Source of the DNA: Planctomycetota bacterium
GTDB taxonomy: Bacteria; Planctomycetota; UBA1135; UBA2386
Length of the DNA: 64,000 nucleotides
Direction: 5' to 3'
Assembly (NCBI GenBank): GCA_965228735.1
Contig: OZ245838.1
Coordinates: 2,240,001-2,304,000, forward strand
A model generated the notes under the pieces. That model was not told the origin of the DNA, searched no databases, and saw only the letters and a list, made by a program, of their open reading frames with translations. This document shows positions 1 to 64,000 of this stretch, piece by piece (positions within the stretch are counted from its first letter, which is position 1; every line of letters starts with the position of its first letter). The position numbers and the translations under genes are program-made.

Positions 1-873
1 GCCCGCGGTGTGCAGCGCGGCCCGGATCGAGTGGTCGTGGAGGTGGTTCGCCAGATCTTCGATCTCGACCGCGAGCGGCCGGTCTTGCGGGAACTTCCGC
101 TGCAGCTCGCTCGCCGTCTGCCACGCCGAGCGGTAGGTCTCGATGGCGCGCGTGGCCAGGTTGGCTGACGCCGTCATCTGGCGTGACTTCGCGATCGCCT
201 GCCGGAGCAGGCCGTCGCCCTTCGTCACGGTGCGCCGGATCGGCTCGAGTCGGCGCTCCACGTAGGAACGGATTTTCTGATCGAGGCGCGCCTGCCGCTC
301 CGCCCGCCGTCGGGCCGAGCGGTCGCGCTCGAGTGTCTCGACCGCCGTCGCGAACTCGTCGAGCTCGGTCTCCGACAGCGTGTGCGGGAACCTCGTCGAC
401 AGCTGCTCGAGCAGCTCGACGGATCGCTCGATCCGATCGTTCTCGATCGCGTCCCGGAGCCAACGCTGCAGCTCACGGCCCGCCCAGGCGTCGACGAGCC
501 GGCGGGACTTCACCGGGTCCGGCGCGTCGCCGAGCCGATCGAGCGCGCCCACGACGTGCCGCATCGTCGCCTCGGGCAGATCGAGCCGCGCGGCGCGGCG
601 CGCGAGCCAGAAGTGATCGGCGAAGCTCGCCGGTGGCCGCGCGATCTCCTGCAGACGGAACGCCGACCGCGGCTCGAACTCGGCGAGCTCGTGCCGCACC
701 TCGATGCTGCCGTCGAGCCCGAGGATCCGCAGCTTGGCGGCCTCGCCGCGCACCTCGAGCACCTGGACCCGGGCGTGGGTCCCGTTCTGGAACTGCACGT
801 TCAGGATGCGGTCGTCGGGCTGCTGCTGCAGTCCGACTACGGCGATGGTCGCAACGAGTAGGGATGCGGTCAT
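1..873 (-). CDS. Secreted helical hypothetical protein, 3' end outside the window
   Basis: Not in the ORF track because it runs off the edge. Translated by hand as an open frame from ATG 873 (MTASLLVATIAVVGLQQQPDDRILNVQFQNG...) to base 1. AGGAG RBS at 881-885 and a signal-peptide-like N-terminus. Confidence 0.75.
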   Translation of the reverse strand, partial: MTASLLVATIAVVGLQQQPDDRILNVQFQNGTHARVQVLEVRGEAAKLRILGLDGSIEVRHELAEFEPRSAFRLQEIARPPASFADHFWLARRAARLDLPEATMRHVVGALDRLGDAPDPVKSRRLVDAWAGRELQRWLRDAIENDRIERSVELLEQLSTRFPHTLSETELDEFATAVETLERDRSARRRAERQARLDQKIRSYVERRLEPIRRTVTKGDGLLRQAIAKSRQMTASANLATRAIETYRSAWQTASELQRKFPQDRPLAVEIEDLANHLHDHSIRAALHTAG

Positions 874-1016
874 GGGAACACTCCTGTGGGAAGGCGGGAC
901 CTCCCGCCTCCGGTCTCCTAGGCCGCGACTGGACCGCGATTCAAGCCGCTGCGGCCGAAACGGGGCCCGCCCGTTGCGGCTGGCCGCGACCCGAACGACC
1001 GGGTCGAGAGCCCTCC

Positions 1017-3683
1017 TCAGTGACCGCCGGAGAACGGGTCGATGTCGGCGAGCGACTCGAGGTTCGCGCCCGCTTCATGGTCGAGCTCGAACAGTCGAAC
1101 GTCGTCGTCGCCGCCGTGTCGCACCGCGAGCAACCGCCGCGAGCGCGTCAGGTAGTAGCGGTATCGCGGGCGATCGGACGTGCCCGGGATCGCGTCCGAT
1201 TCGACCCAGGCAACGACGACGCTCTCGGGCCAGAGGGCGATCGCGTCGGTCAATCGTCGGTGCAGGTCCGAATCCGCGGCCGCGAGCTGGTCGAACTCCG
1301 AGCGCGTCGGGAACTCGAAGTCGAGGCCGAGTCGGTCGCGGGCGCGCGCTCCGTGCTCGTCCCAGCTCGGCAACCGCGCGCCGTCGCTCCCGAAGTCGAA
1401 CTGACCGAGCACCGCGCCGGCGTCACCGGAGAACACGGTGAGGTAGCGCGCGAACGACGCCGGATCCGGTTCGTCCTCGACGGGTTCGAAGTCGCGAATG
1501 GGCCCCGCTCGGAACAGCTCGCGGTGACGCCCCATCGGGCTCTGGTAGTAGAGGTCGTGCAGCAGTGCGACGCGGAACTCCGACACGTCGACCGACAGGC
1601 CGACGAGAGCTTCACGCATCACGGGCAACAGGCAGGCACCGCGCGACACCGCGGTCTTCGCGTGCTCGGGATCGAACTCGATCTTGCCGGGCGCCAGCCC
1701 GAGACCGCCCTCCGATCGCGGCCGCGCGAACATCTGCCGCACCAGCGGGATCCAGCTCGACTGCCCGGCAAGCACGATCCGATCCGGCCGCTGGCTGCCG
1801 ACCAGTCGCCGCGCCCGCATCACGGCGTCACGCAGCGGCGCTTCGATCGCCGAGTAGACTTCGGCAACGCTGACGGTGACCTGAGCCTGCGCCGTCGGAT
1901 GATCTGCCGACGGCTGGCCGCGCACCTCGTCGGGCAGCTGCGACAGCGCGAATCCCATCCGCACGTCGGCCCCGTCGTCGGCGCTCAACGCGACGTCCCG
2001 CGAACGGTTCTGCGCTGCCTGGAACAGCTCGCACTTCAACGTCTCCGCCCGATCCCAGAGCCACGCGAAGTTCCGCTTGGCCACCGGCACGAGCGGGGCG
2101 TCCGGGTCGGGGCGGAAGCGGGTCGGTATGAGCCGCTCGACCGCTTCCTCGACTTCGGGCGGCAGAGTGGCGGCGCCGATGTCCGCCGCCAGGCGATCCC
2201 AATGCTCGTTCACGACCGCGGCCGCGCGAGCATCGACTTGCCCTTCGGTCGCCCCCGCAGCAGCCGAACTCGGCAGCAGGAACAGTCCTGGTGCGGCCGG
2301 CTGCGGAACCGACTCCGCCACGGTCTGCTTGTGGCCGACGAACCGGTCGGGGTCGGCCAGCGCCATCGCGATCCGCCGCTTCAGGATGCGGAACACGGCC
2401 AGCGTGACCTGGTCCCCGCCGTACGGCAGGCTGTCCGAACCGCAGAGCTCGAGCCGGATGTGCAGCGACTCGCCGAACAACTCCAGGTCCGCCCGCACGT
2501 GCGCCAGGTCGATCGTGCCGCCGCCGAAGTCGAAGCAGAGCATCCGCAGCGTGTAGCGCTCCCCGACGCTCTCGCCACGCACGATCTCCTCGCGGTCGTG
2601 CCACAGATCCTGCAGCAGGCGATCCCGCGTGTCGGGATCGCGGGTCCATTCGTGCAGGTAGAACAGGCCGACCGCGCTCGCTTCGTCGAGCGACAGATCG
2701 AGGTCCTCGTCGCGATACCCGAGGCGGCGGAAGACACCCTTCCACCGATCGAGCTGGCCCTGGTCCCACGTCGGCGGGTAGGTGAGCATGAGGCGCGGCA
2801 GCCGCGCCTGCACCTTGGGGTTGTTCTGACACTGCTGGCGCACGAAGCGCCCGAGTTGGTAGACGACGTCTTCCGGCGCGATGTAGCTGGCGCTGCCCCG
2901 CAGGTCCGCGGCCAGGATGCGGCGCCGACCGAGGTGCCGCTTGCTGCCGATGAGCAGGGCGTGCGGATCCGCGTCCGGTCGGGCGCGATAGTCGGCCAAC
3001 GCCTGACGCCCGACGGCACACGCTCCGGGCACGAGCTCGCGAAGTGCGGCGAGGTCTCGAACCAGCACGGCAGCCGGGACGTTGGGGACGGCGCTCTTCG
3101 AGTGGATCGACGTGTCCAAGTCGGGGTTCCAGGTCGTTCCTCGACCCGCGTCCCGGCGGCGATGGTAGACGGCGACCGCCGCGCTGTTGGTGCCGAGGTC
3201 GACGGCCGCGTAGCCGTTGAAGTCCTCGAGGTCGACGATCTCTTCGAACGACAGACTCAGCTGCTGGGTGGCGAGGCCGTCGACCACGCCCGCGAGACGT
3301 TTGCCGTCCGTCGCGACCGGCACCAGTTCGATCACGCCATGGAACCGACCGTACGGGAAGTTGCTGTTGTCGGTGTCGACCAGCACGTCGAGCCACGACT
3401 CCCCGGGCGGCACGACGACCTGGTCGGCGCGCGCCTCCGGCGCGGACCGCGGCATCGTCAGCTCGGCAGCCACGCTGGTCAGGTCACCGACGACGACCTG
3501 CAGCCAGGAGTGCTCGGGGAAGTCGAAGCGCACGTCGAGGACGATCGGCCCCCCGCTCGTGTTCTCGACGATGCAGTGCTTGCGGAGGATGCCGGTCCGC
3601 CGCGAGACGGTGGGGAACGCCATGAGCGGCGTGCGCAGAACGAGGGCGCCCGGGCCCCCGACCTCGGTCTCGGACTTGACCAT
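1017..3683 (-). CDS. Hsp70/actin-like ATPase-fold protein with N-terminal beta-rich (Ig-like) extension; not a canonical DnaK
   Basis: Motifs AVDLGTNS (phosphate-1), LTYPPTW, LDEASAVG, FDFGGGTIDL (phosphate-2), YGGDQVT, AETLKCEL, LAGQSSWIPLV (adenosine), AKTAVSRGA. About 150 aa extra N-terminus. ATG overlaps the upstream stop (TGATG at 3681-3685). Confidence 0.85.
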   Translation of the reverse strand: MVKSETEVGGPGALVLRTPLMAFPTVSRRTGILRKHCIVENTSGGPIVLDVRFDFPEHSWLQVVVGDLTSVAAELTMPRSAPEARADQVVVPPGESWLDVLVDTDNSNFPYGRFHGVIELVPVATDGKRLAGVVDGLATQQLSLSFEEIVDLEDFNGYAAVDLGTNSAAVAVYHRRRDAGRGTTWNPDLDTSIHSKSAVPNVPAAVLVRDLAALRELVPGACAVGRQALADYRARPDADPHALLIGSKRHLGRRRILAADLRGSASYIAPEDVVYQLGRFVRQQCQNNPKVQARLPRLMLTYPPTWDQGQLDRWKGVFRRLGYRDEDLDLSLDEASAVGLFYLHEWTRDPDTRDRLLQDLWHDREEIVRGESVGERYTLRMLCFDFGGGTIDLAHVRADLELFGESLHIRLELCGSDSLPYGGDQVTLAVFRILKRRIAMALADPDRFVGHKQTVAESVPQPAAPGLFLLPSSAAAGATEGQVDARAAAVVNEHWDRLAADIGAATLPPEVEEAVERLIPTRFRPDPDAPLVPVAKRNFAWLWDRAETLKCELFQAAQNRSRDVALSADDGADVRMGFALSQLPDEVRGQPSADHPTAQAQVTVSVAEVYSAIEAPLRDAVMRARRLVGSQRPDRIVLAGQSSWIPLVRQMFARPRSEGGLGLAPGKIEFDPEHAKTAVSRGACLLPVMREALVGLSVDVSEFRVALLHDLYYQSPMGRHRELFRAGPIRDFEPVEDEPDPASFARYLTVFSGDAGAVLGQFDFGSDGARLPSWDEHGARARDRLGLDFEFPTRSEFDQLAAADSDLHRRLTDAIALWPESVVVAWVESDAIPGTSDRPRYRYYLTRSRRLLAVRHGGDDDVRLFELDHEAGANLESLADIDPFSGGH

Positions 3684-5983
3684 CAGGCCGCCCCTCCTTC
3701 GGCGCGCGCCGGCACCGCAACCGGGTCACCGCTCGCCAGCGCCGGCAGCTCGTCCTCGAGCGCCGCGATGCGACGGCACAACTCGATCGTGCTCATCAGC
3801 TCGGCCCAGCGGTTCCGCGCCACCGGCAGCCCTTCGGGACCGGCAGGCGGCCGCGGCAGCCGGGCCCGGTCCGTCGCGTGGCGCTGCCCGAGCGCGCCTT
3901 CGGCGGCGACGAAGAACTCGTCGAGCTCACGTTCGAGGTCTTCCCCGTCGAGGAACAGGTGCAGCCACAGGTCGTCGAGCAGCCGCGTGTAGATGTTCTC
4001 GTAGATCCACCCCGGGTAGAACTCGCAGAACACCGAGACGAGCAGGCTCTTGAGCTGCGCCGCGGGCACGCGGCGGTTGAGCCGCCGCAGTTCGCGGCCG
4101 CGCGGCATGTGGAAGAACCCGTGCCGGACGATGCCCTGCACCGAGTGCCGCAGCGTGCCCTCGAACCGCGTGAGCAACCGGTCGAGCCGCTCACACTGCT
4201 CGGGCGCGCCGTTCAGCAGGCCCTCGACGTCGCGGCGCGCTCCGCCTGCGAGGACGCGTTCACGGAAGACGCGCCGCACATGGCCATCGACCGCTTCGAT
4301 CACCCGCGCCTGCAGGTCCTGCCGGATCTGATCCGCGGCGTTGTCCGCGATGATCTGGAAGTCGAACTCGGCCACCGGGTCCTCGCGGAGCGGCGCCTGC
4401 AGAATGGGCCGTTCGAAGTGCGCCGCGATCGCGCTCTGCATGTCGGCGTGCAGGCGGTCGAGGATGCGATGGAGATCCTTGCGCAGCCCGCCACCGGTCG
4501 CACCCGCCTGCAGGTAGCCGTGGCGGAAGTGCTGAACCAGGCCGACGAGTCGATCGCGCTGCTCGCGATGGGCCTCGAGCACCGCCTGCCGCTGCAGGTC
4601 CACGGGATCGGTGTCGCGGTACTTCTCGAACTGCGGCGCAGCGGCGGCTTCGAGGTCTGCAAGGGCAGCCTGCAGGTTGTCCACCACCTCCCGGATCTTG
4701 CCGGGGAACGCATCCGTGTCGAGGAACCGCCGGATCCGCGACCGCAGATAGCCGACACCGCCCGGATCGGTCGGCTGACCGAACGGCTCCACCCACCGGT
4801 CGAGCCCGGGCAGGCGCGACGCAACCGACCGGAACACCTCACCGAGGCGCGCCGCCTCGGCGCGGGCCGACTCGTCACCCTGGCGCGCCGCGCGACCGAG
4901 CGCCGCCGACGCGAGGAAGAAGCGCTCCCGCGGCAGGTCGTTGCCGATCGTGTCCTTCGACAGGTAGTCGACGGCCCGGACGAGTTCTTCGGGCTCGGCG
5001 CCGAACTGATCGACCTTGTTGAACACGAAGAACGTCTTCTGCTGATAGCTGCGGGTCAACCGCTGGAAGCTCGCGACCACCTCGGTGTCCGCCTGGTTGC
5101 CGGGCTGGAACGCCGTCACGACGATGCAGTCCGCCATGTTGCAGAACTCGCGAATCGCGCGCCGGTGGTAGTCCTCCTTGCAGTTCAGCCCCGGCAGATC
5201 GAGGAAGACGACGCCCTGCTCGAGCATCGGGCTCGGCACGCGCAACTCGACGTCCCCCACCAAGGCGAGCCACTCGCGGGTGACCCACAGCGTCGGATCG
5301 CCGCCCGCGTCCTCGTAGGCCCGTTCTTCCGCGGGTGTCGCGGAGAAGTAGCGGTGTCCGCCCGCGCCATCCGGCAGGATGCCGCCGCCCGCGATGAACG
5401 GCGCGCGGGCCGAGAACGGGGTCGGCAACGCGCCGATCTCGTCGTAGCGCGCGAGCAACCGGGCGAACCGCGCGATGCTCTCCTGGGCGGCTGCACCATC
5501 GACGAAGGCCGCCGGGTCGGCCGCCGCAGCGGCAGCGTGCTCGAGGGTCTCGAACGGTCGCTTGAACGCGCAATCGAGCGTCGCCCGAACGCGCGCGAAA
5601 CACTCCGCTCGATCGACGTATCGAACGCGGCACGAGGGCTCGGCACCGTGCCGAATGACCGTGCAGACGGCAGTCATCGGAATCGCCGACGCGGGCAGCA
5701 GACCGTCCTGCTCCAGCAGCAGATTCAGCAACGTCGACTTGCCGCTGCTGAACGCGCCGGTGACCGCGACCAGGAACTCGGCCTGGCTGGTGATGTCGAC
5801 CGTCCGGTTCAGCGCGTGGTTCGGATCATCCGGCCGGAAGTCCAGGTCACGCCCGCCCGAGAAGCTGCCGAGCACGCGCAGGCGCTGGAACTCCTGGGTC
5901 GCATCACGCAGGCGTTGCGCGTAGTCGTGCAGCCCCGCGAACCGCTGCCGCAGGGCCGAGGAGTCGTTGTTCTGAGTGATCAT
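3683..5983 (-). CDS. Dynamin-like GTPase (bacterial dynamin family)
   Basis: G1 VTGAFSSGKSTLLN, G2 region LPASAIPMTAV, G3 FLDLPG, G4 FNKVD, then a long helical C-terminal stalk. Start placed at ATG 5983 (MITQNND) because the longer ORF overlaps the next gene. Confidence 0.88.
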   Translation of the reverse strand: MITQNNDSSALRQRFAGLHDYAQRLRDATQEFQRLRVLGSFSGGRDLDFRPDDPNHALNRTVDITSQAEFLVAVTGAFSSGKSTLLNLLLEQDGLLPASAIPMTAVCTVIRHGAEPSCRVRYVDRAECFARVRATLDCAFKRPFETLEHAAAAAADPAAFVDGAAAQESIARFARLLARYDEIGALPTPFSARAPFIAGGGILPDGAGGHRYFSATPAEERAYEDAGGDPTLWVTREWLALVGDVELRVPSPMLEQGVVFLDLPGLNCKEDYHRRAIREFCNMADCIVVTAFQPGNQADTEVVASFQRLTRSYQQKTFFVFNKVDQFGAEPEELVRAVDYLSKDTIGNDLPRERFFLASAALGRAARQGDESARAEAARLGEVFRSVASRLPGLDRWVEPFGQPTDPGGVGYLRSRIRRFLDTDAFPGKIREVVDNLQAALADLEAAAAPQFEKYRDTDPVDLQRQAVLEAHREQRDRLVGLVQHFRHGYLQAGATGGGLRKDLHRILDRLHADMQSAIAAHFERPILQAPLREDPVAEFDFQIIADNAADQIRQDLQARVIEAVDGHVRRVFRERVLAGGARRDVEGLLNGAPEQCERLDRLLTRFEGTLRHSVQGIVRHGFFHMPRGRELRRLNRRVPAAQLKSLLVSVFCEFYPGWIYENIYTRLLDDLWLHLFLDGEDLERELDEFFVAAEGALGQRHATDRARLPRPPAGPEGLPVARNRWAELMSTIELCRRIAALEDELPALASGDPVAVPARAEGGAA

Positions 5984-6030
5984 GGGTGTCCGTTCGAGGG
6001 AATGAGCGATGGGCGGCGGACGCCGCTGCG

Positions 6031-7179
6031 TCACCGCGTGAAGTTGCCGAGCAGGCGCGTGCCGTCCGCGCTGTAGAGCGTGTAGAAGACGACGCCACGC
6101 GCGCTCGATGTCTGCCGGCTGACGAACGGGAAGCCGACGACGATCGGCTTCCGCCAGGTCCGTTCGCTCCCGACGAAGTCCAGCGGCTCGCACGGTTGCC
6201 ACGCCACGTTGCGGCCCAGCTGTTCGAGCAGCTGCGACTCGTCCTCCTGCAGGGACAGTTCGGCGAGCGCGCCCGCGTCGATCGGCGCAACCTCGACCGA
6301 GTCGATGTAGCCCGGCGTCCGCAGCTGACTCACGACGTCCGTGCGGTACGACCCGTAGCCGAACAGGAAGACGTTGTCCTGGAGCGTCTGGAACTGCCCG
6401 AGCTCGCTCTGCGCGGTGCCGTAGCGCATCTGCCGCAGGAACTGCCCGACGTCACCACGAAACCCCTCGACCTGGTAGACCGCGACCTTGGCGAGGTTGA
6501 GGCGCCAGTTGAACGACACGTCGCCCTGGCGCTTCACCCGCGTGCCGTCGCCCGCGGCGAACATGTCGCTCGCGTTGAGTTCGACGTCGACGGAGCTCGT
6601 GCCGCGGCCGAGCTCCTCGTATTCGATGGCGAACGTGCCGCCGTCCTTGCGCCGCAGCACGCCGGGCAGGCTCTCACGATACGTCACGAGAGTGCCCGCG
6701 CCGGCGGCCTCGCGCCGGGAACCCGCGGCGGGCACGACGGTCCCGCCGATCTTGAACGCGCTGCTCGCATCGGCCAGCTTGAACGAGAGGTTCGAGATCA
6801 GGATCGGGATCTCGTCGGCCGCGAGATACTGCTGCACGAGCATGCCGCGGATCTTCGCGACCTCGCGCGGGCTCTCCTGGACGCTCAATCGCAGCCGACT
6901 CGCATCGGCGGCGTCTCCGAGACTTTCCTCGAGCAACGCCTCGAACGCGCCCTCGTCGAAGTCGTTCGCCGCGGCGGCGAGACCGACGGTCAGGCGCTGG
7001 ATCGGCGCGAACTCCGGCGGCGGCACGTCAGTGCCGGCCCGCAACATGGCGTTCTCCTCCTCGAGCCGCGCGTTCTCGGCGCGCAGCTGCGCGACCTCCT
7101 GCGACAGGTTGTGACAGCCCGAGGTGGGAACGAGAAGGGTCGCCGCGACAGCGCACGGCAAGAATCGACGAAGGTGCAT
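6031..7179 (-). CDS. Hypothetical lipoprotein with N-terminal coiled coil
   Basis: MHLRRFLPCAVAATLLVPTSG-C lipobox-like signal, then heptads (LSQEVAQLRAENARLEEENAMLR). ATG 7179 overlaps the upstream TGA (TGATG). Confidence 0.75.
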   Translation of the reverse strand: MHLRRFLPCAVAATLLVPTSGCHNLSQEVAQLRAENARLEEENAMLRAGTDVPPPEFAPIQRLTVGLAAAANDFDEGAFEALLEESLGDAADASRLRLSVQESPREVAKIRGMLVQQYLAADEIPILISNLSFKLADASSAFKIGGTVVPAAGSRREAAGAGTLVTYRESLPGVLRRKDGGTFAIEYEELGRGTSSVDVELNASDMFAAGDGTRVKRQGDVSFNWRLNLAKVAVYQVEGFRGDVGQFLRQMRYGTAQSELGQFQTLQDNVFLFGYGSYRTDVVSQLRTPGYIDSVEVAPIDAGALAELSLQEDESQLLEQLGRNVAWQPCEPLDFVGSERTWRKPIVVGFPFVSRQTSSARGVVFYTLYSADGTRLLGNFTR

Positions 7180-10100
7180 CACAGGTTCGTTCTCTTGGCG
7201 GAGCCCCACACCACGGATGGCAGGGACAGTTTCTTGAGCAGCACGGCCGCGCGCTCGCGCAGCGGTGCCGGCAGCGGCTGCCGGCCGATCTCGCGCAGCG
7301 TGCTCAGGTGGTCGCGCAGCGTGTCCTTGTCCATCACGACGATCTGCGCGAGAGTCAGCGGCGCCACGGCACCGGCGATCAGGTGGTAGCTGCGGAGCGG
7401 TTCGAGTTCGGGTGCGATCGCGAGGCCAGCGAGCTTCTGCCGGTGCGCTTCGGCGAGCGTCCCGTCGTAGTCCTGCGGCCAGGTGATCTCCTGCGCGGCG
7501 CGGACCGCGTAGAGCAGGGAGTAGTGCGCGAAGGCGTCGACCGGCTCCGTCGCTTCGAGCAGCTCGAGCTGACGCTGCAACCGCGCCGCCCGCGCACGGG
7601 TGGCCGGCGCGATGCCCGTGCCACGCAGTTCGCCGGGCGCCGCCAGCAGGTCGTAGTTCGGCTCCTCGCGCACGACGCGGAAGTCGGCCAGCAAACTCGC
7701 GAACCGAACGGGCCACGCGGTCGAGCCGGCATCGACCGGCCGCTGCTCACTCGCCGCCGCATCCGCGCCGAGCGCTGCCAGATACGCGGGGGCCCAGCTC
7801 GCGGCCTCGGCCTCGCCGCCAGCCGCGCGCTCCAGGTGCGCTCGCGCGAGCTCGTCGTCGCCGTCGTAGAAGTGCGCCGTGTGGCCGCTCCAGAACAACG
7901 CCGCCGCGCGTTGCGCCGGCGTGATCCGATCCCAGACCGCCGAGTCTGCGATGACCTCGTCACGCAGGCGGCGACCGACGGTCGCCGGGTTCGTGGCCAC
8001 GCCGGCCAACAGACCACGCACGACGAGGCCCGCACGCACGTCGGCGAACGGCGGAAACGGCGCCGGCGTGACCGGTGCTGCGGCCGCGACCCGAAGTTCC
8101 TCGCAGCGGTCGAGCAGCTGCCCCGCGACCGCCGCATCGGCCTCGACGAACGCGCGGACGAACGCGGCCTCCCACGAGCTCGCTTCGGCCGGCCACGGAA
8201 CGACCTCGCCGGTCGTCAACCAGCCGAGCGCCGCCGCCGCCGCCGCGTAGCCCGGCGCGTCGACGAACGCATCGGCGCGCAGCATCGGCACCGGCGCGCC
8301 CTCGAGGAAACGCTTGAGGAACGCGGCGCGGAAGCGGGCGCGCATCGACGGGTCGTCGGCGTAGAGGCCGGCGGCAGCCGCGAACTCGCCGCGATCGAAC
8401 AGCCGATCGGCAGCCGCGCTCCGGACGCCGTCCGCCGGCCGGCCCGACTCGAGGCAGTCCAGCAACGCGGCGGAGTCGGCGCTCCCGTCGACGTAGGCCG
8501 CGAGGTGACCACGACAGTCGTCGTAGACCGCGAGCTCGACGCTGCCGAGCTCGGCGTGATCGGTCACCGCCAACTCGAAGCGGCCCGACGGCAGCGTCAC
8601 GGTGCACGCGAACTCCTCGAGCAGCTCCGCGCCTGCGAGTTCCGATTCCGTCGGCGCGCCGCCGACCGGAGTCACGAGCGCGCGATCGACCTCGATCGAC
8701 CGCGGCGAATCGGCGTCGACCGTCGCGCCCACCGGCCGCAGCGACAACGCGGAAGCGGCGGCGAGGTTGGTGCCCCGCAACACGATTCTCGTCGGCTTGC
8801 CCGGTTCGAGCAGCGCCGGCTCGACCGTGCGGACGACGGGCCGCGGTAGAACCCGGAGACTGGCCGCCGTGGGCACGGCGTCGGCCGCGGTCATCCCGAG
8901 CGCGATCCGATAGTGACCGGCCGGCACCTCGGCGCGGTAGACACCGCGCGTCACGAGTCCGGCCCCGAACTCGACGTTCGCCGGTTCGCCCGTCGACGCC
9001 GAGCGTGCCGACCCCATCGCGGAGGCCTCCGCCGGGGAAGACTTCGCCGTAGCAGATTCTGTCGGGGATGGCTCCGAGCGCGTGGCCACGGCCGCCTCGA
9101 CGGCAACCGGCACGCCGGTCGGCACCAACGCGACGACGACCGGTTCCGCACCAGCCGCAGCGCCAGGACCAGCATCCGAAGCGGCGCTCTCGCCGATCAA
9201 TCCGAGCCAGGGCATCGGTGTGGCCTCCGCGACGGCGAGCTCGAGCTCGATGCGGTCGCCGCGGCCCGGAACGACGGACTCGGGGATGGCCTCGACGAGG
9301 CGCGGGCCGACGATCCGCAGGGATTGGCCCTCGTCGAGGAACACGCCGTCGACCCGCACGCGGTAGTCGCCCTCGGCCGCCGCCGGCAGGCTGCCGGCCC
9401 GAAGCACGAAACGGCCGTCGGTGAGCGGGACCTCGATCGGGGCGCGGCCCGAGAGCGGCACGAGCGCGACATCGGCGAGGTCGTCGAGCGGGAAGCCCGC
9501 GGCTGCGGTGAGTTCGAACGGCGTATCGACGAACCGATGCGCCACGACGGGTCGCACGCCGAACCCCGGCGACCGAACGGCGAGGCCCGCCATCGCCGCT
9601 CCGGCACCGAACCGGCCGAGCGGCCGCAGTCGATAGTCCCCGACCGGCAGCGTCGCCGGCAACGGCAGCTCGTAGCGCCCCGCGGCGCCCGTCGACGCCA
9701 CGTCGATCACGGCGACCGGCTGCTCGCCCACAGGGCCTGCCGGCGCGGTCGGCAGCAGTTCGACCTGCTGGAGGTTCCGCCCCAGGAGCACGACGCTGGC
9801 GGGTCGCGACGCGAACACCGTCGCGTCCTCGATTCGTTCGAGCACCGGGCGATAGTGCTCACGCACCGCGAGACCGCCGCTCACGAGTCCGACGAGGACC
9901 ACCAGGGCGGCGGCCAGCTGCACGATCCGCGGTGTCGGATGACGGAGTCCCAAGGTGATCCCGGTCGGCATCCCGCCGAACGTCAATCGCAGCCGACCGC
10001 GCGCCTTGACGGGCGCGACCAGCAGGCGATGGCGACTCGACTCGGCATCGACATCAGCGGCCGAGGCGGACTCGCGATCGGCATCGGGCACCGGCTCGAC

Positions 10101-12188
10101 GCTCCGGAGCGCGCCCTCGACCACGCGGCCGCGCCGATCCACGAGCTGATACCCGCGCTTGCCGAGCTCGGGATCCGGCAAGGCCGTCCCGCTGAGGAGC
10201 AACGGTTCGGGGCCGGACTGCCGGCGCCCGAAACGCACGATGCGACGGCGTTCCCCGTGCCACTGCGGCGCTTGGACGAGCAGGTGGACCGGCGTGTCCC
10301 GCCCGTTCACCCGCAACGTGTAGGCGCCCGCGGGAAAGCCGACGGGCAGCGTCAGCTCGGCGTTCTGCGCGTCGACCACGCGGGCGTGGAACCCGTCCGG
10401 GGTCAGCTCCCCGAGGTCGAAGACCATGTCGGGATGCAGGTTCTCGCCACGGAGCTCGAGCTGCCAGTCGCGATGATTGCGAACGGTCGCCACCGAGAGG
10501 GCGTCGGCCTCGACCACGGGCTCGGGCCGGGACGCGAGCACCTCGACGGCGAGCGGCGTCGGCAGGAAGTTCGCGCGGATCTCGTAGTGACCCGGCACGG
10601 TGTCCTGCGGCAGCCGCAGCCGAACGAGCTCGCCGTCCTCGACATGAGCGCCCTTCTCCCCGAACGGGGTTGCGCTGCGCACGATCTCGCCGCCTTCGAC
10701 GCCGCCGTCCGCGACGCCACCGACGGCAGTCAGCTGCACGAGCTCCGCACTGTCGGTCGCGGGCGTTGGCCCCTGCGGCCCCGCCGGCGACAGCGTCCAG
10801 GCCACGTTGCGCGGCAGCGCGATCCCGCGCACCGTGATCTCGAGCGGGTCGCAACCGGCCCACGGCAGGTGCGCCGACGCGGGTTCGAGCTCGAGCCACT
10901 GCGTCGCGACGACCTCGAGCGTCGCCGTCGTGCGACGATTGTTGATCGATACCGAGTAGGTGCCGCCCGGCAACCCGCCCTCGACCTGCACGACGATCCG
11001 ACCCGAACTCGCCGACTCGACGTGCACGCCATCCGAGCGCTCGTTGAGCGTGACCCGAACGAGCTCGTCCGGCAGGTCCTGGCCGCGAATCTCGAGCGTC
11101 GAGTCTTCGAGACCGTGGATCCGGCTCGGCTGCAGGTCGACCGCGAACGTCGTGTAGTGCAGCAAACCTTCGCCGGCGGCGAACGCGTCGAACGGCTCGT
11201 AGCCGTGCTCGACGAGGTGCCGCAGGTACGAGGTGACCGTGCGATACAACTCGTCTGCCTTGCGCGCGATCGTCGCCGCGTCGGCGCGGTCCTCGCGCGG
11301 CCGCAGGCCTTCCTGGATCAGGTACTCGGTGCGGGCTCGCGCCGTGTAGAGGTGGTCCAGGATCTCGAGTTCCTTGCGCCGCAGCTCCTCGGCGTTGGCG
11401 CGCCAGCCCATCCTGCCGGCGCGCTCGTGCAGCTCACTCATGAGCCGCGTGGCCCGACTCGGCAGTTCCTCGGTGGAACACGACCGCTGCAGCAGGTCCT
11501 TCAGGAACGCGGCGAGACAGTAGACGTCACCGGCCGGATCGAGCGCTCCGAGATCCGGCACGTCCGCGCGGGTGAGGAACAACTCCGGGGGGTAGTACCC
11601 ACGCGCCACGTAGTCCGCCGGCACCGCGTCCGGACTGGCGAACGTGACGCCGGTGTTGAGCAGCTCGAAGCGGTACGGCGAGCTCGACTCCAGCCCGCCG
11701 TCCTGCGGCAACGCCACGACGCTCTTGGCGTTCCACTGGCCTTGGAGCACGCCGTGGCGGTGGAGGAACTCGCACGCTTGCCCCAGCTGCCACGTCAGCC
11801 CCACGAACTCGAACGTGTCGATCGCGTGCCCCGAGAGCAGCAGGTCCTCCAAGAGCTGGAAGGCGCCCGGCGACCACGCATACCGCACGATCCGCACCTC
11901 GCCGCCCTCAGCGCCGACCTCCAGATCCAGCATCGGCGGCAGCGCTCGCGGCGGGGCGAAGCGGTTCTGGTCGTTCGACAGCACCTCGTGCGCGCGGCTA
12001 CCGAGCGTGAAGGCGACGGCGAACCGCTCCGGATCCAGGTGCTGGATCAGCACCGGCAATCGCCCGCGTGGGTCCTTGGGCAGCACCCGTTCACTGCGTT
12101 CGAACCGACCGATACCGCGCATCAACTCGGGCACGGCTTCGGCCGGATGATCGGCCGCACGACCGACGCGACGCATCGACTCAGTCAC
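7179..12188 (-). CDS. Large single-pass membrane protein: degenerate kinase-like domain, IPT/TIG-like repeats on both sides of a TM helix, C-terminal TPR-like helices
   Basis: Kinase-like remnants LGQACEFLHRHGVLQGQWNAKSVV, YYPPEL, GDVYCLAAFL. Repeated P..(V/L).....(I/L).(I/L)RG.NL motifs. TM IVQLAAALVVLVGLVSGGLAV. GTG 12188 lies 6 nt after GGAGG. Confidence 0.75.
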   Translation of the reverse strand: MTESMRRVGRAADHPAEAVPELMRGIGRFERSERVLPKDPRGRLPVLIQHLDPERFAVAFTLGSRAHEVLSNDQNRFAPPRALPPMLDLEVGAEGGEVRIVRYAWSPGAFQLLEDLLLSGHAIDTFEFVGLTWQLGQACEFLHRHGVLQGQWNAKSVVALPQDGGLESSSPYRFELLNTGVTFASPDAVPADYVARGYYPPELFLTRADVPDLGALDPAGDVYCLAAFLKDLLQRSCSTEELPSRATRLMSELHERAGRMGWRANAEELRRKELEILDHLYTARARTEYLIQEGLRPREDRADAATIARKADELYRTVTSYLRHLVEHGYEPFDAFAAGEGLLHYTTFAVDLQPSRIHGLEDSTLEIRGQDLPDELVRVTLNERSDGVHVESASSGRIVVQVEGGLPGGTYSVSINNRRTTATLEVVATQWLELEPASAHLPWAGCDPLEITVRGIALPRNVAWTLSPAGPQGPTPATDSAELVQLTAVGGVADGGVEGGEIVRSATPFGEKGAHVEDGELVRLRLPQDTVPGHYEIRANFLPTPLAVEVLASRPEPVVEADALSVATVRNHRDWQLELRGENLHPDMVFDLGELTPDGFHARVVDAQNAELTLPVGFPAGAYTLRVNGRDTPVHLLVQAPQWHGERRRIVRFGRRQSGPEPLLLSGTALPDPELGKRGYQLVDRRGRVVEGALRSVEPVPDADRESASAADVDAESSRHRLLVAPVKARGRLRLTFGGMPTGITLGLRHPTPRIVQLAAALVVLVGLVSGGLAVREHYRPVLERIEDATVFASRPASVVLLGRNLQQVELLPTAPAGPVGEQPVAVIDVASTGAAGRYELPLPATLPVGDYRLRPLGRFGAGAAMAGLAVRSPGFGVRPVVAHRFVDTPFELTAAAGFPLDDLADVALVPLSGRAPIEVPLTDGRFVLRAGSLPAAAEGDYRVRVDGVFLDEGQSLRIVGPRLVEAIPESVVPGRGDRIELELAVAEATPMPWLGLIGESAASDAGPGAAAGAEPVVVALVPTGVPVAVEAAVATRSEPSPTESATAKSSPAEASAMGSARSASTGEPANVEFGAGLVTRGVYRAEVPAGHYRIALGMTAADAVPTAASLRVLPRPVVRTVEPALLEPGKPTRIVLRGTNLAAASALSLRPVGATVDADSPRSIEVDRALVTPVGGAPTESELAGAELLEEFACTVTLPSGRFELAVTDHAELGSVELAVYDDCRGHLAAYVDGSADSAALLDCLESGRPADGVRSAAADRLFDRGEFAAAAGLYADDPSMRARFRAAFLKRFLEGAPVPMLRADAFVDAPGYAAAAAALGWLTTGEVVPWPAEASSWEAAFVRAFVEADAAVAGQLLDRCEELRVAAAAPVTPAPFPPFADVRAGLVVRGLLAGVATNPATVGRRLRDEVIADSAVWDRITPAQRAAALFWSGHTAHFYDGDDELARAHLERAAGGEAEAASWAPAYLAALGADAAASEQRPVDAGSTAWPVRFASLLADFRVVREEPNYDLLAAPGELRGTGIAPATRARAARLQRQLELLEATEPVDAFAHYSLLYAVRAAQEITWPQDYDGTLAEAHRQKLAGLAIAPELEPLRSYHLIAGAVAPLTLAQIVVMDKDTLRDHLSTLREIGRQPLPAPLRERAAVLLKKLSLPSVVWGSAKRTNL

Positions 12189-12407
12189 GACACACCTCCG
12201 CATCGCATGGACTACTGGAACGGGAACGGAACGGGCGGACGTTCGAGTCGTGCATCAGTCGAACCCGGATGGCGGGGTCTCGTTGGGAAGCCGAGGCCGG
12301 AACGCGAGCGGCGCGAGGTCGCGCCGCCCGTTCCAGCTGGCGATGGCTCGCAGCAGCCGCAGCCGCGTAGCGCGAAAGGGCGCGCAGCGTTGCACGCGAC
12401 GAAACGA

Positions 12408-12593
12408 ATCGCGGGTCTGGTGGTCCGTCGCGGAAATTCGCATCGAGAGTCCGCGCCCCTGAACGCCACTCGCGGCGTTGCGCCTGCTCGGCATATCCAC
12501 CGACATTCCTGCGGCGGCGCGCCTTGCGAGCGACGCCCAGGAACACGGACTTCTGATCCGAACCTCGGCGACAGACCACTGGTGTCCCGCGAT
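12408..12593. repeat. Long imperfect inverted repeat (hairpin) upstream of the pseudokinase operon
   Basis: gtggtccgtcgcggaaattcgcatcgagagtccg (12420-12453) matches the reverse complement of 12546-12579 at 26/34. Also atcgcggg (12408-12415) pairs with cccgcgat (12586-12593), and ctcgc pairs with gcgag nearer the centre at about 12498. Confidence 0.7.
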
Positions 12594-13333
12594 GAGGACA
12601 TCGTCGTCCTGTATCGAGTGCGCCGGCGTGGGCGCGCGGACTCGCACGGTTCTCGGCGCGCGGCATCGCGACAACGGGCGAGTTCGAGCGCGATCGTGGA
12701 CGCAGGTTCTGGTCCGCAATGGCCATCGCCCACCCCCCGTGCAAACCGCGGACCCAGCGTGTCGAAATGCATCGACGACCGCCGGCAGGAGCGCTGAATG
12801 CAACAGACGATGAGCGCATACCACTTCCGAACGCAACGGGTTGCGGCGACTGACACTTCACGGCGAGCTGAGCTGGACGCCGGAGCCGACAAGGAGCGGC
12901 GGCGACGCGCGCGCTGCCGCTGCGGATTCATTCCCGTGCGCTCTGCCGCGACGCAGACCGCATCAGGCAATCACGACCGGCGACAACATCGATCGCGCGC
13001 ACTCGACCGCGATCGACTTCCCGGCACGGCACGCGCAGTGCCGATCGAACTGGTGCGATCGCAGCGGCGAATGCGATCGGACGGGACCACGCCGCCGACC
13101 TGGCGCAGCGCTGTAGCGGGCGAACTCGGTCGGAGAAGCTGGGTCATGGCGGCCTCGCTTGAGGCTACTTCCTGCCACGAACCGGATAGTCCTCCCCGTC
13201 GAGCGGACAAGCCGAATCGCCCGATTCTCGCCCGAATTCAGCCGTTCACGCCCTACGCGTTCCCTGCACGTTTCGTGCCGGGCGAACCGATTCCGTCCGC
13301 CCGAGCAGCCCACGGAAACCGAGCCTGTTGCGT

Positions 13334-16300
13334 CTAGGAGTCGAACATCAGCGTTCCCGTCGTCGTCGTCATCACGTTCTCCACCGGGTCCATGATGACG
13401 AACTGGATGTCGAGCTCGAGACCCGGCGGCACGGCCGTCGCATCGAAGTCGAGGCGGCCCTCACCGCGACTGCCGAGGACCCCGACGAACGGCGATCCCC
13501 CACCGAACGAGTCGAGCAGGAGCGTCTTCGTGCCGACCTGGTTGACGCTGTGTCCGAGGTAGGCGCGCAGGCCCCACTGCTGGCCGGCTCGATCGGCACC
13601 GGCATCGAGCACGATCGTCATCGCGCCGCCCGGGCCGTCATTGACCCGCACGTCGACGTCACCCGCGGTGCTCGGCGTGAACGGTTGCAGGTTCGGCGAA
13701 CCCATCGAGCGGATCGGGAACGGGCGCCAGTCGTGACCGACATCGTGATCGAGCCCGTCGGCGTTGCGCGCGAGGCTCTGGGAGATGTCAGGCGCGAGCG
13801 CCGCCGTGCGGAAGTCGTCGGGATGCGACGGCAGACGCGGATCGTTGTGTTCCACCGGCGAGTTCGCTCGCGTCGCGCGGAGCAGGTCCACGAGTCGGCC
13901 GGCCGCGTCGTAGAGGCCGATACTGAACTCGGCCGCGCCGAGCGTCAGGTCGTTGCTGCGACGGTAGCTGACGCCGCTCGGCGTCTCCGCCGGCGGCTGG
14001 GCCGTGTTGCCGATGACGAGCAGCTCACCGGTCGTCAACACCTCGGTGTCGGGGAACGGCTGCAGGGTCTGGATCGGCGCGCCCTGCGCGGCCGAGTACC
14101 GCAAGGTCCAGCCCTGCAGGTTGACCGGCGACTGGTCGCGACTCAGCAACTCGACGTAGGTCGCGCCGCCACGAAACACCTCGTTGAGCTGCACCCTGGC
14201 GGTGGTGAACAGCGCCGCCCGAGTGTTGCGCGCCCCGGCCGACTGACTCTCGAGGCCGAGTGACCGGCCGTAGTCGGCGGTCCAGTCCGTCGCCGAGTTC
14301 GAGTCGAGTCCCCAGATGCGTTCGATTCGTCGCGACGTGAAGAACGGTCCGCTCTGGTGGTTGTGCACCGCGCCGCGGAACTTGCCGCCGAGGCTGCCTT
14401 CGTAGTAGCCACCTCCAACCGCAGCGGAGCGCACCTCGTCGATGACGTAGCCGTTGGGCGCCACGAGCCCGACGCAGAAGTCCGTCGCCGCCGTGGATGC
14501 GCCGGTCAGGACGGGGAACACCCGCACGGACAGCGGGATCTCGGCGAAGCCCTGCGTCGCGAGCTGCGTCCGCAGCACGATCGTCTCCTGCGGCTGGATC
14601 ACCACGCCCGCGAGCGCCATCGAGTTGCCTCCCGTATGACCGATCGGGAAGAGGTCACGCCACCGCACTCGCCAGTCCGTGAGGTCGATCGGCACGGGCG
14701 AGAAGTTGGTGAGCTCCACGGCACCGGGCACCGTCGGGGGAATCGCGGAGACCACCTCCGTGATCATCAACTTGTCGGCGACCGGGCCAACCGGGATCTT
14801 CGCGGACATGATCGAACCCGAGTCCGGGCACTGGCCGTCCGAGAACGGGCTGCCGATCAGCGCGTCCATAACGCCGTCCAGGTTCTTGTCCCCGATGTCG
14901 AGTCCAAAGCCGAAGCCATCACTCGACGGCGACCTTTGCGTGAACCACAGCAGCGTACCGTCGCGCCCCGACCGCAGTTCGATACGACCGGTCACGGCCG
15001 TGGTGCCGGGACCAGCGATGAGGAAGTCCGTTCCGCCATCGTCGTTCACGTCTCCCGCGCCAACAACTCGGAAACCGAAACGCCCGCCGAAGAACGTACC
15101 GCTCCACGTCGCAACGGGCTGCAGCCCGACGATCTGGCCGGTCAGGTACCGGAACACGCGCACGTAGCCGTTCCCGACGTGCCCGGCGTGCGAACCGTTC
15201 TCCGGCGCACCAACGGCAATGCTGCCGACCTTGCTGCCGTAGATGCTCGGAACGACCGCAACCGAGCGTCCGAAGTAGTCGTACGGCCCATCGCCCTGGG
15301 CACCGACCAGCGCGGTGCCGAACGACCCTTCGTAGATCGCCACGCGGCCGCAACGAGTTGCACTGGAGCTGCTGAACAACGGCGCCCCGACGGCGACTTC
15401 GGGCCGGCCGTCACCATTGAGGTCGAACCCGCCACTGACCGCATCACCGAACCGCTCGCCGGGTTGCAGACCCGGGATCCCGAAGAACACGCCCGCGGAT
15501 GCACCGGAGATCAGGTCGACGCGCCCCCGGTTCGACGCGTGATCGGGACTGCCGACCACGAGGTCCGGCGTGCCGTCGTTGTCGAGGTCACCGGCCGCAC
15601 CGACAGACGTCCCGAACCCCGGGCCCGAGCCGAAGCTGCCGCCATCGATGAAGTGCACGACCGCGCCCGTCATGCCGTCGAGAACATGCACCGCACCGTT
15701 GCCCTGCCCGGGCGCGCCGCTCGCGACCTCGGGGATCGAATCGCCGTTCAGGTCGCCGATCCGCGCCAACGCGTAGCCGATGTTGGCGTTGATCGTCGTT
15801 CCGCTGAACGTCCACAACGCCGAGCCGTCGGCCCCCGAACGGCAATACACCTGGCCCCGGCCGCCGTTGAATCCGGGCCGGCCGATCAGCGATTCCTCGT
15901 AGCCGTCACCGTCGATGTCCGGCAGGGCAACCACTGCATGACCGGTCCATTCGCTCGCCGAGTTGCACGGCGGCGCGGTCACGGTCGTGCTCACGACGTT
16001 GGAAGCACCGCCGGCGAGCACGTCGTTGAGCACCCGGAAGTTCAGCTGCCCGACGGGAAAGTTCGATCCCACGTCCATCGAACCGATGAGCTTGGTCTTG
16101 CTCGTCACCGTCGTCGGCATCGTCACCCATGCGCCGTTCTGCAGGTACTGCAGCTTGGAGCCCTGCGTGCCCTTGTAGGGCTCGAACGACCCGATGAAGA
16201 AACCGGTTCCCGTGACGTGCACGTCGATGGCGCCGGAGCCGGTGAATACCGTCGTCGGCACGTGACTCGTGATCGACGGCCCGGTCGGAATCCCGTACTT

Positions 16301-17059
16301 GGTCTGCAGACCCTGCACGTCGTAGTAGGACAGATAGGACAGGTTCCCGATCACGTTCTGGTACTGCTCGAACCCCGGCCGGCACCGGATCGTGTCGAGG
16401 TTGCCGACCCCGAACGACTTGCGGTGGTAGTGCATCACCGATTCGAAGTCGTACGGCCCGATGGGCTGCCCGTTGAACAACGAGAAGTTGCCGTTGCACG
16501 AGCCACCGCCGCAGCCGAACTGCTCGATGTTGTTCCACAAGATGCTGACGTACAGATCGCGGTCCGGACGCTGATGCTCGTGCTTGAACCCGAGCGCGTG
16601 GAGCAGTTCGTGAACGAGGATGAAGTGATCGTCCCAGTGCGAGGCGCCGACGTTCAGGATCTGGCCGAACTGCTGCATGCCGACCTGCGAGTTGCTCACG
16701 TTGCTCTGCGCCGGGTTCTCGCGAACCTGGATGTGCTGGACGCCGGACGTCCACGGCACGAAGCGGACGCCGCAGACCGCTTCGATCTCGGCGAACGCGA
16801 GTTTCATCGCGACCTGCTCGCCGTAGGACACCGTCGCCGAGTCGAACGTGTACGGCACGATGCCGCCCGTCCAGGTCGGCCCGTCCCAGTGCGAGTCGCC
16901 GAGCAGCGCGGTCCGCGGCACCCACATGTCGTCGAGCAGCACGTGGCCCGGCGGCGGGTAGACCGGCGTCCGCGGCTGGGCCTGGGCGGCGAGCGAGAGG
17001 GACAGGCCGCTGATGCCCGTCATGAGCATCGCGATCCACACGTGACGAACGGTTGCCAT
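13334..17059 (-). CDS. Secreted astacin-family (M12A) zinc metalloprotease with FG-GAP propeller and two lamin-tail-like domains
   Basis: HELLHALGFKHEHQRPDRD zinc motif, YDFESVMHY Met-turn, FG-GAP repeats (GDLNGD, GDLDNDG, GDVNDDG with GAP), LTD-like starts LMITEV...VELTN and VQLNEV...YVELL. Signal peptide from ATG 17059. Confidence 0.9.
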   Translation of the reverse strand: MATVRHVWIAMLMTGISGLSLSLAAQAQPRTPVYPPPGHVLLDDMWVPRTALLGDSHWDGPTWTGGIVPYTFDSATVSYGEQVAMKLAFAEIEAVCGVRFVPWTSGVQHIQVRENPAQSNVSNSQVGMQQFGQILNVGASHWDDHFILVHELLHALGFKHEHQRPDRDLYVSILWNNIEQFGCGGGSCNGNFSLFNGQPIGPYDFESVMHYHRKSFGVGNLDTIRCRPGFEQYQNVIGNLSYLSYYDVQGLQTKYGIPTGPSITSHVPTTVFTGSGAIDVHVTGTGFFIGSFEPYKGTQGSKLQYLQNGAWVTMPTTVTSKTKLIGSMDVGSNFPVGQLNFRVLNDVLAGGASNVVSTTVTAPPCNSASEWTGHAVVALPDIDGDGYEESLIGRPGFNGGRGQVYCRSGADGSALWTFSGTTINANIGYALARIGDLNGDSIPEVASGAPGQGNGAVHVLDGMTGAVVHFIDGGSFGSGPGFGTSVGAAGDLDNDGTPDLVVGSPDHASNRGRVDLISGASAGVFFGIPGLQPGERFGDAVSGGFDLNGDGRPEVAVGAPLFSSSSATRCGRVAIYEGSFGTALVGAQGDGPYDYFGRSVAVVPSIYGSKVGSIAVGAPENGSHAGHVGNGYVRVFRYLTGQIVGLQPVATWSGTFFGGRFGFRVVGAGDVNDDGGTDFLIAGPGTTAVTGRIELRSGRDGTLLWFTQRSPSSDGFGFGLDIGDKNLDGVMDALIGSPFSDGQCPDSGSIMSAKIPVGPVADKLMITEVVSAIPPTVPGAVELTNFSPVPIDLTDWRVRWRDLFPIGHTGGNSMALAGVVIQPQETIVLRTQLATQGFAEIPLSVRVFPVLTGASTAATDFCVGLVAPNGYVIDEVRSAAVGGGYYEGSLGGKFRGAVHNHQSGPFFTSRRIERIWGLDSNSATDWTADYGRSLGLESQSAGARNTRAALFTTARVQLNEVFRGGATYVELLSRDQSPVNLQGWTLRYSAAQGAPIQTLQPFPDTEVLTTGELLVIGNTAQPPAETPSGVSYRRSNDLTLGAAEFSIGLYDAAGRLVDLLRATRANSPVEHNDPRLPSHPDDFRTAALAPDISQSLARNADGLDHDVGHDWRPFPIRSMGSPNLQPFTPSTAGDVDVRVNDGPGGAMTIVLDAGADRAGQQWGLRAYLGHSVNQVGTKTLLLDSFGGGSPFVGVLGSRGEGRLDFDATAVPPGLELDIQFVIMDPVENVMTTTTGTLMFDS

Positions 17060-17111
17060 ACCCACCCGTTCCCCAGCGGCTTGGCGCGCGACAAGAACGC
17101 GGCAGGAATCC
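17057..17111 (-). promoter_or_regulatory. Putative ECF-type promoter, probably leaderless (TTCTTGTCGCGC-N12-GGGAAC-N8-ATG), copy 1
   Basis: Same motif and identical spacing to ATG as at 25368-25422; no Shine-Dalgarno. Confidence 0.55.
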
Positions 17112-17117
17112 GCCGAC

Positions 17118-17735
17118 TCAGCTGCCGTCGAGCTCGTCGAAGATCGAGCCGGGCAACCGGGCACGCAACTTGCCGACCGCGCGCTGATAGCGCCGCGCGA
17201 TCGCCGCGGCGGTCGAATCGAGCTGCACGGCGATCGCCGCCGGGCTCAGCTGCTCGATGCCACGCAGCAGGATGACCTCGCGATCGGCGTCGTCGAGGCC
17301 ATCGAGCGCTTCCCGGACGCGATCCCATCGTTCGCGACGGACCGCGGCGGTGATCACTCCGCTCGTCTCCGCCGGCAGCTCGTCGAGACGATCGAAGGCC
17401 GTCATCGCGCTGGCTCGGCCCGCCCCGCTGCGGGCGTGCGCGCGCGCGAGCGAGAGCACCTTGTTCACGATCGTCGTGCTGAGGAAGCGCAGCAGCACGG
17501 GCGTGTAGCGGCCCGAACGGCTCGGCAGCTCCGCGAGCCGCGGCAGGGCCACGAGCCACGCCTCGCTCACGAGGTCGTGCGGGTCGCAGCTGTTCCGCAA
17601 CAGCGGCCCGAGGCGATACGACGCGTGCGCGAGCAGGAGCGGCGACAACCTGGCCACGACCCAGTCGAGGCTCTCGCGATTGCCGGCGATCGCGCCGCGA
17701 ACGTGCATCGTCGTCAGGGTCTCGGCATCGGTCAC
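17118..17735 (-). CDS. ECF RNA polymerase sigma factor (kinase-associated type)
   Basis: Sigma2 LRNSCDPHDLVSEAWL, sigma4 LDGLDDADREVILLRGIEQLSPAAIA. Overlaps the kinase stop by 4 nt. Confidence 0.9.
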   Translation of the reverse strand: MTDAETLTTMHVRGAIAGNRESLDWVVARLSPLLLAHASYRLGPLLRNSCDPHDLVSEAWLVALPRLAELPSRSGRYTPVLLRFLSTTIVNKVLSLARAHARSGAGRASAMTAFDRLDELPAETSGVITAAVRRERWDRVREALDGLDDADREVILLRGIEQLSPAAIAVQLDSTAAAIARRYQRAVGKLRARLPGSIFDELDGS

Positions 17736-20700
17736 AACGCACCTCCGGCGATGTAGATGCCGTCATAGTAGCGCTGCCCGTCCCGTTCGAACGACTGCAC
17801 CTTGGTGAGGCGGCCACGGTGCTCGGCAAGCAGGGCGTCGACCTCGGCGCGGGTCCTCGCGAGGAAATGGCGCCGGTCGACCGCGTCGTCGCGCACGAAC
17901 AGACAATGGCACCGCAGATCACCGGCGCGATCGATCTCGATCGGCTGCCAACCCCCGGACGCGCGGCGCTCGACCTCGGCCTCCGTCAGGTCGTAACCGG
18001 CCCGCCAGTCGCGGGTCTCCCACAACAGGTTGCCGACCCCGACGAACGTGACCCGGCGACCCTCGCCTTCGCCGTCCACGACGAAGTCGGTGTAGCGCTG
18101 GCTGCCGCGCACGCGCTCGGAGAGGTCCGCGGTCGTCTGCCAGCGCCAACGCGGTGTGTGCACGCCGAGACTCTCCACGACAACCGTCGCACTGCGTTGC
18201 TCACCGGCGTTGCGCCAGATCTCGATGTCGACGGCGCGACCACCGCGCGCGAACTCGACGAGCGCGGGCGACGACAGCGGCTGATCACACTGCCAGCGCC
18301 AGGACCGTCGCATGAGTCCCATGTTTCGCACGAGCGTCGCGCTGAACCGCAGGGGCTCCGGGCTGTCGATCGCGAGATCGAGAATGCGCCACTCCTCCGC
18401 GACGAGCACGTCCAACTCGGCCCTGCTTGCCTCCGTGACCCAGCGACTCTCGAACGCGCCAGGATGATCGTCGGCATCCCGCAACGGAAACTCGTCGCGC
18501 GCGACCACCTGCTGGAACAGCTCCCGGAACTCGGCGTCCTCGTGCAGCCATGAGAACTGCTTGGCGCGCAACAGGTCGCTGTCGGTGTAGCCGTTCGTCA
18601 GCGCGGCTCGCAGCACGAGCGCGGCGTGCCGCCGACAGGCGTCCGCGGCGTTGCTCGCCGTCCTGCCGTGCCGCGCGAGAATCGCGAGCGCAGCAGCGGG
18701 CTCCCACTCGTGCGCCACGGTCTCGGGTGCCATCGCGAGCAGCTCTTCCGCGACCCGGGCTACGGCAGCAGCGCTCGCGACCGTCGCTGCGTGCAGGCAC
18801 GACTGAAAGTTCTTGCGCAGCCGGTTGCCGTAGTCCGGTCGCGGGTCGCTCGTCATCACCGCGCGCTGGTGGAACACGGCCTCGGCCCCGGCCCGCAACG
18901 ACCCGGTGTGATCGCCCGCGGCGTGGAGGTAGCCGCAGAGGTTGTTCAGGTTGGACCCGACGCGACTGCGATAAGCCGAGATGCTCGGATAGTCCGCCGC
19001 CAGCCCCCGGAACGCGGACACCGCCGATCGCGCAAGCGGCACGGCTTCCGCGGCGCCACTCAGTCGCCGGGTCGTGATTGCGAGATTGGTCAGGATGCCG
19101 GCGCGCAGCTGGCGACCGTGCGCATCGACCCGCTGCGCCAACGCGCGATCGATGTAGGCGAGCGCCTTCGTCGAACAATCGCGCTGGCGTTCGTGTTTCC
19201 CTTGCTCCATGTAACAGGTGCCGAGGAAGTTGTAGGCGTTCGCCGCGAACGTGAGGAACTGGCGCTCATCGACCGCCGCCAGCAGTGCTTCGATGAGTTC
19301 GACGGCGCGCTCCTCGTGCGTGATGGCTTCCTCGACTCGGCCGCGAGCCTGCAGCAAAGACGCCCGGCGCTGCTCGCTGTCCGCCAGCAAGTAGCGCAGC
19401 CCCGCCACCTCCGGCGACGCCTCACACCAACGTTCGAGGTCGACTGCGCTGGCTTCGAGTACCTGAACGGCGGCATCGAGCTCACCACGCGCTTCGAGCA
19501 CCGACGACAGCCAGCTCCGATTGCGGGCGAGCTCCTGTTTGAGCTTGTGCGCCCGGGGCTGCTCCCGCACGAGTTCCTCGAGCGTGGCGATCGCGGCACG
19601 ACCTTCGCCTTCCGCGCGCTCGTGGTCCCCGAGTCGATACACGACGTGACCCAGCACCCCGCGCGTGATCGCGACCCGCTCACGCAGAACGGGATCACGC
19701 GGTCGATCCTGCAGGAGCGAGCGCAGCAGACCGAGGGCATCATCGAGAACGTCGCGCCGCACGGGCTGTGCTTCTGGAACGTCTTCGAGAGCGTCCGCGC
19801 CGACCCGGTCGAGCATTCGGTCGATGGCCGTCATCGCGAGTGCGAGGCGGCCCTCGGCCTCGTTGCGGTACACGACGCTGGCGAACAGGCCGACGACGAG
19901 CGCGAGCACGACGCCGGCGAGCGCCATCGCGAGGGCACGGTTGCGCCGCACCCACTTGAACAGGCGGGCCAACGCCCCGACGTGGTAGGCCCGCACGACG
20001 CGAATCTCGAGGTAGGCGCGCAGGTCGGCCGCGAGCTCGCCGACGTCCGCGTACCGATCCTCGGGCCGATGGGCCATCGCGCGCTCGCAGATCGCGACGA
20101 GTTCGGGCGGCAGACCGGGCTTCACCACGGACAGCAACGGCGGCGGCCCGGCAACCACGCGGGCGAGGATCGAACGCGACGACGTCTGCGTCCCGTCCCC
20201 GGCGTACGGCACCCGCCCGCCGAGCAGGTGGTAGAGCATCGCGCCGATGGCGTAGACGTCGACCCGCGAGCCGACGCGGTCGACCTCGCCGCGCGCCTGC
20301 TCGGGCGCCATGTAGGCCGGCGTGCCGATGACGTCGCCCTCCATGGTCAGGAGCGGGGAATCGACTTCGGAGTCCGCCAGGTCGCGCCGCGTCGACCGAA
20401 CTCCGGCCGCCTGGTCGCGGCAGTCGGCCGGGCCTTCCGGTGCGATCCGGAGATCACGCCGGTCGGGCTGATCGAGCACCCGAGCGAGGCCCCAATCCAT
20501 GACGAACGTCTCGCCGAAACGACCGACCATCACGTTCGCGGGCTTGAGATCGCGATGCACCACGTTCTTGCTGTGCGCGAACGCCACGGCGTCGCAGACG
20601 CGCAGCAGCGCGTCGAGCGCGCGGTTCACCGTCCACGTCGGATCGCCGTTCCGCGCCGCCGCGATGACCTCCTTGAAGCTCTGCCCTTCGACGAGCGCCA

Positions 20701-21163
20701 TCGTGAAGTAGGCGGTGCCGTCGGCCCGCACGCCGACCTCGTGCACGGGCACGACCGCCGGGTGACTGAGCTGCGCCGTCACCTGCGCCTCCTCGAGCAG
20801 CCGCAGGGAATCGCCCGAGTCGGTGCCCGGCCGCGAGACCTTCATCGCGAGCATGCGCCGCAGCTGCCGGTCCCACACGCGGTAGACCCGCCCCATGCCG
20901 CCACGTCCGATCTCGCCGCGCTGTTCGTAGCGCTCCGACAGTCCCTCGTCGGTGGTGATCTCGGTCGTCACGCCGGGCGCGCTCGATGCGGCGCCACCCT
21001 CCCCCTGCAGCCGCTCGTACTCGGCCGCGATCACGCCCTCGTACCCGGCGAACCGCGCTTGATACTCGGCCAGCGAGCGCGCCGCTCCGCGGGCGCGATC
21101 CGCGGCATAGGACTGCAGGAACGCGAGCGCCACGCCGTCCGCATCACGATCCCGGGGGTTCAT
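17732..21163 (-). CDS. Membrane Ser/Thr protein kinase with TPR region and C-terminal tandem repeats
   Basis: GRGGMGRV, LAMK, HRDLKPANV, MDWGLA, GTPAYMAPEQ, DVYAIG; TM LAMALAGVVLALVVGLFASVVY; TPR-like helices. Confidence 0.93.
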   Translation of the reverse strand: MNPRDRDADGVALAFLQSYAADRARGAARSLAEYQARFAGYEGVIAAEYERLQGEGGAASSAPGVTTEITTDEGLSERYEQRGEIGRGGMGRVYRVWDRQLRRMLAMKVSRPGTDSGDSLRLLEEAQVTAQLSHPAVVPVHEVGVRADGTAYFTMALVEGQSFKEVIAAARNGDPTWTVNRALDALLRVCDAVAFAHSKNVVHRDLKPANVMVGRFGETFVMDWGLARVLDQPDRRDLRIAPEGPADCRDQAAGVRSTRRDLADSEVDSPLLTMEGDVIGTPAYMAPEQARGEVDRVGSRVDVYAIGAMLYHLLGGRVPYAGDGTQTSSRSILARVVAGPPPLLSVVKPGLPPELVAICERAMAHRPEDRYADVGELAADLRAYLEIRVVRAYHVGALARLFKWVRRNRALAMALAGVVLALVVGLFASVVYRNEAEGRLALAMTAIDRMLDRVGADALEDVPEAQPVRRDVLDDALGLLRSLLQDRPRDPVLRERVAITRGVLGHVVYRLGDHERAEGEGRAAIATLEELVREQPRAHKLKQELARNRSWLSSVLEARGELDAAVQVLEASAVDLERWCEASPEVAGLRYLLADSEQRRASLLQARGRVEEAITHEERAVELIEALLAAVDERQFLTFAANAYNFLGTCYMEQGKHERQRDCSTKALAYIDRALAQRVDAHGRQLRAGILTNLAITTRRLSGAAEAVPLARSAVSAFRGLAADYPSISAYRSRVGSNLNNLCGYLHAAGDHTGSLRAGAEAVFHQRAVMTSDPRPDYGNRLRKNFQSCLHAATVASAAAVARVAEELLAMAPETVAHEWEPAAALAILARHGRTASNAADACRRHAALVLRAALTNGYTDSDLLRAKQFSWLHEDAEFRELFQQVVARDEFPLRDADDHPGAFESRWVTEASRAELDVLVAEEWRILDLAIDSPEPLRFSATLVRNMGLMRRSWRWQCDQPLSSPALVEFARGGRAVDIEIWRNAGEQRSATVVVESLGVHTPRWRWQTTADLSERVRGSQRYTDFVVDGEGEGRRVTFVGVGNLLWETRDWRAGYDLTEAEVERRASGGWQPIEIDRAGDLRCHCLFVRDDAVDRRHFLARTRAEVDALLAEHRGRLTKVQSFERDGQRYYDGIYIAGGAL

Positions 21164-21175
21164 CGCGGTTCCAAT

Positions 21176-22621
21176 CTACAGCAGCTCCGGCACGACGCGG
21201 CCACCGACGTCGGTCAATCGGAAGTCGCGGCCGCGGAAGCGATGCGTCAGCCGTTCGTGATCCAGTCCGAACAGATGCAGGATCGTCGCCTGCAGGTCAT
21301 GCACGTGCACCGGACGCTCGGTCACCGCGTAACCGAACTCGTCGGTCGCGCCGACGACCTGTCCCCCGCGCACACCGCCGCCGGCGAGCCAGCCGGAGAA
21401 CGCCTTGCTGTGGTGGTCGCGACCGTGCTCGTCACCACTGCGCCCGCCCTGGTTCATCGGCGTTCTGCCGAACTCGCCCGCGAAGACCACGAGGGTGTCG
21501 TCCAGCATGCCACGCACGTGCAGATCCGTGAGCAGCGCCGCGCACGCCCGATCGACCTCGAGCGCCTTCGTGCGGATCCTGGTCGGCAGCTGGAAGTGAT
21601 GATCCCAACCACCGTGGCACAATTGGATGACGCGCACGCCGCGCTCGGCCAGCCGGCGCGCGAGCAGGCAGTTGTTCGCGAACGACGGCTGCCCCGGCGC
21701 GGCGCCGTACAGCGCCAGCGTGCTGCGGCTCTCGGCCGACAGGTCCACGAGCTCCGGCACCGAGCTCTGCATCCGGTACGCCATCTCGTATGCCGCGGTC
21801 CGGGTCGCGATCGCCGGATCACCGACGAGCGCGCCGCGCAAGCCGTTGAGCTCGGCCACCGCATCGAGCTGGGCCCGCCGCACACCTGCAGTCACGCCAT
21901 CGCCGTCCCGCAGGAACGGCACGGGCTCCGGGCCGGGCGCGAGCAGCACGCCCTGGTTGGAGCCCGGCAGGAACCCGGCACCCCAGAGCCGCGCCGGTGG
22001 CGCGTCGCCGGGTTCGGTGCCCGACGTCATCACCACGAACGCGGGCAGGTCGCCATTGGCGCTCCCGAGCGCGTGGGTCAGCCAGGCGCCGAGGCTCGGC
22101 CGACCCGCGCGTTCGCTGCCCGTCAGCAGCATCGTGTGGGCCGGATCGTGATTGAGGACGTCGGTGTGCAGCGACCGCACGACCGCGAGCCGATCGGCGA
22201 CCGAGCCGAGGTGCGGCAGCAGCTCGGAGAGCTCGATGCCGCTCTCGCCGCAGCGCCGGAAGTCGAACCGCGAACCAGCGATCACGAGTCGGCGGCCGAC
22301 GAGCTGGTCGACCTCCTGACCACGCACCAGGCTGTCGGGCATCGGCTCGCCGTCGCGCTCGCGCAGCAACGGCTTGGGGTCGAACAGATCGATCTGCGAG
22401 GGCGCGCCGATCTGCGTCAGCAGGATGATGCGGCGGGCGCGGGGGGCGAAGTGTGGATCGGCTGCCATCGGCACGCCGGTCATCGGCACGCCCACCATCC
22501 GCACACCGGCCGCAGCCGATGCCATGGCAGCGGCGCTGCCGCCGACGAACGACCGGCGGTCGATACCCCGCTCGCGAGACCCGCCGATCGCCGGCGCCGA
22601 AGAGGTCGGACGTTCACCCAC
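21176..22621 (-). CDS. DUF1501 family protein (Tat-exported, sulfatase-like fold)
   Basis: Twin-arginine DRRSFVGG, GAPSQIDLFDPKP, CLLARRLAERGVR, GWDHH, GEFGRTP, GRDHH. GTG 22621 overlaps the upstream stop. Confidence 0.92.
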   Translation of the reverse strand: MGERPTSSAPAIGGSRERGIDRRSFVGGSAAAMASAAAGVRMVGVPMTGVPMAADPHFAPRARRIILLTQIGAPSQIDLFDPKPLLRERDGEPMPDSLVRGQEVDQLVGRRLVIAGSRFDFRRCGESGIELSELLPHLGSVADRLAVVRSLHTDVLNHDPAHTMLLTGSERAGRPSLGAWLTHALGSANGDLPAFVVMTSGTEPGDAPPARLWGAGFLPGSNQGVLLAPGPEPVPFLRDGDGVTAGVRRAQLDAVAELNGLRGALVGDPAIATRTAAYEMAYRMQSSVPELVDLSAESRSTLALYGAAPGQPSFANNCLLARRLAERGVRVIQLCHGGWDHHFQLPTRIRTKALEVDRACAALLTDLHVRGMLDDTLVVFAGEFGRTPMNQGGRSGDEHGRDHHSKAFSGWLAGGGVRGGQVVGATDEFGYAVTERPVHVHDLQATILHLFGLDHERLTHRFRGRDFRLTDVGGRVVPELL

Positions 22622-25370
22622 GGGTCTGCGCCTCGTCGAGGTTGAGCAGGACTGCGGCGACGTGGCCCCAGACAACCTCGTCGTCGCCTGGCGCGACCGC
22701 TCGCAATCGCGCGAGCAACGCCGAGAACACGGCCCGCTCGGCGGGCAGCGGCGGCCGCGAGAGGCACGCCAGATGCCCGTACGAAAGCCGCGCGTCGTCG
22801 TCACGGCCCGCGCCGATCATCCGTTGGCCGAGCGCGTGGGCTGCCGCAACCGCGACCGGGTCGTTCCACTGCGCCAGCGCCTGGAGCGGCGTGGTCGTCA
22901 CGGCCCGGCGCGCCACGCAGACCTCGCGCGTGGGTGCGTCGAACAGCGCGAACGGCATGTAGGGCGACGATCGGCGCACGTGCACGTAGAGCCCGCGGCG
23001 ATGACTCTCGTCGAGCGGAGTCGCGCGGTCTCCGGGCCAGAGGTCGGCCGGCTGCGGCGGTCGCACCGGCGGGCCGCCGACCGTCGGGTCGAGCAGAGCG
23101 GCCGCGACCAGGGCATGGTCGCGCAGCAGCTCGGCGGGCAGCCGCCACCGCCCGCCGCGGGCGAGCAGCGCGTTCGCCGGGTCCGCCTGATACGCCCTTT
23201 CGCCAACGGTGCTGCGTTGCCGGTAGGTCGCCGAGTTGACGAGCATCCTGACGAGCCGTTTGACGTCGAAGCCGCCGTCGACGAAGTCCCGCGCCAGCCA
23301 GTCGAGCAGCTGCGGATGCGTCGGGCGCGCCCCGCGGGAGCCGAAGTCGTCGAGCGTCGCGACGAGGCCGCGGCCGAAGAGCTGACACCAGATGCGGTTC
23401 ACGAACACGCGACCGACGAGCGGGTGATCCGGGTGCACGAGCCAGCGGGCGAACCCGAGTCGGTTCCGGGGCGCGCCTTCGGGCCAGCCGAGCACGAGCT
23501 CCGGCACGCCGGGATCGACGCGTTCGCCGGCCACCCGGAAGTCGCCGCGCGGCCGCACGCAGGTCGGGCGCCGCTCGGCCCGCTCGCGCAGCACGGGAGT
23601 CGTCGTGACCCCGTCACGCAGCCGGTCTCGCAAGGCAGCAGTCTCGCGGATCGCGGCGTCGATCCGGCGCAGATCGGGGTCGTGGCGGTTGCCGAAGTCG
23701 CGGCGGAGCAGCGCCGCGATCGCCGGATCGGCACCGGCCCGCAACGCCGCCGCCCGCAAGTCTGCGTCGATCACGCGAGCCAGTTCGGCTGCGGTCAACG
23801 CGCGATCCGTGATGCGCAGCTCGTCGATCACCCCATGGAACCCGGCATCGTCAGCCCCGCCGATGCGCAGCGCCGCGGGGTTGCTCGGGTCCCCGGCGAC
23901 GGTATCGGCGCGGCGGGAATCGACCGCCCAACGGACGCCGTCGATCCAGAGCGTGATGCCGTCGACCCGGCGCGAACCGTCATAGCTCGCGGCGACGTGG
24001 ACCCACCGGCGGCGCGCGATGCGGTGGCGAGTGCGCACGGCGAGCTCATCCTCGGCATCCTCGTCACCGACGAGGCTGAACCAGAGCCGGTCGCCAGCGA
24101 GCCCGAACCAGAACCCGCGGCCGTTGCCGGCCTCGTCGACCTTGGCCGCGATCGTCGCACCCGTGAGCCCCCCGAATCCATGCGACTGGACCCACGCGCT
24201 GATCGCGAACGGTCGATCGAGGGCGATGCCGCCGCGGTCGCCGAGGTCGACGACGGAGTCGTTGCCGTCGAACCTCGCCGCCGAGCCGCGGATCCCGGGC
24301 ACCCAATCGATCCGCCCGACGCCGCGCACTTCGGCCACACCTTGCACCTCGCCGTCGAGCGGCGCGTGCACGCGCAGCGGCCCGCCCGCAGCGATCGGAG
24401 TCGACGCGGCTTCCCGCACGAGGACGCGATGGTGCGCCGCCGCTTCCGGTTCGCGCAGCGCCGCGAGCTCTTCGCGTTCGGCCTGCAGGTCGTCGAGGCG
24501 TTGCTGCAGTTCGAGCAGGCGCGTGGCCTGCGCAGCGTCGGGCAGCGCCAACGTCGGCGCCATGCCGCGCCCGCGGACGAGACCACCGTCTGCCGTGTTG
24601 TCGAAGAACGCGAACAACCGGTAGTAGTCCCGCTGCGACAGCGGGTCGTACATGTGATCGTGGCACTCGGCGCAACCGACCGTCAGTCCCAACCAGGTCG
24701 TGCCGATCGTCGCGATCCGATCGGCCACGTGCCGGTGGTGATACTCGCCCGGCAGGCCGACGCCCTCGTTCTCCAACGGATGGAGCCGCAGGAAGCCCGT
24801 CGCGATGCGATCGTCGACGGTCGCCTCGGGCAGGAGATCGCCGGCCAGCTGCGCCACCGTGAAGCGGTCGAAGCGCATGTTCTCGTTCCACGCGGCAACG
24901 GCCCAGTCGCGCCAGCGCCAGACGTCGCGCTCGCCGTCGTTGAGATAGCCGTTCGTGTCCGCGTAGCGCGCGAGATCCAGCCAGCGCAGCGCCATGCGTT
25001 CGCCGTAGTGCGGCGAGGCGAGCAACCGGTCCACGAGCCGTTCGTAGGCGTCGACGCGATCGTCGGCGAGGAACGCGGTGACCTCGGCCGGGCTCGGCGG
25101 CAACCCGGTGAGGTCCAGCGCGAGCCGGCGAACGAGCGTGGCGCGACCGGCGGCCGGCGCCGGGGCGAGCCCGGCAGCCTCGAGACGCGACAGCACGAAC
25201 GCGTCGACCGGCTCGCGCACCCAGTCCGGCGTGGCGACCGTCGGCAACGCCGGCGGCTCCGGGCGGTGGAACGCCCAATGATCGCTCCCCTGGCTCGGGG
25301 CCTGCTGCTGAGCCGCCACCAGGGCGCCGAGGAGCACTGGCGGCAGCAGGGCGAACGGGACCGGGGGCAT
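22614..25370 (-). CDS. DUF1549/DUF1553 (PSD1, planctomycete cytochrome c) protein with LamG-like insertion
   Basis: HWAF, LRWLDLARYADTNG, heme motif CAECHDH, VNRIWCQLFGRGLV, PTHPQLLDWLA, TTPLQAL; LamG-like FAISAWV...WVHVAASYDG...FHGVIDELRI. Confidence 0.92.
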   Translation of the reverse strand: MPPVPFALLPPVLLGALVAAQQQAPSQGSDHWAFHRPEPPALPTVATPDWVREPVDAFVLSRLEAAGLAPAPAAGRATLVRRLALDLTGLPPSPAEVTAFLADDRVDAYERLVDRLLASPHYGERMALRWLDLARYADTNGYLNDGERDVWRWRDWAVAAWNENMRFDRFTVAQLAGDLLPEATVDDRIATGFLRLHPLENEGVGLPGEYHHRHVADRIATIGTTWLGLTVGCAECHDHMYDPLSQRDYYRLFAFFDNTADGGLVRGRGMAPTLALPDAAQATRLLELQQRLDDLQAEREELAALREPEAAAHHRVLVREAASTPIAAGGPLRVHAPLDGEVQGVAEVRGVGRIDWVPGIRGSAARFDGNDSVVDLGDRGGIALDRPFAISAWVQSHGFGGLTGATIAAKVDEAGNGRGFWFGLAGDRLWFSLVGDEDAEDELAVRTRHRIARRRWVHVAASYDGSRRVDGITLWIDGVRWAVDSRRADTVAGDPSNPAALRIGGADDAGFHGVIDELRITDRALTAAELARVIDADLRAAALRAGADPAIAALLRRDFGNRHDPDLRRIDAAIRETAALRDRLRDGVTTTPVLRERAERRPTCVRPRGDFRVAGERVDPGVPELVLGWPEGAPRNRLGFARWLVHPDHPLVGRVFVNRIWCQLFGRGLVATLDDFGSRGARPTHPQLLDWLARDFVDGGFDVKRLVRMLVNSATYRQRSTVGERAYQADPANALLARGGRWRLPAELLRDHALVAAALLDPTVGGPPVRPPQPADLWPGDRATPLDESHRRGLYVHVRRSSPYMPFALFDAPTREVCVARRAVTTTPLQALAQWNDPVAVAAAHALGQRMIGAGRDDDARLSYGHLACLSRPPLPAERAVFSALLARLRAVAPGDDEVVWGHVAAVLLNLDEAQTRG

Positions 25371-25422
25371 ACCACCCGGTTCCCGCAAGCGCCGAGGCGC
25401 GACAAGAAAGACCGGAAAGTCC
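25368..25422 (-). promoter_or_regulatory. Putative ECF-type promoter, probably leaderless, copy 2
   Basis: Shares gcgcgacaagaa, gttccc and catacc (plus-strand reading) at identical spacing with 17057-17111. Confidence 0.55.
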
Positions 25423-27948
25423 TCAGATGTCGCCGATCATGCCGACGACCGCGTTGCTCGCGGCGAGTCCGTAGTTGTTGATCCCGGGCACGAACGCGCC
25501 GCCCTGGGCGTAGAGCATCACACCGACGAACGACGGATCCGCGGGGATGTCCAGGGCGAACACCGGACCGGGGACCGGCAACGGCAGCAGCACGGTCGCA
25601 GCGCCACCGGTGTGCTGGACGCACCCGGGCGCATTGGCACCGAGCGAGCCGATGCCAAACGTAACGTCGAGCTGCAGGAAGCCGAACACCGCCGCCGCCG
25701 GGATGCCGGTCAGGTCGAGCTCCCAGGTCGTGCACGACACCGGTCGGTTGCGCGCCGCGAGCATGGGGCCGTTGCAGCTCGAGCCGGACTCCGCGCTCGT
25801 CGCGCGGATCGCGCCGGTCGCCGGCAGGCTCGAGAGGAAGAGCAGCGTGAACTGGGCGTCCGCGGCATTGCCACTCGCGTCGAACGTCTTGACGATGACC
25901 CGCGATCCGTTGGCGCCGGGGATCGAGGCGAGGCCGTCGACGTTCGCATACTCGGCACCACCGCCGAAGGCCGTCGCCTGCACCACGAACCGGTCCGAGT
26001 ACGACAGATCCGGGAACGAGACCCTGTAGGTCCCCGTCCCCAGGCGCTCGATGAACTCGGAGTTCGCCGGTCCGACCGTGCCGTTGCTGTCGGTGTAGTC
26101 GACCGCCGGCGAGTAGCTGCTCGCCAACTCGTGCGCGGCCCAGACGTGACCGCCGGCGCCATCGTGCTCGGAGATCGGCGCCGCGGTCTCGTTGTAGCTC
26201 ATCACGAAGCGGCCATCGACGAGGATGCCGTTGCTGTTCGTCGTGCGCACTCCGACCACCATGTCGGTGCCGTTCGACGACCAGCCCGTGATCTTGGCCC
26301 GCAGGTTGTTGTTGGCATACGCCGTGACCTGCACGTGGCCGAGCTCGGTCCCCGCGGGCTCGAGCCCGGGCAGCGTGACGGCATACGTGCCGATCGCGAC
26401 CCGCGTGACCGACGGACTGCCGCGGTCGGCGTTCCACGAGTAGTCGGTCGGCGGCGTGTAGCTCGGGTTCGCCGGCGAGCTGGCCCAGACGTAGGCCTCG
26501 CGATCGCGGTTGTTGCCGCCGCGACGGAACCGCACGAAGAACCGTTCGTCATCGGCCGGTCCACCGTTCGGTGCGAACAGCTCGACCGTCGCCACGACGT
26601 CGTCGTTCTGCTGGTTCCAGCCGTTCACGACGGCCGTGTGATTGCCATCGAACGCCGACGCGTGCACGATCCCGTGGCTCGAACCCACCCCGTGGAAGCG
26701 CACGAAGAAGCGGTTCTGCTGCCCGGGGTCGCGGTTGACCGTGACCTCCTCGTCGACCGTCGAGTATCGCCAGCCGGGCGGCACCGAGAACGCCGGACCC
26801 TGGCCCGCAGGCGAGATGAACGCCCACGCCATGACGGGCCTGGCGGCCGGCCGGTTGGTCAGGAACTGCAGTGTGAAGCGCGAGTCCGCCGGGTTGCCGG
26901 CCGCGTCGAACGTGTCGACGAGAACAGTCGAGCCGCCGCATGCGGAATGCGTCCACCCACCGATCGTCGCGAACGTCGGCTGCGAGCCGTACGCCGTGAC
27001 CTGCGCGGTCGCGCTCCACACGGGAACGACGCTCGGCAGCTCGACGCGATACGCGCCGACGCCGAGCCGTTCGATCTTCTGCGCGTCCTGCGGCCCGTAG
27101 CGGCCGTTGCTGAACGTGTAGCGCGCATCCGGCTCGTAGCTCGGCGACAGCTCGTTGCCGGCCCAGACGTGGACGCCGGAACCATCGAGCTCCGAGATCG
27201 GCGCGACCGTCTCGTTGTAGCCGAGCACGAACTCGGCATCCGCGGGCGTGCCGGCCATGTCGTAGCACTGCACGCGCACGATCGCGTCGACGCCGTTGCT
27301 GCTCCAGCTGAGCACGTTCGCGCGGCGCGGGACGTCGCCGTAGGGCGCCACCTGCACGTGGCCGCGTTCGAAGCCGGTGGCGGCGAGCCCCGGCAGATCG
27401 ACCTCGTAGTCGCCGGGCCCCATCCGGACGATCGTCGGATCGGCGCGATTGCCGTTCCACGAGTACAGGTTCAGCGGCGTGTATGCCGGATTGGTCTCGT
27501 CGTTGGCCCACAGGTAGGCCTGCCGCAGCCCCGCGTCACCACCGCGCCGGAACGTGGCCGTGAACTTGCCGTCGTTCGCCCGACCACCCGCGGCATCGAA
27601 CAGTTCGATGACCGCGCGGACGTCGCCGCCCGAGTTGCTCCAGCTCTTCACGACCGCGGTGTGGTTGCCGTCGCACGCGCTCGCGAGCACGACGCCCGTC
27701 GACGGTGACATCCCTTCGAATACCACGGTGAAGCGGTTCTGCTGCGCCGGGTCACGGTCTACCGTGACCGCACCACCGCTCGTGGTGTACTGCCGCGCGG
27801 GATCGGGGGTGAACGATGCACCTTCCCCGACTGGATCGACGTAGGCCCACGCGACGTCCTGCGCGGACGCGGCGATGGCAGTGAGGGTCAGGGCGGCGAC
27901 AGACCGGGCGAGCAGGGACCGGCCGAACGAGATTCGGGAGCTGGGCAT
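25423..27948 (-). CDS. Secreted protein with six ~115 aa beta-rich repeats and the conserved C-terminal domain (paralog 1)
   Basis: Signal peptide ending ASA-Q; repeats with R.G.G.Y.V.LP and QVT(A/P)YG; C-terminus LYAQG...SNAVVGMIG. Confidence 0.85.
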   Translation of the reverse strand: MPSSRISFGRSLLARSVAALTLTAIAASAQDVAWAYVDPVGEGASFTPDPARQYTTSGGAVTVDRDPAQQNRFTVVFEGMSPSTGVVLASACDGNHTAVVKSWSNSGGDVRAVIELFDAAGGRANDGKFTATFRRGGDAGLRQAYLWANDETNPAYTPLNLYSWNGNRADPTIVRMGPGDYEVDLPGLAATGFERGHVQVAPYGDVPRRANVLSWSSNGVDAIVRVQCYDMAGTPADAEFVLGYNETVAPISELDGSGVHVWAGNELSPSYEPDARYTFSNGRYGPQDAQKIERLGVGAYRVELPSVVPVWSATAQVTAYGSQPTFATIGGWTHSACGGSTVLVDTFDAAGNPADSRFTLQFLTNRPAARPVMAWAFISPAGQGPAFSVPPGWRYSTVDEEVTVNRDPGQQNRFFVRFHGVGSSHGIVHASAFDGNHTAVVNGWNQQNDDVVATVELFAPNGGPADDERFFVRFRRGGNNRDREAYVWASSPANPSYTPPTDYSWNADRGSPSVTRVAIGTYAVTLPGLEPAGTELGHVQVTAYANNNLRAKITGWSSNGTDMVVGVRTTNSNGILVDGRFVMSYNETAAPISEHDGAGGHVWAAHELASSYSPAVDYTDSNGTVGPANSEFIERLGTGTYRVSFPDLSYSDRFVVQATAFGGGAEYANVDGLASIPGANGSRVIVKTFDASGNAADAQFTLLFLSSLPATGAIRATSAESGSSCNGPMLAARNRPVSCTTWELDLTGIPAAAVFGFLQLDVTFGIGSLGANAPGCVQHTGGAATVLLPLPVPGPVFALDIPADPSFVGVMLYAQGGAFVPGINNYGLAASNAVVGMIGDI

Positions 27949-28071
27949 CGGATCGAGTGCTTGGGACTGCCCTGCCGGGACCCGCGCTCGGGGGGTTCGC
28001 GACCGACAGCGCTATCCGAGGAGCGCCGCCCGCGGAGGCGAGCGGACCCCGATTCCCCGCAATCGGAGGCC

Positions 28072-28914
28072 TCAGTCGCGACGCTCCCGCAGGCGAAACG
28101 CGAACGCGCAGGTCACCACGTCCCCGACCTTCTGCGGCTTCCCCTGCAGATCCAACGCGACCAGCCGCAGTGGGCCGTCCTCACGGCTCGCGATCGCCGC
28201 GAGCTCGGCGTGCAGGGCCTTGCGCTGGTTCTCGGCGTTGGTCGCGCCGAGTCGATACGTGATCTGGAAGGCCGGTGCCGCAAACGTGTTGAGCGAGATC
28301 CGGACCACCTCCCGTTCCTCGCGTTCGTTGGCGATCCTGATGAGCTCAGCGACCGCGTCAGCGACCCGCGCCAGCTCGTGGTACTCGACGTCGCGCCCTT
28401 TGCGCGCCTGCCGAAACCCGACCTGGAACTCCGCCGCCGACCACTTGCCGTCGTCGTCGCCGCGCTCCAGAACGAGCTGTCGAACGCGCCAGATCTTGGA
28501 CCGGTCGAACGCCCGCACGAGTTCGAGCAACAGTTCGCTCGCGAGGCGGCGTGGCTCGCGCTCGTGCCGGAAGTTCAACGTGCACTTCACGTCTTCCAGC
28601 ACTTCGGCGGCCGGGTCCTTCGAAGGCACCGGACGAGCAGGCTTCGCTCCAGGCCGCTTCTTCTCTGGCAGCTTCTTCTTTGGCAGGTTCGTGTCTGGCA
28701 GGTTCGTCGCGGGCACGGGCACCCGGCGCGGGCCGCGAATGCTGAAGTCGGCGCCCTTGGCACCTCGGTCATGATTCGCGAGCACTGCCAGCACCGTCGC
28801 GCCGATCATGGTCCGCGGCTGGCGCTCACGCGCGGGAACTTCACCGCTCGGGATCCCCTGGCCCGGCAGGCCAGCCGCGACCGAGAACGCGAGCACGACG
28901 AAGCGGTGGCGCAT
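28072..28914 (-). CDS. Secreted hypothetical protein
   Basis: Signal-like [19 protein letters not shown], Lys/Pro-rich linker and globular C-terminal half; divergent from the sulfatase without overlap. Confidence 0.65.
28656..28715. repeat. Degenerate 15-bp tandem repeat x4, in-frame, encoding the Lys/Pro-rich linker
   Basis: gcttcttctctggca / gcttcttctttggca / ggttcgtgtctggca / ggttcgtcgcgggca. Confidence 0.7.
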
Positions 28915-29002
28915 CGCTGTAATCGACAGCAACGGGCACCGCGGTATTCCGCGAATCCCGGAATCGCGACCTCGAAGGCGACAACCCCACCCTCGAGGCC
29001 AC

Positions 29003-30454
29003 ATGATCCGGACCGTGTTCCCTCGCCTCCGGCGTCTCGTCCTCACCGCCTCGCTCGGCATCAGTGCGTTGCTGCTCGCGTGCAGCAGCGCGCCCCAGCG
29101 GCGCGAGCGTCCGAACGTCCTGCTGATCTGCGTCGACGACCTGCGACCCGAGCTCGCGTGCTTCGGCGTGCCCTACGTCCGGTCGCCCAACATCGATCGA
29201 CTCGCGGCTGCGGGACGCGCATTTCGACGGCACTACGTGCAGGCGCCGACCTGCGGCGCGTCGCGCGCGAGCCTGCTGACGGGTCGCTATCTCGGCGGCG
29301 GCAACGGCGCACTCTTCCGCCGCGCGAAACAGCTGCAGCAGAAGCCCGATGCCGTGCCGCCGAGCCTGCCCGCGTGGTTCCGCCGCGCGGGCTACACGAC
29401 CGTGTCGGTCGGCAAGGTCTCGCACCACCCCGGCGGCCGCGGCGGCAAGGACTGGAACGACGACGCGCAGCTCGAGATGCCCGATTCGTGGGACCGGCAC
29501 CTGTTGCCCGCCGGCCCATGGCAGCATCCGCGCGGCTGGATGCACGGCCTCGCCAACGGCGAGATCCGAGAACGCGCGGGCGACATGGACGTGCTGCAGG
29601 CGGTAGACGGCCCGGACTCGATCTACCCCGACGGCATCAGCGTCGACCGCGCGCTCGCCGAACTCGACGAGCTCGCGGCAGCGGACGAACCGTTCTTCCT
29701 CGCCGTCGGCATCCTGCGGCCGCACCTGCCGTTCGGCGCGCCAGCGAAGTACCTCGCGCCATACGCGGACATCGAGTTGCCAGCCATCCCGCACCCGGAC
29801 AAGCCCGAGGGCAAGACGACGTGGCACCGATCCGGCGAGTTCATGAAGTACAACCGCTGGGGCAAGGACCCCAACGAGAACGCGGAGTTCGCCGACGAGG
29901 TCCGCCGCCACTACGCGGCGTGCGTCTCGTACGCGGACGCGCAGGTCGGTCGCGTTCTGCAGAAGCTGCAGGCCACCGGCCGCGCCGACGACACGATCGT
30001 CGTGCTGTGGGGCGATCACGGCTGGCACCTCGGCGAACACGCGGTGTGGGGCAAGCACACCCTCTTCGAGGAGTCGCTGCGGTCGCCGCTCATCATCACG
30101 CATGCCGACCTGCCGTCGCCAGGCGCCGCGACCGACGCCGTGGTCGAAACGCTCGACCTGTTCCCGACGCTCTGCGAACTGGCCGACCTGCCGATCCCCG
30201 ACTTCGTCGACGGCAGCTCCCTCGGCCCGTTCCTCGCCGACCCGAACGGCATTGGCCACCCCGCGATCGCCTACCACGGCGGCGCCCGCACGATCCGCAC
30301 CGCCACCCACCGACTCATCGTCCACGAGTCGGGCACGACCGAGCTCTACGACCACACGACCGCGGCCGGCGAAACGCAGAACGTCGCCGCCGCGAACCCA
30401 GGCCTGGTGGCCGAGCTCACGGCGACGATGCAGACCCGCCTCACGCGCAGGTAG
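29003..30454 (+). CDS. Sulfatase (iduronate-2-sulfatase-like), lipoprotein
   Basis: [13 protein letters not shown], Cys-type signature [34 protein letters not shown]; lipobox LLLA-C. Confidence 0.93.
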
Positions 30455-30463
30455 CAGCGGCTG

Positions 30464-32986
30464 CTACAGGTTGCCAATCGTGCCGACGACGCCGTTGCTG
30501 GCCGCGAGGCCGTAGGCGTTGATGCCGGGCACGAGCGCGCCGCCCTGGGCGTAGATCGACAGACCGATGAAGGACGGGCTCGCCGGGATCTGGAGGCTGA
30601 ACACCGGGCTCGGCAGCGGCAGGAACGCGAGGATGCTCGCGGCGCCATCCGTGTATGCGGTGCACCCCGGCGCGTTCGCGCCGAGCGGACGGTCCGGGTT
30701 GGTCACATCGAGCTGGACGAAGCCGAACACGGCCCCGCCCGGCAGACCGGTGAGATCGAGATCCCATACCGTGCAGCTGACGGGTCGGTTGAGCGGCTCG
30801 AGCATCGGGCCGTTGCAGCCCGCGCCGAACGTCATCGCGGTCGCCGGGGTCTGACCCGTCGCGGGGCGGTTGGTCAGGTAGAGCAACGTGAACTGCGCGT
30901 CGGCCGGATTGCCGCTGCTGTCGAACGTGTTCACGTAGACCTGCGTGCCGCTCGCGAGACCCTGGCCGTTCCAGTAATCGACGGCCGCGTATTCCGACCC
31001 ACCGCCGTACGGCGTGACCTGGACCGTCGTGCTCTGGAAGGCCACGAGGTCGGGCAGCTCGACGCGGTAAACACCCGTCGAGACCCGTTCGATGAGCTCC
31101 TGGTTCGCCGGGCCGACGGTGCCGTTGCTGTCGGTGTAGTCCGGCGCCGGCGTGTAGCTCGCGGCCATTGGCGAACCCGCCCACACGTGCCCGCCGGAGC
31201 CGACGGTGTCACCGACCGGCGCGGCCTTCTCGTTGTAGCTGAGCACGAACTGTCCGTCCGCGGGGTTGCCGCTCGCATCGTAGAGCACCAACTCGGCGTA
31301 GGCATCGTCACCGCTGTTGTCCCAACCGACGACGGAAGCGCGACGGAGCTCGTCGCCGTACGGCGTCACCTGAACGTGGCCGAACTCCGGTCCCGCGGCC
31401 GCGAGCCCCGGAAGAGTCACGATGTAGTTGCCGAGGCCGGCGCGCACGATCGTCGGGCTGCCGCGGTCGGCGTTCCACGAGTAGGCCGGCGCGGGCGTGT
31501 AGCTCGGATTGGCCGGGTAGTTCGCCCACAGGTAGGCCTCACGGTTCTGGTTGTTGCCGCCGCGACGGAAGCGGACCAGGAACGCCTTGTCGTTGACCGG
31601 ATTGCCCGCGGCATCGTAGAGCTCGACGGTCGCCCGCACGTCATCACCGATCGCGTTCCAGCTTCGCACGACCGCGGTGTGGTTGCCGTTGTAGGCGCAC
31701 GCGTGCACCGCGCCGTACTTCGGCGCCATGCCAGGGAAGTTGACGACGAAACGGTTCGAGAACCCGGGAACGCGGTCGACGGTGATCGCCTCACCCGATG
31801 TCGTGAACTGGTAGTTCATGCCCGGGGTGAAGCTGGCACCCTGGCCCACCGGCACAACGTGCGCCCACGCCACGGCCTGCGAGACTGCCGGGCGATTCGT
31901 GAGGTACCGCAGCACGAAGCGCTCGTCCGCCAGGTTGCCGGCGGGATCGAACGTGTGCACGCGCACGGTCGTGCCGTTGCAGCCGTCATCGCCCCAGCGA
32001 CCGATCGACGCATAGCGATCCGTGTTGCCGAAGGCCGTCACGGTCGCGATCGACAGGTTGTCGGGCACGAGACTCTTGAGCGTGACATCGTACACCCCGA
32101 CCGCGAGGCGCTCGATCACCTGCGAGTCGTTGCGGCTGTAGGTCCCGTTGCTGTCCGTCCAGCGGCCGTCCGGTACGTAGGTCGGCGCGGTCGAATCATG
32201 CGCATAGACGTGCGCACCCGAGCCGTCGAGCTCGGAGATCTCGCTCGCCGACTCGGTGTAGGTCAGGACGAAGCGGCCGTCGACGGCCGTGCCGGCACTG
32301 TCGCGACAGCGGACCGTCGCCACGACGTCACCACCGACGTGGCCCCAACCGACGACGGTCGTTCGCAGCAGGCTCGACGCGTACGACGTCGCCTGCACGT
32401 GGCCCTGCTCGGCACCAGGCGCCGCCGCGAGCCCCGGGAGTGTGACTTCGTAGGCGCCGACGTTGATGCGATTGATCGTCGGATTCGGCCGGTTGCCGTT
32501 CCACGAGTACGCCGTCGACGGCGTGTACGACGAGCTGGTGGGATCGTTGGCCCAGAGGTAGGCCTGCCGCTGGGTGTCCTCCCCGCCGCGGCGGTAGTAG
32601 ATCGTGAACCGACCGTTGTTGGCGGGCCCACCCGCCGGGTCGAACAGCTCGACATAGGTGACGACGTCGTTGCCGACCGTGGTCCAGTTGTTCACGACCG
32701 CCGTGTGATTGCCGTCGTAGGCGCAGGCCTGCACGACGCCGGCGCTCGGCGCCATGTCCGTGAGCACGACGCGGAAGCGGTTCTGCTGCCCCGGGAAGCG
32801 CTCGACCGTGATCGGCGACCCGCTCGCGGTGTACTGGTAGTCCATGCTCGGGATGAACATCGCGCCCTCGCCGACCGGGTCGACGTAGGCCCACGCGACA
32901 TCCTGCGCCGCGAGCGAACTGATGGAGGAGACGGCCGCCGCAGCGACCAGGAAGCCGGTACGGACCGGTGCAAGGAGAAGATTCAT
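30464..32986 (-). CDS. Secreted protein with six ~115 aa repeats and the conserved C-terminal domain (paralog 2)
   Basis: Colinear with 25423-27948 along its length (both mature proteins start QDVAWAYVDPVGEGA). Confidence 0.85.
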   Translation of the reverse strand: MNLLLAPVRTGFLVAAAAVSSISSLAAQDVAWAYVDPVGEGAMFIPSMDYQYTASGSPITVERFPGQQNRFRVVLTDMAPSAGVVQACAYDGNHTAVVNNWTTVGNDVVTYVELFDPAGGPANNGRFTIYYRRGGEDTQRQAYLWANDPTSSSYTPSTAYSWNGNRPNPTINRINVGAYEVTLPGLAAAPGAEQGHVQATSYASSLLRTTVVGWGHVGGDVVATVRCRDSAGTAVDGRFVLTYTESASEISELDGSGAHVYAHDSTAPTYVPDGRWTDSNGTYSRNDSQVIERLAVGVYDVTLKSLVPDNLSIATVTAFGNTDRYASIGRWGDDGCNGTTVRVHTFDPAGNLADERFVLRYLTNRPAVSQAVAWAHVVPVGQGASFTPGMNYQFTTSGEAITVDRVPGFSNRFVVNFPGMAPKYGAVHACAYNGNHTAVVRSWNAIGDDVRATVELYDAAGNPVNDKAFLVRFRRGGNNQNREAYLWANYPANPSYTPAPAYSWNADRGSPTIVRAGLGNYIVTLPGLAAAGPEFGHVQVTPYGDELRRASVVGWDNSGDDAYAELVLYDASGNPADGQFVLSYNEKAAPVGDTVGSGGHVWAGSPMAASYTPAPDYTDSNGTVGPANQELIERVSTGVYRVELPDLVAFQSTTVQVTPYGGGSEYAAVDYWNGQGLASGTQVYVNTFDSSGNPADAQFTLLYLTNRPATGQTPATAMTFGAGCNGPMLEPLNRPVSCTVWDLDLTGLPGGAVFGFVQLDVTNPDRPLGANAPGCTAYTDGAASILAFLPLPSPVFSLQIPASPSFIGLSIYAQGGALVPGINAYGLAASNGVVGTIGNL

Positions 32987-33118
32987 GACGATCGAGAAGC
33001 GGTTCGTGGGGACTGTTCGCAGGAGCGGCCAAGACCCTCGGCCCTGACCCCTCTCACGAGCGCCACGCCCACCCCGATGCGGACACCCATCTAGAGTGGC
33101 CTGTCGCCGAACGTCGTC

Positions 33119-34570
33119 TCAGCGCGAAAGCCGCGACCACAACGCGTGGTCCGCGTCGCCCGGCTTGCGCAGGTACCGCAGCCCCGCCGCGAACATCCGA
33201 CACGCGGTGTCGGGATCGGCGGCCGCCACCTCCGCGAGCAGCGCGGCGGCGAACTTGTAGTCGTGGTGCTCGTGCACCTTGCGCACGAGCCAGCGGCGCG
33301 CCATGCGGCCGTACTCTTCGAGGCGCTCGGCCCCGGCGGCCAGCACCGCCGACGCAGCGGCTTCGTGATCTCGTGCCGCGAGCTCGAACGGGTCGGCGAC
33401 GGCTGCCCCCGCCGGTTCGATGCGATCGAGTCCCGGCGCGTCGGCGCCGTAGCCGGACCGGCCCGCGAGGAAGTCGCGATACAGCACCTGCCACGACGCG
33501 GCCTGCAGCATCGCCATCGCGCGTGTTTCCGGCTGCCGCGCCCGCGCCGCCGTGTAGCGGAACGCGTCGATCGAAGTCACGGCGTGGACCGAGAGGATCC
33601 CCGGCAGGCGCCAGACCTGCTCCGCGGCGAACAGCCGCAGCGTGTTCCAGAAGATCCCCGGATCGAGTCCATCCACGATCCGGTCGAGCACCGCCGCGGC
33701 GACCCGGTCCGGGTCGGCGCCACGCAGCAGCTCGAGCAACGCGGCATCGGGACCCGCGGTCGAACGCGACGCTTCGGGGGCGCGATCCGGCATCGCCTTG
33801 GCCAGGGCCTTCGCCCGTTCACCGTTGCTCCGGAACGTCGCATCCGCATCGGCCGCGGGTTCGTCGAGCAGGCCGTGCGCGAGCGACCGCATGACGTCGG
33901 TGCCGTGCCGCCAGCCGATCTGCTGCAGCGTGCGATGCGATTGCGCGACGAAGATCGGATGGTGCCCGATGTTGGTGAAGTCGCGCATCCCGAACCACCA
34001 GAGCGGCTCGAATGCCGCGTCGAGGTCGGCACACTGAGCCAGCTGGACGGCGGCGGCGTCGGCGGCCGCGCCGTCGCGCTCCGACAGTGCGCCAGCAAAG
34101 CGTTCGATCGCGGCGACCGGATCAGCGGCCGGCTCGACCTTCGACGCTTCGAGCTGCCAATCCTCGCCGCCACGCGCGTCACGCGCCTGCGATTGCTTGA
34201 AGTCGTCGAGGTTGTAGAGCGCGACGGCCAGGCGCTCGTTCGCGGGCAGCCGGGCCGCGATCTGATACGCCGAACTCGTCATCATCACGCAGTGGAACTG
34301 GAAACCGACCGGCCGCGGTTCGACGTCGCGGATTCCCGCGAGGAACGCGGCCGCGAGCAGGTCACGCCAGTCGACGCCGTTCTGATGGAGCGCCAGTGCG
34401 CGATCGAGCAACTCGGCGCGCTTCATCGCGCGAACGAGCGCCACGAGCTCATCGAGCCCATGGCCATCGAGTCGCGTGATCCCGCTCGAGCCACCCGTTC
34501 CGCCAGGTCGGCCGGCGAGGAAGCCGGCGCTCATCCCACCGAGAAACGAACGACGATCACAGCCAGACAT
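33119..34570 (-). CDS. Tat-exported helical protein with several His motifs (possibly questin-oxidase-like fold)
   Basis: MSGCDRRSFLGG twin-arginine signal; motifs FQFHCVMM, IGHHPIF, VHAVTS, EHHDYKF. Confidence 0.7.
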   Translation of the reverse strand: MSGCDRRSFLGGMSAGFLAGRPGGTGGSSGITRLDGHGLDELVALVRAMKRAELLDRALALHQNGVDWRDLLAAAFLAGIRDVEPRPVGFQFHCVMMTSSAYQIAARLPANERLAVALYNLDDFKQSQARDARGGEDWQLEASKVEPAADPVAAIERFAGALSERDGAAADAAAVQLAQCADLDAAFEPLWWFGMRDFTNIGHHPIFVAQSHRTLQQIGWRHGTDVMRSLAHGLLDEPAADADATFRSNGERAKALAKAMPDRAPEASRSTAGPDAALLELLRGADPDRVAAAVLDRIVDGLDPGIFWNTLRLFAAEQVWRLPGILSVHAVTSIDAFRYTAARARQPETRAMAMLQAASWQVLYRDFLAGRSGYGADAPGLDRIEPAGAAVADPFELAARDHEAAASAVLAAGAERLEEYGRMARRWLVRKVHEHHDYKFAAALLAEVAAADPDTACRMFAAGLRYLRKPGDADHALWSRLSR

Positions 34571-34687
34571 GCGAAACTCCTTGGCGTTGCGGGGTTGCCC
34601 GTCGACGAGACACCCAGCTTCGCACATTCGCGAAAGCGCCGCACGCCACAGGGCCGCTTTGCACGCCGCCCAGGAAACGCTCCCTTG

Positions 34688-35113
34688 TCACCAGAGCGAG
34701 ATCTGTCGCCCTTGTTGCGCGGGCCGGACGATCCAGGCGCCTGTGTTCGGCTCATGGTGCAGCGCGAACGCGTCGACGTGGAATCGAAACGGCAAGAGAG
34801 CCGATGGAACCGCAAGCGTCGCGGTCGACACGATCGGCACGATCACATCTGGCGACTGAAACAACAAACACGCCGGCGGCACCAGCGGGTAGCCGACGCG
34901 TTGCCAGTTCGTACTGAGCGCCAGCCACTGGCCATGGGCCAAGAACGGGTTGTAGCTGAACAGCAGTTCGCAGGTGCCCGGCAGGTAGCCGACCCCCAGC
35001 ACTGCCCCGCCATTGCATGGCGTGCCGCTCGGAGTCACGAAGATCCCCTGCACGCTGCACTGCGCGGTGAGCGAGCCAACGAACAGAGCCGCGAGTGAAG
35101 CGGTGCGAAGCAT
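34688..35113 (-). CDS. Small secreted protein resembling a stand-alone copy of the shared C-terminal domain
   Basis: MLRTASLAALFVGSLTA-Q signal; GTPCNG...PACLL...ATLAVP motifs. Confidence 0.6.
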   Translation of the reverse strand: MLRTASLAALFVGSLTAQCSVQGIFVTPSGTPCNGGAVLGVGYLPGTCELLFSYNPFLAHGQWLALSTNWQRVGYPLVPPACLLFQSPDVIVPIVSTATLAVPSALLPFRFHVDAFALHHEPNTGAWIVRPAQQGRQISLW

Positions 35114-35218
35114 TGTGAGATCGTCCGTCACATCACCCTCACGGGCAAGCCAATCGCTGGCCGACGCAGCGAGGGTCTAACCTTCGGCGAACTGCGAGTT
35201 CGACAAACTGCCGCGCAC

Positions 35219-35548
35219 CTACGAATCGGACATGTCGATCGAACGCGACAGGAAGTCGAGCTCGTGGATCCGTTCGGCGGCCTCGAGAACTGCGTCGAGT
35301 GGACCACGCACCCAGAGCGTGTTCGTGCGCGGCTCGGCGTGGATCGATACCGGCCCCCGCCCGACGAAGCGGCCATAGCCGCGGGCGCAGTAGACCCCGA
35401 ACACGACGACATCGAGGATCCACTCGACTTCGTCGACGTGCACGAAACGCAGCGGGATCGACAGTTCGTACTCCTCGATGGCCGGCGCCGCCCCGCAACC
35501 GGATGCCACGGCCACCGCAATCAGGGCAAAGTTCCGGACGCGGCTCAT
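35219..35548 (-). CDS. Small lipoprotein with a single secretin N-terminal (NolW-like) domain
   Basis: Lipobox VASG-C; IPLRFVHVDEV...IHAEPRTNTLWVRGPLDAVLEAAERIHELD matches the Secretin_N pattern. Confidence 0.7.
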   Translation of the reverse strand: MSRVRNFALIAVAVASGCGAAPAIEEYELSIPLRFVHVDEVEWILDVVVFGVYCARGYGRFVGRGPVSIHAEPRTNTLWVRGPLDAVLEAAERIHELDFLSRSIDMSDS

Positions 35549-35609
35549 CGCCGGTTCGACGGGCGAGAGCGCCCGATCTTGCGCCCTCGCCGCCGCAACC
35601 AGAGGCCGG

Positions 35610-36887
35610 CTACCCGCCGATCACGATGCGCGCGGCCGACGTCGCCATCGAGCCCCCCGTCGTGACATCGAGCAGCGCGCCCTGCACGTAGATGCAGACG
35701 CCGTTCAGCGGCGTGTTCGGGATGGCGAACGGGAACGACACCGGGTTGCCCGGTCCGGTCCACGGCGACGTCGAGATCAGCGTCGCGCCGGGCGGGATGC
35801 CGATGAGCAGGTTGCCGGTGACGCCCGGCAGCGGCGTGCCGCACGGCAGGTTCGGATCACCCGTGAGGCTGAACGCGACGCCGGCGACCGACTGCCCCGG
35901 CGTCGTGACCGGCGGGTTGGGACCGTCGACGTCGATCGTCAGCGCGCTGCCGAGCACGGGTGAGCCGGCGACCGCGAGCGTGCCAGCGAGCGACGTCGTG
36001 CAACCCGGGATGTCATCGACGCTGCCGGCTGCGAGGACCGCGACGTTGTCGAACGCGAGCACGTTCCCGGCGACCGTGCCGCCGGCGAAGAACCGGAAGC
36101 CCGTCGGACTCGCGGCTCCCGCGCTGCCCCCCTCGAGGTAGCGATCCACGGGGTTGAACGTCGTCGTCACGGGAATCGCCGACGACAGGTCGGTGATGCG
36201 AACCTCGAGCACCTGATTGTTCGTGAGATCGACGTCGGTCTCCCAGCGATACCACGAATCGACCAGGAGGTTCTGGAACGCGGGATCCCCCACCGACTCG
36301 GTGAGCTGCGTGCCCGCCGAGTCGAACCAGATGTAGTCCGCGTTCCAGGTGGCCGCCGTCGCGGTGTCCGTCCAACGCGCGAGCATGATGAAGCTCTGCC
36401 CGCCGGGGAACGGTTGCGCCGAGAGGCTGCCGAGGTTCTGCGCGGTCGGCAGCGTGCCGACGAACTTGGCGCAGATGTCCGTGGCGAACGTCCACACGCC
36501 TCGGTCACAGCCGTACGGCATGTCACGCTGCGCGCGCGCGAACGTCGGGCTCGCCGGCCCCTCGCCGACGATGAAGATCGCGCCGCCGTTCGGGTTGTCC
36601 GGAATGCCGTAGTCGTTGAGGCCCGGCAACGGCGCGCCGCCCGTGTAGAACTGGGCATTGAACGGCGCGCTCGTCGTGTTGGCCGGCAGGTAGTAGCCGT
36701 CCTGCCCCGGGGTGCCGGCAACGGCCGACGGATCCCAGAGCGCGGGGGCGAACGGCGTCGTCGGGCTCGCCGTGACTTCGAGCGCTTCGAAGTCCGAACC
36801 GTACTGGGCCGTCAGCGCGGCGGTCGAACCGAGCGTGGCAACGACGATGAGGGAGAGGGAACGAGACCGACCGAGCAGGCGTGGCAT
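35610..36887 (-). CDS. Secreted beta-sandwich protein with the conserved C-terminal domain
   Basis: Signal ending LTA-Q from ATG 36887 with GGAG RBS; SDFE...FDNV framing typical of jelly-roll domains; C-terminus IYVQG...TSAARIVIG. Confidence 0.75.
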   Translation of the reverse strand: MPRLLGRSRSLSLIVVATLGSTAALTAQYGSDFEALEVTASPTTPFAPALWDPSAVAGTPGQDGYYLPANTTSAPFNAQFYTGGAPLPGLNDYGIPDNPNGGAIFIVGEGPASPTFARAQRDMPYGCDRGVWTFATDICAKFVGTLPTAQNLGSLSAQPFPGGQSFIMLARWTDTATAATWNADYIWFDSAGTQLTESVGDPAFQNLLVDSWYRWETDVDLTNNQVLEVRITDLSSAIPVTTTFNPVDRYLEGGSAGAASPTGFRFFAGGTVAGNVLAFDNVAVLAAGSVDDIPGCTTSLAGTLAVAGSPVLGSALTIDVDGPNPPVTTPGQSVAGVAFSLTGDPNLPCGTPLPGVTGNLLIGIPPGATLISTSPWTGPGNPVSFPFAIPNTPLNGVCIYVQGALLDVTTGGSMATSAARIVIGG

Positions 36888-37224
36888 GGCAACTCCATCG
36901 CAGGTCCCCGCCCGACGACCGCCCGTCGAGACGATCCTCGCACGATAGAGGATCGCGGCACCACACACGACATTCTGCCCGATTGATCCGCGTTGCGGCC
37001 CGCCGTGGAAGGAAGGCAATGGGACCTCCGATCGCGGCATCAGGGGTGGACAGGCTCGCAGGGCGACCGCGAAGATCCGTCCCCGCGAACGAGTTGCCTC
37101 GGGAAGCCGCCACACCGGTGCCGACCCGCGCGAATCGGCGAGCGCTCCGCCGCCGCCCTCTCGCCCTCGCTTCGCGGCCACGCCACAACCAAGAATCCAC
37201 CCCCCTAGAGAGAATCCACGAACC

Positions 37225-38601
37225 ATGACCAGTCTCACGCTGTCCACCAGCGCGGTGCTCGCCCTCGCCGTCGCCGCCACCGCTCAGATCACCCCGCTCA
37301 GCTCGTTCGGCACGAACGGCTGGCTCGCCCCGGGCTCGTCGGCCTTCCTGAACAGCGCCGCGAGCACCGAGCGCGGCATGGCCTACAACCCCGCCACGGG
37401 CAATCTCGTGCTCGTGAGCCGCGCGGGCGGCAACAACGTGCGCATCATCGACGGCGCGACCGGCACGGACCTAGGCGGCCTCGACACGACCGGCGTCAGC
37501 GGCGGCACGTTCGCCGTCAACATGGCCGGCTGCGGCGATGACGGCGCGATCTACGTCGGCAACCTCGCGATCGGCGCGAACTTCAAGGTCTACAAGTGGA
37601 ACGACGAGACCCTCGCCGTCGCGCCCTCGACCGCGTTCGATGGCGCGACCGGCGCCAGCCGCGCGGGTGACTCGTTCGCCGTCTTCGGCGGCGCCACGGC
37701 GCGCTTCGCGGCCGCGGGCTCGAGCAACGCGCTCAACAGCAACTTCTACATCGGCCGCCTCGACGGCACGAACGGCGGCACGTTCTACTCGGCGATCACG
37801 GGCACCGGCACGGCGTCCAACGACTACCGCCTGTCGCTCACCTTCGTCGACGCGACGAACATCATCGGCAACCAGGGCGGCCTCGCGCGCTACACCAACT
37901 ACACCGGCGCGACGGCCACGGTCGTCGACTCGATCCCGCTCGGCGGCGCCGCGCAGCGCGCGCTCGACTACACGACGATCAACGGCACGCCCGTGCTCGC
38001 CGTCATCGACTCCAACTCGTCGAACGTGAGCGTGTTCGACATCACGGCACCCGCCACCCCGATCCTGATTGGTGTCGGCAACGCGACGACCGGCACGCTC
38101 GCGAGCAACGGCAACGGCTCGGGCAGCGTGCAGTGGGGCGCCGTCAACGGCAACACGGCGACGCTCTACGCGATGAACACCAACCAGGGCATCCAGGCGT
38201 TCGAAGTCACGATCGGCCAGGCTTCGTCGTCGAACTTCGGCACCGGCTGCGGCGCGCCGGCGTTCCAGCTCGACGCTAGCGCCGCCCCCGTGCTCGGCAC
38301 TTCGTTCGACCTCGTGACCTCGAACGGCGCGCCCGCCGCCGGGCTGCACTTCTACGTCCTCGGCTTCGTCAACTTCCCGGCTGGCCTGCCGCTGCCGTTC
38401 GGCGGTTCGGGCTGCTCGCAGTACATCGATCCGCTCGTCACCGTGGCGATCCCCGCGGCCGCCGGCTCGGCGACACTGTCGCAGAACTACCCGGCGAGCT
38501 CGATCTTCGTCGGCGTGCCGGTCTACGCCCAGGCGCTCGCCTTCGACGCGGGCGCGCTGTTCTCGACGAACGGCACCGAGCTGATCCTCGGTAACTACTA
38601 A
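37225..38601 (+). CDS. Secreted DUF4623-like beta-propeller protein with the conserved C-terminal domain
   Basis: Signal ending ATA-Q; ERGMAYNPATGNLVLVSR...GGTFAVN...DDGAIYVGNL; strong codon bias; C-terminus FGTGC...VYAQ...TNG. Confidence 0.8.
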   Translation: MTSLTLSTSAVLALAVAATAQITPLSSFGTNGWLAPGSSAFLNSAASTERGMAYNPATGNLVLVSRAGGNNVRIIDGATGTDLGGLDTTGVSGGTFAVNMAGCGDDGAIYVGNLAIGANFKVYKWNDETLAVAPSTAFDGATGASRAGDSFAVFGGATARFAAAGSSNALNSNFYIGRLDGTNGGTFYSAITGTGTASNDYRLSLTFVDATNIIGNQGGLARYTNYTGATATVVDSIPLGGAAQRALDYTTINGTPVLAVIDSNSSNVSVFDITAPATPILIGVGNATTGTLASNGNGSGSVQWGAVNGNTATLYAMNTNQGIQAFEVTIGQASSSNFGTGCGAPAFQLDASAAPVLGTSFDLVTSNGAPAAGLHFYVLGFVNFPAGLPLPFGGSGCSQYIDPLVTVAIPAAAGSATLSQNYPASSIFVGVPVYAQALAFDAGALFSTNGTELILGNY

Positions 38602-38639
38602 TCGTCGAGGGCGATCGCAAAAGGGGCTCGCCAACATCA

Positions 38640-38683
38640 GCGAGGCGGCAACGGCCGCCTCGCGCCCGCCCGCGGGCGGGCGC
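38640..38683. terminator. Two adjacent GC hairpins between convergent genes (possible bidirectional terminator)
   Basis: gcgaggcggc-aacg-gccgcctcgc (38640-38663) and perfect palindrome gcgcccgcccgcgggcgggcgc (38662-38683); no clear U-tract. Confidence 0.55.
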
Positions 38684-38689
38684 CGCCGG

Positions 38690-41611
38690 TCACTTGCCCA
38701 GGATCGCGTTCGCCCGGCGGCGGAGCTCGTGGGTGTCGATGTCGCGCTCCTGGAGGTCCTTCAGCGTGCGTTCGAGCAGCGCCGTGTCGATCTCGGCGGG
38801 CGGCAGGCGCAAGATCGCCGCGCAGAGGCGGACTCGCGTCCGGTTGTCGTGCGGCCACTGGGCGAGGAACCGCGACCGGAGCTCGATCTCCTCCGCGTGC
38901 CGGCCGAGCCGTTTCAGCAGACCCATCGCGGGATACCACGCCTCCTGCAGGCGCGGTTGATTGCGCCGCGCGTCCGCCAGCAACGCCAACGCCTCCTCGT
39001 TCTGGCCCGCCTGCATGCGGAGGCCGGCCAGGTTGACGCGTGCCTCGCCATCGTCGGGATCGAGCTCCATGACGCGCAGGAACGCCTCCTCCGCAGCCGC
39101 CGGCTTCTTCTGCGCCCGCCGAAGCTTGCCGAGTTCGCGATGGACGTCGGCGCTCTCTGCACCGAGCTCGAGTGAGCGCTGCACCGCCCGCTCGGCGCCG
39201 TCGAGGTCCCCGGCGCGACGGCGCGCCATCGCCAGCGACTTCCACCCATGCAGGCGCGTCGGCCACGCGCGGGTGACGAGGTCGAACGCCTCGGCGGCGT
39301 CGGCCGGCCGGCCCGCGCTCAACAGGATCGTCCCGCGCGCCGAATGGCAGGTGATGCTGCCCGGGCTGTGTTCACAGGCGCGTTCCGCATCGGCGAGCGC
39401 TTCGGGGATCCGACCGCGCGCGAGATGGAATCGCGCCCGCGACCACCACGGCGTCGCGGCGTTGGGGCCGGCCTTCATCGCCCGCTCGAAGGCGGCAAGC
39501 GCTTCCTCGGGTCGATCGAGGCGCCCCAGGACCCGGCCCTCGATCGCGATCGAGATGAAGTTGTCAGGGTTCAGCTGCAGAGCCTTCTGCACGGCTTCGT
39601 ATGCCTGCGCCGGCTCGCCCATCGCCAACAGTGCGCGGGCGAGGCCCTGCCAGACCACGCTCGCGTGCGGCGCGAGCTCGGCGACCTTCCGATACACGGC
39701 GAGCGCGCGCTCGGCGCTCTTGGCTTCCAGCGCCCGCGCGAAACGCGCGTGGATCTGCGGCAGATCGGGTTCGAGTTCCAGCGCCCGCATGAGATCCGCG
39801 AGCGCGGCATCGGGGTCGTAGTCGACGAGCGCGAACCCACACCAGTAGCGCGCGAACGCCGAGTCCGGCCAGAGCCGCCGCGTCGCGTCCGCCACGTCAC
39901 GAAGTTGCTGCCGATCGCCGAGATGCATCAGCGCGTGCAGGTGCTGGCAGTGGTACAGCGCCCGCGGCTCCGGCGCGCGCATGATCGCGCGGTGCATCGA
40001 ACGCGCAGCGGCGAAGTACTTCGTCCGGTCGCCGTCGTCGTGGCCCTCCTCGATCTGCAGCATTCCGCGCACGAACCAACCGAGGGCCGATTCGGGCTCG
40101 GGTGCCGCGCTGCGCAGTTCGAACTGCTCCGCAACGTCGGGCGCGATCGCACGGAGCTCGGCCAGATGCGCCCGCATGGCCTCGTCCTCGCCCGCCAGCC
40201 ACTTCGCGAAGACGATCCCGGCCACTGACTCCGGCAGATCCGGCACGAGGTCGTAGGCCGCCTGCGCGAGCGGTTCCGCGGTGTCCCCGAACCCGAAGTC
40301 CGCGCCCATCATGATCGTCTCGAGCAGCCGCTCGACCTCGACGATGCGCTCGGCCCGCGCCGCGCTCCGGATCCGCGGCAGTTCCCAGAACAGGTAGCCC
40401 GACACGACGAGGCCGGCGAAGACTGCCGCGAGCAGCCCGACGCGCTGCGGCTGCCGGCGGGCCGCCTGCCAGACGCGCGACGCGACCGTGCGACGCCGCG
40501 CCCGGACGGGCTGCAGATCGAGGAAGCGCCGCAGATCGGCCGCGAACGCCGCCATCGATTCGTAACGCGCGGCCGGCTGCTTCCGCATCGCCTTGTCGAG
40601 CACCGCGACGAGATCCGCCGGCAGCTCCTTCGTGCGCCCTCGCAGCAGGACCGGATCGTGATGCCGCACCCGTTCGAGAACGGCGTTCGTGCTCTCGGCC
40701 TCGAACGGGCGCGCACCGAGCAGGGTCTCGTAGAGCACGACCGCGAGCGAGAACACGTCCGATCGCGCGTCGACCGTCGCCTCGCCGGCGGCCTGCTCCG
40801 GTGACACGTAGTGCGGCGTGCCGAGGAAGTCCCCGCTCCGCGACAGGTGCGGATCGCTCATGTCACGCGCGAGCCCGAAGTCGCTGAGCAGAACGGTGCC
40901 GTCCCGACGCAGCAGCACGTTCGCGGGTTTGACGTCGCGATGCAGGATGCCCTCGTCGTGCGCGGCGCTCAGAGCCTCGGCAACGGTGAGGACGAGGCGC
41001 ACGGCCGCCTCGACGTGGCTGCGCCCGACGAGCCGTTCGCCCGCATCCGCCTCGCCGAGGCAGGACCGCACGGCCCGCGCGATGCTGCCGCCGTCGCGCC
41101 GCGGCTCGAGTGCCGCGAGCGCGTCGGCGAGCGAGCACCCATCGACGCACTCCATCGCGTGATAGGGCACCTCGTCGAAGAACCCGGCCTCGTAGACGGG
41201 CACGATGTGCGGGTGATTGAGACGACCGAGCAGCTCGCCCTCGCGCCGGAAGCGGGCGACCAGGTCGGGCCGCATCACGAGCGGCTGCGCGAGCACCTTG
41301 AGCGCGACCCGCCGACCGAGCGAACGCTGCACGGCCTCGTAGACGACCCCCATGCCGCCCCGGCCGATCTCACCGACGATGCGGAAGTCGCCGAACCCCT
41401 GCTCCGTCCCCGGTTCGGCGACGGACTCGTTCGTCTGCGCTTCCCCCTGGGCCGGCGACTCCTCGGCGAACATGGGCGCGAGCAGATCCCGAAGCGTCGG
41501 ATGCCGCTCGAGCAGTTCGGCATCGCTGCAATCGGGTTGCTCCTGATGCCGCAGCCACAACTCGAGCGCCTCGCTGAGCCGCTCCATGCCCGCGCGCGAC
41601 GGTTCGCTCAC
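38690..41611 (-). CDS. Membrane Ser/Thr protein kinase with many TPR repeats
   Basis: GRGGMGVV, VALK, HRDVKPANV, SDFGLA, GTPHYVSPEQ; TM VGLLAAVFAGLVVSGYLFW; TPRs. GTG 41611 coupled to the sigma stop (alternative ATG 41587). Confidence 0.93.
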   Translation of the reverse strand: MSEPSRAGMERLSEALELWLRHQEQPDCSDAELLERHPTLRDLLAPMFAEESPAQGEAQTNESVAEPGTEQGFGDFRIVGEIGRGGMGVVYEAVQRSLGRRVALKVLAQPLVMRPDLVARFRREGELLGRLNHPHIVPVYEAGFFDEVPYHAMECVDGCSLADALAALEPRRDGGSIARAVRSCLGEADAGERLVGRSHVEAAVRLVLTVAEALSAAHDEGILHRDVKPANVLLRRDGTVLLSDFGLARDMSDPHLSRSGDFLGTPHYVSPEQAAGEATVDARSDVFSLAVVLYETLLGARPFEAESTNAVLERVRHHDPVLLRGRTKELPADLVAVLDKAMRKQPAARYESMAAFAADLRRFLDLQPVRARRRTVASRVWQAARRQPQRVGLLAAVFAGLVVSGYLFWELPRIRSAARAERIVEVERLLETIMMGADFGFGDTAEPLAQAAYDLVPDLPESVAGIVFAKWLAGEDEAMRAHLAELRAIAPDVAEQFELRSAAPEPESALGWFVRGMLQIEEGHDDGDRTKYFAAARSMHRAIMRAPEPRALYHCQHLHALMHLGDRQQLRDVADATRRLWPDSAFARYWCGFALVDYDPDAALADLMRALELEPDLPQIHARFARALEAKSAERALAVYRKVAELAPHASVVWQGLARALLAMGEPAQAYEAVQKALQLNPDNFISIAIEGRVLGRLDRPEEALAAFERAMKAGPNAATPWWSRARFHLARGRIPEALADAERACEHSPGSITCHSARGTILLSAGRPADAAEAFDLVTRAWPTRLHGWKSLAMARRRAGDLDGAERAVQRSLELGAESADVHRELGKLRRAQKKPAAAEEAFLRVMELDPDDGEARVNLAGLRMQAGQNEEALALLADARRNQPRLQEAWYPAMGLLKRLGRHAEEIELRSRFLAQWPHDNRTRVRLCAAILRLPPAEIDTALLERTLKDLQERDIDTHELRRRANAILGK

Positions 41612-42222
41612 GACTCGAGCGCTCCGCTGCGCAACGCCTTCAACTGCAGCGCGAGCTTGGGCAGCGCGCGCTGGAACCGCATCCGCGCCGCGTCCTCGCT
41701 GAGCCCCATGCGCCGACCGATCTCGGCGAAGTCCAGCTCGTGCCATTGGCGCAGCATGAGGATCTTGCGGTCTTCGGGTTCGAGGAGTTCGAGCGCGAGG
41801 CGCACCCACGCGTCCTGCTCGTTCCTGGCCACCGCCGAACCCGGCTGGGTCACCGCCTTGCCGCCGCCATCGAGATCGAGCACCGAATCGGGCGGCAGCT
41901 CGCGCTCGCGGGCCGGCGCGCGCTTCTGCGCCGAGTGGAAGTCGTGCGCGTCGCGCAGGTGATTCTCGACGATGCGGGCAACGAGCGCGCGGAACCGCGC
42001 CCGGTCGTTCGTCAGGAAGCGCGGCACGTAGCCGAGCAGGCCGATGACCGCGTCCTGGACGTAGTCCATCGTTTCACCGCGCGCGCGCAGGAGAGCCCCG
42101 AGCCGGCCGTGCACGTAGTCACGAATCCAGGGCAGATCACGGGCCACCAGCGCGTCGATCGCGGCGCGATCGCCGGCGTGCCACTTCTGCAACAGGACTC
42201 GGGTGTCTTCGCTCTCGGCCAT
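41608..42222 (-). CDS. ECF sigma factor (kinase-associated type)
   Basis: LRARGETMDYVQDA; LELLEPEDRKILMLRQWHELDFAEIG...AARMRFQRAL. Confidence 0.92.
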   Translation of the reverse strand: MAESEDTRVLLQKWHAGDRAAIDALVARDLPWIRDYVHGRLGALLRARGETMDYVQDAVIGLLGYVPRFLTNDRARFRALVARIVENHLRDAHDFHSAQKRAPARERELPPDSVLDLDGGGKAVTQPGSAVARNEQDAWVRLALELLEPEDRKILMLRQWHELDFAEIGRRMGLSEDAARMRFQRALPKLALQLKALRSGALES

Positions 42223-42326
42223 CCGGGCTCGCCGAGGCGCGCTGTGTGTGACGGTCGCACACACCGCGCCGGCCACCCGGATGATCGGCGGTCGTGCCGG
42301 GGCTGGCAAGAGGCGCGCCCCGTTCG

Positions 42327-43385
42327 TCAGTTGTGATCGAAGAGCGTCACGACGCCCCAGTTGCGGTAGGCGTTGCCCGTCGGGGCGGTGGCGCTGGACT
42401 GGTTCCAGAGGATCGACATCGCGGGATCGATGCCGATCTGCATCTGATCACCGTTGCTGACCACGACGCCACCGGGCGCGAAGAAGTCGAAGCAGACGCA
42501 CTGGCTCGAGATCGTGAGATCGTTGAACAGGCGGTCGTTCGGGATCGGCACGGAGAACGTGTAGTTGCCGCTCGCGTTCGTGGTCGCCGCGACCGAGAAC
42601 AGGTTCACGAGCGAGACCTGCCCCATGCAGAGCGGGTTGATGGCGGGAAAGAACGGCTGCATCGCGTACGGCGCCTGCAGCGGCTGACCGAGGTTGATGA
42701 ACCAACCGGCCAACTGGCTCGCCGGCGCGTCGCGGAGATCGCAGTACCAGGTCTGTCCGACTCGCGTCGGCCGACTGTCCAGCTCGGGGATCTCGTTCCC
42801 GGAGTGGGCGCAACCGTCGGGCCCCTGGATGTTCGGCGACAGGAACTGGCAACGGTCGAGCGGGTAGCTGAACGAGGCGCCGCCGTTGTTGTTGGCGATG
42901 ACGCGCCACTCGACGAGCAGGTTCTCGCTCGGGTCGAACGTGTACGGCGTCGTGAGCGTCAGCCAGATGTACGGATCCTCAGGGTTGGGGTTCAGCACGT
43001 TGTTGAGGTCGGGCATCGTGAACAACGCCGGCCCGAATACCGTCGTCGGCGAACCGAGGTAGTTGGCGTCGTAGTTCGTCAGCATCGAATCGGCGTCTTC
43101 CTGCGTCTGGCCCATCCGGACCTCGAGCTGCAGGGACCTGCCGTACGCGATCTGGGTGCCGTTCGCCCGGAAGCCGATCCGGGTGATCTGGCGACCGGCC
43201 GGGACGGTGATGTCCCACGACTCGTAGAGCGCCATCATGCGACTCACGCCGGACGAGTACGGGAACCAGTTCTGCGACGAGAAGCCGTCGGGAACGGCTG
43301 CATGGTCACTCGGGAAGGTCGCGGTGCCCTGCGCGAGCAGGCTGGTGGTGAACACGAGGAGAGCGATTGGACGGATGGATTTCAT
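42327..43385 (-). CDS. Secreted protein with the shared domain followed by a short tail
   Basis: MKSIRPIALLVFTTSLLA-Q signal; GPDGC...VPIPND...ISSQ...VSNG...IG, then about 30 extra residues. Confidence 0.75.
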   Translation of the reverse strand: MKSIRPIALLVFTTSLLAQGTATFPSDHAAVPDGFSSQNWFPYSSGVSRMMALYESWDITVPAGRQITRIGFRANGTQIAYGRSLQLEVRMGQTQEDADSMLTNYDANYLGSPTTVFGPALFTMPDLNNVLNPNPEDPYIWLTLTTPYTFDPSENLLVEWRVIANNNGGASFSYPLDRCQFLSPNIQGPDGCAHSGNEIPELDSRPTRVGQTWYCDLRDAPASQLAGWFINLGQPLQAPYAMQPFFPAINPLCMGQVSLVNLFSVAATTNASGNYTFSVPIPNDRLFNDLTISSQCVCFDFFAPGGVVVSNGDQMQIGIDPAMSILWNQSSATAPTGNAYRNWGVVTLFDHN

Positions 43386-43661
43386 GGCTCGATCTGGGGG
43401 CACGGCAGCGGATTCCGCCGGCCCGACCCTGATGAGCGGGATCGCGGCCAGCCACCGAACGGGCGATCACGGTTTTTCGGCGACGTTTCGGATTCGCGCG
43501 CGATCCGGCCGCAGCGCGATCACCGCCGCCGCGAGCCGCGTGGCGACGCCAACCCCCTCAGTGACATGAGAACCTCACCGCGACCGGCAACCCCGATTGT
43601 TGGCCGACCGAATGCCGGGAACGCGTTCAGGCCACCGACCGCCACCCATTGGCCACCACTC

Positions 43662-44159
43662 ATGACCGACATGTCCGACACCGCCACCGTTCCCGAACTC
43701 ACCACCATCCGTGAGCAGCACACCAGTTCGCTGCGTTTCAACGTCATGCCCGGCAAGCCGGTCGAGGAGGACCTTCAGGTCCGCGAGTATCGCGTCGGCA
43801 AGCGCTACGCCGAGGCCCACTTCGACCGCACCTACCGCAGTTCGATGCAGGCGAGCCCGAGCCATCTGATCTTCCTGTCCGTGCAGATCCACACGCAGAA
43901 GGTGCTCTACCTGCTGCTCTGCCGCGAGTTCGGCTTCGAGTACGACCCGGACGGGCCGGAGCGACTCAAGATGTGGCCGACCAAGTTGAACGTCGCGATC
44001 CCGGAGCTCATCGCCGAAGAACGCGATCTCGTGCAACGGGTCTGGATCCGCAAGATCCGCAAGATCCGCAAGATCCGCGACAAGGCCTACAAGGTCTCGA
44101 TCGAGACCCGCGTGGGCTCGCTCAAGGTCGAGGCCGACGTTCCGACGTTCCTGCTCTGA
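43662..44159 (+). CDS. Hypothetical protein, possible hot-dog fold (thioesterase/dehydratase-like)
   Basis: 165 aa with typical codon usage; central SPSHLIFLSVQIHTQKVLY helix followed by beta-strand pattern. The fold is a guess. Confidence 0.6.
   Translation: MTDMSDTATVPELTTIREQHTSSLRFNVMPGKPVEEDLQVREYRVGKRYAEAHFDRTYRSSMQASPSHLIFLSVQIHTQKVLYLLLCREFGFEYDPDGPERLKMWPTKLNVAIPELIAEERDLVQRVWIRKIRKIRKIRDKAYKVSIETRVGSLKVEADVPTFLL
44045..44078 (+). repeat. Perfect 9-bp tandem repeat (gatccgcaa)x3 plus gatccgc, in-frame IRKIRKIRKIR
   Basis: Read directly from the sequence. Confidence 0.9.
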
Positions 44160-44172
44160 GCCCGAGGCCCGC

Positions 44173-44778
44173 ATGATGCTGCTCGAGACCATTGGAGTCG
44201 TCGCGTTCCTCGCCATCGGCGTCGGCTCGCATCGACTGTACGAGCCGGACCACCGCAGCCGCGGCTACGCGGCCGGGCGGCCCGGCCCGATCCCGTCCCC
44301 CCGCGGCTTCCGCGGCGTCTATCACTGGATCCGAAGCTCGACGATCGCGATCGGCATCACCGCGCTGCTCGTCGACCACCCCGCCCTGCTCCCTTTCCAC
44401 CGCTCGTCGATCCTGCTGCTGGTCGGCGTCGTGATCGCGATCATGGGCTTCGGCGTGTTCGCGGCCGCGAAGCGCACGCTCGGCCGCCACTACGCGCCGT
44501 GCTTCGACGCCTACCTGCCGACGAGCATCGTGCGAACCGGACCCTACCGCTTCGTACGGCACCCGATCTACACGGCCAACCTCACGACGATGGCCGGCCT
44601 CACGATCGCGTCCGGCAGCGGCTGGCTGTTGGCCAACACGCTGCTGCTCGGCGCCTACTACTGGCGCACGGCGCAGATCGAGGAACGTGCGCTCCTGATC
44701 CGGGTCGACGGCTACGCGGAGTACGCGCGGGTGACAGGTCGATTCCTGCCGCGCGCGTGGACTCGACGGGCGGCGTGA
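44173..44778 (+). CDS. Isoprenylcysteine carboxyl methyltransferase (ICMT/Ste14/PEMT) family membrane protein
   Basis: IVRTGPYRFVRHPIYT and EERAL motifs; several TM helices. Confidence 0.88.
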   Translation: MMLLETIGVVAFLAIGVGSHRLYEPDHRSRGYAAGRPGPIPSPRGFRGVYHWIRSSTIAIGITALLVDHPALLPFHRSSILLLVGVVIAIMGFGVFAAAKRTLGRHYAPCFDAYLPTSIVRTGPYRFVRHPIYTANLTTMAGLTIASGSGWLLANTLLLGAYYWRTAQIEERALLIRVDGYAEYARVTGRFLPRAWTRRAA

Positions 44779-44793
44779 GCCGCCCGCGCACTG

Positions 44794-45150
44794 TCAGGCC
44801 GTCTTGGTCTCGGCACTGAAGTAGCGCACGAACGTGCTGCCATGGTGCAGCGACAGCGCCGCACCGGCCTTCGTCTGATCCCACCCCGTGTCGCTCTGAC
44901 GCGAGAAGACCACGACGGTGGTCGAGAGCTTGTAGCCGTCGGGCCAGGCGCCGTCAGCCATCGCGTCCTCGGCAGCAGATCGAGCCGCGTCGAAGAGATG
45001 CATGTTCTGCGTATCGAGATTCATCGCCTCTTCGACCTCGGCCGCGAGCTTGGCCTTGAACAGGTCATAACAGTCGGCACCAACGCCGGTGGGGTCGTAC
45101 TTCCTTCCTTCCGAGTCCGAGCACTTCGGTTCAATCGCGATCTCAGGCAT
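44794..45150 (-). CDS. Hypothetical protein
   Basis: ATG 45150 with GGAGA RBS, overlapping the upstream gene end. Confidence 0.6.
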   Translation of the reverse strand: MPEIAIEPKCSDSEGRKYDPTGVGADCYDLFKAKLAAEVEEAMNLDTQNMHLFDAARSAAEDAMADGAWPDGYKLSTTVVVFSRQSDTGWDQTKAGAALSLHHGSTFVRYFSAETKTA

Positions 45151-46294
45151 GAGCTTCTCCGTTGGGATGATGGGCCTCGCGACCGATGTCATCGCGCAAG
45201 GCGTGGGCACACAACAAACTGAATCGTTCCGACAACGCGGCGCAGCCGGCCTGGGTCACCCCGTCGTAGCTGTTTCGCAAGCGCTGCAGCCGAGCCGTTG
45301 AGAACCGGCGCTCGTCGCGCCAGGCGAAGCCATAGCTGCCGAACGTCCGGCAACCGCCGTTCCAGTACAGCTCGAGGAACATCTCGGCCGTTCGCACGAA
45401 CACCGGCAGGACCTTTTCCCATACGGCGTGCCTGGCGCTGGCCTCGTCGCGACCGATCATGAACAGGGCGAACTCGGCCAGGAGGAAGTAGTTCAACCCG
45501 TTGGGCGCCCCATGGGTCTCGAGCCGGCTGACGTCACCAGTCGCGGCCCGCGGAATCTCCAGGTCACCGCACGTGAACCGCTCGAAGGCCCGGTCGATCT
45601 TCTCATACGTCTTGGGATCGTCGAGGCTGCCGAAGTGCTCGAAGAGCTCACAGATATCCTCGCCGACTCCGAGTGCGAACTCGACCGTCTTGCTCGCGGG
45701 CTCGTCATCCGACACGTCCGCACATCCGATCCGCAGCCTGGCTCGCGTCTTGAGCCCGATGCTCAACAGGTAGGTCAGGGTGTTCATCAGGCGCGCCGCC
45801 TTGGGGCTCAGAAGGCGCGGGTGACTCATCCGATCGAGCTCGTAGAAGAACCGCATCGCCGCGGCCTTCGGCTCCGACCTGGAGTTGGCGTGCGTCGCCG
45901 CCGCCTCGTCGCGTTCGACCTCCCGCACCCGTTCCTCGCGACGCGCGAAGATCTCCTCCGTGGTCAGCTCAGCAGGCGTCGGATCGCTCGCATCTTTCGG
46001 GGGCGGATCCCAGACCGTGTTCGCGACGACCGGCGGTTCATCCGTCCAGTCGATCTTCACGCTCGGCGCGTCGCGGTCGAAATCTGCGGCTGCATCGATC
46101 TCGAACGTGAACTCGCGCTGCTCCACGTCTCGCGGCGTGACCGTTTCGCCCGCGAACGCCACGCTCTGGATCCGCGCGCGGTTCGACGCCAGTTGCACCG
46201 TCACCCGCCGCGGGGATTCGGAGTCCGGCGGCGCCAGCGGGAGGACGGCGAGTTGCCGGCAACGGGAGAGGTTCGCGGAGTAGTCGAAGGCCAT
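45143..46294 (-). CDS. Hypothetical protein
   Basis: Starts 5 nt after the kinase stop (MAFDYSANL...); 383 aa; no recognised motif. Confidence 0.65.
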   Translation of the reverse strand: MAFDYSANLSRCRQLAVLPLAPPDSESPRRVTVQLASNRARIQSVAFAGETVTPRDVEQREFTFEIDAAADFDRDAPSVKIDWTDEPPVVANTVWDPPPKDASDPTPAELTTEEIFARREERVREVERDEAAATHANSRSEPKAAAMRFFYELDRMSHPRLLSPKAARLMNTLTYLLSIGLKTRARLRIGCADVSDDEPASKTVEFALGVGEDICELFEHFGSLDDPKTYEKIDRAFERFTCGDLEIPRAATGDVSRLETHGAPNGLNYFLLAEFALFMIGRDEASARHAVWEKVLPVFVRTAEMFLELYWNGGCRTFGSYGFAWRDERRFSTARLQRLRNSYDGVTQAGCAALSERFSLLCAHALRDDIGREAHHPNGEAHA

Positions 46295-46299
46295 CGGTC

Positions 46300-48810
46300 C
46301 TACCGGGCAGAGCGGGCACAACGGAACCCGCGGTTGTAGTTGGCGTAGCTGTCCTCGGGACCACCGCGCATGATCATCGTGAGCGTGCTGCGCCGCGGTT
46401 CGGCGGTCCAATCCTCACCGGCGACGAGCCGGGTTCCGAAGCGTGCCACGAGCCGATCCCCGACGCGCTCGGGCGCGAGGCTCTCGCACCACTCGGACAC
46501 GTTGCCGAGCAGGTGATGGATGCCGGTCGCCGTGGCAGCCTCCGGCGCCGACCGCACCGCGACCGCCCGCTCGAAGTAGCGATCGAGCTTCTCGGTCATG
46601 GTCGTCGTCGAGACCACGGACTGGCGCGTGTTGCCGCGATAGCTGCCGTCATGATCCGGCCACGGGAACTCGCGGCCCTCCTCGCCGCGCGCCGCGAGCA
46701 TCCACTCGGCGTGGCTCGGCAACCGCTTGCCGACCCACTCGGCGTAGTCCCGGGCGTCCACCCAGCTCACGAACGCGACCGGCAGCAGGTCCTCGGGCGA
46801 ACCCGCGACGACCCGCGCCAAGTGCGGCGGTTGGCGCTTCTGCGGATGCGCCGCCAGGAACGCCCGGTAGTCCGCGTTCGACACTTCGTAGCGGTCGATC
46901 CAGAACGGCCGCACGGTGAGCACCTTGCCGTTGATGCCGGACATGTTCGCGGCGGCGTCCCGGTAGGCAATCTCGCCGCGCTCGATCCGCACCATGTCGT
47001 CGGTGCCGGTCAACTCACGGATCGTCGACTGGATCCTGAGCTCGGGGGCCATCCGCCGAGTCTGGCGCGTGAACTCGCGAACGCCGAGCGTCGCCGTCGC
47101 GACGCGGATTCGAACGAGCCCGATCGGCAGCTCGTGCCGCTCGACCGGCAACGCCCCGAGCGGCACGAACTCGCCGGGCTGCCCCGTGATCGGATCGAGC
47201 AGCGCGTACGACGCGTCGCCCTGGACCGCGGCCCCAGCGTCATCGAGCAGCCGCACCGTCAACCGCGGCGCGAACGGATTCTCGTCCAGCGCCGCCACGT
47301 GCTCCGGCTCCTCCCGGAACAGGATCGCCAGGTTCCCGCGGATGCCGCGCGCCTGCAGGACGAGCGCGTCGTCACCTTCGGCGAGGCCGCGCGCGAGCGA
47401 GTCGGCTGCGGAGCGCTCCCACTCGCGCCGCAGCTCCTGGACTCGCGCCTCGATCTCGCGCACCAGCGCCGCGACCGCCGGGCCGGCTGCGTCTTCCCGC
47501 AGGATCTCGGCATCCCGCCGCAACCGCAGGAGATCCTGCAGGTCCGCGCGATCGAACCTATCGAGCGTCGCCCGACACCGCGTCACCACGTCATCGCGAG
47601 CCGTGCGCCTTGCCTCGACCGTCGACCACCACCAACCGCCGGTCGCGAACAGGATCGCGCCGAGACCGATGGCAGCGCCCCGGGCGTGACGCACGGCGAA
47701 CCGTCGGGTCCGCTGCCAGACGGTCGGCGGCTTGGCGTCGATCGCTTCGAAGCGCAGGAAACGCCGCAGGTCGGCGCCGAGCGCGGCCGCGTTGCGGTAC
47801 CGATCTTCGGGATCGCGTTGCATCGCCTTGCGTACGATCAGCTCGAGGTCACGCGGGATCGACGGATTCAGACGCCGCACGGGCCGCGCCTCGGAAGTGC
47901 GGATGCGGTGCCAGATCTCCGCCGGTGAGTCGCCCTTGAACGGCTGTTCGAGCGTGAGGCACTCGTAAAGCACGACGCCGAGCGAGTAGACGTCCGTGCG
48001 CGCGTCGACGGACGCCTGGGCCGCCGTCGTCTGCTCCGGGCTCATGTAGTGCACGGTGCCCGCGAACGTGCCGGTCATGGTCGCGTTCCCGAGCAGCTCG
48101 TCACGCGCCAGCCCGAAGTCGACGATGTGAAGCTCCCGATGCTCGCGATCCACGAGCAGGTTCTGCGGCTTGATGTCACGGTGCACGATCCCCGCGGCAT
48201 GCGCGTGCTGCAACGCGTCCGCCGCATCGGCACACAGGGTCGCGACGATCCGAACATGTTCGGGCTCCCCGGGCCGCGGCAGGAGCGCCGCCGCCGAGCG
48301 CGCGCGCTGCAGCTTGATCTCCTTGCCGAGATCGTGCCCCTCGATGAGATCCATCGAGAACCAGTTGGTCGGTCCTTCGTGCCCCGTCGCGTGGATGCCG
48401 ACGATGTTGGGGTGATGCAACCGCGCGATGCGCTGCGGCTCGGAGCGAAACCGGTTCAACTGCCCCGGCGTCGTCGTGATCCCGGCTTCGAGCACCTTGA
48501 CGGCCACGTCGCGCTGCAGCTTCACGTCGCGCGCCCGGAACACCGTCCCGGTCGAGCCGCGCCCGATCACTTCGACGAGCACGTGACCGGCGAGCTCGCG
48601 GCCGGCTGGCGGCGGCTCCGGATCCTCGACGCGCGGTCGCCCGGGCTCGAGTTCGCCGCTCTCGAGCTCGACGGCGAGCAGCGACATCACCTCGTGATAC
48701 AGCGCCTCGTCGTCGCCACACGCGGCGCGGACGAACGCCTCGCGCTCGTTCTCCGGTCGCTCCCGAGCTTCCCCGTGGATCTCGCTGACCCGCTCCCAGC
48801 GATCCGTCAT
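46300..48810 (-). CDS. Ser/Thr kinase fused to a formylglycine-generating-enzyme (SUMF1)-fold domain
   Basis: GRGSTGTV, VAVK, HRDIKPQNL, VDFGLA, YMSPEQ; TM; FWIDRYEVSNADY, RLPSHAEW, HLLGNVSEW, GFRCA. ATG overlaps the sigma stop. Confidence 0.92.
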   Translation of the reverse strand: MTDRWERVSEIHGEARERPENEREAFVRAACGDDEALYHEVMSLLAVELESGELEPGRPRVEDPEPPPAGRELAGHVLVEVIGRGSTGTVFRARDVKLQRDVAVKVLEAGITTTPGQLNRFRSEPQRIARLHHPNIVGIHATGHEGPTNWFSMDLIEGHDLGKEIKLQRARSAAALLPRPGEPEHVRIVATLCADAADALQHAHAAGIVHRDIKPQNLLVDREHRELHIVDFGLARDELLGNATMTGTFAGTVHYMSPEQTTAAQASVDARTDVYSLGVVLYECLTLEQPFKGDSPAEIWHRIRTSEARPVRRLNPSIPRDLELIVRKAMQRDPEDRYRNAAALGADLRRFLRFEAIDAKPPTVWQRTRRFAVRHARGAAIGLGAILFATGGWWWSTVEARRTARDDVVTRCRATLDRFDRADLQDLLRLRRDAEILREDAAGPAVAALVREIEARVQELRREWERSAADSLARGLAEGDDALVLQARGIRGNLAILFREEPEHVAALDENPFAPRLTVRLLDDAGAAVQGDASYALLDPITGQPGEFVPLGALPVERHELPIGLVRIRVATATLGVREFTRQTRRMAPELRIQSTIRELTGTDDMVRIERGEIAYRDAAANMSGINGKVLTVRPFWIDRYEVSNADYRAFLAAHPQKRQPPHLARVVAGSPEDLLPVAFVSWVDARDYAEWVGKRLPSHAEWMLAARGEEGREFPWPDHDGSYRGNTRQSVVSTTTMTEKLDRYFERAVAVRSAPEAATATGIHHLLGNVSEWCESLAPERVGDRLVARFGTRLVAGEDWTAEPRRSTLTMIMRGGPEDSYANYNRGFRCARSAR

Positions 48811-49409
48811 TCGGCGAGTTCGCGTTTGAACCAGGCCTTCGCCGTCGTCCACTTCCGACGCGCGGTCCGCGGCGCGAGCCCGAGGATCGCGGCCGCTTCT
48901 TCGACCGACTGCCCGAGGAAGTACCGCAGCTCGACGATGCGGGCGCCGTCCGGATCCCGGTCCTTGTACCGCTCGATCAGGTCGTCGAGTTCGATGACAT
49001 CGATCGCCGCCTCCTGCCACTGGCTCGCGAGCGCCGCGTCGAGCACCTCCGAGATCGCGACCGTCGCGCCTCTCGGCGAGCGCTTCTGCGCTGCCTTCGC
49101 GCGCGCGTGGTCCGTCAGGATCGTGCGCATCGCCGTCGCGGCGAGCGCCATGAAGTCGGCACGCTGACCGGATTCGACTCCCGACCCGCGGCACAGCTTC
49201 AGGAACGCCTCGTTCACGAGCGCCGTCGGCTGCAAGGTATGCGACGCGGCTTGCCGCGCCATCTCGCGGCGCGCGAGCGCATGCAACTCGGCATAGAGCA
49301 GCGGCAGGATTTCCTGCCAGGCCGTCTTGTCCCCTGCCCGCAGTCGCTGCAACGCCGCGTCCACTGCCGGGTCCGAACCGGACCCGTTCTCTACAGCCTT
49401 CTCCACCAT
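48807..49409 (-). CDS. ECF sigma factor, TIGR02999/ECF43-like
   Basis: LYAELHALA...HTLQPTALVNEAFLKL, MRTILTDHAR, IVELRYFLG, WTTAKAWF. Confidence 0.93.
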   Translation of the reverse strand: MVEKAVENGSGSDPAVDAALQRLRAGDKTAWQEILPLLYAELHALARREMARQAASHTLQPTALVNEAFLKLCRGSGVESGQRADFMALAATAMRTILTDHARAKAAQKRSPRGATVAISEVLDAALASQWQEAAIDVIELDDLIERYKDRDPDGARIVELRYFLGQSVEEAAAILGLAPRTARRKWTTAKAWFKRELAE

Positions 49410-49575
49410 AGGACGGGTAAAGGTAAGGAGATCCGCACTGCCAGTAAAGGGCGGAGACAGCCGCGCCAGCATCGTGGTCATCAACCGGGGGAACGGCAAA
49501 CGGCCGGCGGCCCGGCCAGAAATCTCGGGACGGAAGGGTCCGCCGCGCACCGACACGATCCCAGCCACCCCCCGT

Positions 49576-49611
49576 TTGACATTTTCGAAGTTTCAGTCGA
49601 TACTGAAAGTC
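49576..49611 (+). promoter_or_regulatory. Sigma70-type promoter overlapped by a palindromic operator
   Basis: TTGACA (49576-49581), 17 nt spacer, GATACT (49599-49604), ATG 7 nt later (leaderless). Inverted repeat TTTCAGT-cgat-ACTGAAA at 49591-49608. Confidence 0.8.
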
Positions 49612-50145
49612 ATGAAGCTAACCCCGGCGATGGAGCGGTTCGTCCAGCACTGGGGCGAGATGGGCCCGCGGTGGGGCGTGAACCGCAGCGTGGCCCAGAT
49701 CCACGCGCTGCTCTACCTCGCGGCAGATCCGCTGCCGGCCGAGGCGATCGCCGAGACCCTCGCGATCGCGCGGTCGAACGTGAGCATGAGCCTCAAGGAA
49801 CTCCAGGGGTGGGGCATCATCCGGATCGAGCGGATCCGCGGCGACCGGCGGGACCACTTCACGAGCGTGCAGGACGTCTGGGAGCTGTTCCGCGTCGTGC
49901 TGGACGAACGCAAGCGGCGGGAGGTCGACCCGACGATCGAGGTCCTGCGGGAATGCGCCGAGCTCGGCAAGCGCGGGCGCGGCCGGGCCGAGATCACGGC
50001 ACACGAACGCATCACGCACATGCTCGACTTCTTCGAGGTCGGAGCGGCGTGGTACCAGCACGTTCGGGTGCTGCCGGCGGCGATGCTCAAGACGTTTCTC
50101 AAGGCCGGCGCCCGCGTGCGCCGGTGGCTCGGGCGCGCCGGATGA
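49612..50145 (+). CDS. GbsR/MarR family transcriptional regulator
   Basis: FVQHWGEMGPRWGVNRSVAQIHALLY, ARSNVSMSLKELQGWG, ERKRREVDP. Confidence 0.92.
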   Translation: MKLTPAMERFVQHWGEMGPRWGVNRSVAQIHALLYLAADPLPAEAIAETLAIARSNVSMSLKELQGWGIIRIERIRGDRRDHFTSVQDVWELFRVVLDERKRREVDPTIEVLRECAELGKRGRGRAEITAHERITHMLDFFEVGAAWYQHVRVLPAAMLKTFLKAGARVRRWLGRAG

Positions 50146-50978
50146 CTCTTTCGGAGCTCACTCCTTCGTGGCTCTCGACTTCAATGATTTCTGAACTCCT
50201 AGAACTTCAAGAACCAACCCGGGACCCCGACCTGGTGTTGGGAATGCCGCGTTGGGCTTGGACCTGGGCCCTCGGCCTCGGCGTCGTCCTCGTCGCCAAG
50301 CTCGCGCTCGCCAGCGGCCGTGATCGGGTGACGCTGGCGTGGTGGCTGTGGCCCGGCATGGACGCGGACCGGTTCCACGCCCGGCCACCGACTCCCGTCA
50401 CCACCTCCGAAGTGGTGACCACGATCGTCGAGACGGTCCTCGGCGCGGCGCTGGTCTGGGGCGTCGTCCCCCACCTCACCCACCGTGACCTCGCGGCGTG
50501 GGTCGGCCTCATCGGTCTGGGCCTCGTGCTGCACTTCGGTGTCGCGCGGCTGCTGTCGATCCACTGGCGGCGGCGCGGCTACGAAGCGCGGCCGCTGTTC
50601 GACCGACCGCTCGCGTCGCGGTCGCTCGGCGAGTTCTGGGGGCGACGCTGGAACATCGGGTTCCGCGATGCCGCGGAGCGCTGGATCCATCGCCCGCTGC
50701 GGCGCCGCCTCGGCCCGCGCGGCGCGACCGCCGCCGTGTTCGCCGCCTCGGGCGTCGGCCACGACGCACTCCTCTCGCTGCCGGCGGGCGGTGGCTTCGG
50801 CCGCTGCACGCTCTACTTCGCGATCCAGCTCGTCGGGGTGCTCGGCGGGCACCGGTTGCGATCGCGGGTCGTCACGCTCGCGTTCGTGCTGCTGCCCCTA
50901 CCGCTGCTCTTCCACGGCCCGTTTCGCAACCGGGTCGTGTTGCCGTTCCTCGACGCCATCGGAGCCTCGACATGCTGA
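50142..50978 (+). CDS. Membrane-bound O-acyltransferase (MBOAT_2/wax-synthase-like)
   Basis: PLASRSLGEFWGRRWN and SGVGHD (catalytic His), multiple TMs. Start is either 50142 (ATGA overlap) or 50244. Confidence 0.85.
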   Translation: MTLSELTPSWLSTSMISELLELQEPTRDPDLVLGMPRWAWTWALGLGVVLVAKLALASGRDRVTLAWWLWPGMDADRFHARPPTPVTTSEVVTTIVETVLGAALVWGVVPHLTHRDLAAWVGLIGLGLVLHFGVARLLSIHWRRRGYEARPLFDRPLASRSLGEFWGRRWNIGFRDAAERWIHRPLRRRLGPRGATAAVFAASGVGHDALLSLPAGGGFGRCTLYFAIQLVGVLGGHRLRSRVVTLAFVLLPLPLLFHGPFRNRVVLPFLDAIGASTC

Positions 50979-51370
50979 ACCAACTCATCTTCGTGGCCGG
51001 CCTGCTGCACTTCGGCGTGCTCATCGCCTCGGCGCTCGTGCCGCAGGTCCTCGACTGGCGCGCCGATCTCCAGAAGGTCCAGCCGTTGACGCGCCGCCTC
51101 GTCTGGGTCTACGGCAGCTACATCGTCTACGTCATCATCGCGTTCGGCACGATCGCCGTGCTGCACGCCGACGAACTGACGGCGGGTTCGCCCCTCGGCC
51201 GCACGCTCAGCGCGGTGATCGCGCTGTTCTGGGGCGCGCGCACCCTGCTGCAGTACGGCGTCATCGCGCCGGGCGAGCTGCTCGATCGCTGGTACCTGCG
51301 GCTCGGCTACCACGGGCTGACGGCGACCTTCCTGTTCTTCACGACCGTGTTCACCTGTGCTGCGCTCTGA
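50972..51370 (+). CDS. Small 4-TM membrane protein
   Basis: MLNQLIFVAGLLHFG...PQVLDWRADL...FWGAR; GGAG RBS; overlaps the MBOAT stop. Confidence 0.8.
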   Translation: MLNQLIFVAGLLHFGVLIASALVPQVLDWRADLQKVQPLTRRLVWVYGSYIVYVIIAFGTIAVLHADELTAGSPLGRTLSAVIALFWGARTLLQYGVIAPGELLDRWYLRLGYHGLTATFLFFTTVFTCAAL

Positions 51371-51395
51371 TCCGAGCAACTCCACCGAGGGAACC

Positions 51396-51794
51396 ATGAT
51401 CTACCTGCTCCACGCCGGCGCCGCGATCCAGGTGTTCGTCGCGCTCCTCAACCTCGGCCTGCCGCGACTGCTCGGCTGGCGCCCGGCCCTCGCCGGTCTC
51501 CCACTGCTCGTGCGCGAGGTGTTCTACGTGCACGCGTTCTTCGTCTCGCTGACGCTGTTCGGTTTCGCCGCGCTCACGTTCGCGTTCGCGCCGGACATGG
51601 CGGTCGGAGACCGCCAGGCGAACGGCATCGCCGCGTTCATCGGCGTGTTCTGGGCGATCCGGGTCGTCGTACAGCTGCTGTTCTACAGTCGCGAGCACCA
51701 CCGGGGGAAAGCGCGCGAGACGGTGATCCACTGGGTGTTGCTCGCCGTGTACGGCGGAATGGCCGCGGTCTACGTGACCGCGGCCTGGAGTTGA
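51396..51794 (+). CDS. Small 4-TM membrane protein, paralog of the preceding gene
   Basis: PRLLGWRPAL...FWAIRVVVQ parallels the previous protein; same length (132 aa). Confidence 0.8.
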   Translation: MIYLLHAGAAIQVFVALLNLGLPRLLGWRPALAGLPLLVREVFYVHAFFVSLTLFGFAALTFAFAPDMAVGDRQANGIAAFIGVFWAIRVVVQLLFYSREHHRGKARETVIHWVLLAVYGGMAAVYVTAAWS

Positions 51795-51820
51795 CGGGAT
51801 GTCGAAGTGCAGTGCCCGGA

Positions 51821-52051
51821 TCAGAGGTTCAGCTCCTGCAGATTGATCGTCAGGCTCGTCCGGCCCGAGCGCCACCGCGTGCTGTTGACCTCGTCCCAAT
51901 CGGGATGACCGGCGGCCCAGAGGATGCCCATGGCCGTCAGGTCCTGAATGGCGAGGGGATCGGACGCGTTGGCCGCGTTGGTCGCGGTCCAGAACGAGCT
52001 GCCCGAGGCGGCGGCGGTGAAGGAGCGGGACAGGGTCTGGAGCGGGTTCAT
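51821..52051 (-). CDS. Small hypothetical protein (76 aa)
   Basis: AAGGA RBS upstream of ATG 52051; strongly biased codons. Confidence 0.6.
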   Translation of the reverse strand: MNPLQTLSRSFTAAASGSSFWTATNAANASDPLAIQDLTAMGILWAAGHPDWDEVNSTRWRSGRTSLTINLQELNL

Positions 52052-52247
52052 CGTGGGTTTCCTTGTGGTCTTGAGTGTCAGAGGTGCACGCCGAGCGACC
52101 TGCCCGGCGACGGCGAGCCCATGTCGACGCCCTGGACCGAGCTCCCTCGGAAGTCCTCGGGCGCGGCGTGCTCGCGACGACGATCGCCGTGGGGGCAACC
52201 GATGGCGACGCGTTGCACCGCTTCGGCAGCTGACCGAGTAGCTGCGG

Positions 52248-52895
52248 TCAGATGACGAACTCGACCGGCAGCCCGGGAACATCGACGACCGCGCCGGCGC
52301 CTTCACCGTCGTCGGCGGCGGCGCCGCGCAACACGACGCGCATCCGATGCCGCTTCGCTGCCAGGAGCCGAACACAACCGAGATCGGCCTGGTCCGGCAA
52401 CGCCGGCGGTTCGACACAGTCGACCTCGACCGCGGCGATCTCGTAGCGGCGTCCGCGATGCGTGAGCGGCTCGCGCCGCGCGACGTCCGGCCGCTGCCCC
52501 TCGATGTGGAACAGGCTCGGGTCGGTGGTCACGCCCGGCCGGTTCCACATCGGCAGCGTGAGACCAGCGGGAAAGAACGGCGCCTCGTAGTCCCAGACCG
52601 CGGGCCAGCTCAGCGGCGTCCGGAACGCGACCCCGAACGGGCACGCGCCGGTCTCCTCCCACGCCATGCGCTCGCGCAGGCCGGTCGGCCGCACCGCCGG
52701 CGCCGCGAGCTCGTCGTCGTCGACGGCCCAGAGCACTTCGAAGTAGGCGTTGGCGAAGAAGAAGCGGGCGTTCGCCGTGCCCTGGCCGGGATGCACGTTG
52801 CCCGAACCTTCGCAGAACCCGGCGGCGACGAGCGCGTCCACGTGCGCTCGCGGCGCCGGGACGCAGACGAAGACGTGGTCGAGCTCGGGCGCCAT
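52248..52895 (-). CDS. VOC/glyoxalase-like family protein
   Basis: ELDHVFVCV...HPGQGTANARFFFANAYFEVLW. Confidence 0.85.
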   Translation of the reverse strand: MAPELDHVFVCVPAPRAHVDALVAAGFCEGSGNVHPGQGTANARFFFANAYFEVLWAVDDDELAAPAVRPTGLRERMAWEETGACPFGVAFRTPLSWPAVWDYEAPFFPAGLTLPMWNRPGVTTDPSLFHIEGQRPDVARREPLTHRGRRYEIAAVEVDCVEPPALPDQADLGCVRLLAAKRHRMRVVLRGAAADDGEGAGAVVDVPGLPVEFVI

Positions 52896-52918
52896 CGACC
52901 GCGAATCGTATCGCGCCG

Positions 52919-54262
52919 TCAGCGCAGCGTCTGCGCGCGCAGCGCGACGATCGTGCCGGCCTTCGTGATCTCGACCAGCAGCTGGCTCGTCTGCGGCAGG
53001 TTCTCACCGTCGAAGTTCTGCAGCCCGCACGTGATGTCCGCCCCGACGGTGCCGCTCGTCGTGGCCGACACCGTCTTCTTGCCGGGCTCCAGCAGGAACT
53101 GCCCCTTCTGCTCCGCGCGGCAGCGCGCCAGCAGCACCGCCACCCCCGTCGCGAGCGCCGGGTGCGCCGCCGAGGTTGCCGGGCGAAACCAGCGCTCGTC
53201 GCGCAGCCACGCCTCGACGTGGCCGTGATCCGACCACTCGAACTCCGAGACCTGATCGCCGTGGATCCGCAGCACGCGGCGCCCCTCGGGCGTGGGCAGC
53301 AGCGCGAACCGGCTCTTCGGTGCCGGCCGCGCGAAGCCCGGCACGACCCACGTCCACTCGACCTGCTCCCCGAGGTTGGCCTCGCACCAGTCGCGAATCG
53401 CTTCCGCCGCGACGCCGGCCCTGGCGTCGATCCGCGCATTCCCGGGCCGGAACTCCTGCAGCTCGATCGTGCGGACGACGGCGCCGTTCTCGAACACGAC
53501 CTCTTTCACCCGGCCCGCGACCGGACTCCACCAGGTCTCGAACGCCTCGTCCTCTGCCGTGTGCTCGTAGCGGATGCGCGCGCACCGGAACGTGCCTGCC
53601 GGTACCACGACCTCCACCTCGGGAGCCTCGAGCGAGGCCTCGAGCTTGCGATCCCGTTGCTCGTGGAAGCCGAGCCCGACCGGGCCCTCGCCCACGCTGG
53701 CGCTGGCCTCGTAGCTCTGCGTGGTCGACCAACCGGTGCGAATCCCGAGGCGCAGGGGCAGGACGAGGAACGTCGCGTCGGGGTCGAACACCGGGTGCTC
53801 CGCCCCGGCGCTCGGCGCATACTCCACGAGGCCGTCCGGGTTGGTGCCGAGATGGCGGAACGTGGTGCGATGCTTGTCGAGCCCCATGAGTTCCAGGACC
53901 GGCGGGCCCTGCTCGGGGTGAACCCAACCGTTCGCGCACCAGCCTTCGGTCCACGTGGACGAGCCATCGCCCGTGCGCACCCGATACACCCACTCGCTGC
54001 CCGGCAAGAGCCCCCAGTGCGCAACGTTCTTCGGGTCCTGAGCATCGACCGGATCCTGCGGCGACGACGCCGCTCCTCCGAGGCCGCCTTGCTGGACCAC
54101 GGCAACGAGCGCGACGACCAGGATCGCCGCTGCCGCGACGAGCATGGGTCGGCGGCCGCCGGGCGCCGGCACGACCTCGTCGGCCGACTCGGAGAAGACG
54201 TCTTCGAGGGCGACTTCGAGCACGGCCTCGTCCCACGGGTTGGTTGTCTGATCAATCGTCAT
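52919..54262 (-). CDS. Membrane-anchored anti-sigma-like protein with periplasmic beta-rich domain
   Basis: Short cytoplasmic N-terminus, TM LVAAAAILVVALVAVV, GSEWVY and EVVVPAGTFRC...ETWWSPVAGRVK motifs; overlaps the ECF gene. Confidence 0.7.
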   Translation of the reverse strand: MTIDQTTNPWDEAVLEVALEDVFSESADEVVPAPGGRRPMLVAAAAILVVALVAVVQQGGLGGAASSPQDPVDAQDPKNVAHWGLLPGSEWVYRVRTGDGSSTWTEGWCANGWVHPEQGPPVLELMGLDKHRTTFRHLGTNPDGLVEYAPSAGAEHPVFDPDATFLVLPLRLGIRTGWSTTQSYEASASVGEGPVGLGFHEQRDRKLEASLEAPEVEVVVPAGTFRCARIRYEHTAEDEAFETWWSPVAGRVKEVVFENGAVVRTIELQEFRPGNARIDARAGVAAEAIRDWCEANLGEQVEWTWVVPGFARPAPKSRFALLPTPEGRRVLRIHGDQVSEFEWSDHGHVEAWLRDERWFRPATSAAHPALATGVAVLLARCRAEQKGQFLLEPGKKTVSATTSGTVGADITCGLQNFDGENLPQTSQLLVEITKAGTIVALRAQTLR

Positions 54263-54803
54263 CGCGTTCGTCCTTGATGGCCCGGTTCATGCGCTCGAGC
54301 ACGCTCTGCCGCGCGCGCCGCAGCAGCGCCTTCGCGCCCTGATCGCGGATCCCGAAGTGCTCCGCGACGGCCGCGCGGCTGCCGCCGTCCGCGTACCGCA
54401 GGCGAAGGGCGATCGCCTGGCGCCGCGGCATCTCGGCCAGCACGCGGCGCAGCACGGCGAGGTATTCGGGCCACGGTTCGGCGACCGCGAGCGGGTCCCG
54501 CTCACCGAGCGAGTCCAGCGCGTCGGGCGACAACACCGTGCGCGGCTGCGCGCGGCGGTCGGCCCGAAACAGGTTCAACGCCACGGAGCGCAACCAGCCG
54601 CGGATCGCTCCGGGGTCACGGATCGTCGCTCCGCGACGCAGCAGTCGGACATACGTCTCCTGCGTCAGATCCTCCGCGAGGTCGGCGCTGGCGCCGAGCA
54701 CGCGAAGGTACCGCACCACGCCATCGCGGTAGGCCAGCGCCGCGGCGTGTAAGCCCGCCCAATCGGCCGGCGCGGTGTCGGTGGATGTCTGCGAGGAGTC
54801 CAA
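54252..54803 (-). CDS. ECF sigma factor (canonical AED type)
   Basis: DLAEDLTQETY, GWLRSVALNLF, MPRRQAIALRLRY, KALLRRARQ. Start uncertain (TTG 54803 chosen). Confidence 0.85.
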   Translation of the reverse strand: MDSSQTSTDTAPADWAGLHAAALAYRDGVVRYLRVLGASADLAEDLTQETYVRLLRRGATIRDPGAIRGWLRSVALNLFRADRRAQPRTVLSPDALDSLGERDPLAVAEPWPEYLAVLRRVLAEMPRRQAIALRLRYADGGSRAAVAEHFGIRDQGAKALLRRARQSVLERMNRAIKDERDDD

Positions 54804-54897
54804 CGACGAAAGGAGACCCGGAAGCCCGAACCGGGGCCGCGGAAAACCGGGAAGCTCCGACGCCCTGCGCCCGGGCCGTCCGCGTATTCTGACCGCC

Positions 54898-55092
54898 GTG
54901 CGCGCAGCTGTGTGGGTTCGCGAAACCAACGACGGCGGCTGCGTCGATCGCTGGCTCGGCCCTGACGACCACGTCGAAGTCGCGCTGCACACACGCATCG
55001 ACGGACCACACGCCTGGCCGCGCGGCCAGACGTTCGACGCGGCGGACGTGCTCTGGGACTTCTTCGCGTCCCACCCGCGCGTCGCGCGTTGA
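54898..55092 (+). pseudogene. C-terminal fragment of a PHB-depolymerase/LpqC-like esterase
   Basis: EVALHTRIDGPHAWPRG...FDAADVLWDFFASHPR resembles the family C-terminus; no nucleophile region upstream. Confidence 0.55.
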
Positions 55093-55124
55093 GGCCCCAC
55101 GAACGTGATGCTTATGGTGCCGCC

Positions 55125-55778
55125 ATGGAGCCGCTGATCCTCAGCCCACAGACGATCGAAGAGTTCACACTGAGCGATGCCAGGCTGGTCGGGATTCGCT
55201 GGCAGACAACCGAGCCGCACGTGATGTTCGATCTCGTGCTCGGCGACGGCCAGTCCGCGACGCTCCGCTGCGCCTGGGCGGCGCCGTTCGAAGTCGATCT
55301 CACATGGCCCGAACGCCACGGTGGTGCCGCGCTCTCATGGCAATGCCACTGCGAACGACGCGGCGGGCGCTGGAACCTCGTGCTCGACCTCGGCAACCGC
55401 GGGTGCATCCAGGTGGAGTGCCAGGAAGCCCGCCTCGACCTTGCTGCATCACCAGGAGCCACGTCGCTACAAGAACCGGCCATCGACTCGTTCGCGGACT
55501 GCGAGATGATGTTCTACACCGACCGCATCCACGTGCCCTGCAGGCCGGACGCGTTCGACCGGGCGCTGCGACCGATTCGGGAGTCCGTTGGCGATCTGCC
55601 AGAGGGCGACTGGGGCGCGATCGAACTCATCGAATACCGGCGGATCCCGCAAGCGCCCGAGGCCCCACCGTCCGCGAAAGACCGGGTGGCCAGCACCCTG
55701 GTCTTCACAACCATCGTGGGCATCGGAGTGCTGGCCGTCATCGGCGGCTTCGCCGTCTGGGACTGGCTCAGGGGCTGA
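55125..55778 (+). CDS. Hypothetical protein with C-terminal TM helix
   Basis: 217 aa; N-half FTLSDARLVGIRW...GCIQVECQEARL, C-terminal hydrophobic helix. Confidence 0.55.
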   Translation: MEPLILSPQTIEEFTLSDARLVGIRWQTTEPHVMFDLVLGDGQSATLRCAWAAPFEVDLTWPERHGGAALSWQCHCERRGGRWNLVLDLGNRGCIQVECQEARLDLAASPGATSLQEPAIDSFADCEMMFYTDRIHVPCRPDAFDRALRPIRESVGDLPEGDWGAIELIEYRRIPQAPEAPPSAKDRVASTLVFTTIVGIGVLAVIGGFAVWDWLRG

Positions 55779-55790
55779 GCCCGATGACCG

Positions 55791-58286
55791 TCACGGCAAG
55801 ATGCGTTCATGCAACGCCGGGGTGAAACCAGGCGTCGCGCCCAGGGTCAGGCCCTGGACGTAGAGGTCGAGACCGACGAGGCCCGGCAGCGTCGGGATCG
55901 CCAACGTGGACTCGGCGGTACCGCTCGGCGCCGGCAGGTTCACGAGCGGCAGCGTCGCGGTCGTCGTGATGTCGAGCTGCCAGGTGCCGCGGATACCGGC
56001 GACGGCCAGCGGGCTCGCGCGCGGTCCGAACGCCACGATCGGGATGCAGAGCGTGGGTGAAGCCGCAAACCCGGGCTCGTGCGCGAATCGCACCTGCAGC
56101 TGCCCTCCCGGCGTCGGGCGGGCGAGCGTCGTCGCCGAGCGCAGGTGGTTCATCGGATCCGACGCCAGCATGCCGAAGGCGCCGAGGACGTCGGGATCAC
56201 CGTCACCGTCGATGTCCGCCGCGCCGGCGCCGAACAATTCGACCGACCCGAGCCGGGCGGCGGTCTCGTCGACGAAGGAGCCGTTGCCCGTGTTCATCCA
56301 CAGCTGCGCCCGGCCGCCGAGTTGCAGCAGATCCGTGTCGCCGTCGTCGTCCCAGTCGGCGAACCACGGCTTCATCAGCGAGGAGGTCCCCTGCGCAGTG
56401 TGGATGACCTGCGACTGCACGAACATGCCGCCCTGATTGAGCAGCACCCGGCCTGAGCCGTGCGTCCACGCGAACACGTCGGCGTCGCCGTCGTCATCGA
56501 CGTCGACGAGCTTCATCTTGTCGAGATGACCCCACAGGAACGGCGCCGGAATCTCGCAGGCGTTGCCGAGCGAGAAGCTGCCGTTGCCGTCGTTCTCCAT
56601 GAGCGCGACGCAGTAGCCGGCCGCGCTGCCCGGCGCGAACAGCAGGTCCGGATCCTGGTCGCCGTCCCAGTCCCAGAGCTGCGGGGTGCCCACGATCTCG
56701 GTCCACACCATCGCGGGCGGCGCGAAGACGCCGCTGCCGAGGTTGCGCAGCACGCGGACCGCCGGTCCCGAGTAGGTCACGGCCACGAGATCGTCGAGAC
56801 CGTCGCCGTCGAGGTCGGCCGCAGCGGCCAGGTAACCACGCGCCAGCGATTGCGGCGGCAACGCGGTGAACACGAAGCCCGGGTCCAGGCGGAAGACCTG
56901 CAGGCCGCCGGGGTCGTTCTCGTTCATCACGACGACATCGCGGTCGCCGTCCCCATCGACGTCGGCAGCACGCACGGACGAGCGCAGGAACGGCACCGGC
57001 AGAACGACAGTCGACCACGCGCCGGCGCCGCGATTCCGGCGCGCGTGCACCTGGTAGAACGCCTCCTGCAGCAGGTCGATGCGCCCATCGAGATCGAGGT
57101 CCGCGGCATCTTCCGTCCCGCCGCCGCGGTTCGGCACGAACGGACGGCGCTGGAGCATCGGGTCGAACAGCATGCGGTCGAGCCGACCGAACGCGACCGC
57201 GAGGCCCGAGTCGTCGAAGTCGAAGAGCACGTCGGCGCGGCCGTCCTCGTCGACGTCACCGACATCGAAGCTGCGGACCCCTGCGATCACCTCGGTCGTG
57301 AAGGTCGGTCCGTGGTTGCGCAGGATGCGAAGCTCACCGTCGACCACGTGCACGACGTCGAGGAACTGGTTGCCGTCGACATCGGCGAGCCGCAGGCGAG
57401 CGCCCGCTCGCACAGCGCCCGTGCCGATCGGCACACCCTGGAACCCGAGCGCGGTGTTCCACAACAGATCGACCGCACCGTCCGAGCGTTGCTGGACGAG
57501 ATCACCGTCGCCGTCACCATCGAGGTCGGCCGCGACGACCTGCTGGGCCGGACCGCCGACAACGACACCCGCGGAGAACGTGCCGGCCTGATTCGTCAGC
57601 ACCAGGACGCTGCCGCCGGCGTCGACGGCCACGAGGTCCGGATCGCCATCGCCGTCGATGTCGGCGAGTTCCGGCGCCAACAGCGGCGTGGCCGGCAACG
57701 CGGCCGGCTGGGCCTGGAAGCCGAACGCGCCATCGTGCAGGAACAGCGTCGGGGCCTGAGCCTGGCCCGCGCCATCCGCGCGCGTCACGATCAGATCGCG
57801 GTCGGCGTCACCATCGACGTCTCCGGTTGCGACTGCCGCCAACGCACTGCCTGCCAGCGTCGCCGCGCCGGCGAACTGCGGCATGCCGCCGGTGTTCTGG
57901 AACAACTCGAAGCGCGCGTCCGACCCGGTCGAGCCCGCCAGGATGACCAGCACGTCCAGGTCGACGTCGCCGTCGAGATCCGCGAGCGCGATCTCGAGTC
58001 GGGGCGGCAAGCCCGGGGCGCCCTGGTAGGTCGCCAGCGTCACCTGCTGCCAGGACCCGGCCACGCGGCGGAAGAGCACCACCGTCGCGCTGCCGAACAA
58101 GGGAGTCGCGTGCGCCGCGACACAGTCGAGGTCGCCGTCTCCGTCGACGTCACCGCACGCATACGCCTCGAACGTGCCGGCGAGGTGGACCGCAGGGTAG
58201 CGATGCCCATCAGCCTGGAGTTGCCGGGTCTGCGCCGGCGCGAGCGCGGAGAGCGCGAGAACGGATACGAACAGCAGGCTGCGCAA
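55791..58286 (-). CDS. Secreted FG-GAP/VCBS repeat protein with the conserved C-terminal domain
   Basis: About 14 D(V/L/I/W)D.DG..D repeats; signal ending APA-Q; C-terminus LAIP...LVGLDLYVQG. TTG 58286 has a GAGG RBS (alternative ATG 58379). Confidence 0.88.
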   Translation of the reverse strand: MRSLLFVSVLALSALAPAQTRQLQADGHRYPAVHLAGTFEAYACGDVDGDGDLDCVAAHATPLFGSATVVLFRRVAGSWQQVTLATYQGAPGLPPRLEIALADLDGDVDLDVLVILAGSTGSDARFELFQNTGGMPQFAGAATLAGSALAAVATGDVDGDADRDLIVTRADGAGQAQAPTLFLHDGAFGFQAQPAALPATPLLAPELADIDGDGDPDLVAVDAGGSVLVLTNQAGTFSAGVVVGGPAQQVVAADLDGDGDGDLVQQRSDGAVDLLWNTALGFQGVPIGTGAVRAGARLRLADVDGNQFLDVVHVVDGELRILRNHGPTFTTEVIAGVRSFDVGDVDEDGRADVLFDFDDSGLAVAFGRLDRMLFDPMLQRRPFVPNRGGGTEDAADLDLDGRIDLLQEAFYQVHARRNRGAGAWSTVVLPVPFLRSSVRAADVDGDGDRDVVVMNENDPGGLQVFRLDPGFVFTALPPQSLARGYLAAAADLDGDGLDDLVAVTYSGPAVRVLRNLGSGVFAPPAMVWTEIVGTPQLWDWDGDQDPDLLFAPGSAAGYCVALMENDGNGSFSLGNACEIPAPFLWGHLDKMKLVDVDDDGDADVFAWTHGSGRVLLNQGGMFVQSQVIHTAQGTSSLMKPWFADWDDDGDTDLLQLGGRAQLWMNTGNGSFVDETAARLGSVELFGAGAADIDGDGDPDVLGAFGMLASDPMNHLRSATTLARPTPGGQLQVRFAHEPGFAASPTLCIPIVAFGPRASPLAVAGIRGTWQLDITTTATLPLVNLPAPSGTAESTLAIPTLPGLVGLDLYVQGLTLGATPGFTPALHERILP

Positions 58287-58534
58287 AGCGATACCTCGCG
58301 AGGGTCCGGGTCTGGTTGCGCGCCGTCGCCAGGCTGTCGGCTCGCCGACATCGGCGACGGCACCACAACGTGGAGTCATGCCCTGATTCCGCCGGATCGG
58401 GGCGACCGCTACATCGAAATCCGTCCTTTTTCGAGGGTCGCGCCGAATCGAACGAGCCCCGGGCCGCGGCGCGTAGACGCCCTACCGCGGCGTGCTACCG
58501 TATTCAGGACACCTACTCGCTCGTCTGCCCCGCC

Positions 58535-59320
58535 ATGAAGATCGAAAACACGACGTTCGATTCCCTGCCCGCGTTGGTCCTGCGTGGAGAGTTCGAGACC
58601 GACTCCGCGGCCCCGTTCCTGGCCGCTGTCGACGAGGCCTGCAAGGCCGAGAAGCCCTATGTCCTCGTCGTGATGCGCTACGTCAAGTACATCAACTCGA
58701 CGGCGCTCGGCGCGATCGTTCGCGCCAGGTCGGCGTGCAAGGAACGCGGCGGCGACCTCGTGGTGCTGCAGCCCTCGAAGCTGTGCCGTGAGGTGATCAC
58801 CAAGATGGGCCTCACCAACGTGCTGCCGCTGTTCGACGCGCCCGAGCGCGCGATCGACTTCTTCGACGGCCGGGTCACGGACGAGCCCGGCGCAGAGCCG
58901 GAGGAGGCCGCCGCGAACGAACCGGCGCCGGGCCCCTCGCGCAACACGGTGATGTTCTCGTTCAGTGACGGGCGCGCCGACCTGATCCCGGGCCGCCGTC
59001 GCCGACACTGTGTCGCCACGCTCGCGAACATCGATCCGCAGGAGATCGTCCTGCGCTGGGACCCGTCCTCGGTCGGCGTCGCGCAGGAAAAGACCGCCGA
59101 GATGTTCGTGACGGGCTCGACCATTCATCTCAAGACGCAGCTGAAGCTCGCCCGCCGCGAGTTCTTCGAGGCCGACGCCACGGTCGCGGGCGTCTCGATC
59201 GACGGCGACGACGTGGTCGTCACGTGCAAGTGGACCAACCTCGGGGATGCCGACCGTCGGGACCTGGAGCAGCACGGCTCCGAGATGGCGTTCTTGAAAG
59301 ATCAGTCCGATCGCACGTAG
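58535..59320 (+). CDS. STAS anti-sigma-factor antagonist fused to a PilZ-like domain
   Basis: LVLRGEF...VKYINSTALGAIV with the conserved phospho-Ser; C-terminal beta-barrel-like region ending WTNLGDADRRDL. Confidence 0.8.
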   Translation: MKIENTTFDSLPALVLRGEFETDSAAPFLAAVDEACKAEKPYVLVVMRYVKYINSTALGAIVRARSACKERGGDLVVLQPSKLCREVITKMGLTNVLPLFDAPERAIDFFDGRVTDEPGAEPEEAAANEPAPGPSRNTVMFSFSDGRADLIPGRRRRHCVATLANIDPQEIVLRWDPSSVGVAQEKTAEMFVTGSTIHLKTQLKLARREFFEADATVAGVSIDGDDVVVTCKWTNLGDADRRDLEQHGSEMAFLKDQSDRT

Positions 59321-59325
59321 CACCG

Positions 59326-60228
59326 ATGCCGCGCATCCTGTGCGTCGAAGACAGTGAGGTCGATCGCGTGCTGATCCGCGGGCTGCTCGAGGATCAGCAA
59401 GAGATCGACGACATCGACCTCGACATCGTGCCGGACGCCGAGGCGGCGCTGGAACGGATCGCGGCGGCACCGCCCGATCTCGTCGTCACCGACCTGGTCC
59501 TGCCCGGCATCGACGGCATCGAGCTGTTGCGGCGGATCAAGGCGAGCTGGCCGCTCGTGCCCGTCGTCGTGGTCACCTCCCGCGGCACCGAGGAGATCGC
59601 GGTGAAGGCCCTGCAGGAGGGCGCGTCGAGCTACGTTTCGAAGAGCAAGCTCGCGAGCCTGCTCGTCGAGGCGGTCGACGGAGTGCTCAGCGCGGCCGGC
59701 CGACGCCGCGGTCGCGCGCGCCTCATGCAGGTGATGGTCGATGCGCACGCGTCGTTCGAACTGCAAAACGACCGCAAGCTGTTTCGCCCGCTGCTCAGCT
59801 ACCTGCAGGACACGATGACGGACTTCGGTCTGTTCGACGAGGACGACGCGATGCGCGCCTGTCTCGCGATCGAGGAGGCGCTCAACAACGCCGCCGAGCA
59901 CGGCAACCTGGAGCTCGATTCCGAGCTGCGCGAACGCGACTTCCGCGGCTACCTGACCTTGCTCGAGCAGCGCGTCGACGACCCACGCTACCGCGATCGA
60001 CGCGTGCGGTTCGAGGCGCGCTTCTCGCGATCCGAGTCCGTCTTCCAGGTGACCGACGAGGGCCAGGGATTCGACCACGCGCAGATGCCCGATCCTGAGG
60101 AGAACGCGGCGGATGCCGCCGTCAGCGGCCGCGGCCTGACGCTGATGCACACGTTCATGGACGAAGTCTCGTTCAACGACAAGGGCAACCAGGTCCGGCT
60201 GACCAAACGTTCGCCCGCCGCGCAATGA
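59326..60228 (+). CDS. Response regulator fused to an RsbW/SpoIIAB-like HATPase (anti-sigma Ser kinase)
   Basis: [24 protein letters not shown]. Kinase: [27 protein letters not shown]. Confidence 0.9.
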
Positions 60229-62909
60229 ACGACGCGATGCGGCCAACGCCGGCACCGCTCCCGCTGCTGCGCTCGCTGCGCGGCCGGCTGATGGCCGCGA
60301 TCGCCGTCTTGCTGATCGCGACGACCGCGGCGCTCTCGGCCGCCAACTACTACGCCGCCCGCGGCATGTTGCGGTCGAGCCTCGAACGGCAGCTGGATCT
60401 GTACGGACAGGGACTGACGGCCGCGATCCGGTCGTTCGCGATGCTCCAGGAAGAACGCGTCCTGCTGGTGTCGAGCCGGACGCGACTGCGCCAGCTGTTG
60501 GCCAGCCTGGCGCGCGGTGAGATCACCGAGGCCGCCTGCCGCGAACAGACCGAGCGGATCCTGCGCGACGCGGCGGGCAGCATCGACTCGTTCGAATCGA
60601 TTCGCGTCGCGGGCCCCGACGGCCGGGTGATCACCGCGAGCGATCTCGCGATCGCGCACGGGAACGCGGCGGGCGACCCGGCATTCGAAGCTGGACGAAC
60701 CGAAGTCTACCTGTCGACGCCGGAACGATCGGCGCGCGGCATGCACGCCACGCTGAGCGCCCCCATCATCGCCGCGGACGGTCTCGAGCTCGGCGTCGTC
60801 CTGGTGTCGGTCGACGTGGGTTCGCTGCGTCAGTTGGTCCAGGCGATCGTGAGCGGGTACGAGACGGCCGAAGTCCGGCTCGCGACCCGCCGTGGCGATT
60901 CGATGCACTACGTCCTGCCCGGCAGTGCGGCCACGGCGGCCACCGCCGCGGACCCCGCGATGGAGCGCGCGCTGCACGGCGAATCCGGCTTCCTCGACGG
61001 CATCGAATTCGGCGGGCGCCGCGTCGTCACGGCGCACTCGCCGAGCGGCTATCGCGACTGGGGTCTGGTCGTGCAACTCGACGAGACCGAGGCCTACGCC
61101 GCGCTCTCCGGCCTGCTAGCGCCGTTCGGGTACATCGCGCTGCTCGGAGCGGGGCTCGCCATCTACGCCGGCGCCCGGCTGGCGCGACGGCTCGTGCGCC
61201 CGATCCAAACGCTCTCGAGCGCGGCGCTCGCGATCGAACGCGGCGACTTCCACGTGCGCGCCGATCTCACGACCCGGGATGAGTTCGGACTGCTCGGCGG
61301 CGCGTTCGACAGCATGGCGGAAGCACTCGAGACCTATCAGGACGAGATGGAGCAGCTGGTCGTCGCCAAGACCGAGGATCTCGAACGGTCACGCGAGGAG
61401 CTCCGCTCCGCCAAGGAACGCGCCGAGCAGGCGAGCAGCGCGAAGACCCGCTTCCTCGCGGGCATGAGCCACGAGATCCGAACGCCGCTGAACGGAATCC
61501 TCGGGATGGCGGAGATCCTGCTGCACTCGCGACTCGACGACGAGCAGCGGCGGCGCGTGCAGACCGTGCACGAATCGGGCCACCTGCTGCTGCGGCTGCT
61601 CAACGACATCCTCGACCTGTCGAAGGTCGAAGCGGGCAAGCTGGAGATCGCCGACCGGGACTTCTCGTTGTCGCGGCTTGCAACGGCAACACTGCAGTCG
61701 TTCGAGCCGGCCGTCGAGCAGAAGGGGCTCGAGCTGCGCTGCACGATCGTCGACGGCGGCCCCGACGCCGTCCGCGGTGACGCCGACCGGCTGCGACAGG
61801 TCCTGACGAACCTCGTCGGCAATGCGGTCAAGTTCACCGAACGCGGCTCGATCACGGTCGAGCTCCAGGTCGTGCCGGTGGACGACGCCTATCGTCTGCA
61901 GGCGGCCGTGCGCGACACCGGCATCGGCATCGCGCCCGACGAACTCGAGGCCGTCTTCGAGCGCTTCACGCAGCTCGGCACCCGACTGACCCGGATCCAC
62001 TCCGGCTCGGGCCTCGGCCTCGCGATCAGCAAACGTCTCGTCGAACGCATGGGCGGCGAGCTCAAAGTCGCCAGCCGCCTCGGCGAGGGCAGCGTGTTCT
62101 CGTTCGACATCGCCCTGCGCGCAGCCGAGGGCGACGTCGACTCGCAGTCGGCGGAGACGCCCGGCATCTCGACGGGCACCCCACTCACGGTCCTCGTCGT
62201 CGAGGACGGCAAGGTCAACCGCCGGGTCGCCCGCGGAATGCTCGAGGTCCTCGGACACACCGTGCTCGAGGCCGAGAACGGGGTCGAAGCGCTGCGCGTG
62301 CTCGCCGAACGCACCGTCGACGCCGTTCTCATGGACGCGGAGATGCCCGAGATGGACGGGTTCGAGACGACCCGGAGGATCCGCGCCGACGAGACGGCGG
62401 GTGTGCGACTGCCCATCATCGGCGTGTCCGCGCACGCGTTGCACGGCTTCCGGGAGCGCTGCCTCGAGGCCGGGATGGACAGCTTCCTGAGCAAACCGAT
62501 GTCGATGCGCGACCTCAACCGGCTGCTGCAACGGCTCACGGGTGGAGAGAGCGCGGAACCGGAGGCGAGCCCGCGCACCGCGCCCTCGACGCGGCACGCC
62601 ATCGCACTCGAGCGGGTCGGCGGCAACGAGGCGACGCTGCGGGCCGTCGTCGCGGCGTTCGGCCGCGAGGCCCCGCGACTGCAGCGCCAGATCGGCGAGG
62701 CGCTCGCGGCGAACGACACCGAGACGTGCACTCGCGCCGCGCACACGCTCAAGGGCGCGGCCGACACCCTCGGCTTCGAACGCCTCCGCGACATCGCGTT
62801 CGCGATCGAGACCCACGGCCGGCAGGGCGACCTCGGAGCGGCGCGGGAGCAGCGGGATGCGCTCGACACCGCGCTCGCGGCCGCGTTGCGAGAGCTCCAG
62901 ATCGCGTAG
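60225..62909 (+). CDS. Hybrid sensor histidine kinase (Cache-like sensor, HAMP, HisKA, HATPase, REC, Hpt)
   Basis: [50 protein letters not shown]; two TMs. Confidence 0.95.
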
Positions 62910-62918
62910 GTCGCGGGC

Positions 62919-63998
62919 TCAGAACCCGACCTGAGCGCAGATCCCGTTCGTCAACGTGATGCCGACCGCGTTGCCGGGCGTCGGCCCGAACACGCCGCCC
63001 TGCAGATAGACCGGCACACCGTTCGCGGCGGCCGGCACGGCCCACGACCAGCGCATGTCGGTGTTGGTCGCGTTGCCGAGCAACACGCTCGTCAGCACGA
63101 GACCGAGGTCGAGGTGCGACTCACAGCCCGGGAGACCGAAGCCGTCGAGCGGCAGGCCGGTCGGCAGGCCCGCGAAGCCGAGCGACAGGAAGCCGCCGAT
63201 CGGCTGCGCGGGGTTGGGGCCGAGGTTGTCGATCACCGCGTCGATCGTCGTGTTGATCGCGGGCGGGCCGGAGAGCAGCAGTCGCGGCGCGGTCGCACCG
63301 GTGCCGGTCGTGTGCTGCGTGAGCGCCGACCAGTCGATGGGCTCGCCGAGCGGCTGGCCGCCGCCAGGGCTGAAGCCGACGATCGCCGGCCGCAATGGGT
63401 TGGGCACGAGCTGCGCACCGTAGGCGAAAGTCACGGCGCCGGACGGGAGCATCTCGACCTGAACGTCGCATCGCGAGTTCGCCGTTCCCGCGACCTGCAC
63501 GTCGCGCCAGGTGATCCGGACGCCGCCGTTCGGACTCGGATCCTCGATGCGGAACGCGGCCGGGCTGTAGTAAAGGAACTGGGCGTGGAAAGGCGCCAGC
63601 AGCGGCAGATGGTCGCGGAACGACGCCAGCGTGCCGTCGTGCCCATTGATGGCCGCGGCCGGATCCGTCGTCGCGCCGAGGAAGATCTTGCCGTTCGAGT
63701 TGATCGTGATCTCGGTGCAGCTGCCGCCCGGGAACGGCAGACCGCCCGGGAACGTGCTCGACGGCAGCGGGTAGACCAGCGACCCGTCGTTCCAGCCCGA
63801 TGCGCTCGACGACGTCGGCGTCATCGCGAGGAGGTTGGCGCCCGAGCTGACCGCGGTCGGGCCGTCGAACACCGGCCCGCCGGGACTCACGTCGTAGTGG
63901 CCTCCGTTCGCGTCCGGGACGAACGCCAGCGTCCATTGGGTGTCGCGCAGGTCGGCTGCGCTCGCGACGGAGGAGACCCGTTCGAAGACGGCGCGCGG
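62919..63998 (-). CDS. Probably secreted protein (5' end outside window) with nidogen-like region and the conserved C-terminal domain
   Basis: Frame open to the window edge; LPFPGG...ITINSNG...LAPFH motif; C-terminus GLPGC...VPVYLQG...TNG...VG. Confidence 0.75.
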   Translation of the reverse strand, partial: PRAVFERVSSVASAADLRDTQWTLAFVPDANGGHYDVSPGGPVFDGPTAVSSGANLLAMTPTSSSASGWNDGSLVYPLPSSTFPGGLPFPGGSCTEITINSNGKIFLGATTDPAAAINGHDGTLASFRDHLPLLAPFHAQFLYYSPAAFRIEDPSPNGGVRITWRDVQVAGTANSRCDVQVEMLPSGAVTFAYGAQLVPNPLRPAIVGFSPGGGQPLGEPIDWSALTQHTTGTGATAPRLLLSGPPAINTTIDAVIDNLGPNPAQPIGGFLSLGFAGLPTGLPLDGFGLPGCESHLDLGLVLTSVLLGNATNTDMRWSWAVPAAANGVPVYLQGGVFGPTPGNAVGITLTNGICAQVGF

Positions 63999-64000
63999 CG

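Follow-up and report, generated by a model that had tools for sequence, protein, structure and literature searches.

A planctomycete operon of a pseudokinase-Ig scaffold, a predicted lipoprotein, a dynamin-like GTPase and a lidless Hsp70 as a candidate inner-membrane remodelling module

In cyanobacteria, a 'chaperone clade' of dynamins is described in which a dynamin-like gene is followed by a gene with a DnaK domain, an arrangement taken to mean that membrane remodelling is linked to chaperone activity (Jilly et al. 2018, PMC5827413). Conflict systems built on GAP1-N2 DO-GTPases are described as associating a TRAFAC GTPase with HSP70, GrpE, vWA, beta-sandwich repeats and membrane proteins (Kaur et al. 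2020, PMC7159879), and FtsZl1 (Tubulin_2)-vWA operons, comprising kinase, GTPase and vWA genes, are predicted to act in membrane remodelling (Makarova and Koonin 2010, PMC2875224). YukC/EssB is presented as a pseudokinase-TM hub with a non-catalytic interaction role (PMC9600267, PMC12599244), and SrfA has been modelled as a platform for SrfB and then SrfC (10.64898/2026.09.18.752743). How bacterial dynamins reach the right membrane site and get disassembled is largely open. The locus described here offers candidate answers, namely anchoring by a receptor pseudokinase and resetting by a private Hsp70, in four genes that are few enough to reconstitute.

The locus lies in a window of 64,000 nt, which is the whole stretch of DNA analysed and to whose positions all coordinates refer. 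Genes A, B, C and D are co-oriented on the minus strand, to which all gene and domain coordinates below belong, and the sequence check finds the four-gene operon to be real, since the four co-oriented genes, the two couplings by TGATG overlaps (7177-7181 and 3681-3685) and the single 47-bp gap between B and C (5984-6030) proposed in the initial annotation are all present. Contigs from three of four runs cover positions 1-13500 with zero letter differences and those of the fourth cover 1-10772, the window's own source possibly being among them. No sigma-70 promoter or operon terminator beyond chance level was found at the operon. A dispersed repeat of ~165 bp upstream of it (12417-12584, no strand assigned), which has six more matches, at five genomic sites and 70-92% identity, probably lies outside the system.

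The identical A-B-C-D order is found in all six loci that have a close D homologue, other planctomycetes included (in L004 the contig ends within A, while both L005 and L006 are copies from the same assembly), and this constancy implies a linkage beyond chance; the joint travel of the genes across genomes had been named beforehand as a point on which the initial reading depended. In the wider D family, a co-oriented dynamin gene lies upstream of the Hsp70 gene in 28 of 40 distinct neighbourhoods, with a kinase-like domain one or two genes ahead of the dynamin in 27 of those 28. The kinase catalytic Asp is missing in all 26 inspected and in the A protein of the window, and two control kinases from the same loci retain HRD. 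The pseudokinase gene of L008/L060 lies on the other strand. Dynamin and Hsp70 trees have 10 of 12 strongly supported splits in common. This agreement between the trees could come from shared descent alone. The Hsp70 gene is followed by a GrpE-like gene in none of the six four-gene loci and in 16 of 22 other dynamin loci, the latter pointing to a probably working Hsp70 cycle in the D family. The remaining 12 of the 40 neighbourhoods have no upstream dynamin, two of them being beside a tubulin-like gene, and hence the Hsp70 family is not bound to dynamin alone.

Among 339 genomes of the class, the four-gene version is present solely in its own genome, with a distant version in two others. Neither of the genus's two further genomes (completeness 88% and 90%) yielded the four-gene version, and no insertion site could be placed there, the flanks being spread over many contigs at ~70% DNA identity. 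Six further loci (L009, L010 and L013-L016; four metagenome and two genome loci) matched the FDFGGGT motif only and, as unrelated short Hsp70-like genes, were dropped. Among 70 phylum matches, 31 (E 1e-25 to 1e-34, in the N-half of the ATPase only) were treated as probable ordinary DnaK, a cut that is rough because L086 and L087, both among those 31, turned out to belong to the family. A module broader than the four-gene cassette exists in Planctomycetota, and the cassette is the version of it with a single-pass pseudokinase-Ig receptor, an orphan lipoprotein and no GrpE-like gene.

Gene A (7179-12188; 1669 aa from a GTG start) encodes a single-pass scaffold with, in order, an N-terminal pseudokinase, a helical segment, four Ig/IPT-like repeats, one TM helix, about four Ig-like repeats and a C-terminal helical region, which may be TPR-like judging from its sequence pattern only. 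An ATG at 12203 is an alternative possible start. The pseudokinase domain (aa 25-245; 11454-12116) has the catalytic loop LHRHGVLQGQWNAKS, with NTG at the DFG site and PPE at the APE site, and in all six A proteins aligned HRD is changed to QGQ or HGQ-like and DFG to NTG-like residues. Its ESM features are nearest to Pkinase clusters (score 0.90), its profile matches the soluble pseudokinases of related loci (probability 96.7%, E 3.6e-10) and the joint profile of both matches PknB-type kinases in the PDB. By these residues and profiles, the A N-terminus is classed as a kinase-derived Ser/Thr pseudokinase domain devoid of the HRD Asp, as was originally proposed. The repeats predicted to be cytoplasmic (aa 345-750; 9939-11156) match each other at 92-97% probability in four of six pairs, and the first predicted periplasmic repeat matches them at 95%; the match of A to Pfam TIG is weak (E 0.006). 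The predicted TM helix (aa 755-773; 9870-9926) coincides with a hydrophobic stretch in all six aligned homologues, and the predicted periplasmic part (7182-9842) comprises Ig-like repeats (aa 783-1224) and the helical region (aa 1225-1669), so that one membrane helix with Ig-like repeats on either side is borne out as a predicted topology. A second hydrophobic stretch, at aa 1017, is seen in the protein of the window only. One A homologue was found via a full-length word search and six more were reached through the loci.

Gene B (6031-7179; 382 aa) encodes a predicted lipoprotein, whose candidate lipid-bearing Cys22 follows a hydrophobic stretch and is kept in 22 of 23 sequences, the lipobox being read by eye. 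Behind Cys22 lie a coiled coil, an alpha/beta domain and two beta-sandwiches (model pLDDT 79.1). It is an orphan family of 20 homologues at 40-63% identity, seen solely inside the cassette, in 2 of 401 phylum genomes, with one match in the ESM Atlas (0.79), and a Foldseek search with the model gave zero matches at E <= 0.001. Since the fold scores sit within background for both aa 118-229 (best wide-library Z 5.8, rmsd 3.3, 95 aligned; C2-type sandwiches) and aa 283-374 (Z ~5.4 versus Ig-type), C2-like lipid binding by B is a mere lead. No homology was found to the exported proteins at the position of B in five distant loci (probability <= 11%).

Gene C (3683-5983; 766 aa) encodes a bacterial dynamin-like GTPase with no TM helix, which matches Pfam Dynamin_N PF00350 at E 3.9e-18 (66.5 bits against a cut-off of 27). 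Residues G76/S79/G81/K82/S83, T104, D262-P264-G265 and D325 show no variation across all 27 dynamins aligned, and the claim of intact G1-G4 motifs stands. Its best solved relative is SynDLP (E 1.1e-34), followed by C. jejuni DLP1 and BDLP, and a basic segment (aa 612-642) has a net charge of +5 to +7 in all seven four-gene versions. With a G domain carrying G1-G4 and a predicted helical stalk, C is classed as a bacterial dynamin.

Gene D (1017-3683; 888 aa) encodes a lidless Hsp70 composed of an N-terminal beta-sandwich (aa 12-152), an ATPase (153-695), a linker, a substrate-type beta-sandwich with a helical insert and a PFSGxH tail. Residues 156-873 of its AlphaFold model (pLDDT 79.8) align to DnaK 2-505 (Z 30.1, rmsd 4.2, 457 aligned), the profile alignment with DnaK extends to LGQFDF of D, equivalent to DnaK LGRFKL, and D terminates 15 residues beyond the aligned beta-sandwich. 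Because the alignment runs through DnaK residue 505, the beta-sandwich is present and the helical lid alone is missing, which overturns the earlier view that D has no recognisable DnaK substrate-binding domain. The positions of DnaK D8, K70, E171, D194, T199 and D201 are kept in D and the Hsp70 catalytic positions in 38-40 of 40 D-family rows, in agreement with the nucleotide-binding motifs having been called intact. At the position of DnaK R167, which we take to be the J-domain contact, Arg occurs in 0 of 40 D-family rows versus all three DnaK-type controls. D is a member of the Hsp70 superfamily by its actin-fold ATPase, its linker and, in the model, a substrate-type beta-sandwich, peptide binding being putative, and it is not a canonical DnaK/HscA/HscC chaperone, having neither the lid nor a family score: D of the window matches no HSP70 family in NCBIfam or Pfam, and a single-sequence search of the PDB found nothing. 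As noted at first, no DnaJ or GrpE is nearby, with no family match in the four genes and four scanned neighbours, and the module's own GrpE-like family profile has no match anywhere in the genome. Homology of the N-terminal sandwich to the Ig repeats of A was rejected (probabilities <= 1.2%). The tail of D resembles endocytic motifs of the NPF/DPF type, a likeness that was likewise rejected as evidence, the conserved unit being PFSGxH, which is kept in loci that have no dynamin.

The preferred reading, with a probability of about 0.45, is that A-D constitute one pseudokinase-docked, Hsp70-reset machine for remodelling or repair of the inner membrane. It builds on the observed gene linkage, domain content, intact NTPase residues, family-wide loss of the kinase Asp and co-inheritance of dynamin and Hsp70, from which we infer the topology, every physical contact, the trigger and the output. 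On a signal from the envelope, the inner membrane would be reshaped or repaired, the periplasmic arm of A and lipoprotein B would set its place and timing, the pseudokinase would dock dynamin C and Hsp70 D, and D would build or reset the dynamin assembly. The pseudokinase may be a docking hub because it is kept beside the dynamin even as a small soluble protein; D may be J-protein-independent and dedicated, since it has neither the Arg of DnaK R167 nor the lid and travels with a dynamin; and the nearest solved relatives of C, being membrane-remodelling bacterial dynamins, support the remodelling reading. Against such a machine, the four-gene version lacks a GrpE-like partner in its loci and genome, leaving nucleotide exchange unexplained. 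Of the envelope-spanning machine first suggested, the conserved four-gene unit, the pseudokinase, the single TM helix with Ig repeats and the lipoprotein Cys stand. The absent substrate domain does not, and no support was found for a eukaryote-like vesicle scission/uncoating role, the dynamin being of the bacterial SynDLP/BDLP type and no J-domain partner being seen. Planctomycetota are unusual in the dynamics of their inner membrane, which makes a remodelling module typical of the lineage a worthwhile target for tests.

A doubtful alternative is a role in defence or conflict, in which the periplasmic arm and the lipoprotein would sense a phage, predator or competitor, the pseudokinase would relay the signal and the Hsp70, as a threshold switch, would free the dynamin for membrane sealing or cell killing. 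The rare and patchy distribution of the four-gene version is more in keeping with an accessory or conflict role than with housekeeping repair, envelope modules appear swappable around a constant core, GTPase, HSP70 and GrpE conflict systems are predicted (PMC7159879), phage protection by DynA is described (PMC12998192), and C weakly matches LeoA (E 1.5e-10) and LeoBC. However, the LeoA match is limited to the P-loop region, no toxic effector domain was recognised, PADLOC on 19 neighbouring proteins gave a generic kinase and no defence-specific match, and the GC content of the operon (0.69-0.72) is near that of the genome (0.694). The periplasmic part of A is just modestly less conserved (31-33%) than its pseudokinase (43%), the wider D family is carried by whole families of the sample (11/11 and 3/3), and no relatives occur in viral contigs or plasmids, where the best 30 of 171 records held ordinary Hsp70s only.

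Transport is an unlikely explanation. Here the pseudokinase would organise A and B into a trans-envelope conduit or receptor, the lidless Hsp70 would act as a ratchet on a polypeptide in transit, and the membrane at this site would be shaped by the dynamin, either for uptake or for export, vesicle export included. YukC/EssB provides a precedent in type VIIb secretion (PMC9600267), vesicle export has been proposed for SrfABC (10.64898/2026.09.18.752743), D retains a substrate-type beta-sandwich in its model, and GrpE-like proteins as well as exported vWA proteins are encoded at related loci; against this, the cassette has no channel, beta-barrel or multi-pass protein and one conserved TM only, and no cargo gene is conserved, the flanking genes differing at every four-gene locus.

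That A-D are divergent SrfABC orthologues of the same toxin-like role with a lipoprotein added is very improbable, since, despite three part types in common, a D-family profile match to SrfB (97.4%, E 1.3e-11), weak SrfB matches in 12 of 21 D-family members (best E 7.3e-6) and an SrfB likewise without the R167 Arg, the D profile is far closer to DnaK (99.8%, E 2.7e-29), C matches the SrfC profile at the P-loop only (5.2%), A scores 0.1% against SrfA (two SrfABC loci only), derives from PknB-type kinases and has no lipocalin domain, gene order is not alike, SrfB falls outside the D family in a tree of weak deep support, and none of 301 phylum genomes has a PF10139 match that reaches the cut-off. 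Family searches agree, with no match of D of the window to SrfB family PF07520, of C or scanned relatives to SrfC family PF10139, or to NCBIfam SrfA, with which A is only in the same topology class; a one-to-one mapping onto SrfABC is not seen, the profile comparisons failing for A-SrfA and, beyond the P-loop, for C-SrfC.

A wider proposal, itself improbable, is that pseudokinase, dynamin and dedicated lidless Hsp70 define an unrecognised bacterial membrane-remodelling class, of which SrfABC would be a remote branch or convergent twin, and in which A would span the inner membrane, read an outer-envelope lipoprotein and replace the J-protein in targeting and firing Hsp70 on the dynamin polymer. 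If true, a bacterium would have a receptor-triggered, chaperone-reset dynamin cycle for inner-membrane budding or invagination. The constant pseudokinase is a marker uniting many unannotated Planctomycetota loci, and the module places SrfABC, a system of unexplained mechanism, in a new frame.

Compared with known systems, the cassette resembles SrfABC in combining, within one operon, a pseudokinase-fold protein that crosses the membrane once, an ATPase of the Hsp70/actin fold and a large P-loop GTPase (10.64898/2026.09.18.752743, PMC6950479, as described there), and differs in its extra lipoprotein, in Ig repeats and a helical region versus the SrfA lipocalin, and in a D that ends in PFSGxH; it is not SrfABC, as far as sequences tell, and has the ground plan in common. 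The initial annotation, by which SrfABC loosely pairs an actin/Hsp70-like with a dynamin-like protein, holds in that D is distantly related to SrfB, but the architectural parallel is closer than it stated, because SrfA is itself described as a pseudokinase-TM protein (10.64898/2026.09.18.752743). Like YukC/EssB, A has by architecture a cytoplasmic pseudokinase, a single TM helix and an extracytoplasmic domain, all as predicted; unlike it, its partners are a dynamin and an Hsp70, with no other type VII component recognised. C resembles SynDLP, BDLP, DynA and LeoA/LeoBC (Eleos) in its intact dynamin G motifs and long helical stalk, and is unlike that set in being single, with no TM helix or tandem pair, in an operon with three unrelated partners; Eleos has LeoA and LeoBC together, and the cassette one dynamin with partial matches only. 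GAP1-N2 DO-GTPase systems likewise link a TRAFAC GTPase to HSP70, but are defined, in the account given, by a Walker B glutamate and GAP1 with an active kinase theme, whereas the cassette has a dynamin DLPG at G3 of C (D-x-P-G invariant in 27/27) and an inactive kinase; no GAP1 family match was found in the four genes with Pfam and NCBIfam, libraries possibly without all GAP1 models, and the word 'dynamin' has 0 occurrences in the main text (PMC7159879). Distant D relatives adjoin Tubulin_2 in L085 and L087 as in FtsZl1 operons, from which the four-gene cassette differs in having no tubulin-like gene and no vWA. The order of a dynamin gene and then an Hsp70-type gene is that of the cyanobacterial chaperone clade, compared by description, which as described has no pseudokinase, lipoprotein or Ig scaffold, and a pairing first taken as notable for planctomycetes occurs in cyanobacteria also (PMC5827413). 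The dynamin-Hsp70 gene pairing is thus already published for cyanobacteria; for the constant trio of pseudokinase, dynamin and Hsp70, no published description was found.

The four genes constitute a real, conserved variant of a recurring theme in which a dynamin is combined with a dedicated Hsp70, and this four-gene variant is apparently undescribed. The genes for the pseudokinase-Ig single-pass protein (A, 7179-12188), the predicted lipoprotein (B, 6031-7179), the dynamin-like GTPase (C, 3683-5983) and the Hsp70-type ATPase (D, 1017-3683) all lie on the minus strand, and the sequence confirms the junctions by which the initial annotation had joined them into a co-oriented operon, two TGATG overlaps and one gap of 47 bp. 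Independent-looking contigs from three of four runs, possibly including the source sample, cover positions 1-13500 without differences. The GC content of the cassette genes (0.69-0.72) matches that of the genome (0.694), and no paralogue of A, B, C or D was found elsewhere in this genome using tblastn. Homologues of the four genes also occur together elsewhere: the order A-B-C-D is kept at all six loci with a close D homologue (L004, L005, L006, L007, L011 and L071), a count in which the contig of L004 stops within A and a single assembly supplied both L005 and L006, and the flanking genes are different at each. Five further pairs of B and D homologues lie on contigs equal in size within the pair, one of these being the contig of L004, and in one B/D pair the locus tags are two apart. 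The cassette is rare, its own genome being the sole carrier among 339 genomes of the class with a distant version in two others, and it was not found in two congeners (88-90% complete). Upstream of the operon lies a dispersed, partly self-complementary repeat of ~165 bp (12417-12584), which recurs with 70-92% identity at five further sites in the genome; it is followed on the minus strand (13334-21163) by genes for an astacin/FG-GAP/lamin-tail secreted protein, an ECF sigma factor and an active Ser/Thr kinase-TPR protein, a set not conserved beside the cassette at other loci. On the downstream side, 143 bp beyond the end of D, an ORF in the same orientation (1-873, minus strand) has a signal-peptide-like start and helical content; it lacks a Pfam match and was not seen behind D at the other four-gene loci.

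Gene D gave no match in Pfam, NCBIfam, PADLOC or a single-sequence PDB search; it has 20 homologues with 38-67% identity, three of them labelled Planctomycetota. Its structure model (pLDDT 79.8, pTM 0.73) matches Hsp70s, with residues 156-873 aligning with DnaK 2-505 (Z 30.1, rmsd 4.2, 457 aligned). According to this model, the aligned span comprises the ATPase domain, the linker and a substrate-type beta-sandwich, with the lid alone missing, which corrects the earlier statement that D has no recognisable DnaK substrate-binding domain. D further carries an N-terminal domain made entirely of beta structure (aa 12-152), and it ends in a PFSGxH tail that is shared by at least 90% of the 40 sequences aligned. 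The nucleotide site is intact, as initially described: positions corresponding to DnaK D8, E171, D194, D201 and G341 are kept in 40/40 D-family sequences, T199 in 39/40 and K70 in 38/40. At the position of R167, which we take to be the J-domain contact of DnaK, Arg is found in 0/40 D-family rows as against 3/3 DnaK-type controls, and the module Hsp70 is probably J-independent. D-family members at L078, L079, L082 and L083 are ~1260 aa in length; their N-terminus carries a long extension, the tail reads PFCGxH, and they match SrfB weakly. No co-oriented dynamin lies upstream of them, and some of these genomes have two copies each.

Gene C encodes a bacterial dynamin-like GTPase (PF00350, E 3.9e-18), whose profile is nearest to SynDLP (E 1.1e-34), then C. 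jejuni DLP1 and BDLP, and the G1-G4 residues, likewise reported as intact, are invariant in 27/27 aligned dynamins. No TM helix was detected in C, and its segment aa 612-642, with a charge of +5 to +7 in 7/7 four-gene versions versus -6 to +3 in 20 others, is a candidate lipid-binding segment. This genome has a second Dynamin_N match (G000 C1:238224-238757; L027, L093; E 1.1e-12), which the dynamin profile of the module does not recover. Sequence-feature and profile comparisons identify the N-terminus of A as kinase-derived, with the HRD Asp and both Mg-binding residues, the Asn and the DFG Asp, replaced in 6/6 close copies. It is followed by four Ig-like repeats, one TM helix, more Ig-like repeats and a helical region, which may be TPR-like judging from its sequence pattern; the pseudokinase would lie inside. 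The predicted lipoprotein B, with Cys22 conserved in 22/23, has 20 homologues (40-63% identity) and was found in 2/401 genomes of the phylum, inside the cassette both times; its model is confident (pLDDT 79.1), yet fold searches gave no clear relative.

The D profile retrieved 369 representatives at E <= 1e-10, and a broader D-family profile matched 70/401 genomes of the phylum at 1e-25, 39 of the 70 below 1e-50 (own genome counted). Among 40 neighbourhoods, comprising 32 places chosen from these matches (10-20 kb each) and nine earlier loci minus a duplicate (L008 = L060), 28 contain a co-oriented dynamin upstream of the Hsp70 and 12 none; in two of the latter a Tubulin_2 (FtsZl1-type) gene takes the dynamin's place directly before the Hsp70, a distant D-family member (L085:7685-11143; L087:6194-10639). 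Of the 28 dynamin-bearing neighbourhoods, 27 encode a kinase-like domain in the first or second gene ahead of the dynamin, with weak assignments at L076 and L086 and a divergent orientation at L008/L060, the 28th being L004 with its cut contig. The catalytic Asp is missing in all 26 kinase-like genes inspected, where the loop reads HGN, HGC, HGH, HGQ or another variant; HRD is intact in two control kinases. At L068 (10390-11408) the pseudokinase gene changes frame at an ambiguous base, and at L069 (5130-7679) a stop codon interrupts the Hsp70 gene, reflecting either assembly errors or broken genes. Layout I, that of the window, consists of a pseudokinase-Ig-TM scaffold, lipoprotein B, dynamin and Hsp70. 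In layout Ib (L017, L018, L074, L076, L077) the pseudokinase protein is longer, a TM helix being recognised at three of these loci, and the dynamin and Hsp70 come after an unrelated exported protein. Layout II (~16 loci) has a soluble ~290-aa pseudokinase, dynamin and Hsp70, usually accompanied by a GrpE-like gene and by genes for exported vWA proteins. A GrpE-like gene follows the Hsp70 in 16/22 non-type-I dynamin loci versus 0/6 type I loci, and a search with the module's GrpE-like profile found none anywhere in the own genome, extending the initial remark that no GrpE lies nearby. Large proteins (1000-1700 aa) with an embedded GrpE-like segment are encoded behind the Hsp70 at L017 (12841-20000), L018 (12658-20000), L072 and L074, and at L076 (11988-19999) the Hsp70 gene is followed by a gene for a 1443-aa protein that bears another Hsp70-type domain, and by one more related ORF. 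Dynamin and Hsp70 trees have 13/24 splits in common, and 10/12 of the strongly supported ones, an agreement that kinship by itself could explain.

The constant core of the module is predicted to combine an inactive kinase with two active NTPases, the GTPase and the lidless Hsp70, and the variable elements are those outside the inner membrane. In the simplest reading, to which we assign a probability of roughly 45%, the pseudokinase would act as a docking hub, on the YukC/EssB model, positioning the dynamin at an envelope-defined site, and the private Hsp70 would assemble or reset the dynamin for local membrane remodelling or repair; we infer all physical contacts in this hub model. The patchy distribution would fit a defence system, but this is less likely, since no defence neighbours were found by a PADLOC scan of nearby proteins, no viral or plasmid copies were found, the composition is without sign of recent transfer and the ectodomain of A is not hypervariable (31-33% identity across homologues versus 43% for the pseudokinase). 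A transport machine is somewhat less likely again, given a cassette without a channel and without conserved cargo. As to membrane action, remodelling, defence and transport are not mutually exclusive.

The initial annotation had not recognised a named system, and no description of the pseudokinase-dynamin-Hsp70 trio was found in the literature covered, which included few subscription papers and whose supplements could list such neighbourhoods; in a 2025 review of bacterial pseudokinases, dynamin, Hsp70 and Planctomy- have no occurrence (PMC12599244). The present analysis adds a pseudokinase that stays constant, a layout that pairs receptor and lipoprotein without GrpE, and a corrected anatomy for the Hsp70. 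Neighbouring themes are a dynamin followed by a DnaK-domain gene in cyanobacteria (PMC5827413), GTPase-HSP70-GrpE conflict systems with DO-GTPases and GAP1 (PMC7159879) and FtsZl1-vWA operons (PMC2875224), with further related literature in PMC6950479, PMC10104851 and 10.64898/2026.10.19.760177 and in papers on Eleos and DynA. The docking-hub likeness proposed for the pseudokinase of A is to YukC/EssB (PMC9600267). SrfABC has a common ground plan with the cassette, including the single-pass pseudokinase-fold protein SrfA, which is modelled to bind SrfB, then SrfC (10.64898/2026.09.18.752743). In profile comparisons with two natural srfABC loci, D is related to SrfB (97.4%), but DnaK is closer (99.8%), C has the P-loop alone in common with SrfC, and no sequence link between A and SrfA was found. 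Hence, there is no one-to-one mapping, and the cassette is not a member of SrfABC, although it may work like it.

Follow-up and report, generated by a model that had tools for sequence, protein, structure and literature searches.

A domain of about 130 amino acids, uncatalogued in the libraries we searched, is carried by 350 of the 5221 called genes of this genome (~7%, about 1 gene in 15), with one copy in each. From its sequence, its predicted structure and analogy with known anchors, we read the domain as a retained tether that can act from any position in a protein and keeps Sec-exported proteins on the outer face of the cell in these Planctomycetota, a reading we put at somewhat better than even (a probability of roughly 0.55). 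The tether would likely do the job that is done elsewhere by PEP-CTERM, a T9SS tail or a lipid anchor, and the surface location of the carriers is itself borrowed from these anchors that the domain replaces.

A domain family in and beyond the window

The domain was first noticed in the window, the whole 64-kb stretch of DNA analysed here, where the preliminary description listed seven copies and two divergent ones. All seven are where they were placed and are significant (E 1e-9 to 1e-25) against a held-out profile, built from the 323 genome carriers outside the window, with E values given for 5221 genes. The copy at 38218..38595 on the plus strand (E 6.7e-26) ends the protein 37225-38601, which has 458 aa, a signal peptide and a DUF4623-related cargo. 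The others are on the minus strand. Those at 30470..30847 (E 1.8e-23) and 25429..25803 (E 1.2e-21) form the C-termini of 30464-32986, an 840-aa repeat protein with a signal peptide, and of 25423-27948 (841 aa). These two are paralogs by sequence and so depart from the claim that the cargoes are unrelated; genome-wide the carriers span 136 cargo clusters (328 carriers clustered), and the domain is never in tandem. Further C-terminal copies are found at 62925..63320 (E 2.5e-19), in a 626-aa gene whose called start lies beyond the window end, at 35616..36005 (E 1.7e-11), in 35610-36887 (425 aa, signal peptide), and at 55830..56132 for the aligned part (E 1.4e-9), in an FG-GAP repeat protein that spans 55791 to ~58286 and has an FG-GAP_3 match. 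The copy at 42429..42815 (E 1.6e-18) lies within 42327-43385 as a predicted insertion in a jelly-roll loop, and the ~30-aa tail past it (42330..42425, minus strand) is predicted to form the last strands of that cargo jelly-roll.

The two divergent copies, both on the minus strand, fall short of significance with the held-out profile and fared differently. We consider 34688..35113 (141 aa, held-out E 0.3) a probable member, since it consists of a signal peptide and one divergent domain and aligns over 128 aa, at 29% identity and a pairwise E of 2e-6, with a standalone carrier encoded elsewhere. The other, very divergent copy at 13358..13705, the end of a protein from 13334 to ~17056 with astacin, FG-GAP and lamin-tail cargo domains, is doubtful by its sequence (E 0.04 with the full profile, E 1.9 held-out, weak pairwise matches).

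A failure of the copies to align had been named as a result that would count against the idea; they do align, over about 125-135 aa rather than the 110-120 aa first estimated. The glycine, cysteine and proline pattern read from the window agrees with the conserved columns over the 350 carriers, which are C11 (56%), P26 (59%), G29 (82%), G50 (63%), G67 (66%), C68 (61%), G87 (71%), P96 (92%), G103 (79%), Q109 (93%) and S125 (59%). The cysteines C11 and C68 tend to occur together (both in 185, neither in 33, one in 20), and the loop before C68 is 16% P, 15% G, 13% L and 6.5% F with ~6% charged residues. The domain as a whole is mildly acidic, with a median net charge of -4, so binding to anionic lipid is not favoured. 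No match was obtained among 61,526 reversed ORFs or in mid-protein windows of 170 aa from called genes longer than 400 aa.

The family comprises 23,531 clusters at 50% identity (E<=0.001). Neither Pfam nor NCBIfam gave a match that names the domain in nine window proteins and 43 domain copies, which agrees with the suspicion that no known domain was involved. PDB sequences likewise gave no naming match (best E 0.18), and the 30 matches in the ESM Atlas have no Pfam family in common. A literature search, largely of openly accessible papers, returned no description of the domain, and the matches of shallow word-index homolog searches (2, 19 and 4 matches) named no cultured carrier. The domain is present in 59 of the 301 Planctomycetota genomes searched and in none of the 121 genomes of Verrucomicrobiota, and its presence is all-or-none by family.

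Position, predicted fold and exchange with known anchors

The bias toward the C-terminus and toward signal peptides that had been proposed from the window holds across the genome. The domain ends within 5 aa of the stop in 293 of 320 ORF matches; 42327-43385, with its tail, is an exception to the statement that a stop follows directly. By a home-made heuristic, an A|Q-type signal is present in 238 of 316 carriers vs 602 of 4905 non-carriers. The heuristic also finds a lipobox in 2 carriers vs an A|Q signal in 267 (n=350), compared to 82 and 550 among non-carriers (n=4176; Fisher p 2e-11), and a mature membrane helix is absent from 293 of 296 carriers. The position is nonetheless not fixed. In 13 carriers the domain lies over 50 aa short of the end, ~9 of these having it directly after the signal peptide, and 11 carriers are clean signal-plus-domain proteins. 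The N-terminal copies keep P96 and Q109 in 12/12 cases, while C11 is kept in 4/12 and C68 in 6/12, so a disulfide-pinned loop is not universal.

An AF2 model of the copy at 38218..38595 (pLDDT 95.9) is all-beta and contains no helix as long as 4 residues, and we predict an Ig-like sandwich. Fold searches gave generic Ig matches (best Z 8.7-9.2) that indicate no function; no T9SS tail was among the matches listed, and a likeness to one may still exist. For 42327-43385 the model (pTM 0.86) places the domain inside the cargo, with jelly-roll matches covering residues 1-334, Ig matches covering 173-302, and tail strands E305-311 and E329-333 at pLDDT ~95. The match to the cargo profile breaks off ahead of the domain, having reached position 155 of its 185. 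When the tails of inserted copies alone were compared to the cargo profile the signal was weak, with 3/10 within the top 13 of 1010 and none significant.

In some proteins the domain stands where related proteins have a known anchor. For the 37225 cargo, 23 loci were compared. Seven have the new domain, eight have PEP-CTERM above the TIGR02595 cut-off, one has a PEP-like VPTPG tail, one, from a Flavobacteriales genome, has a type A tail of the T9SS (TIGR04183, E 5e-16), and six have other or open ends. The new tail begins at the same junction as the known tails, and five genomes with the PEP-CTERM, T9SS or other forms contain no copy of the domain. In keeping with the likeness to T9SS and PEP-CTERM modularity that had been pointed out, other phyla carry those tails on the same cargo. 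A second swap lies within this one genome (G000), where the 580 aa that follow the domain in G000:1245429-1248407 resemble residues 307-889 of the lipoprotein G000:2655148-2657829 (57% identity over 585 aa), in which a lipobox and an Ig stalk precede the shared cargo. By sequence comparison, then, the domain replaces a PEP-CTERM or T9SS tail on one cargo and a lipid anchor with its stalk on another.

Each of the systems replaced shares some features with the new domain. PEP-CTERM/exosortase (TIGR02595), GlyGly-CTERM and MYXO-CTERM are also lineage-specific tails found on many lysine-poor exported proteins, but the new domain is predicted to be folded and soluble and lacks the PEP motif, the membrane helix and the basic tail, as the preliminary description had noted. 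A small PEP-CTERM system, with 3 tags and 1 exosortase, exists separately in this genome. Compared with T2SS-exported surface lipoproteins, of which pullulanase is an example (PMC11980579), the domain stands in for the lipobox and Ig stalk on shared cargo, whereas its carriers use signals of the signal peptidase I type and hardly ever have a lipobox.

The type A T9SS tail (TIGR04183/PF18962) is a near parallel, as both would be Ig-like beta-sandwiches that end many unrelated Sec-exported proteins. One alternative is that the domain is a cleaved export signal of T9SS type, acting with an unrecognised translocon and sortase. The predicted Ig-like fold, the extreme C-terminal bias and the direct swap with a T9SS tail are in its favor, as is the N-terminal Gln after the signal, which recalls the Bacteroidetes Q-rule (PMC5837995). 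The glutaminyl cyclase PF05096, the one cyclase type searched for, was not found in G000. The T9SS tails of PorZ and RgpB are seven-stranded Ig-like sandwiches, and the model of the new domain is Ig-like with generic Ig domains as the matches listed, which speaks neither for nor against the alternative. We regard it as improbable. T9SS tails measure 67-108 aa (PMC11285876), vs ~130 aa here, and unlike them the domain has a cysteine pair and lacks a conserved terminal lysine strand (lysine is 0.3% of its residues); its last residue is not conserved either. At E<=1 the T9SS models of Pfam and NCBIfam pick up none of the 43 members, while the control tail L065 is matched. In four carrier genomes (91-94% complete) SprA was not found and PorV gave nothing above the cut-off, the weak match in G119 covering 43 positions; a control Flavobacteriales genome was positive for both. 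A crude barrel screen gave no SprA-sized candidate, and the 1887-aa 'barrel' candidate from a heuristic is an RHS protein. PF01364, the C25 peptidase family of a PorU-type sortase, has matches in 3/4 carrier genomes, those in G000 being split and weak, and G176 has none; such domains are, besides, frequent among the cargoes. T9SS tails are strictly C-terminal and usually cleaved on export. The new domain does not keep to a strict C-terminal position, and its N-terminal, standalone and inserted copies argue against a cleaved C-terminal signal. A T9SS tail can also tolerate extension without loss (PMC11285876), so the tails alone are compatible with a signal role. Of the original proposal, an export or surface-attachment tag, the varied positions of the domain support the attachment half better than a cleaved export signal.

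It could also be that the domain is an accessory CBM-like module that targets external substrates or retains proteins in the periplasm and has no role in sorting. This is suggested by a weak resemblance in fold to CBM56 and the lipid-binding GM2-activator/NPC2 (Z 7.8; Foldseek E 8e-3) and by the free position in the protein. However, we see little prospect for it given the number of cargo clusters, the lack of tandem copies, the exclusion of other anchors and the all-or-none presence by family.

Proposed export route and candidate partners

If the domain is a retained tether, carriers would be exported by Sec and cut by signal peptidase I at Ala|Gln, and would fold in the periplasm with a C11-C68 disulfide. 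The folded protein would then cross the outer membrane by type II secretion, which we propose because it is the only folded-protein route found in the genome, and the domain would attach non-covalently at the surface. The uncharged Pro/Gly/Leu/Phe-rich loop before C68 would most likely bind outer-membrane lipid or a surface glycan, with P96 and Q109 forming the structural core. The genome encodes 7 secretins and has GspD-E-F, G-H-I-J-like and K genes, although secretins as such do not set carriers apart. CxxCH haem motifs, which mature in the periplasm, occur in eight carriers. Together the Sec signal, the cysteine pair with CxxCH cargo and the Gsp-like genes are the prerequisites of a type II substrate, being necessary but not sufficient. 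There is precedent for surface proteins, both C-terminally tagged ones and lipoproteins, being delivered by type II secretion (PMC11980579).

A bolder but rather unlikely version is that the domain is a portable tag, an uncleaved Ig module with two roles, directing folded carriers to a type II machine of their own and fixing them to the outer membrane. That machine would possibly be the one with a 1735-aa GspK-like pilin. Partners were sought in 72 hand-picked genomes, of which 36 came from the 58 relatives with the domain and the other 36 had no match. As a partner the giant pilin was rejected, being in 36/36 domain-positive genomes but also in 14/36 negative ones; the FG-GAP proteins checked in five negative genomes that have it carry no tail. 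A second giant lipoprotein subfamily, found in 13/72 genomes, and the five-Ig protein G000:2047839, which resembles a lipoprotein peptidase, were rejected as well. The neighbours of standalone copies gave no common partner. No specific partner emerged.

Dockerins and SLH domains are retained anchoring modules, one per protein at either end, and the new domain is likewise single and free in position. It might accordingly be a dockerin-like module that binds the carriers to a scaffold protein. The leading scaffold candidates are giant Big_5 lipoproteins, whose tandem genes have pyrB on one side and the prepilin peptidase/pilT genes on the other. This lipoprotein family is in 29/36 domain-positive vs 2/36 negative genomes with a one-protein query, or 32/36 vs 5/36 with a profile from positive genomes, and its locus is syntenic in several families. 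These counts come from related genomes that are not independent, four positive genomes have no match, and the negative genome G054 has strong ones. The lipoproteins also share cargo with the carriers and thus look like a parallel display form and not a receptor. A self-repeat screen gave no candidates and a cohesin-like array was not found, which is a weak test. Dockerins (type I, GC-type) are marked by a duplicated Ca-binding loop-helix repeat. Unlike dockerins or SLH, the domain is all-beta in its model and its 43 members have no profile match to either, in line with the earlier remark that no dockerin repeat is present. We hold docking on a scaffold to be fairly improbable.

Another possibility is a self-assembling, S-layer-like coat that displays the cargoes, in which the standalone copies would serve as fillers. 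There is a precedent in S-layers made of Ig-like domains, and the share of genes carrying the domain and the 11 standalone copies would suit such a coat. Against this, the median pairwise identity among copies is 24% with few conserved positions for a shared lattice interface, and the standalone copies are scattered and divergent, without a single dominant subunit locus. A homodimer prediction scored 0.00 in two runs, which weighs neither way. We consider a coat very unlikely.

Possible implications for the planctomycete surface

By its number of clusters the family is very large, and none of the libraries searched has a name for it. Given that the domain is on about one gene in 15, a single profile would mark out the probable surface proteins of many families of uncultured Planctomycetota. 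If the domain is a retained outer-membrane tether, it would represent sortase-free protein display on a diderm cell. To our knowledge, how type II systems pick their substrates is a long-standing, unsolved question. If the domain also directs type II secretion it would offer a portable handle on substrate choice and a possible display tag, and a dual-role tag would amount to a type II secretion signal recognisable by sequence at either end or inside the protein.

The domain family and its predicted fold

We translated the nine window proteins, aligned their tails and built a starting profile from the seven clear copies of the domain. This profile matched 161 six-frame ORFs of the source genome (G000), almost all at ORF ends. 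At E≤0.001 the refined profile picked up 320 of the 61,526 ORFs, none of them with a second copy. The domain lies at most 5 aa from the stop in 293 of these, is followed by a tail of 6-50 aa in 14 and sits farther from the end in 13. By our own gene calls it occurs in the last 170 aa of 350 of 5221 genes; mid-protein windows of the called genes and reversed ORFs, used as controls, gave no match. The preliminary description had asked for such a genome-wide C-terminal bias, which is borne out. It had also proposed nine related copies. Against a profile made without window copies, seven of them hold up (E 1e-9 to 1e-25), but the two divergent ones do not reach significance (E 0.3 and 1.9). Median pairwise identity among copies is 24%. 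As it had suggested checking, we searched Pfam and NCBIfam, together with PDB sequences, and no entry names the domain; its Atlas neighbours are unnamed Planctomycetota clusters. The literature searched holds no description of it, and secretion and C-terminal domains are not mentioned in the main text of 10.1101/817700. The family is real, very large and uncatalogued.

Matches were found in 59 of 301 Planctomycetota genomes, with at most 13 candidates scored per genome, and presence is mostly all-or-none by family (for example 7/7, 6/6 and 5/5 versus 0/15, 0/15 and 0/10). Among 121 genomes from the phylum to which a Verrucomicrobiae record belongs, none matched. A 50%-cluster library gave 23,531 matches, and placement is C-terminal in 147 of the best 150 of these.

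An AlphaFold2 model with 43 copies as input (pLDDT 95.9, pTM 0.88) has 11 strands and no helix of four or more residues. Fold comparison over its residues 13-128 gives Ig, FnIII and macroglobulin domains at Z 7-9, which is a generic level. Conservation is highest at P96, Q109, G29 and G103. C11 and C68 co-occur (both in 185 copies, neither in 33, one in 20), which suggests a disulfide between them. In the loop preceding C68, P, G, L, A and F are abundant and charged residues nearly absent.

Carriers and the exchange of anchors

An Ala|Gln signal peptide was scored in 238 of 316 carriers versus 602 of 4905 other genes of the source genome, in line with the expected signal-peptide bias; the home-made heuristic is permissive, so only this contrast is meaningful. 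By the same kind of heuristic, 293 of 296 carriers lack a mature membrane helix, and lipoboxes are nearly excluded from carriers (2 versus 267 A|Q signals, against 82 versus 550 in other genes). In 272 of the 296 carriers that have a signal, the predicted cleavage site is directly followed by Gln, a residue that the heuristic favours; this resembles the Q-rule of Bacteroidetes, and the glutaminyl cyclase PF05096 was not found in the source genome.

BLAST clustering divides 328 carriers into 136 cargo clusters. Pfam names Kelch, FG-GAP, PKD, RCC1 and astacin among them, eight carriers have haem-binding CxxCH motifs, and lysine in carrier cargo is 0.6% versus 2.5%.

The DUF4623-related cargo of window gene 37225-38601 was followed through 23 loci. 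The domain closes 7 of these and PEP-CTERM 8, while one has a PEP-like tail, one a T9SS type A tail, and the last 6 have different or open ends; in five genomes holding the other-ended forms the domain is absent. In G000:1245429-1248407 the part after the domain shares 57% identity over 585 aa with a lipoprotein of the same genome, which has a lipobox and Ig stalk in front of the shared part. In G000:4698122-4699630 an N-terminal copy is fused to cargo of the kind that giant lipoproteins have at their C-terminus (36% to one locus, L175, over 314 aa). PEP-CTERM, a T9SS tail and a lipoprotein anchor thus each take its place on shared cargo, and the domain can, judging from sequence, be swapped for three types of sorting tag or anchor. 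In Verrucomicrobia, homologs of the 37225 cargo (loci L059, L062 and L064) share a different C-terminal tail of ~80 aa with a 'YRFFRAV'-like end. L059 and L062 have no NCBIfam match, and this tail is possibly another uncatalogued anchor.

Probable retention of the domain

The domain is probably not cut off its carriers. Eleven proteins consist of signal peptide and domain alone. It directly follows the signal peptide in about nine carriers, and P96 and Q109 are kept in 12 of the 12 non-terminal copies checked, in which the cysteines are often lost. In window gene 42327-43385 and nine paralogs, a 185-position cargo profile stops at 146-155 ahead of the domain in 7 of the 10; the tails of the inserted copies alone match this profile weakly. 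In the model of 42327-43385 (pTM 0.86), jelly-roll matches of 135-153 aligned residues span residues 1-334, with Ig matches at 173-302. On this model the domain is thus predicted to sit within a loop of the cargo domain, and its excision would break the cargo fold apart. A cleaved signal for an unrecognised translocon is rather unlikely in our view. Searches of four carrier genomes found neither SprA nor PorV, and a Flavobacteriales control was positive.

Export machinery and proposed mechanism

The source genome encodes seven secretins, together with several clusters of type II or type IV pilus genes. Its one exosortase and three PEP-CTERM tags form a separate system. Two lineage-specific candidates were looked for in 72 genomes of our choosing, half of them domain-positive and half domain-negative. 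The first is a 1735-aa GspK-like pilin, encoded with a LamG-bearing pilin and PilM-like, TPR and FHA proteins at G000:C1:1399119-1414788 (L077); clusters of this type occur in 50 of the 72 genomes. The pilin was present in 36/36 domain-positive and 14/36 domain-negative genomes, and in five of the latter that bear it the FG-GAP proteins checked end without a tail. The second comprises giant Big_5 lipoproteins of 590-1310 aa, with lipobox, Big_5 Ig stalk and glycine-rich body, in tandem at G000:C1:2689303-2703361 (L068). This locus is syntenic in several families and is flanked by pyrB on one side and by prepilin peptidase, OmpA, fusA-like and pilT-pilB-pilC genes on the other; further members lie at G000 2418873-2422367, 2655148-2660505 and 5166246-5169569. 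A single query found them in 29/36 domain-positive and 2/36 domain-negative genomes, a profile in 32/36 and 5/36. Neither candidate is strictly partnered with the domain, and both counts are inflated by kinship. Docking of carriers on a protein scaffold is an unlikely reading, if the first of the alternatives we would name.

Other loci recorded are a cluster of ExbB/ExbD-like genes, TPR proteins and a TPR-bearing secretin (G000:C1:6775394-6784599, L080); a 1167-aa protein with pilin-like N-terminus and no Pfam match, possibly a PilY1-like adhesin (G000:C1:6053867-6057370, L078); and two RHS-repeat proteins of ~1900 aa (G000:C1:4739607-4745270 and 3787232-3792934). A four-gene minus-strand run at window 1017-12053 encodes, by motif, two dynamin-like or GTPase-like proteins, along with a probable lipoprotein and a 1620-aa kinase-like protein with Ig-like repeats.

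We favour, at a probability of about 0.55, a path in which carriers would be exported by Sec, fold in the periplasm, leave by type II export and then stay on the outer surface through non-covalent retention by the domain, perhaps via its uncharged loop. Of these steps sequence shows Sec export alone, as it does the anchor swaps; the remainder we infer. The domain would work like a T9SS tail, PEP-CTERM or a dockerin, but the membership tests that were run place it in none of the three. A plain binding module, or domains that self-assemble into a coat, both seem to us quite improbable.

Pairs of ECF-sigma-like and Ser/Thr kinase genes lie at window 17118-21163, 38690-42222 and 46300-49409, two of them adjoining carriers or the doubtful carrier. 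Across the genome, a carrier lies next to 22 of the 68 Ser/Thr kinase genes versus 10.5% of other genes, and such modules may have carriers as their targets or ligands. For the domain itself we prefer the reading that, in some Planctomycetota lineages, it stays on its carriers and tethers them to the surface.
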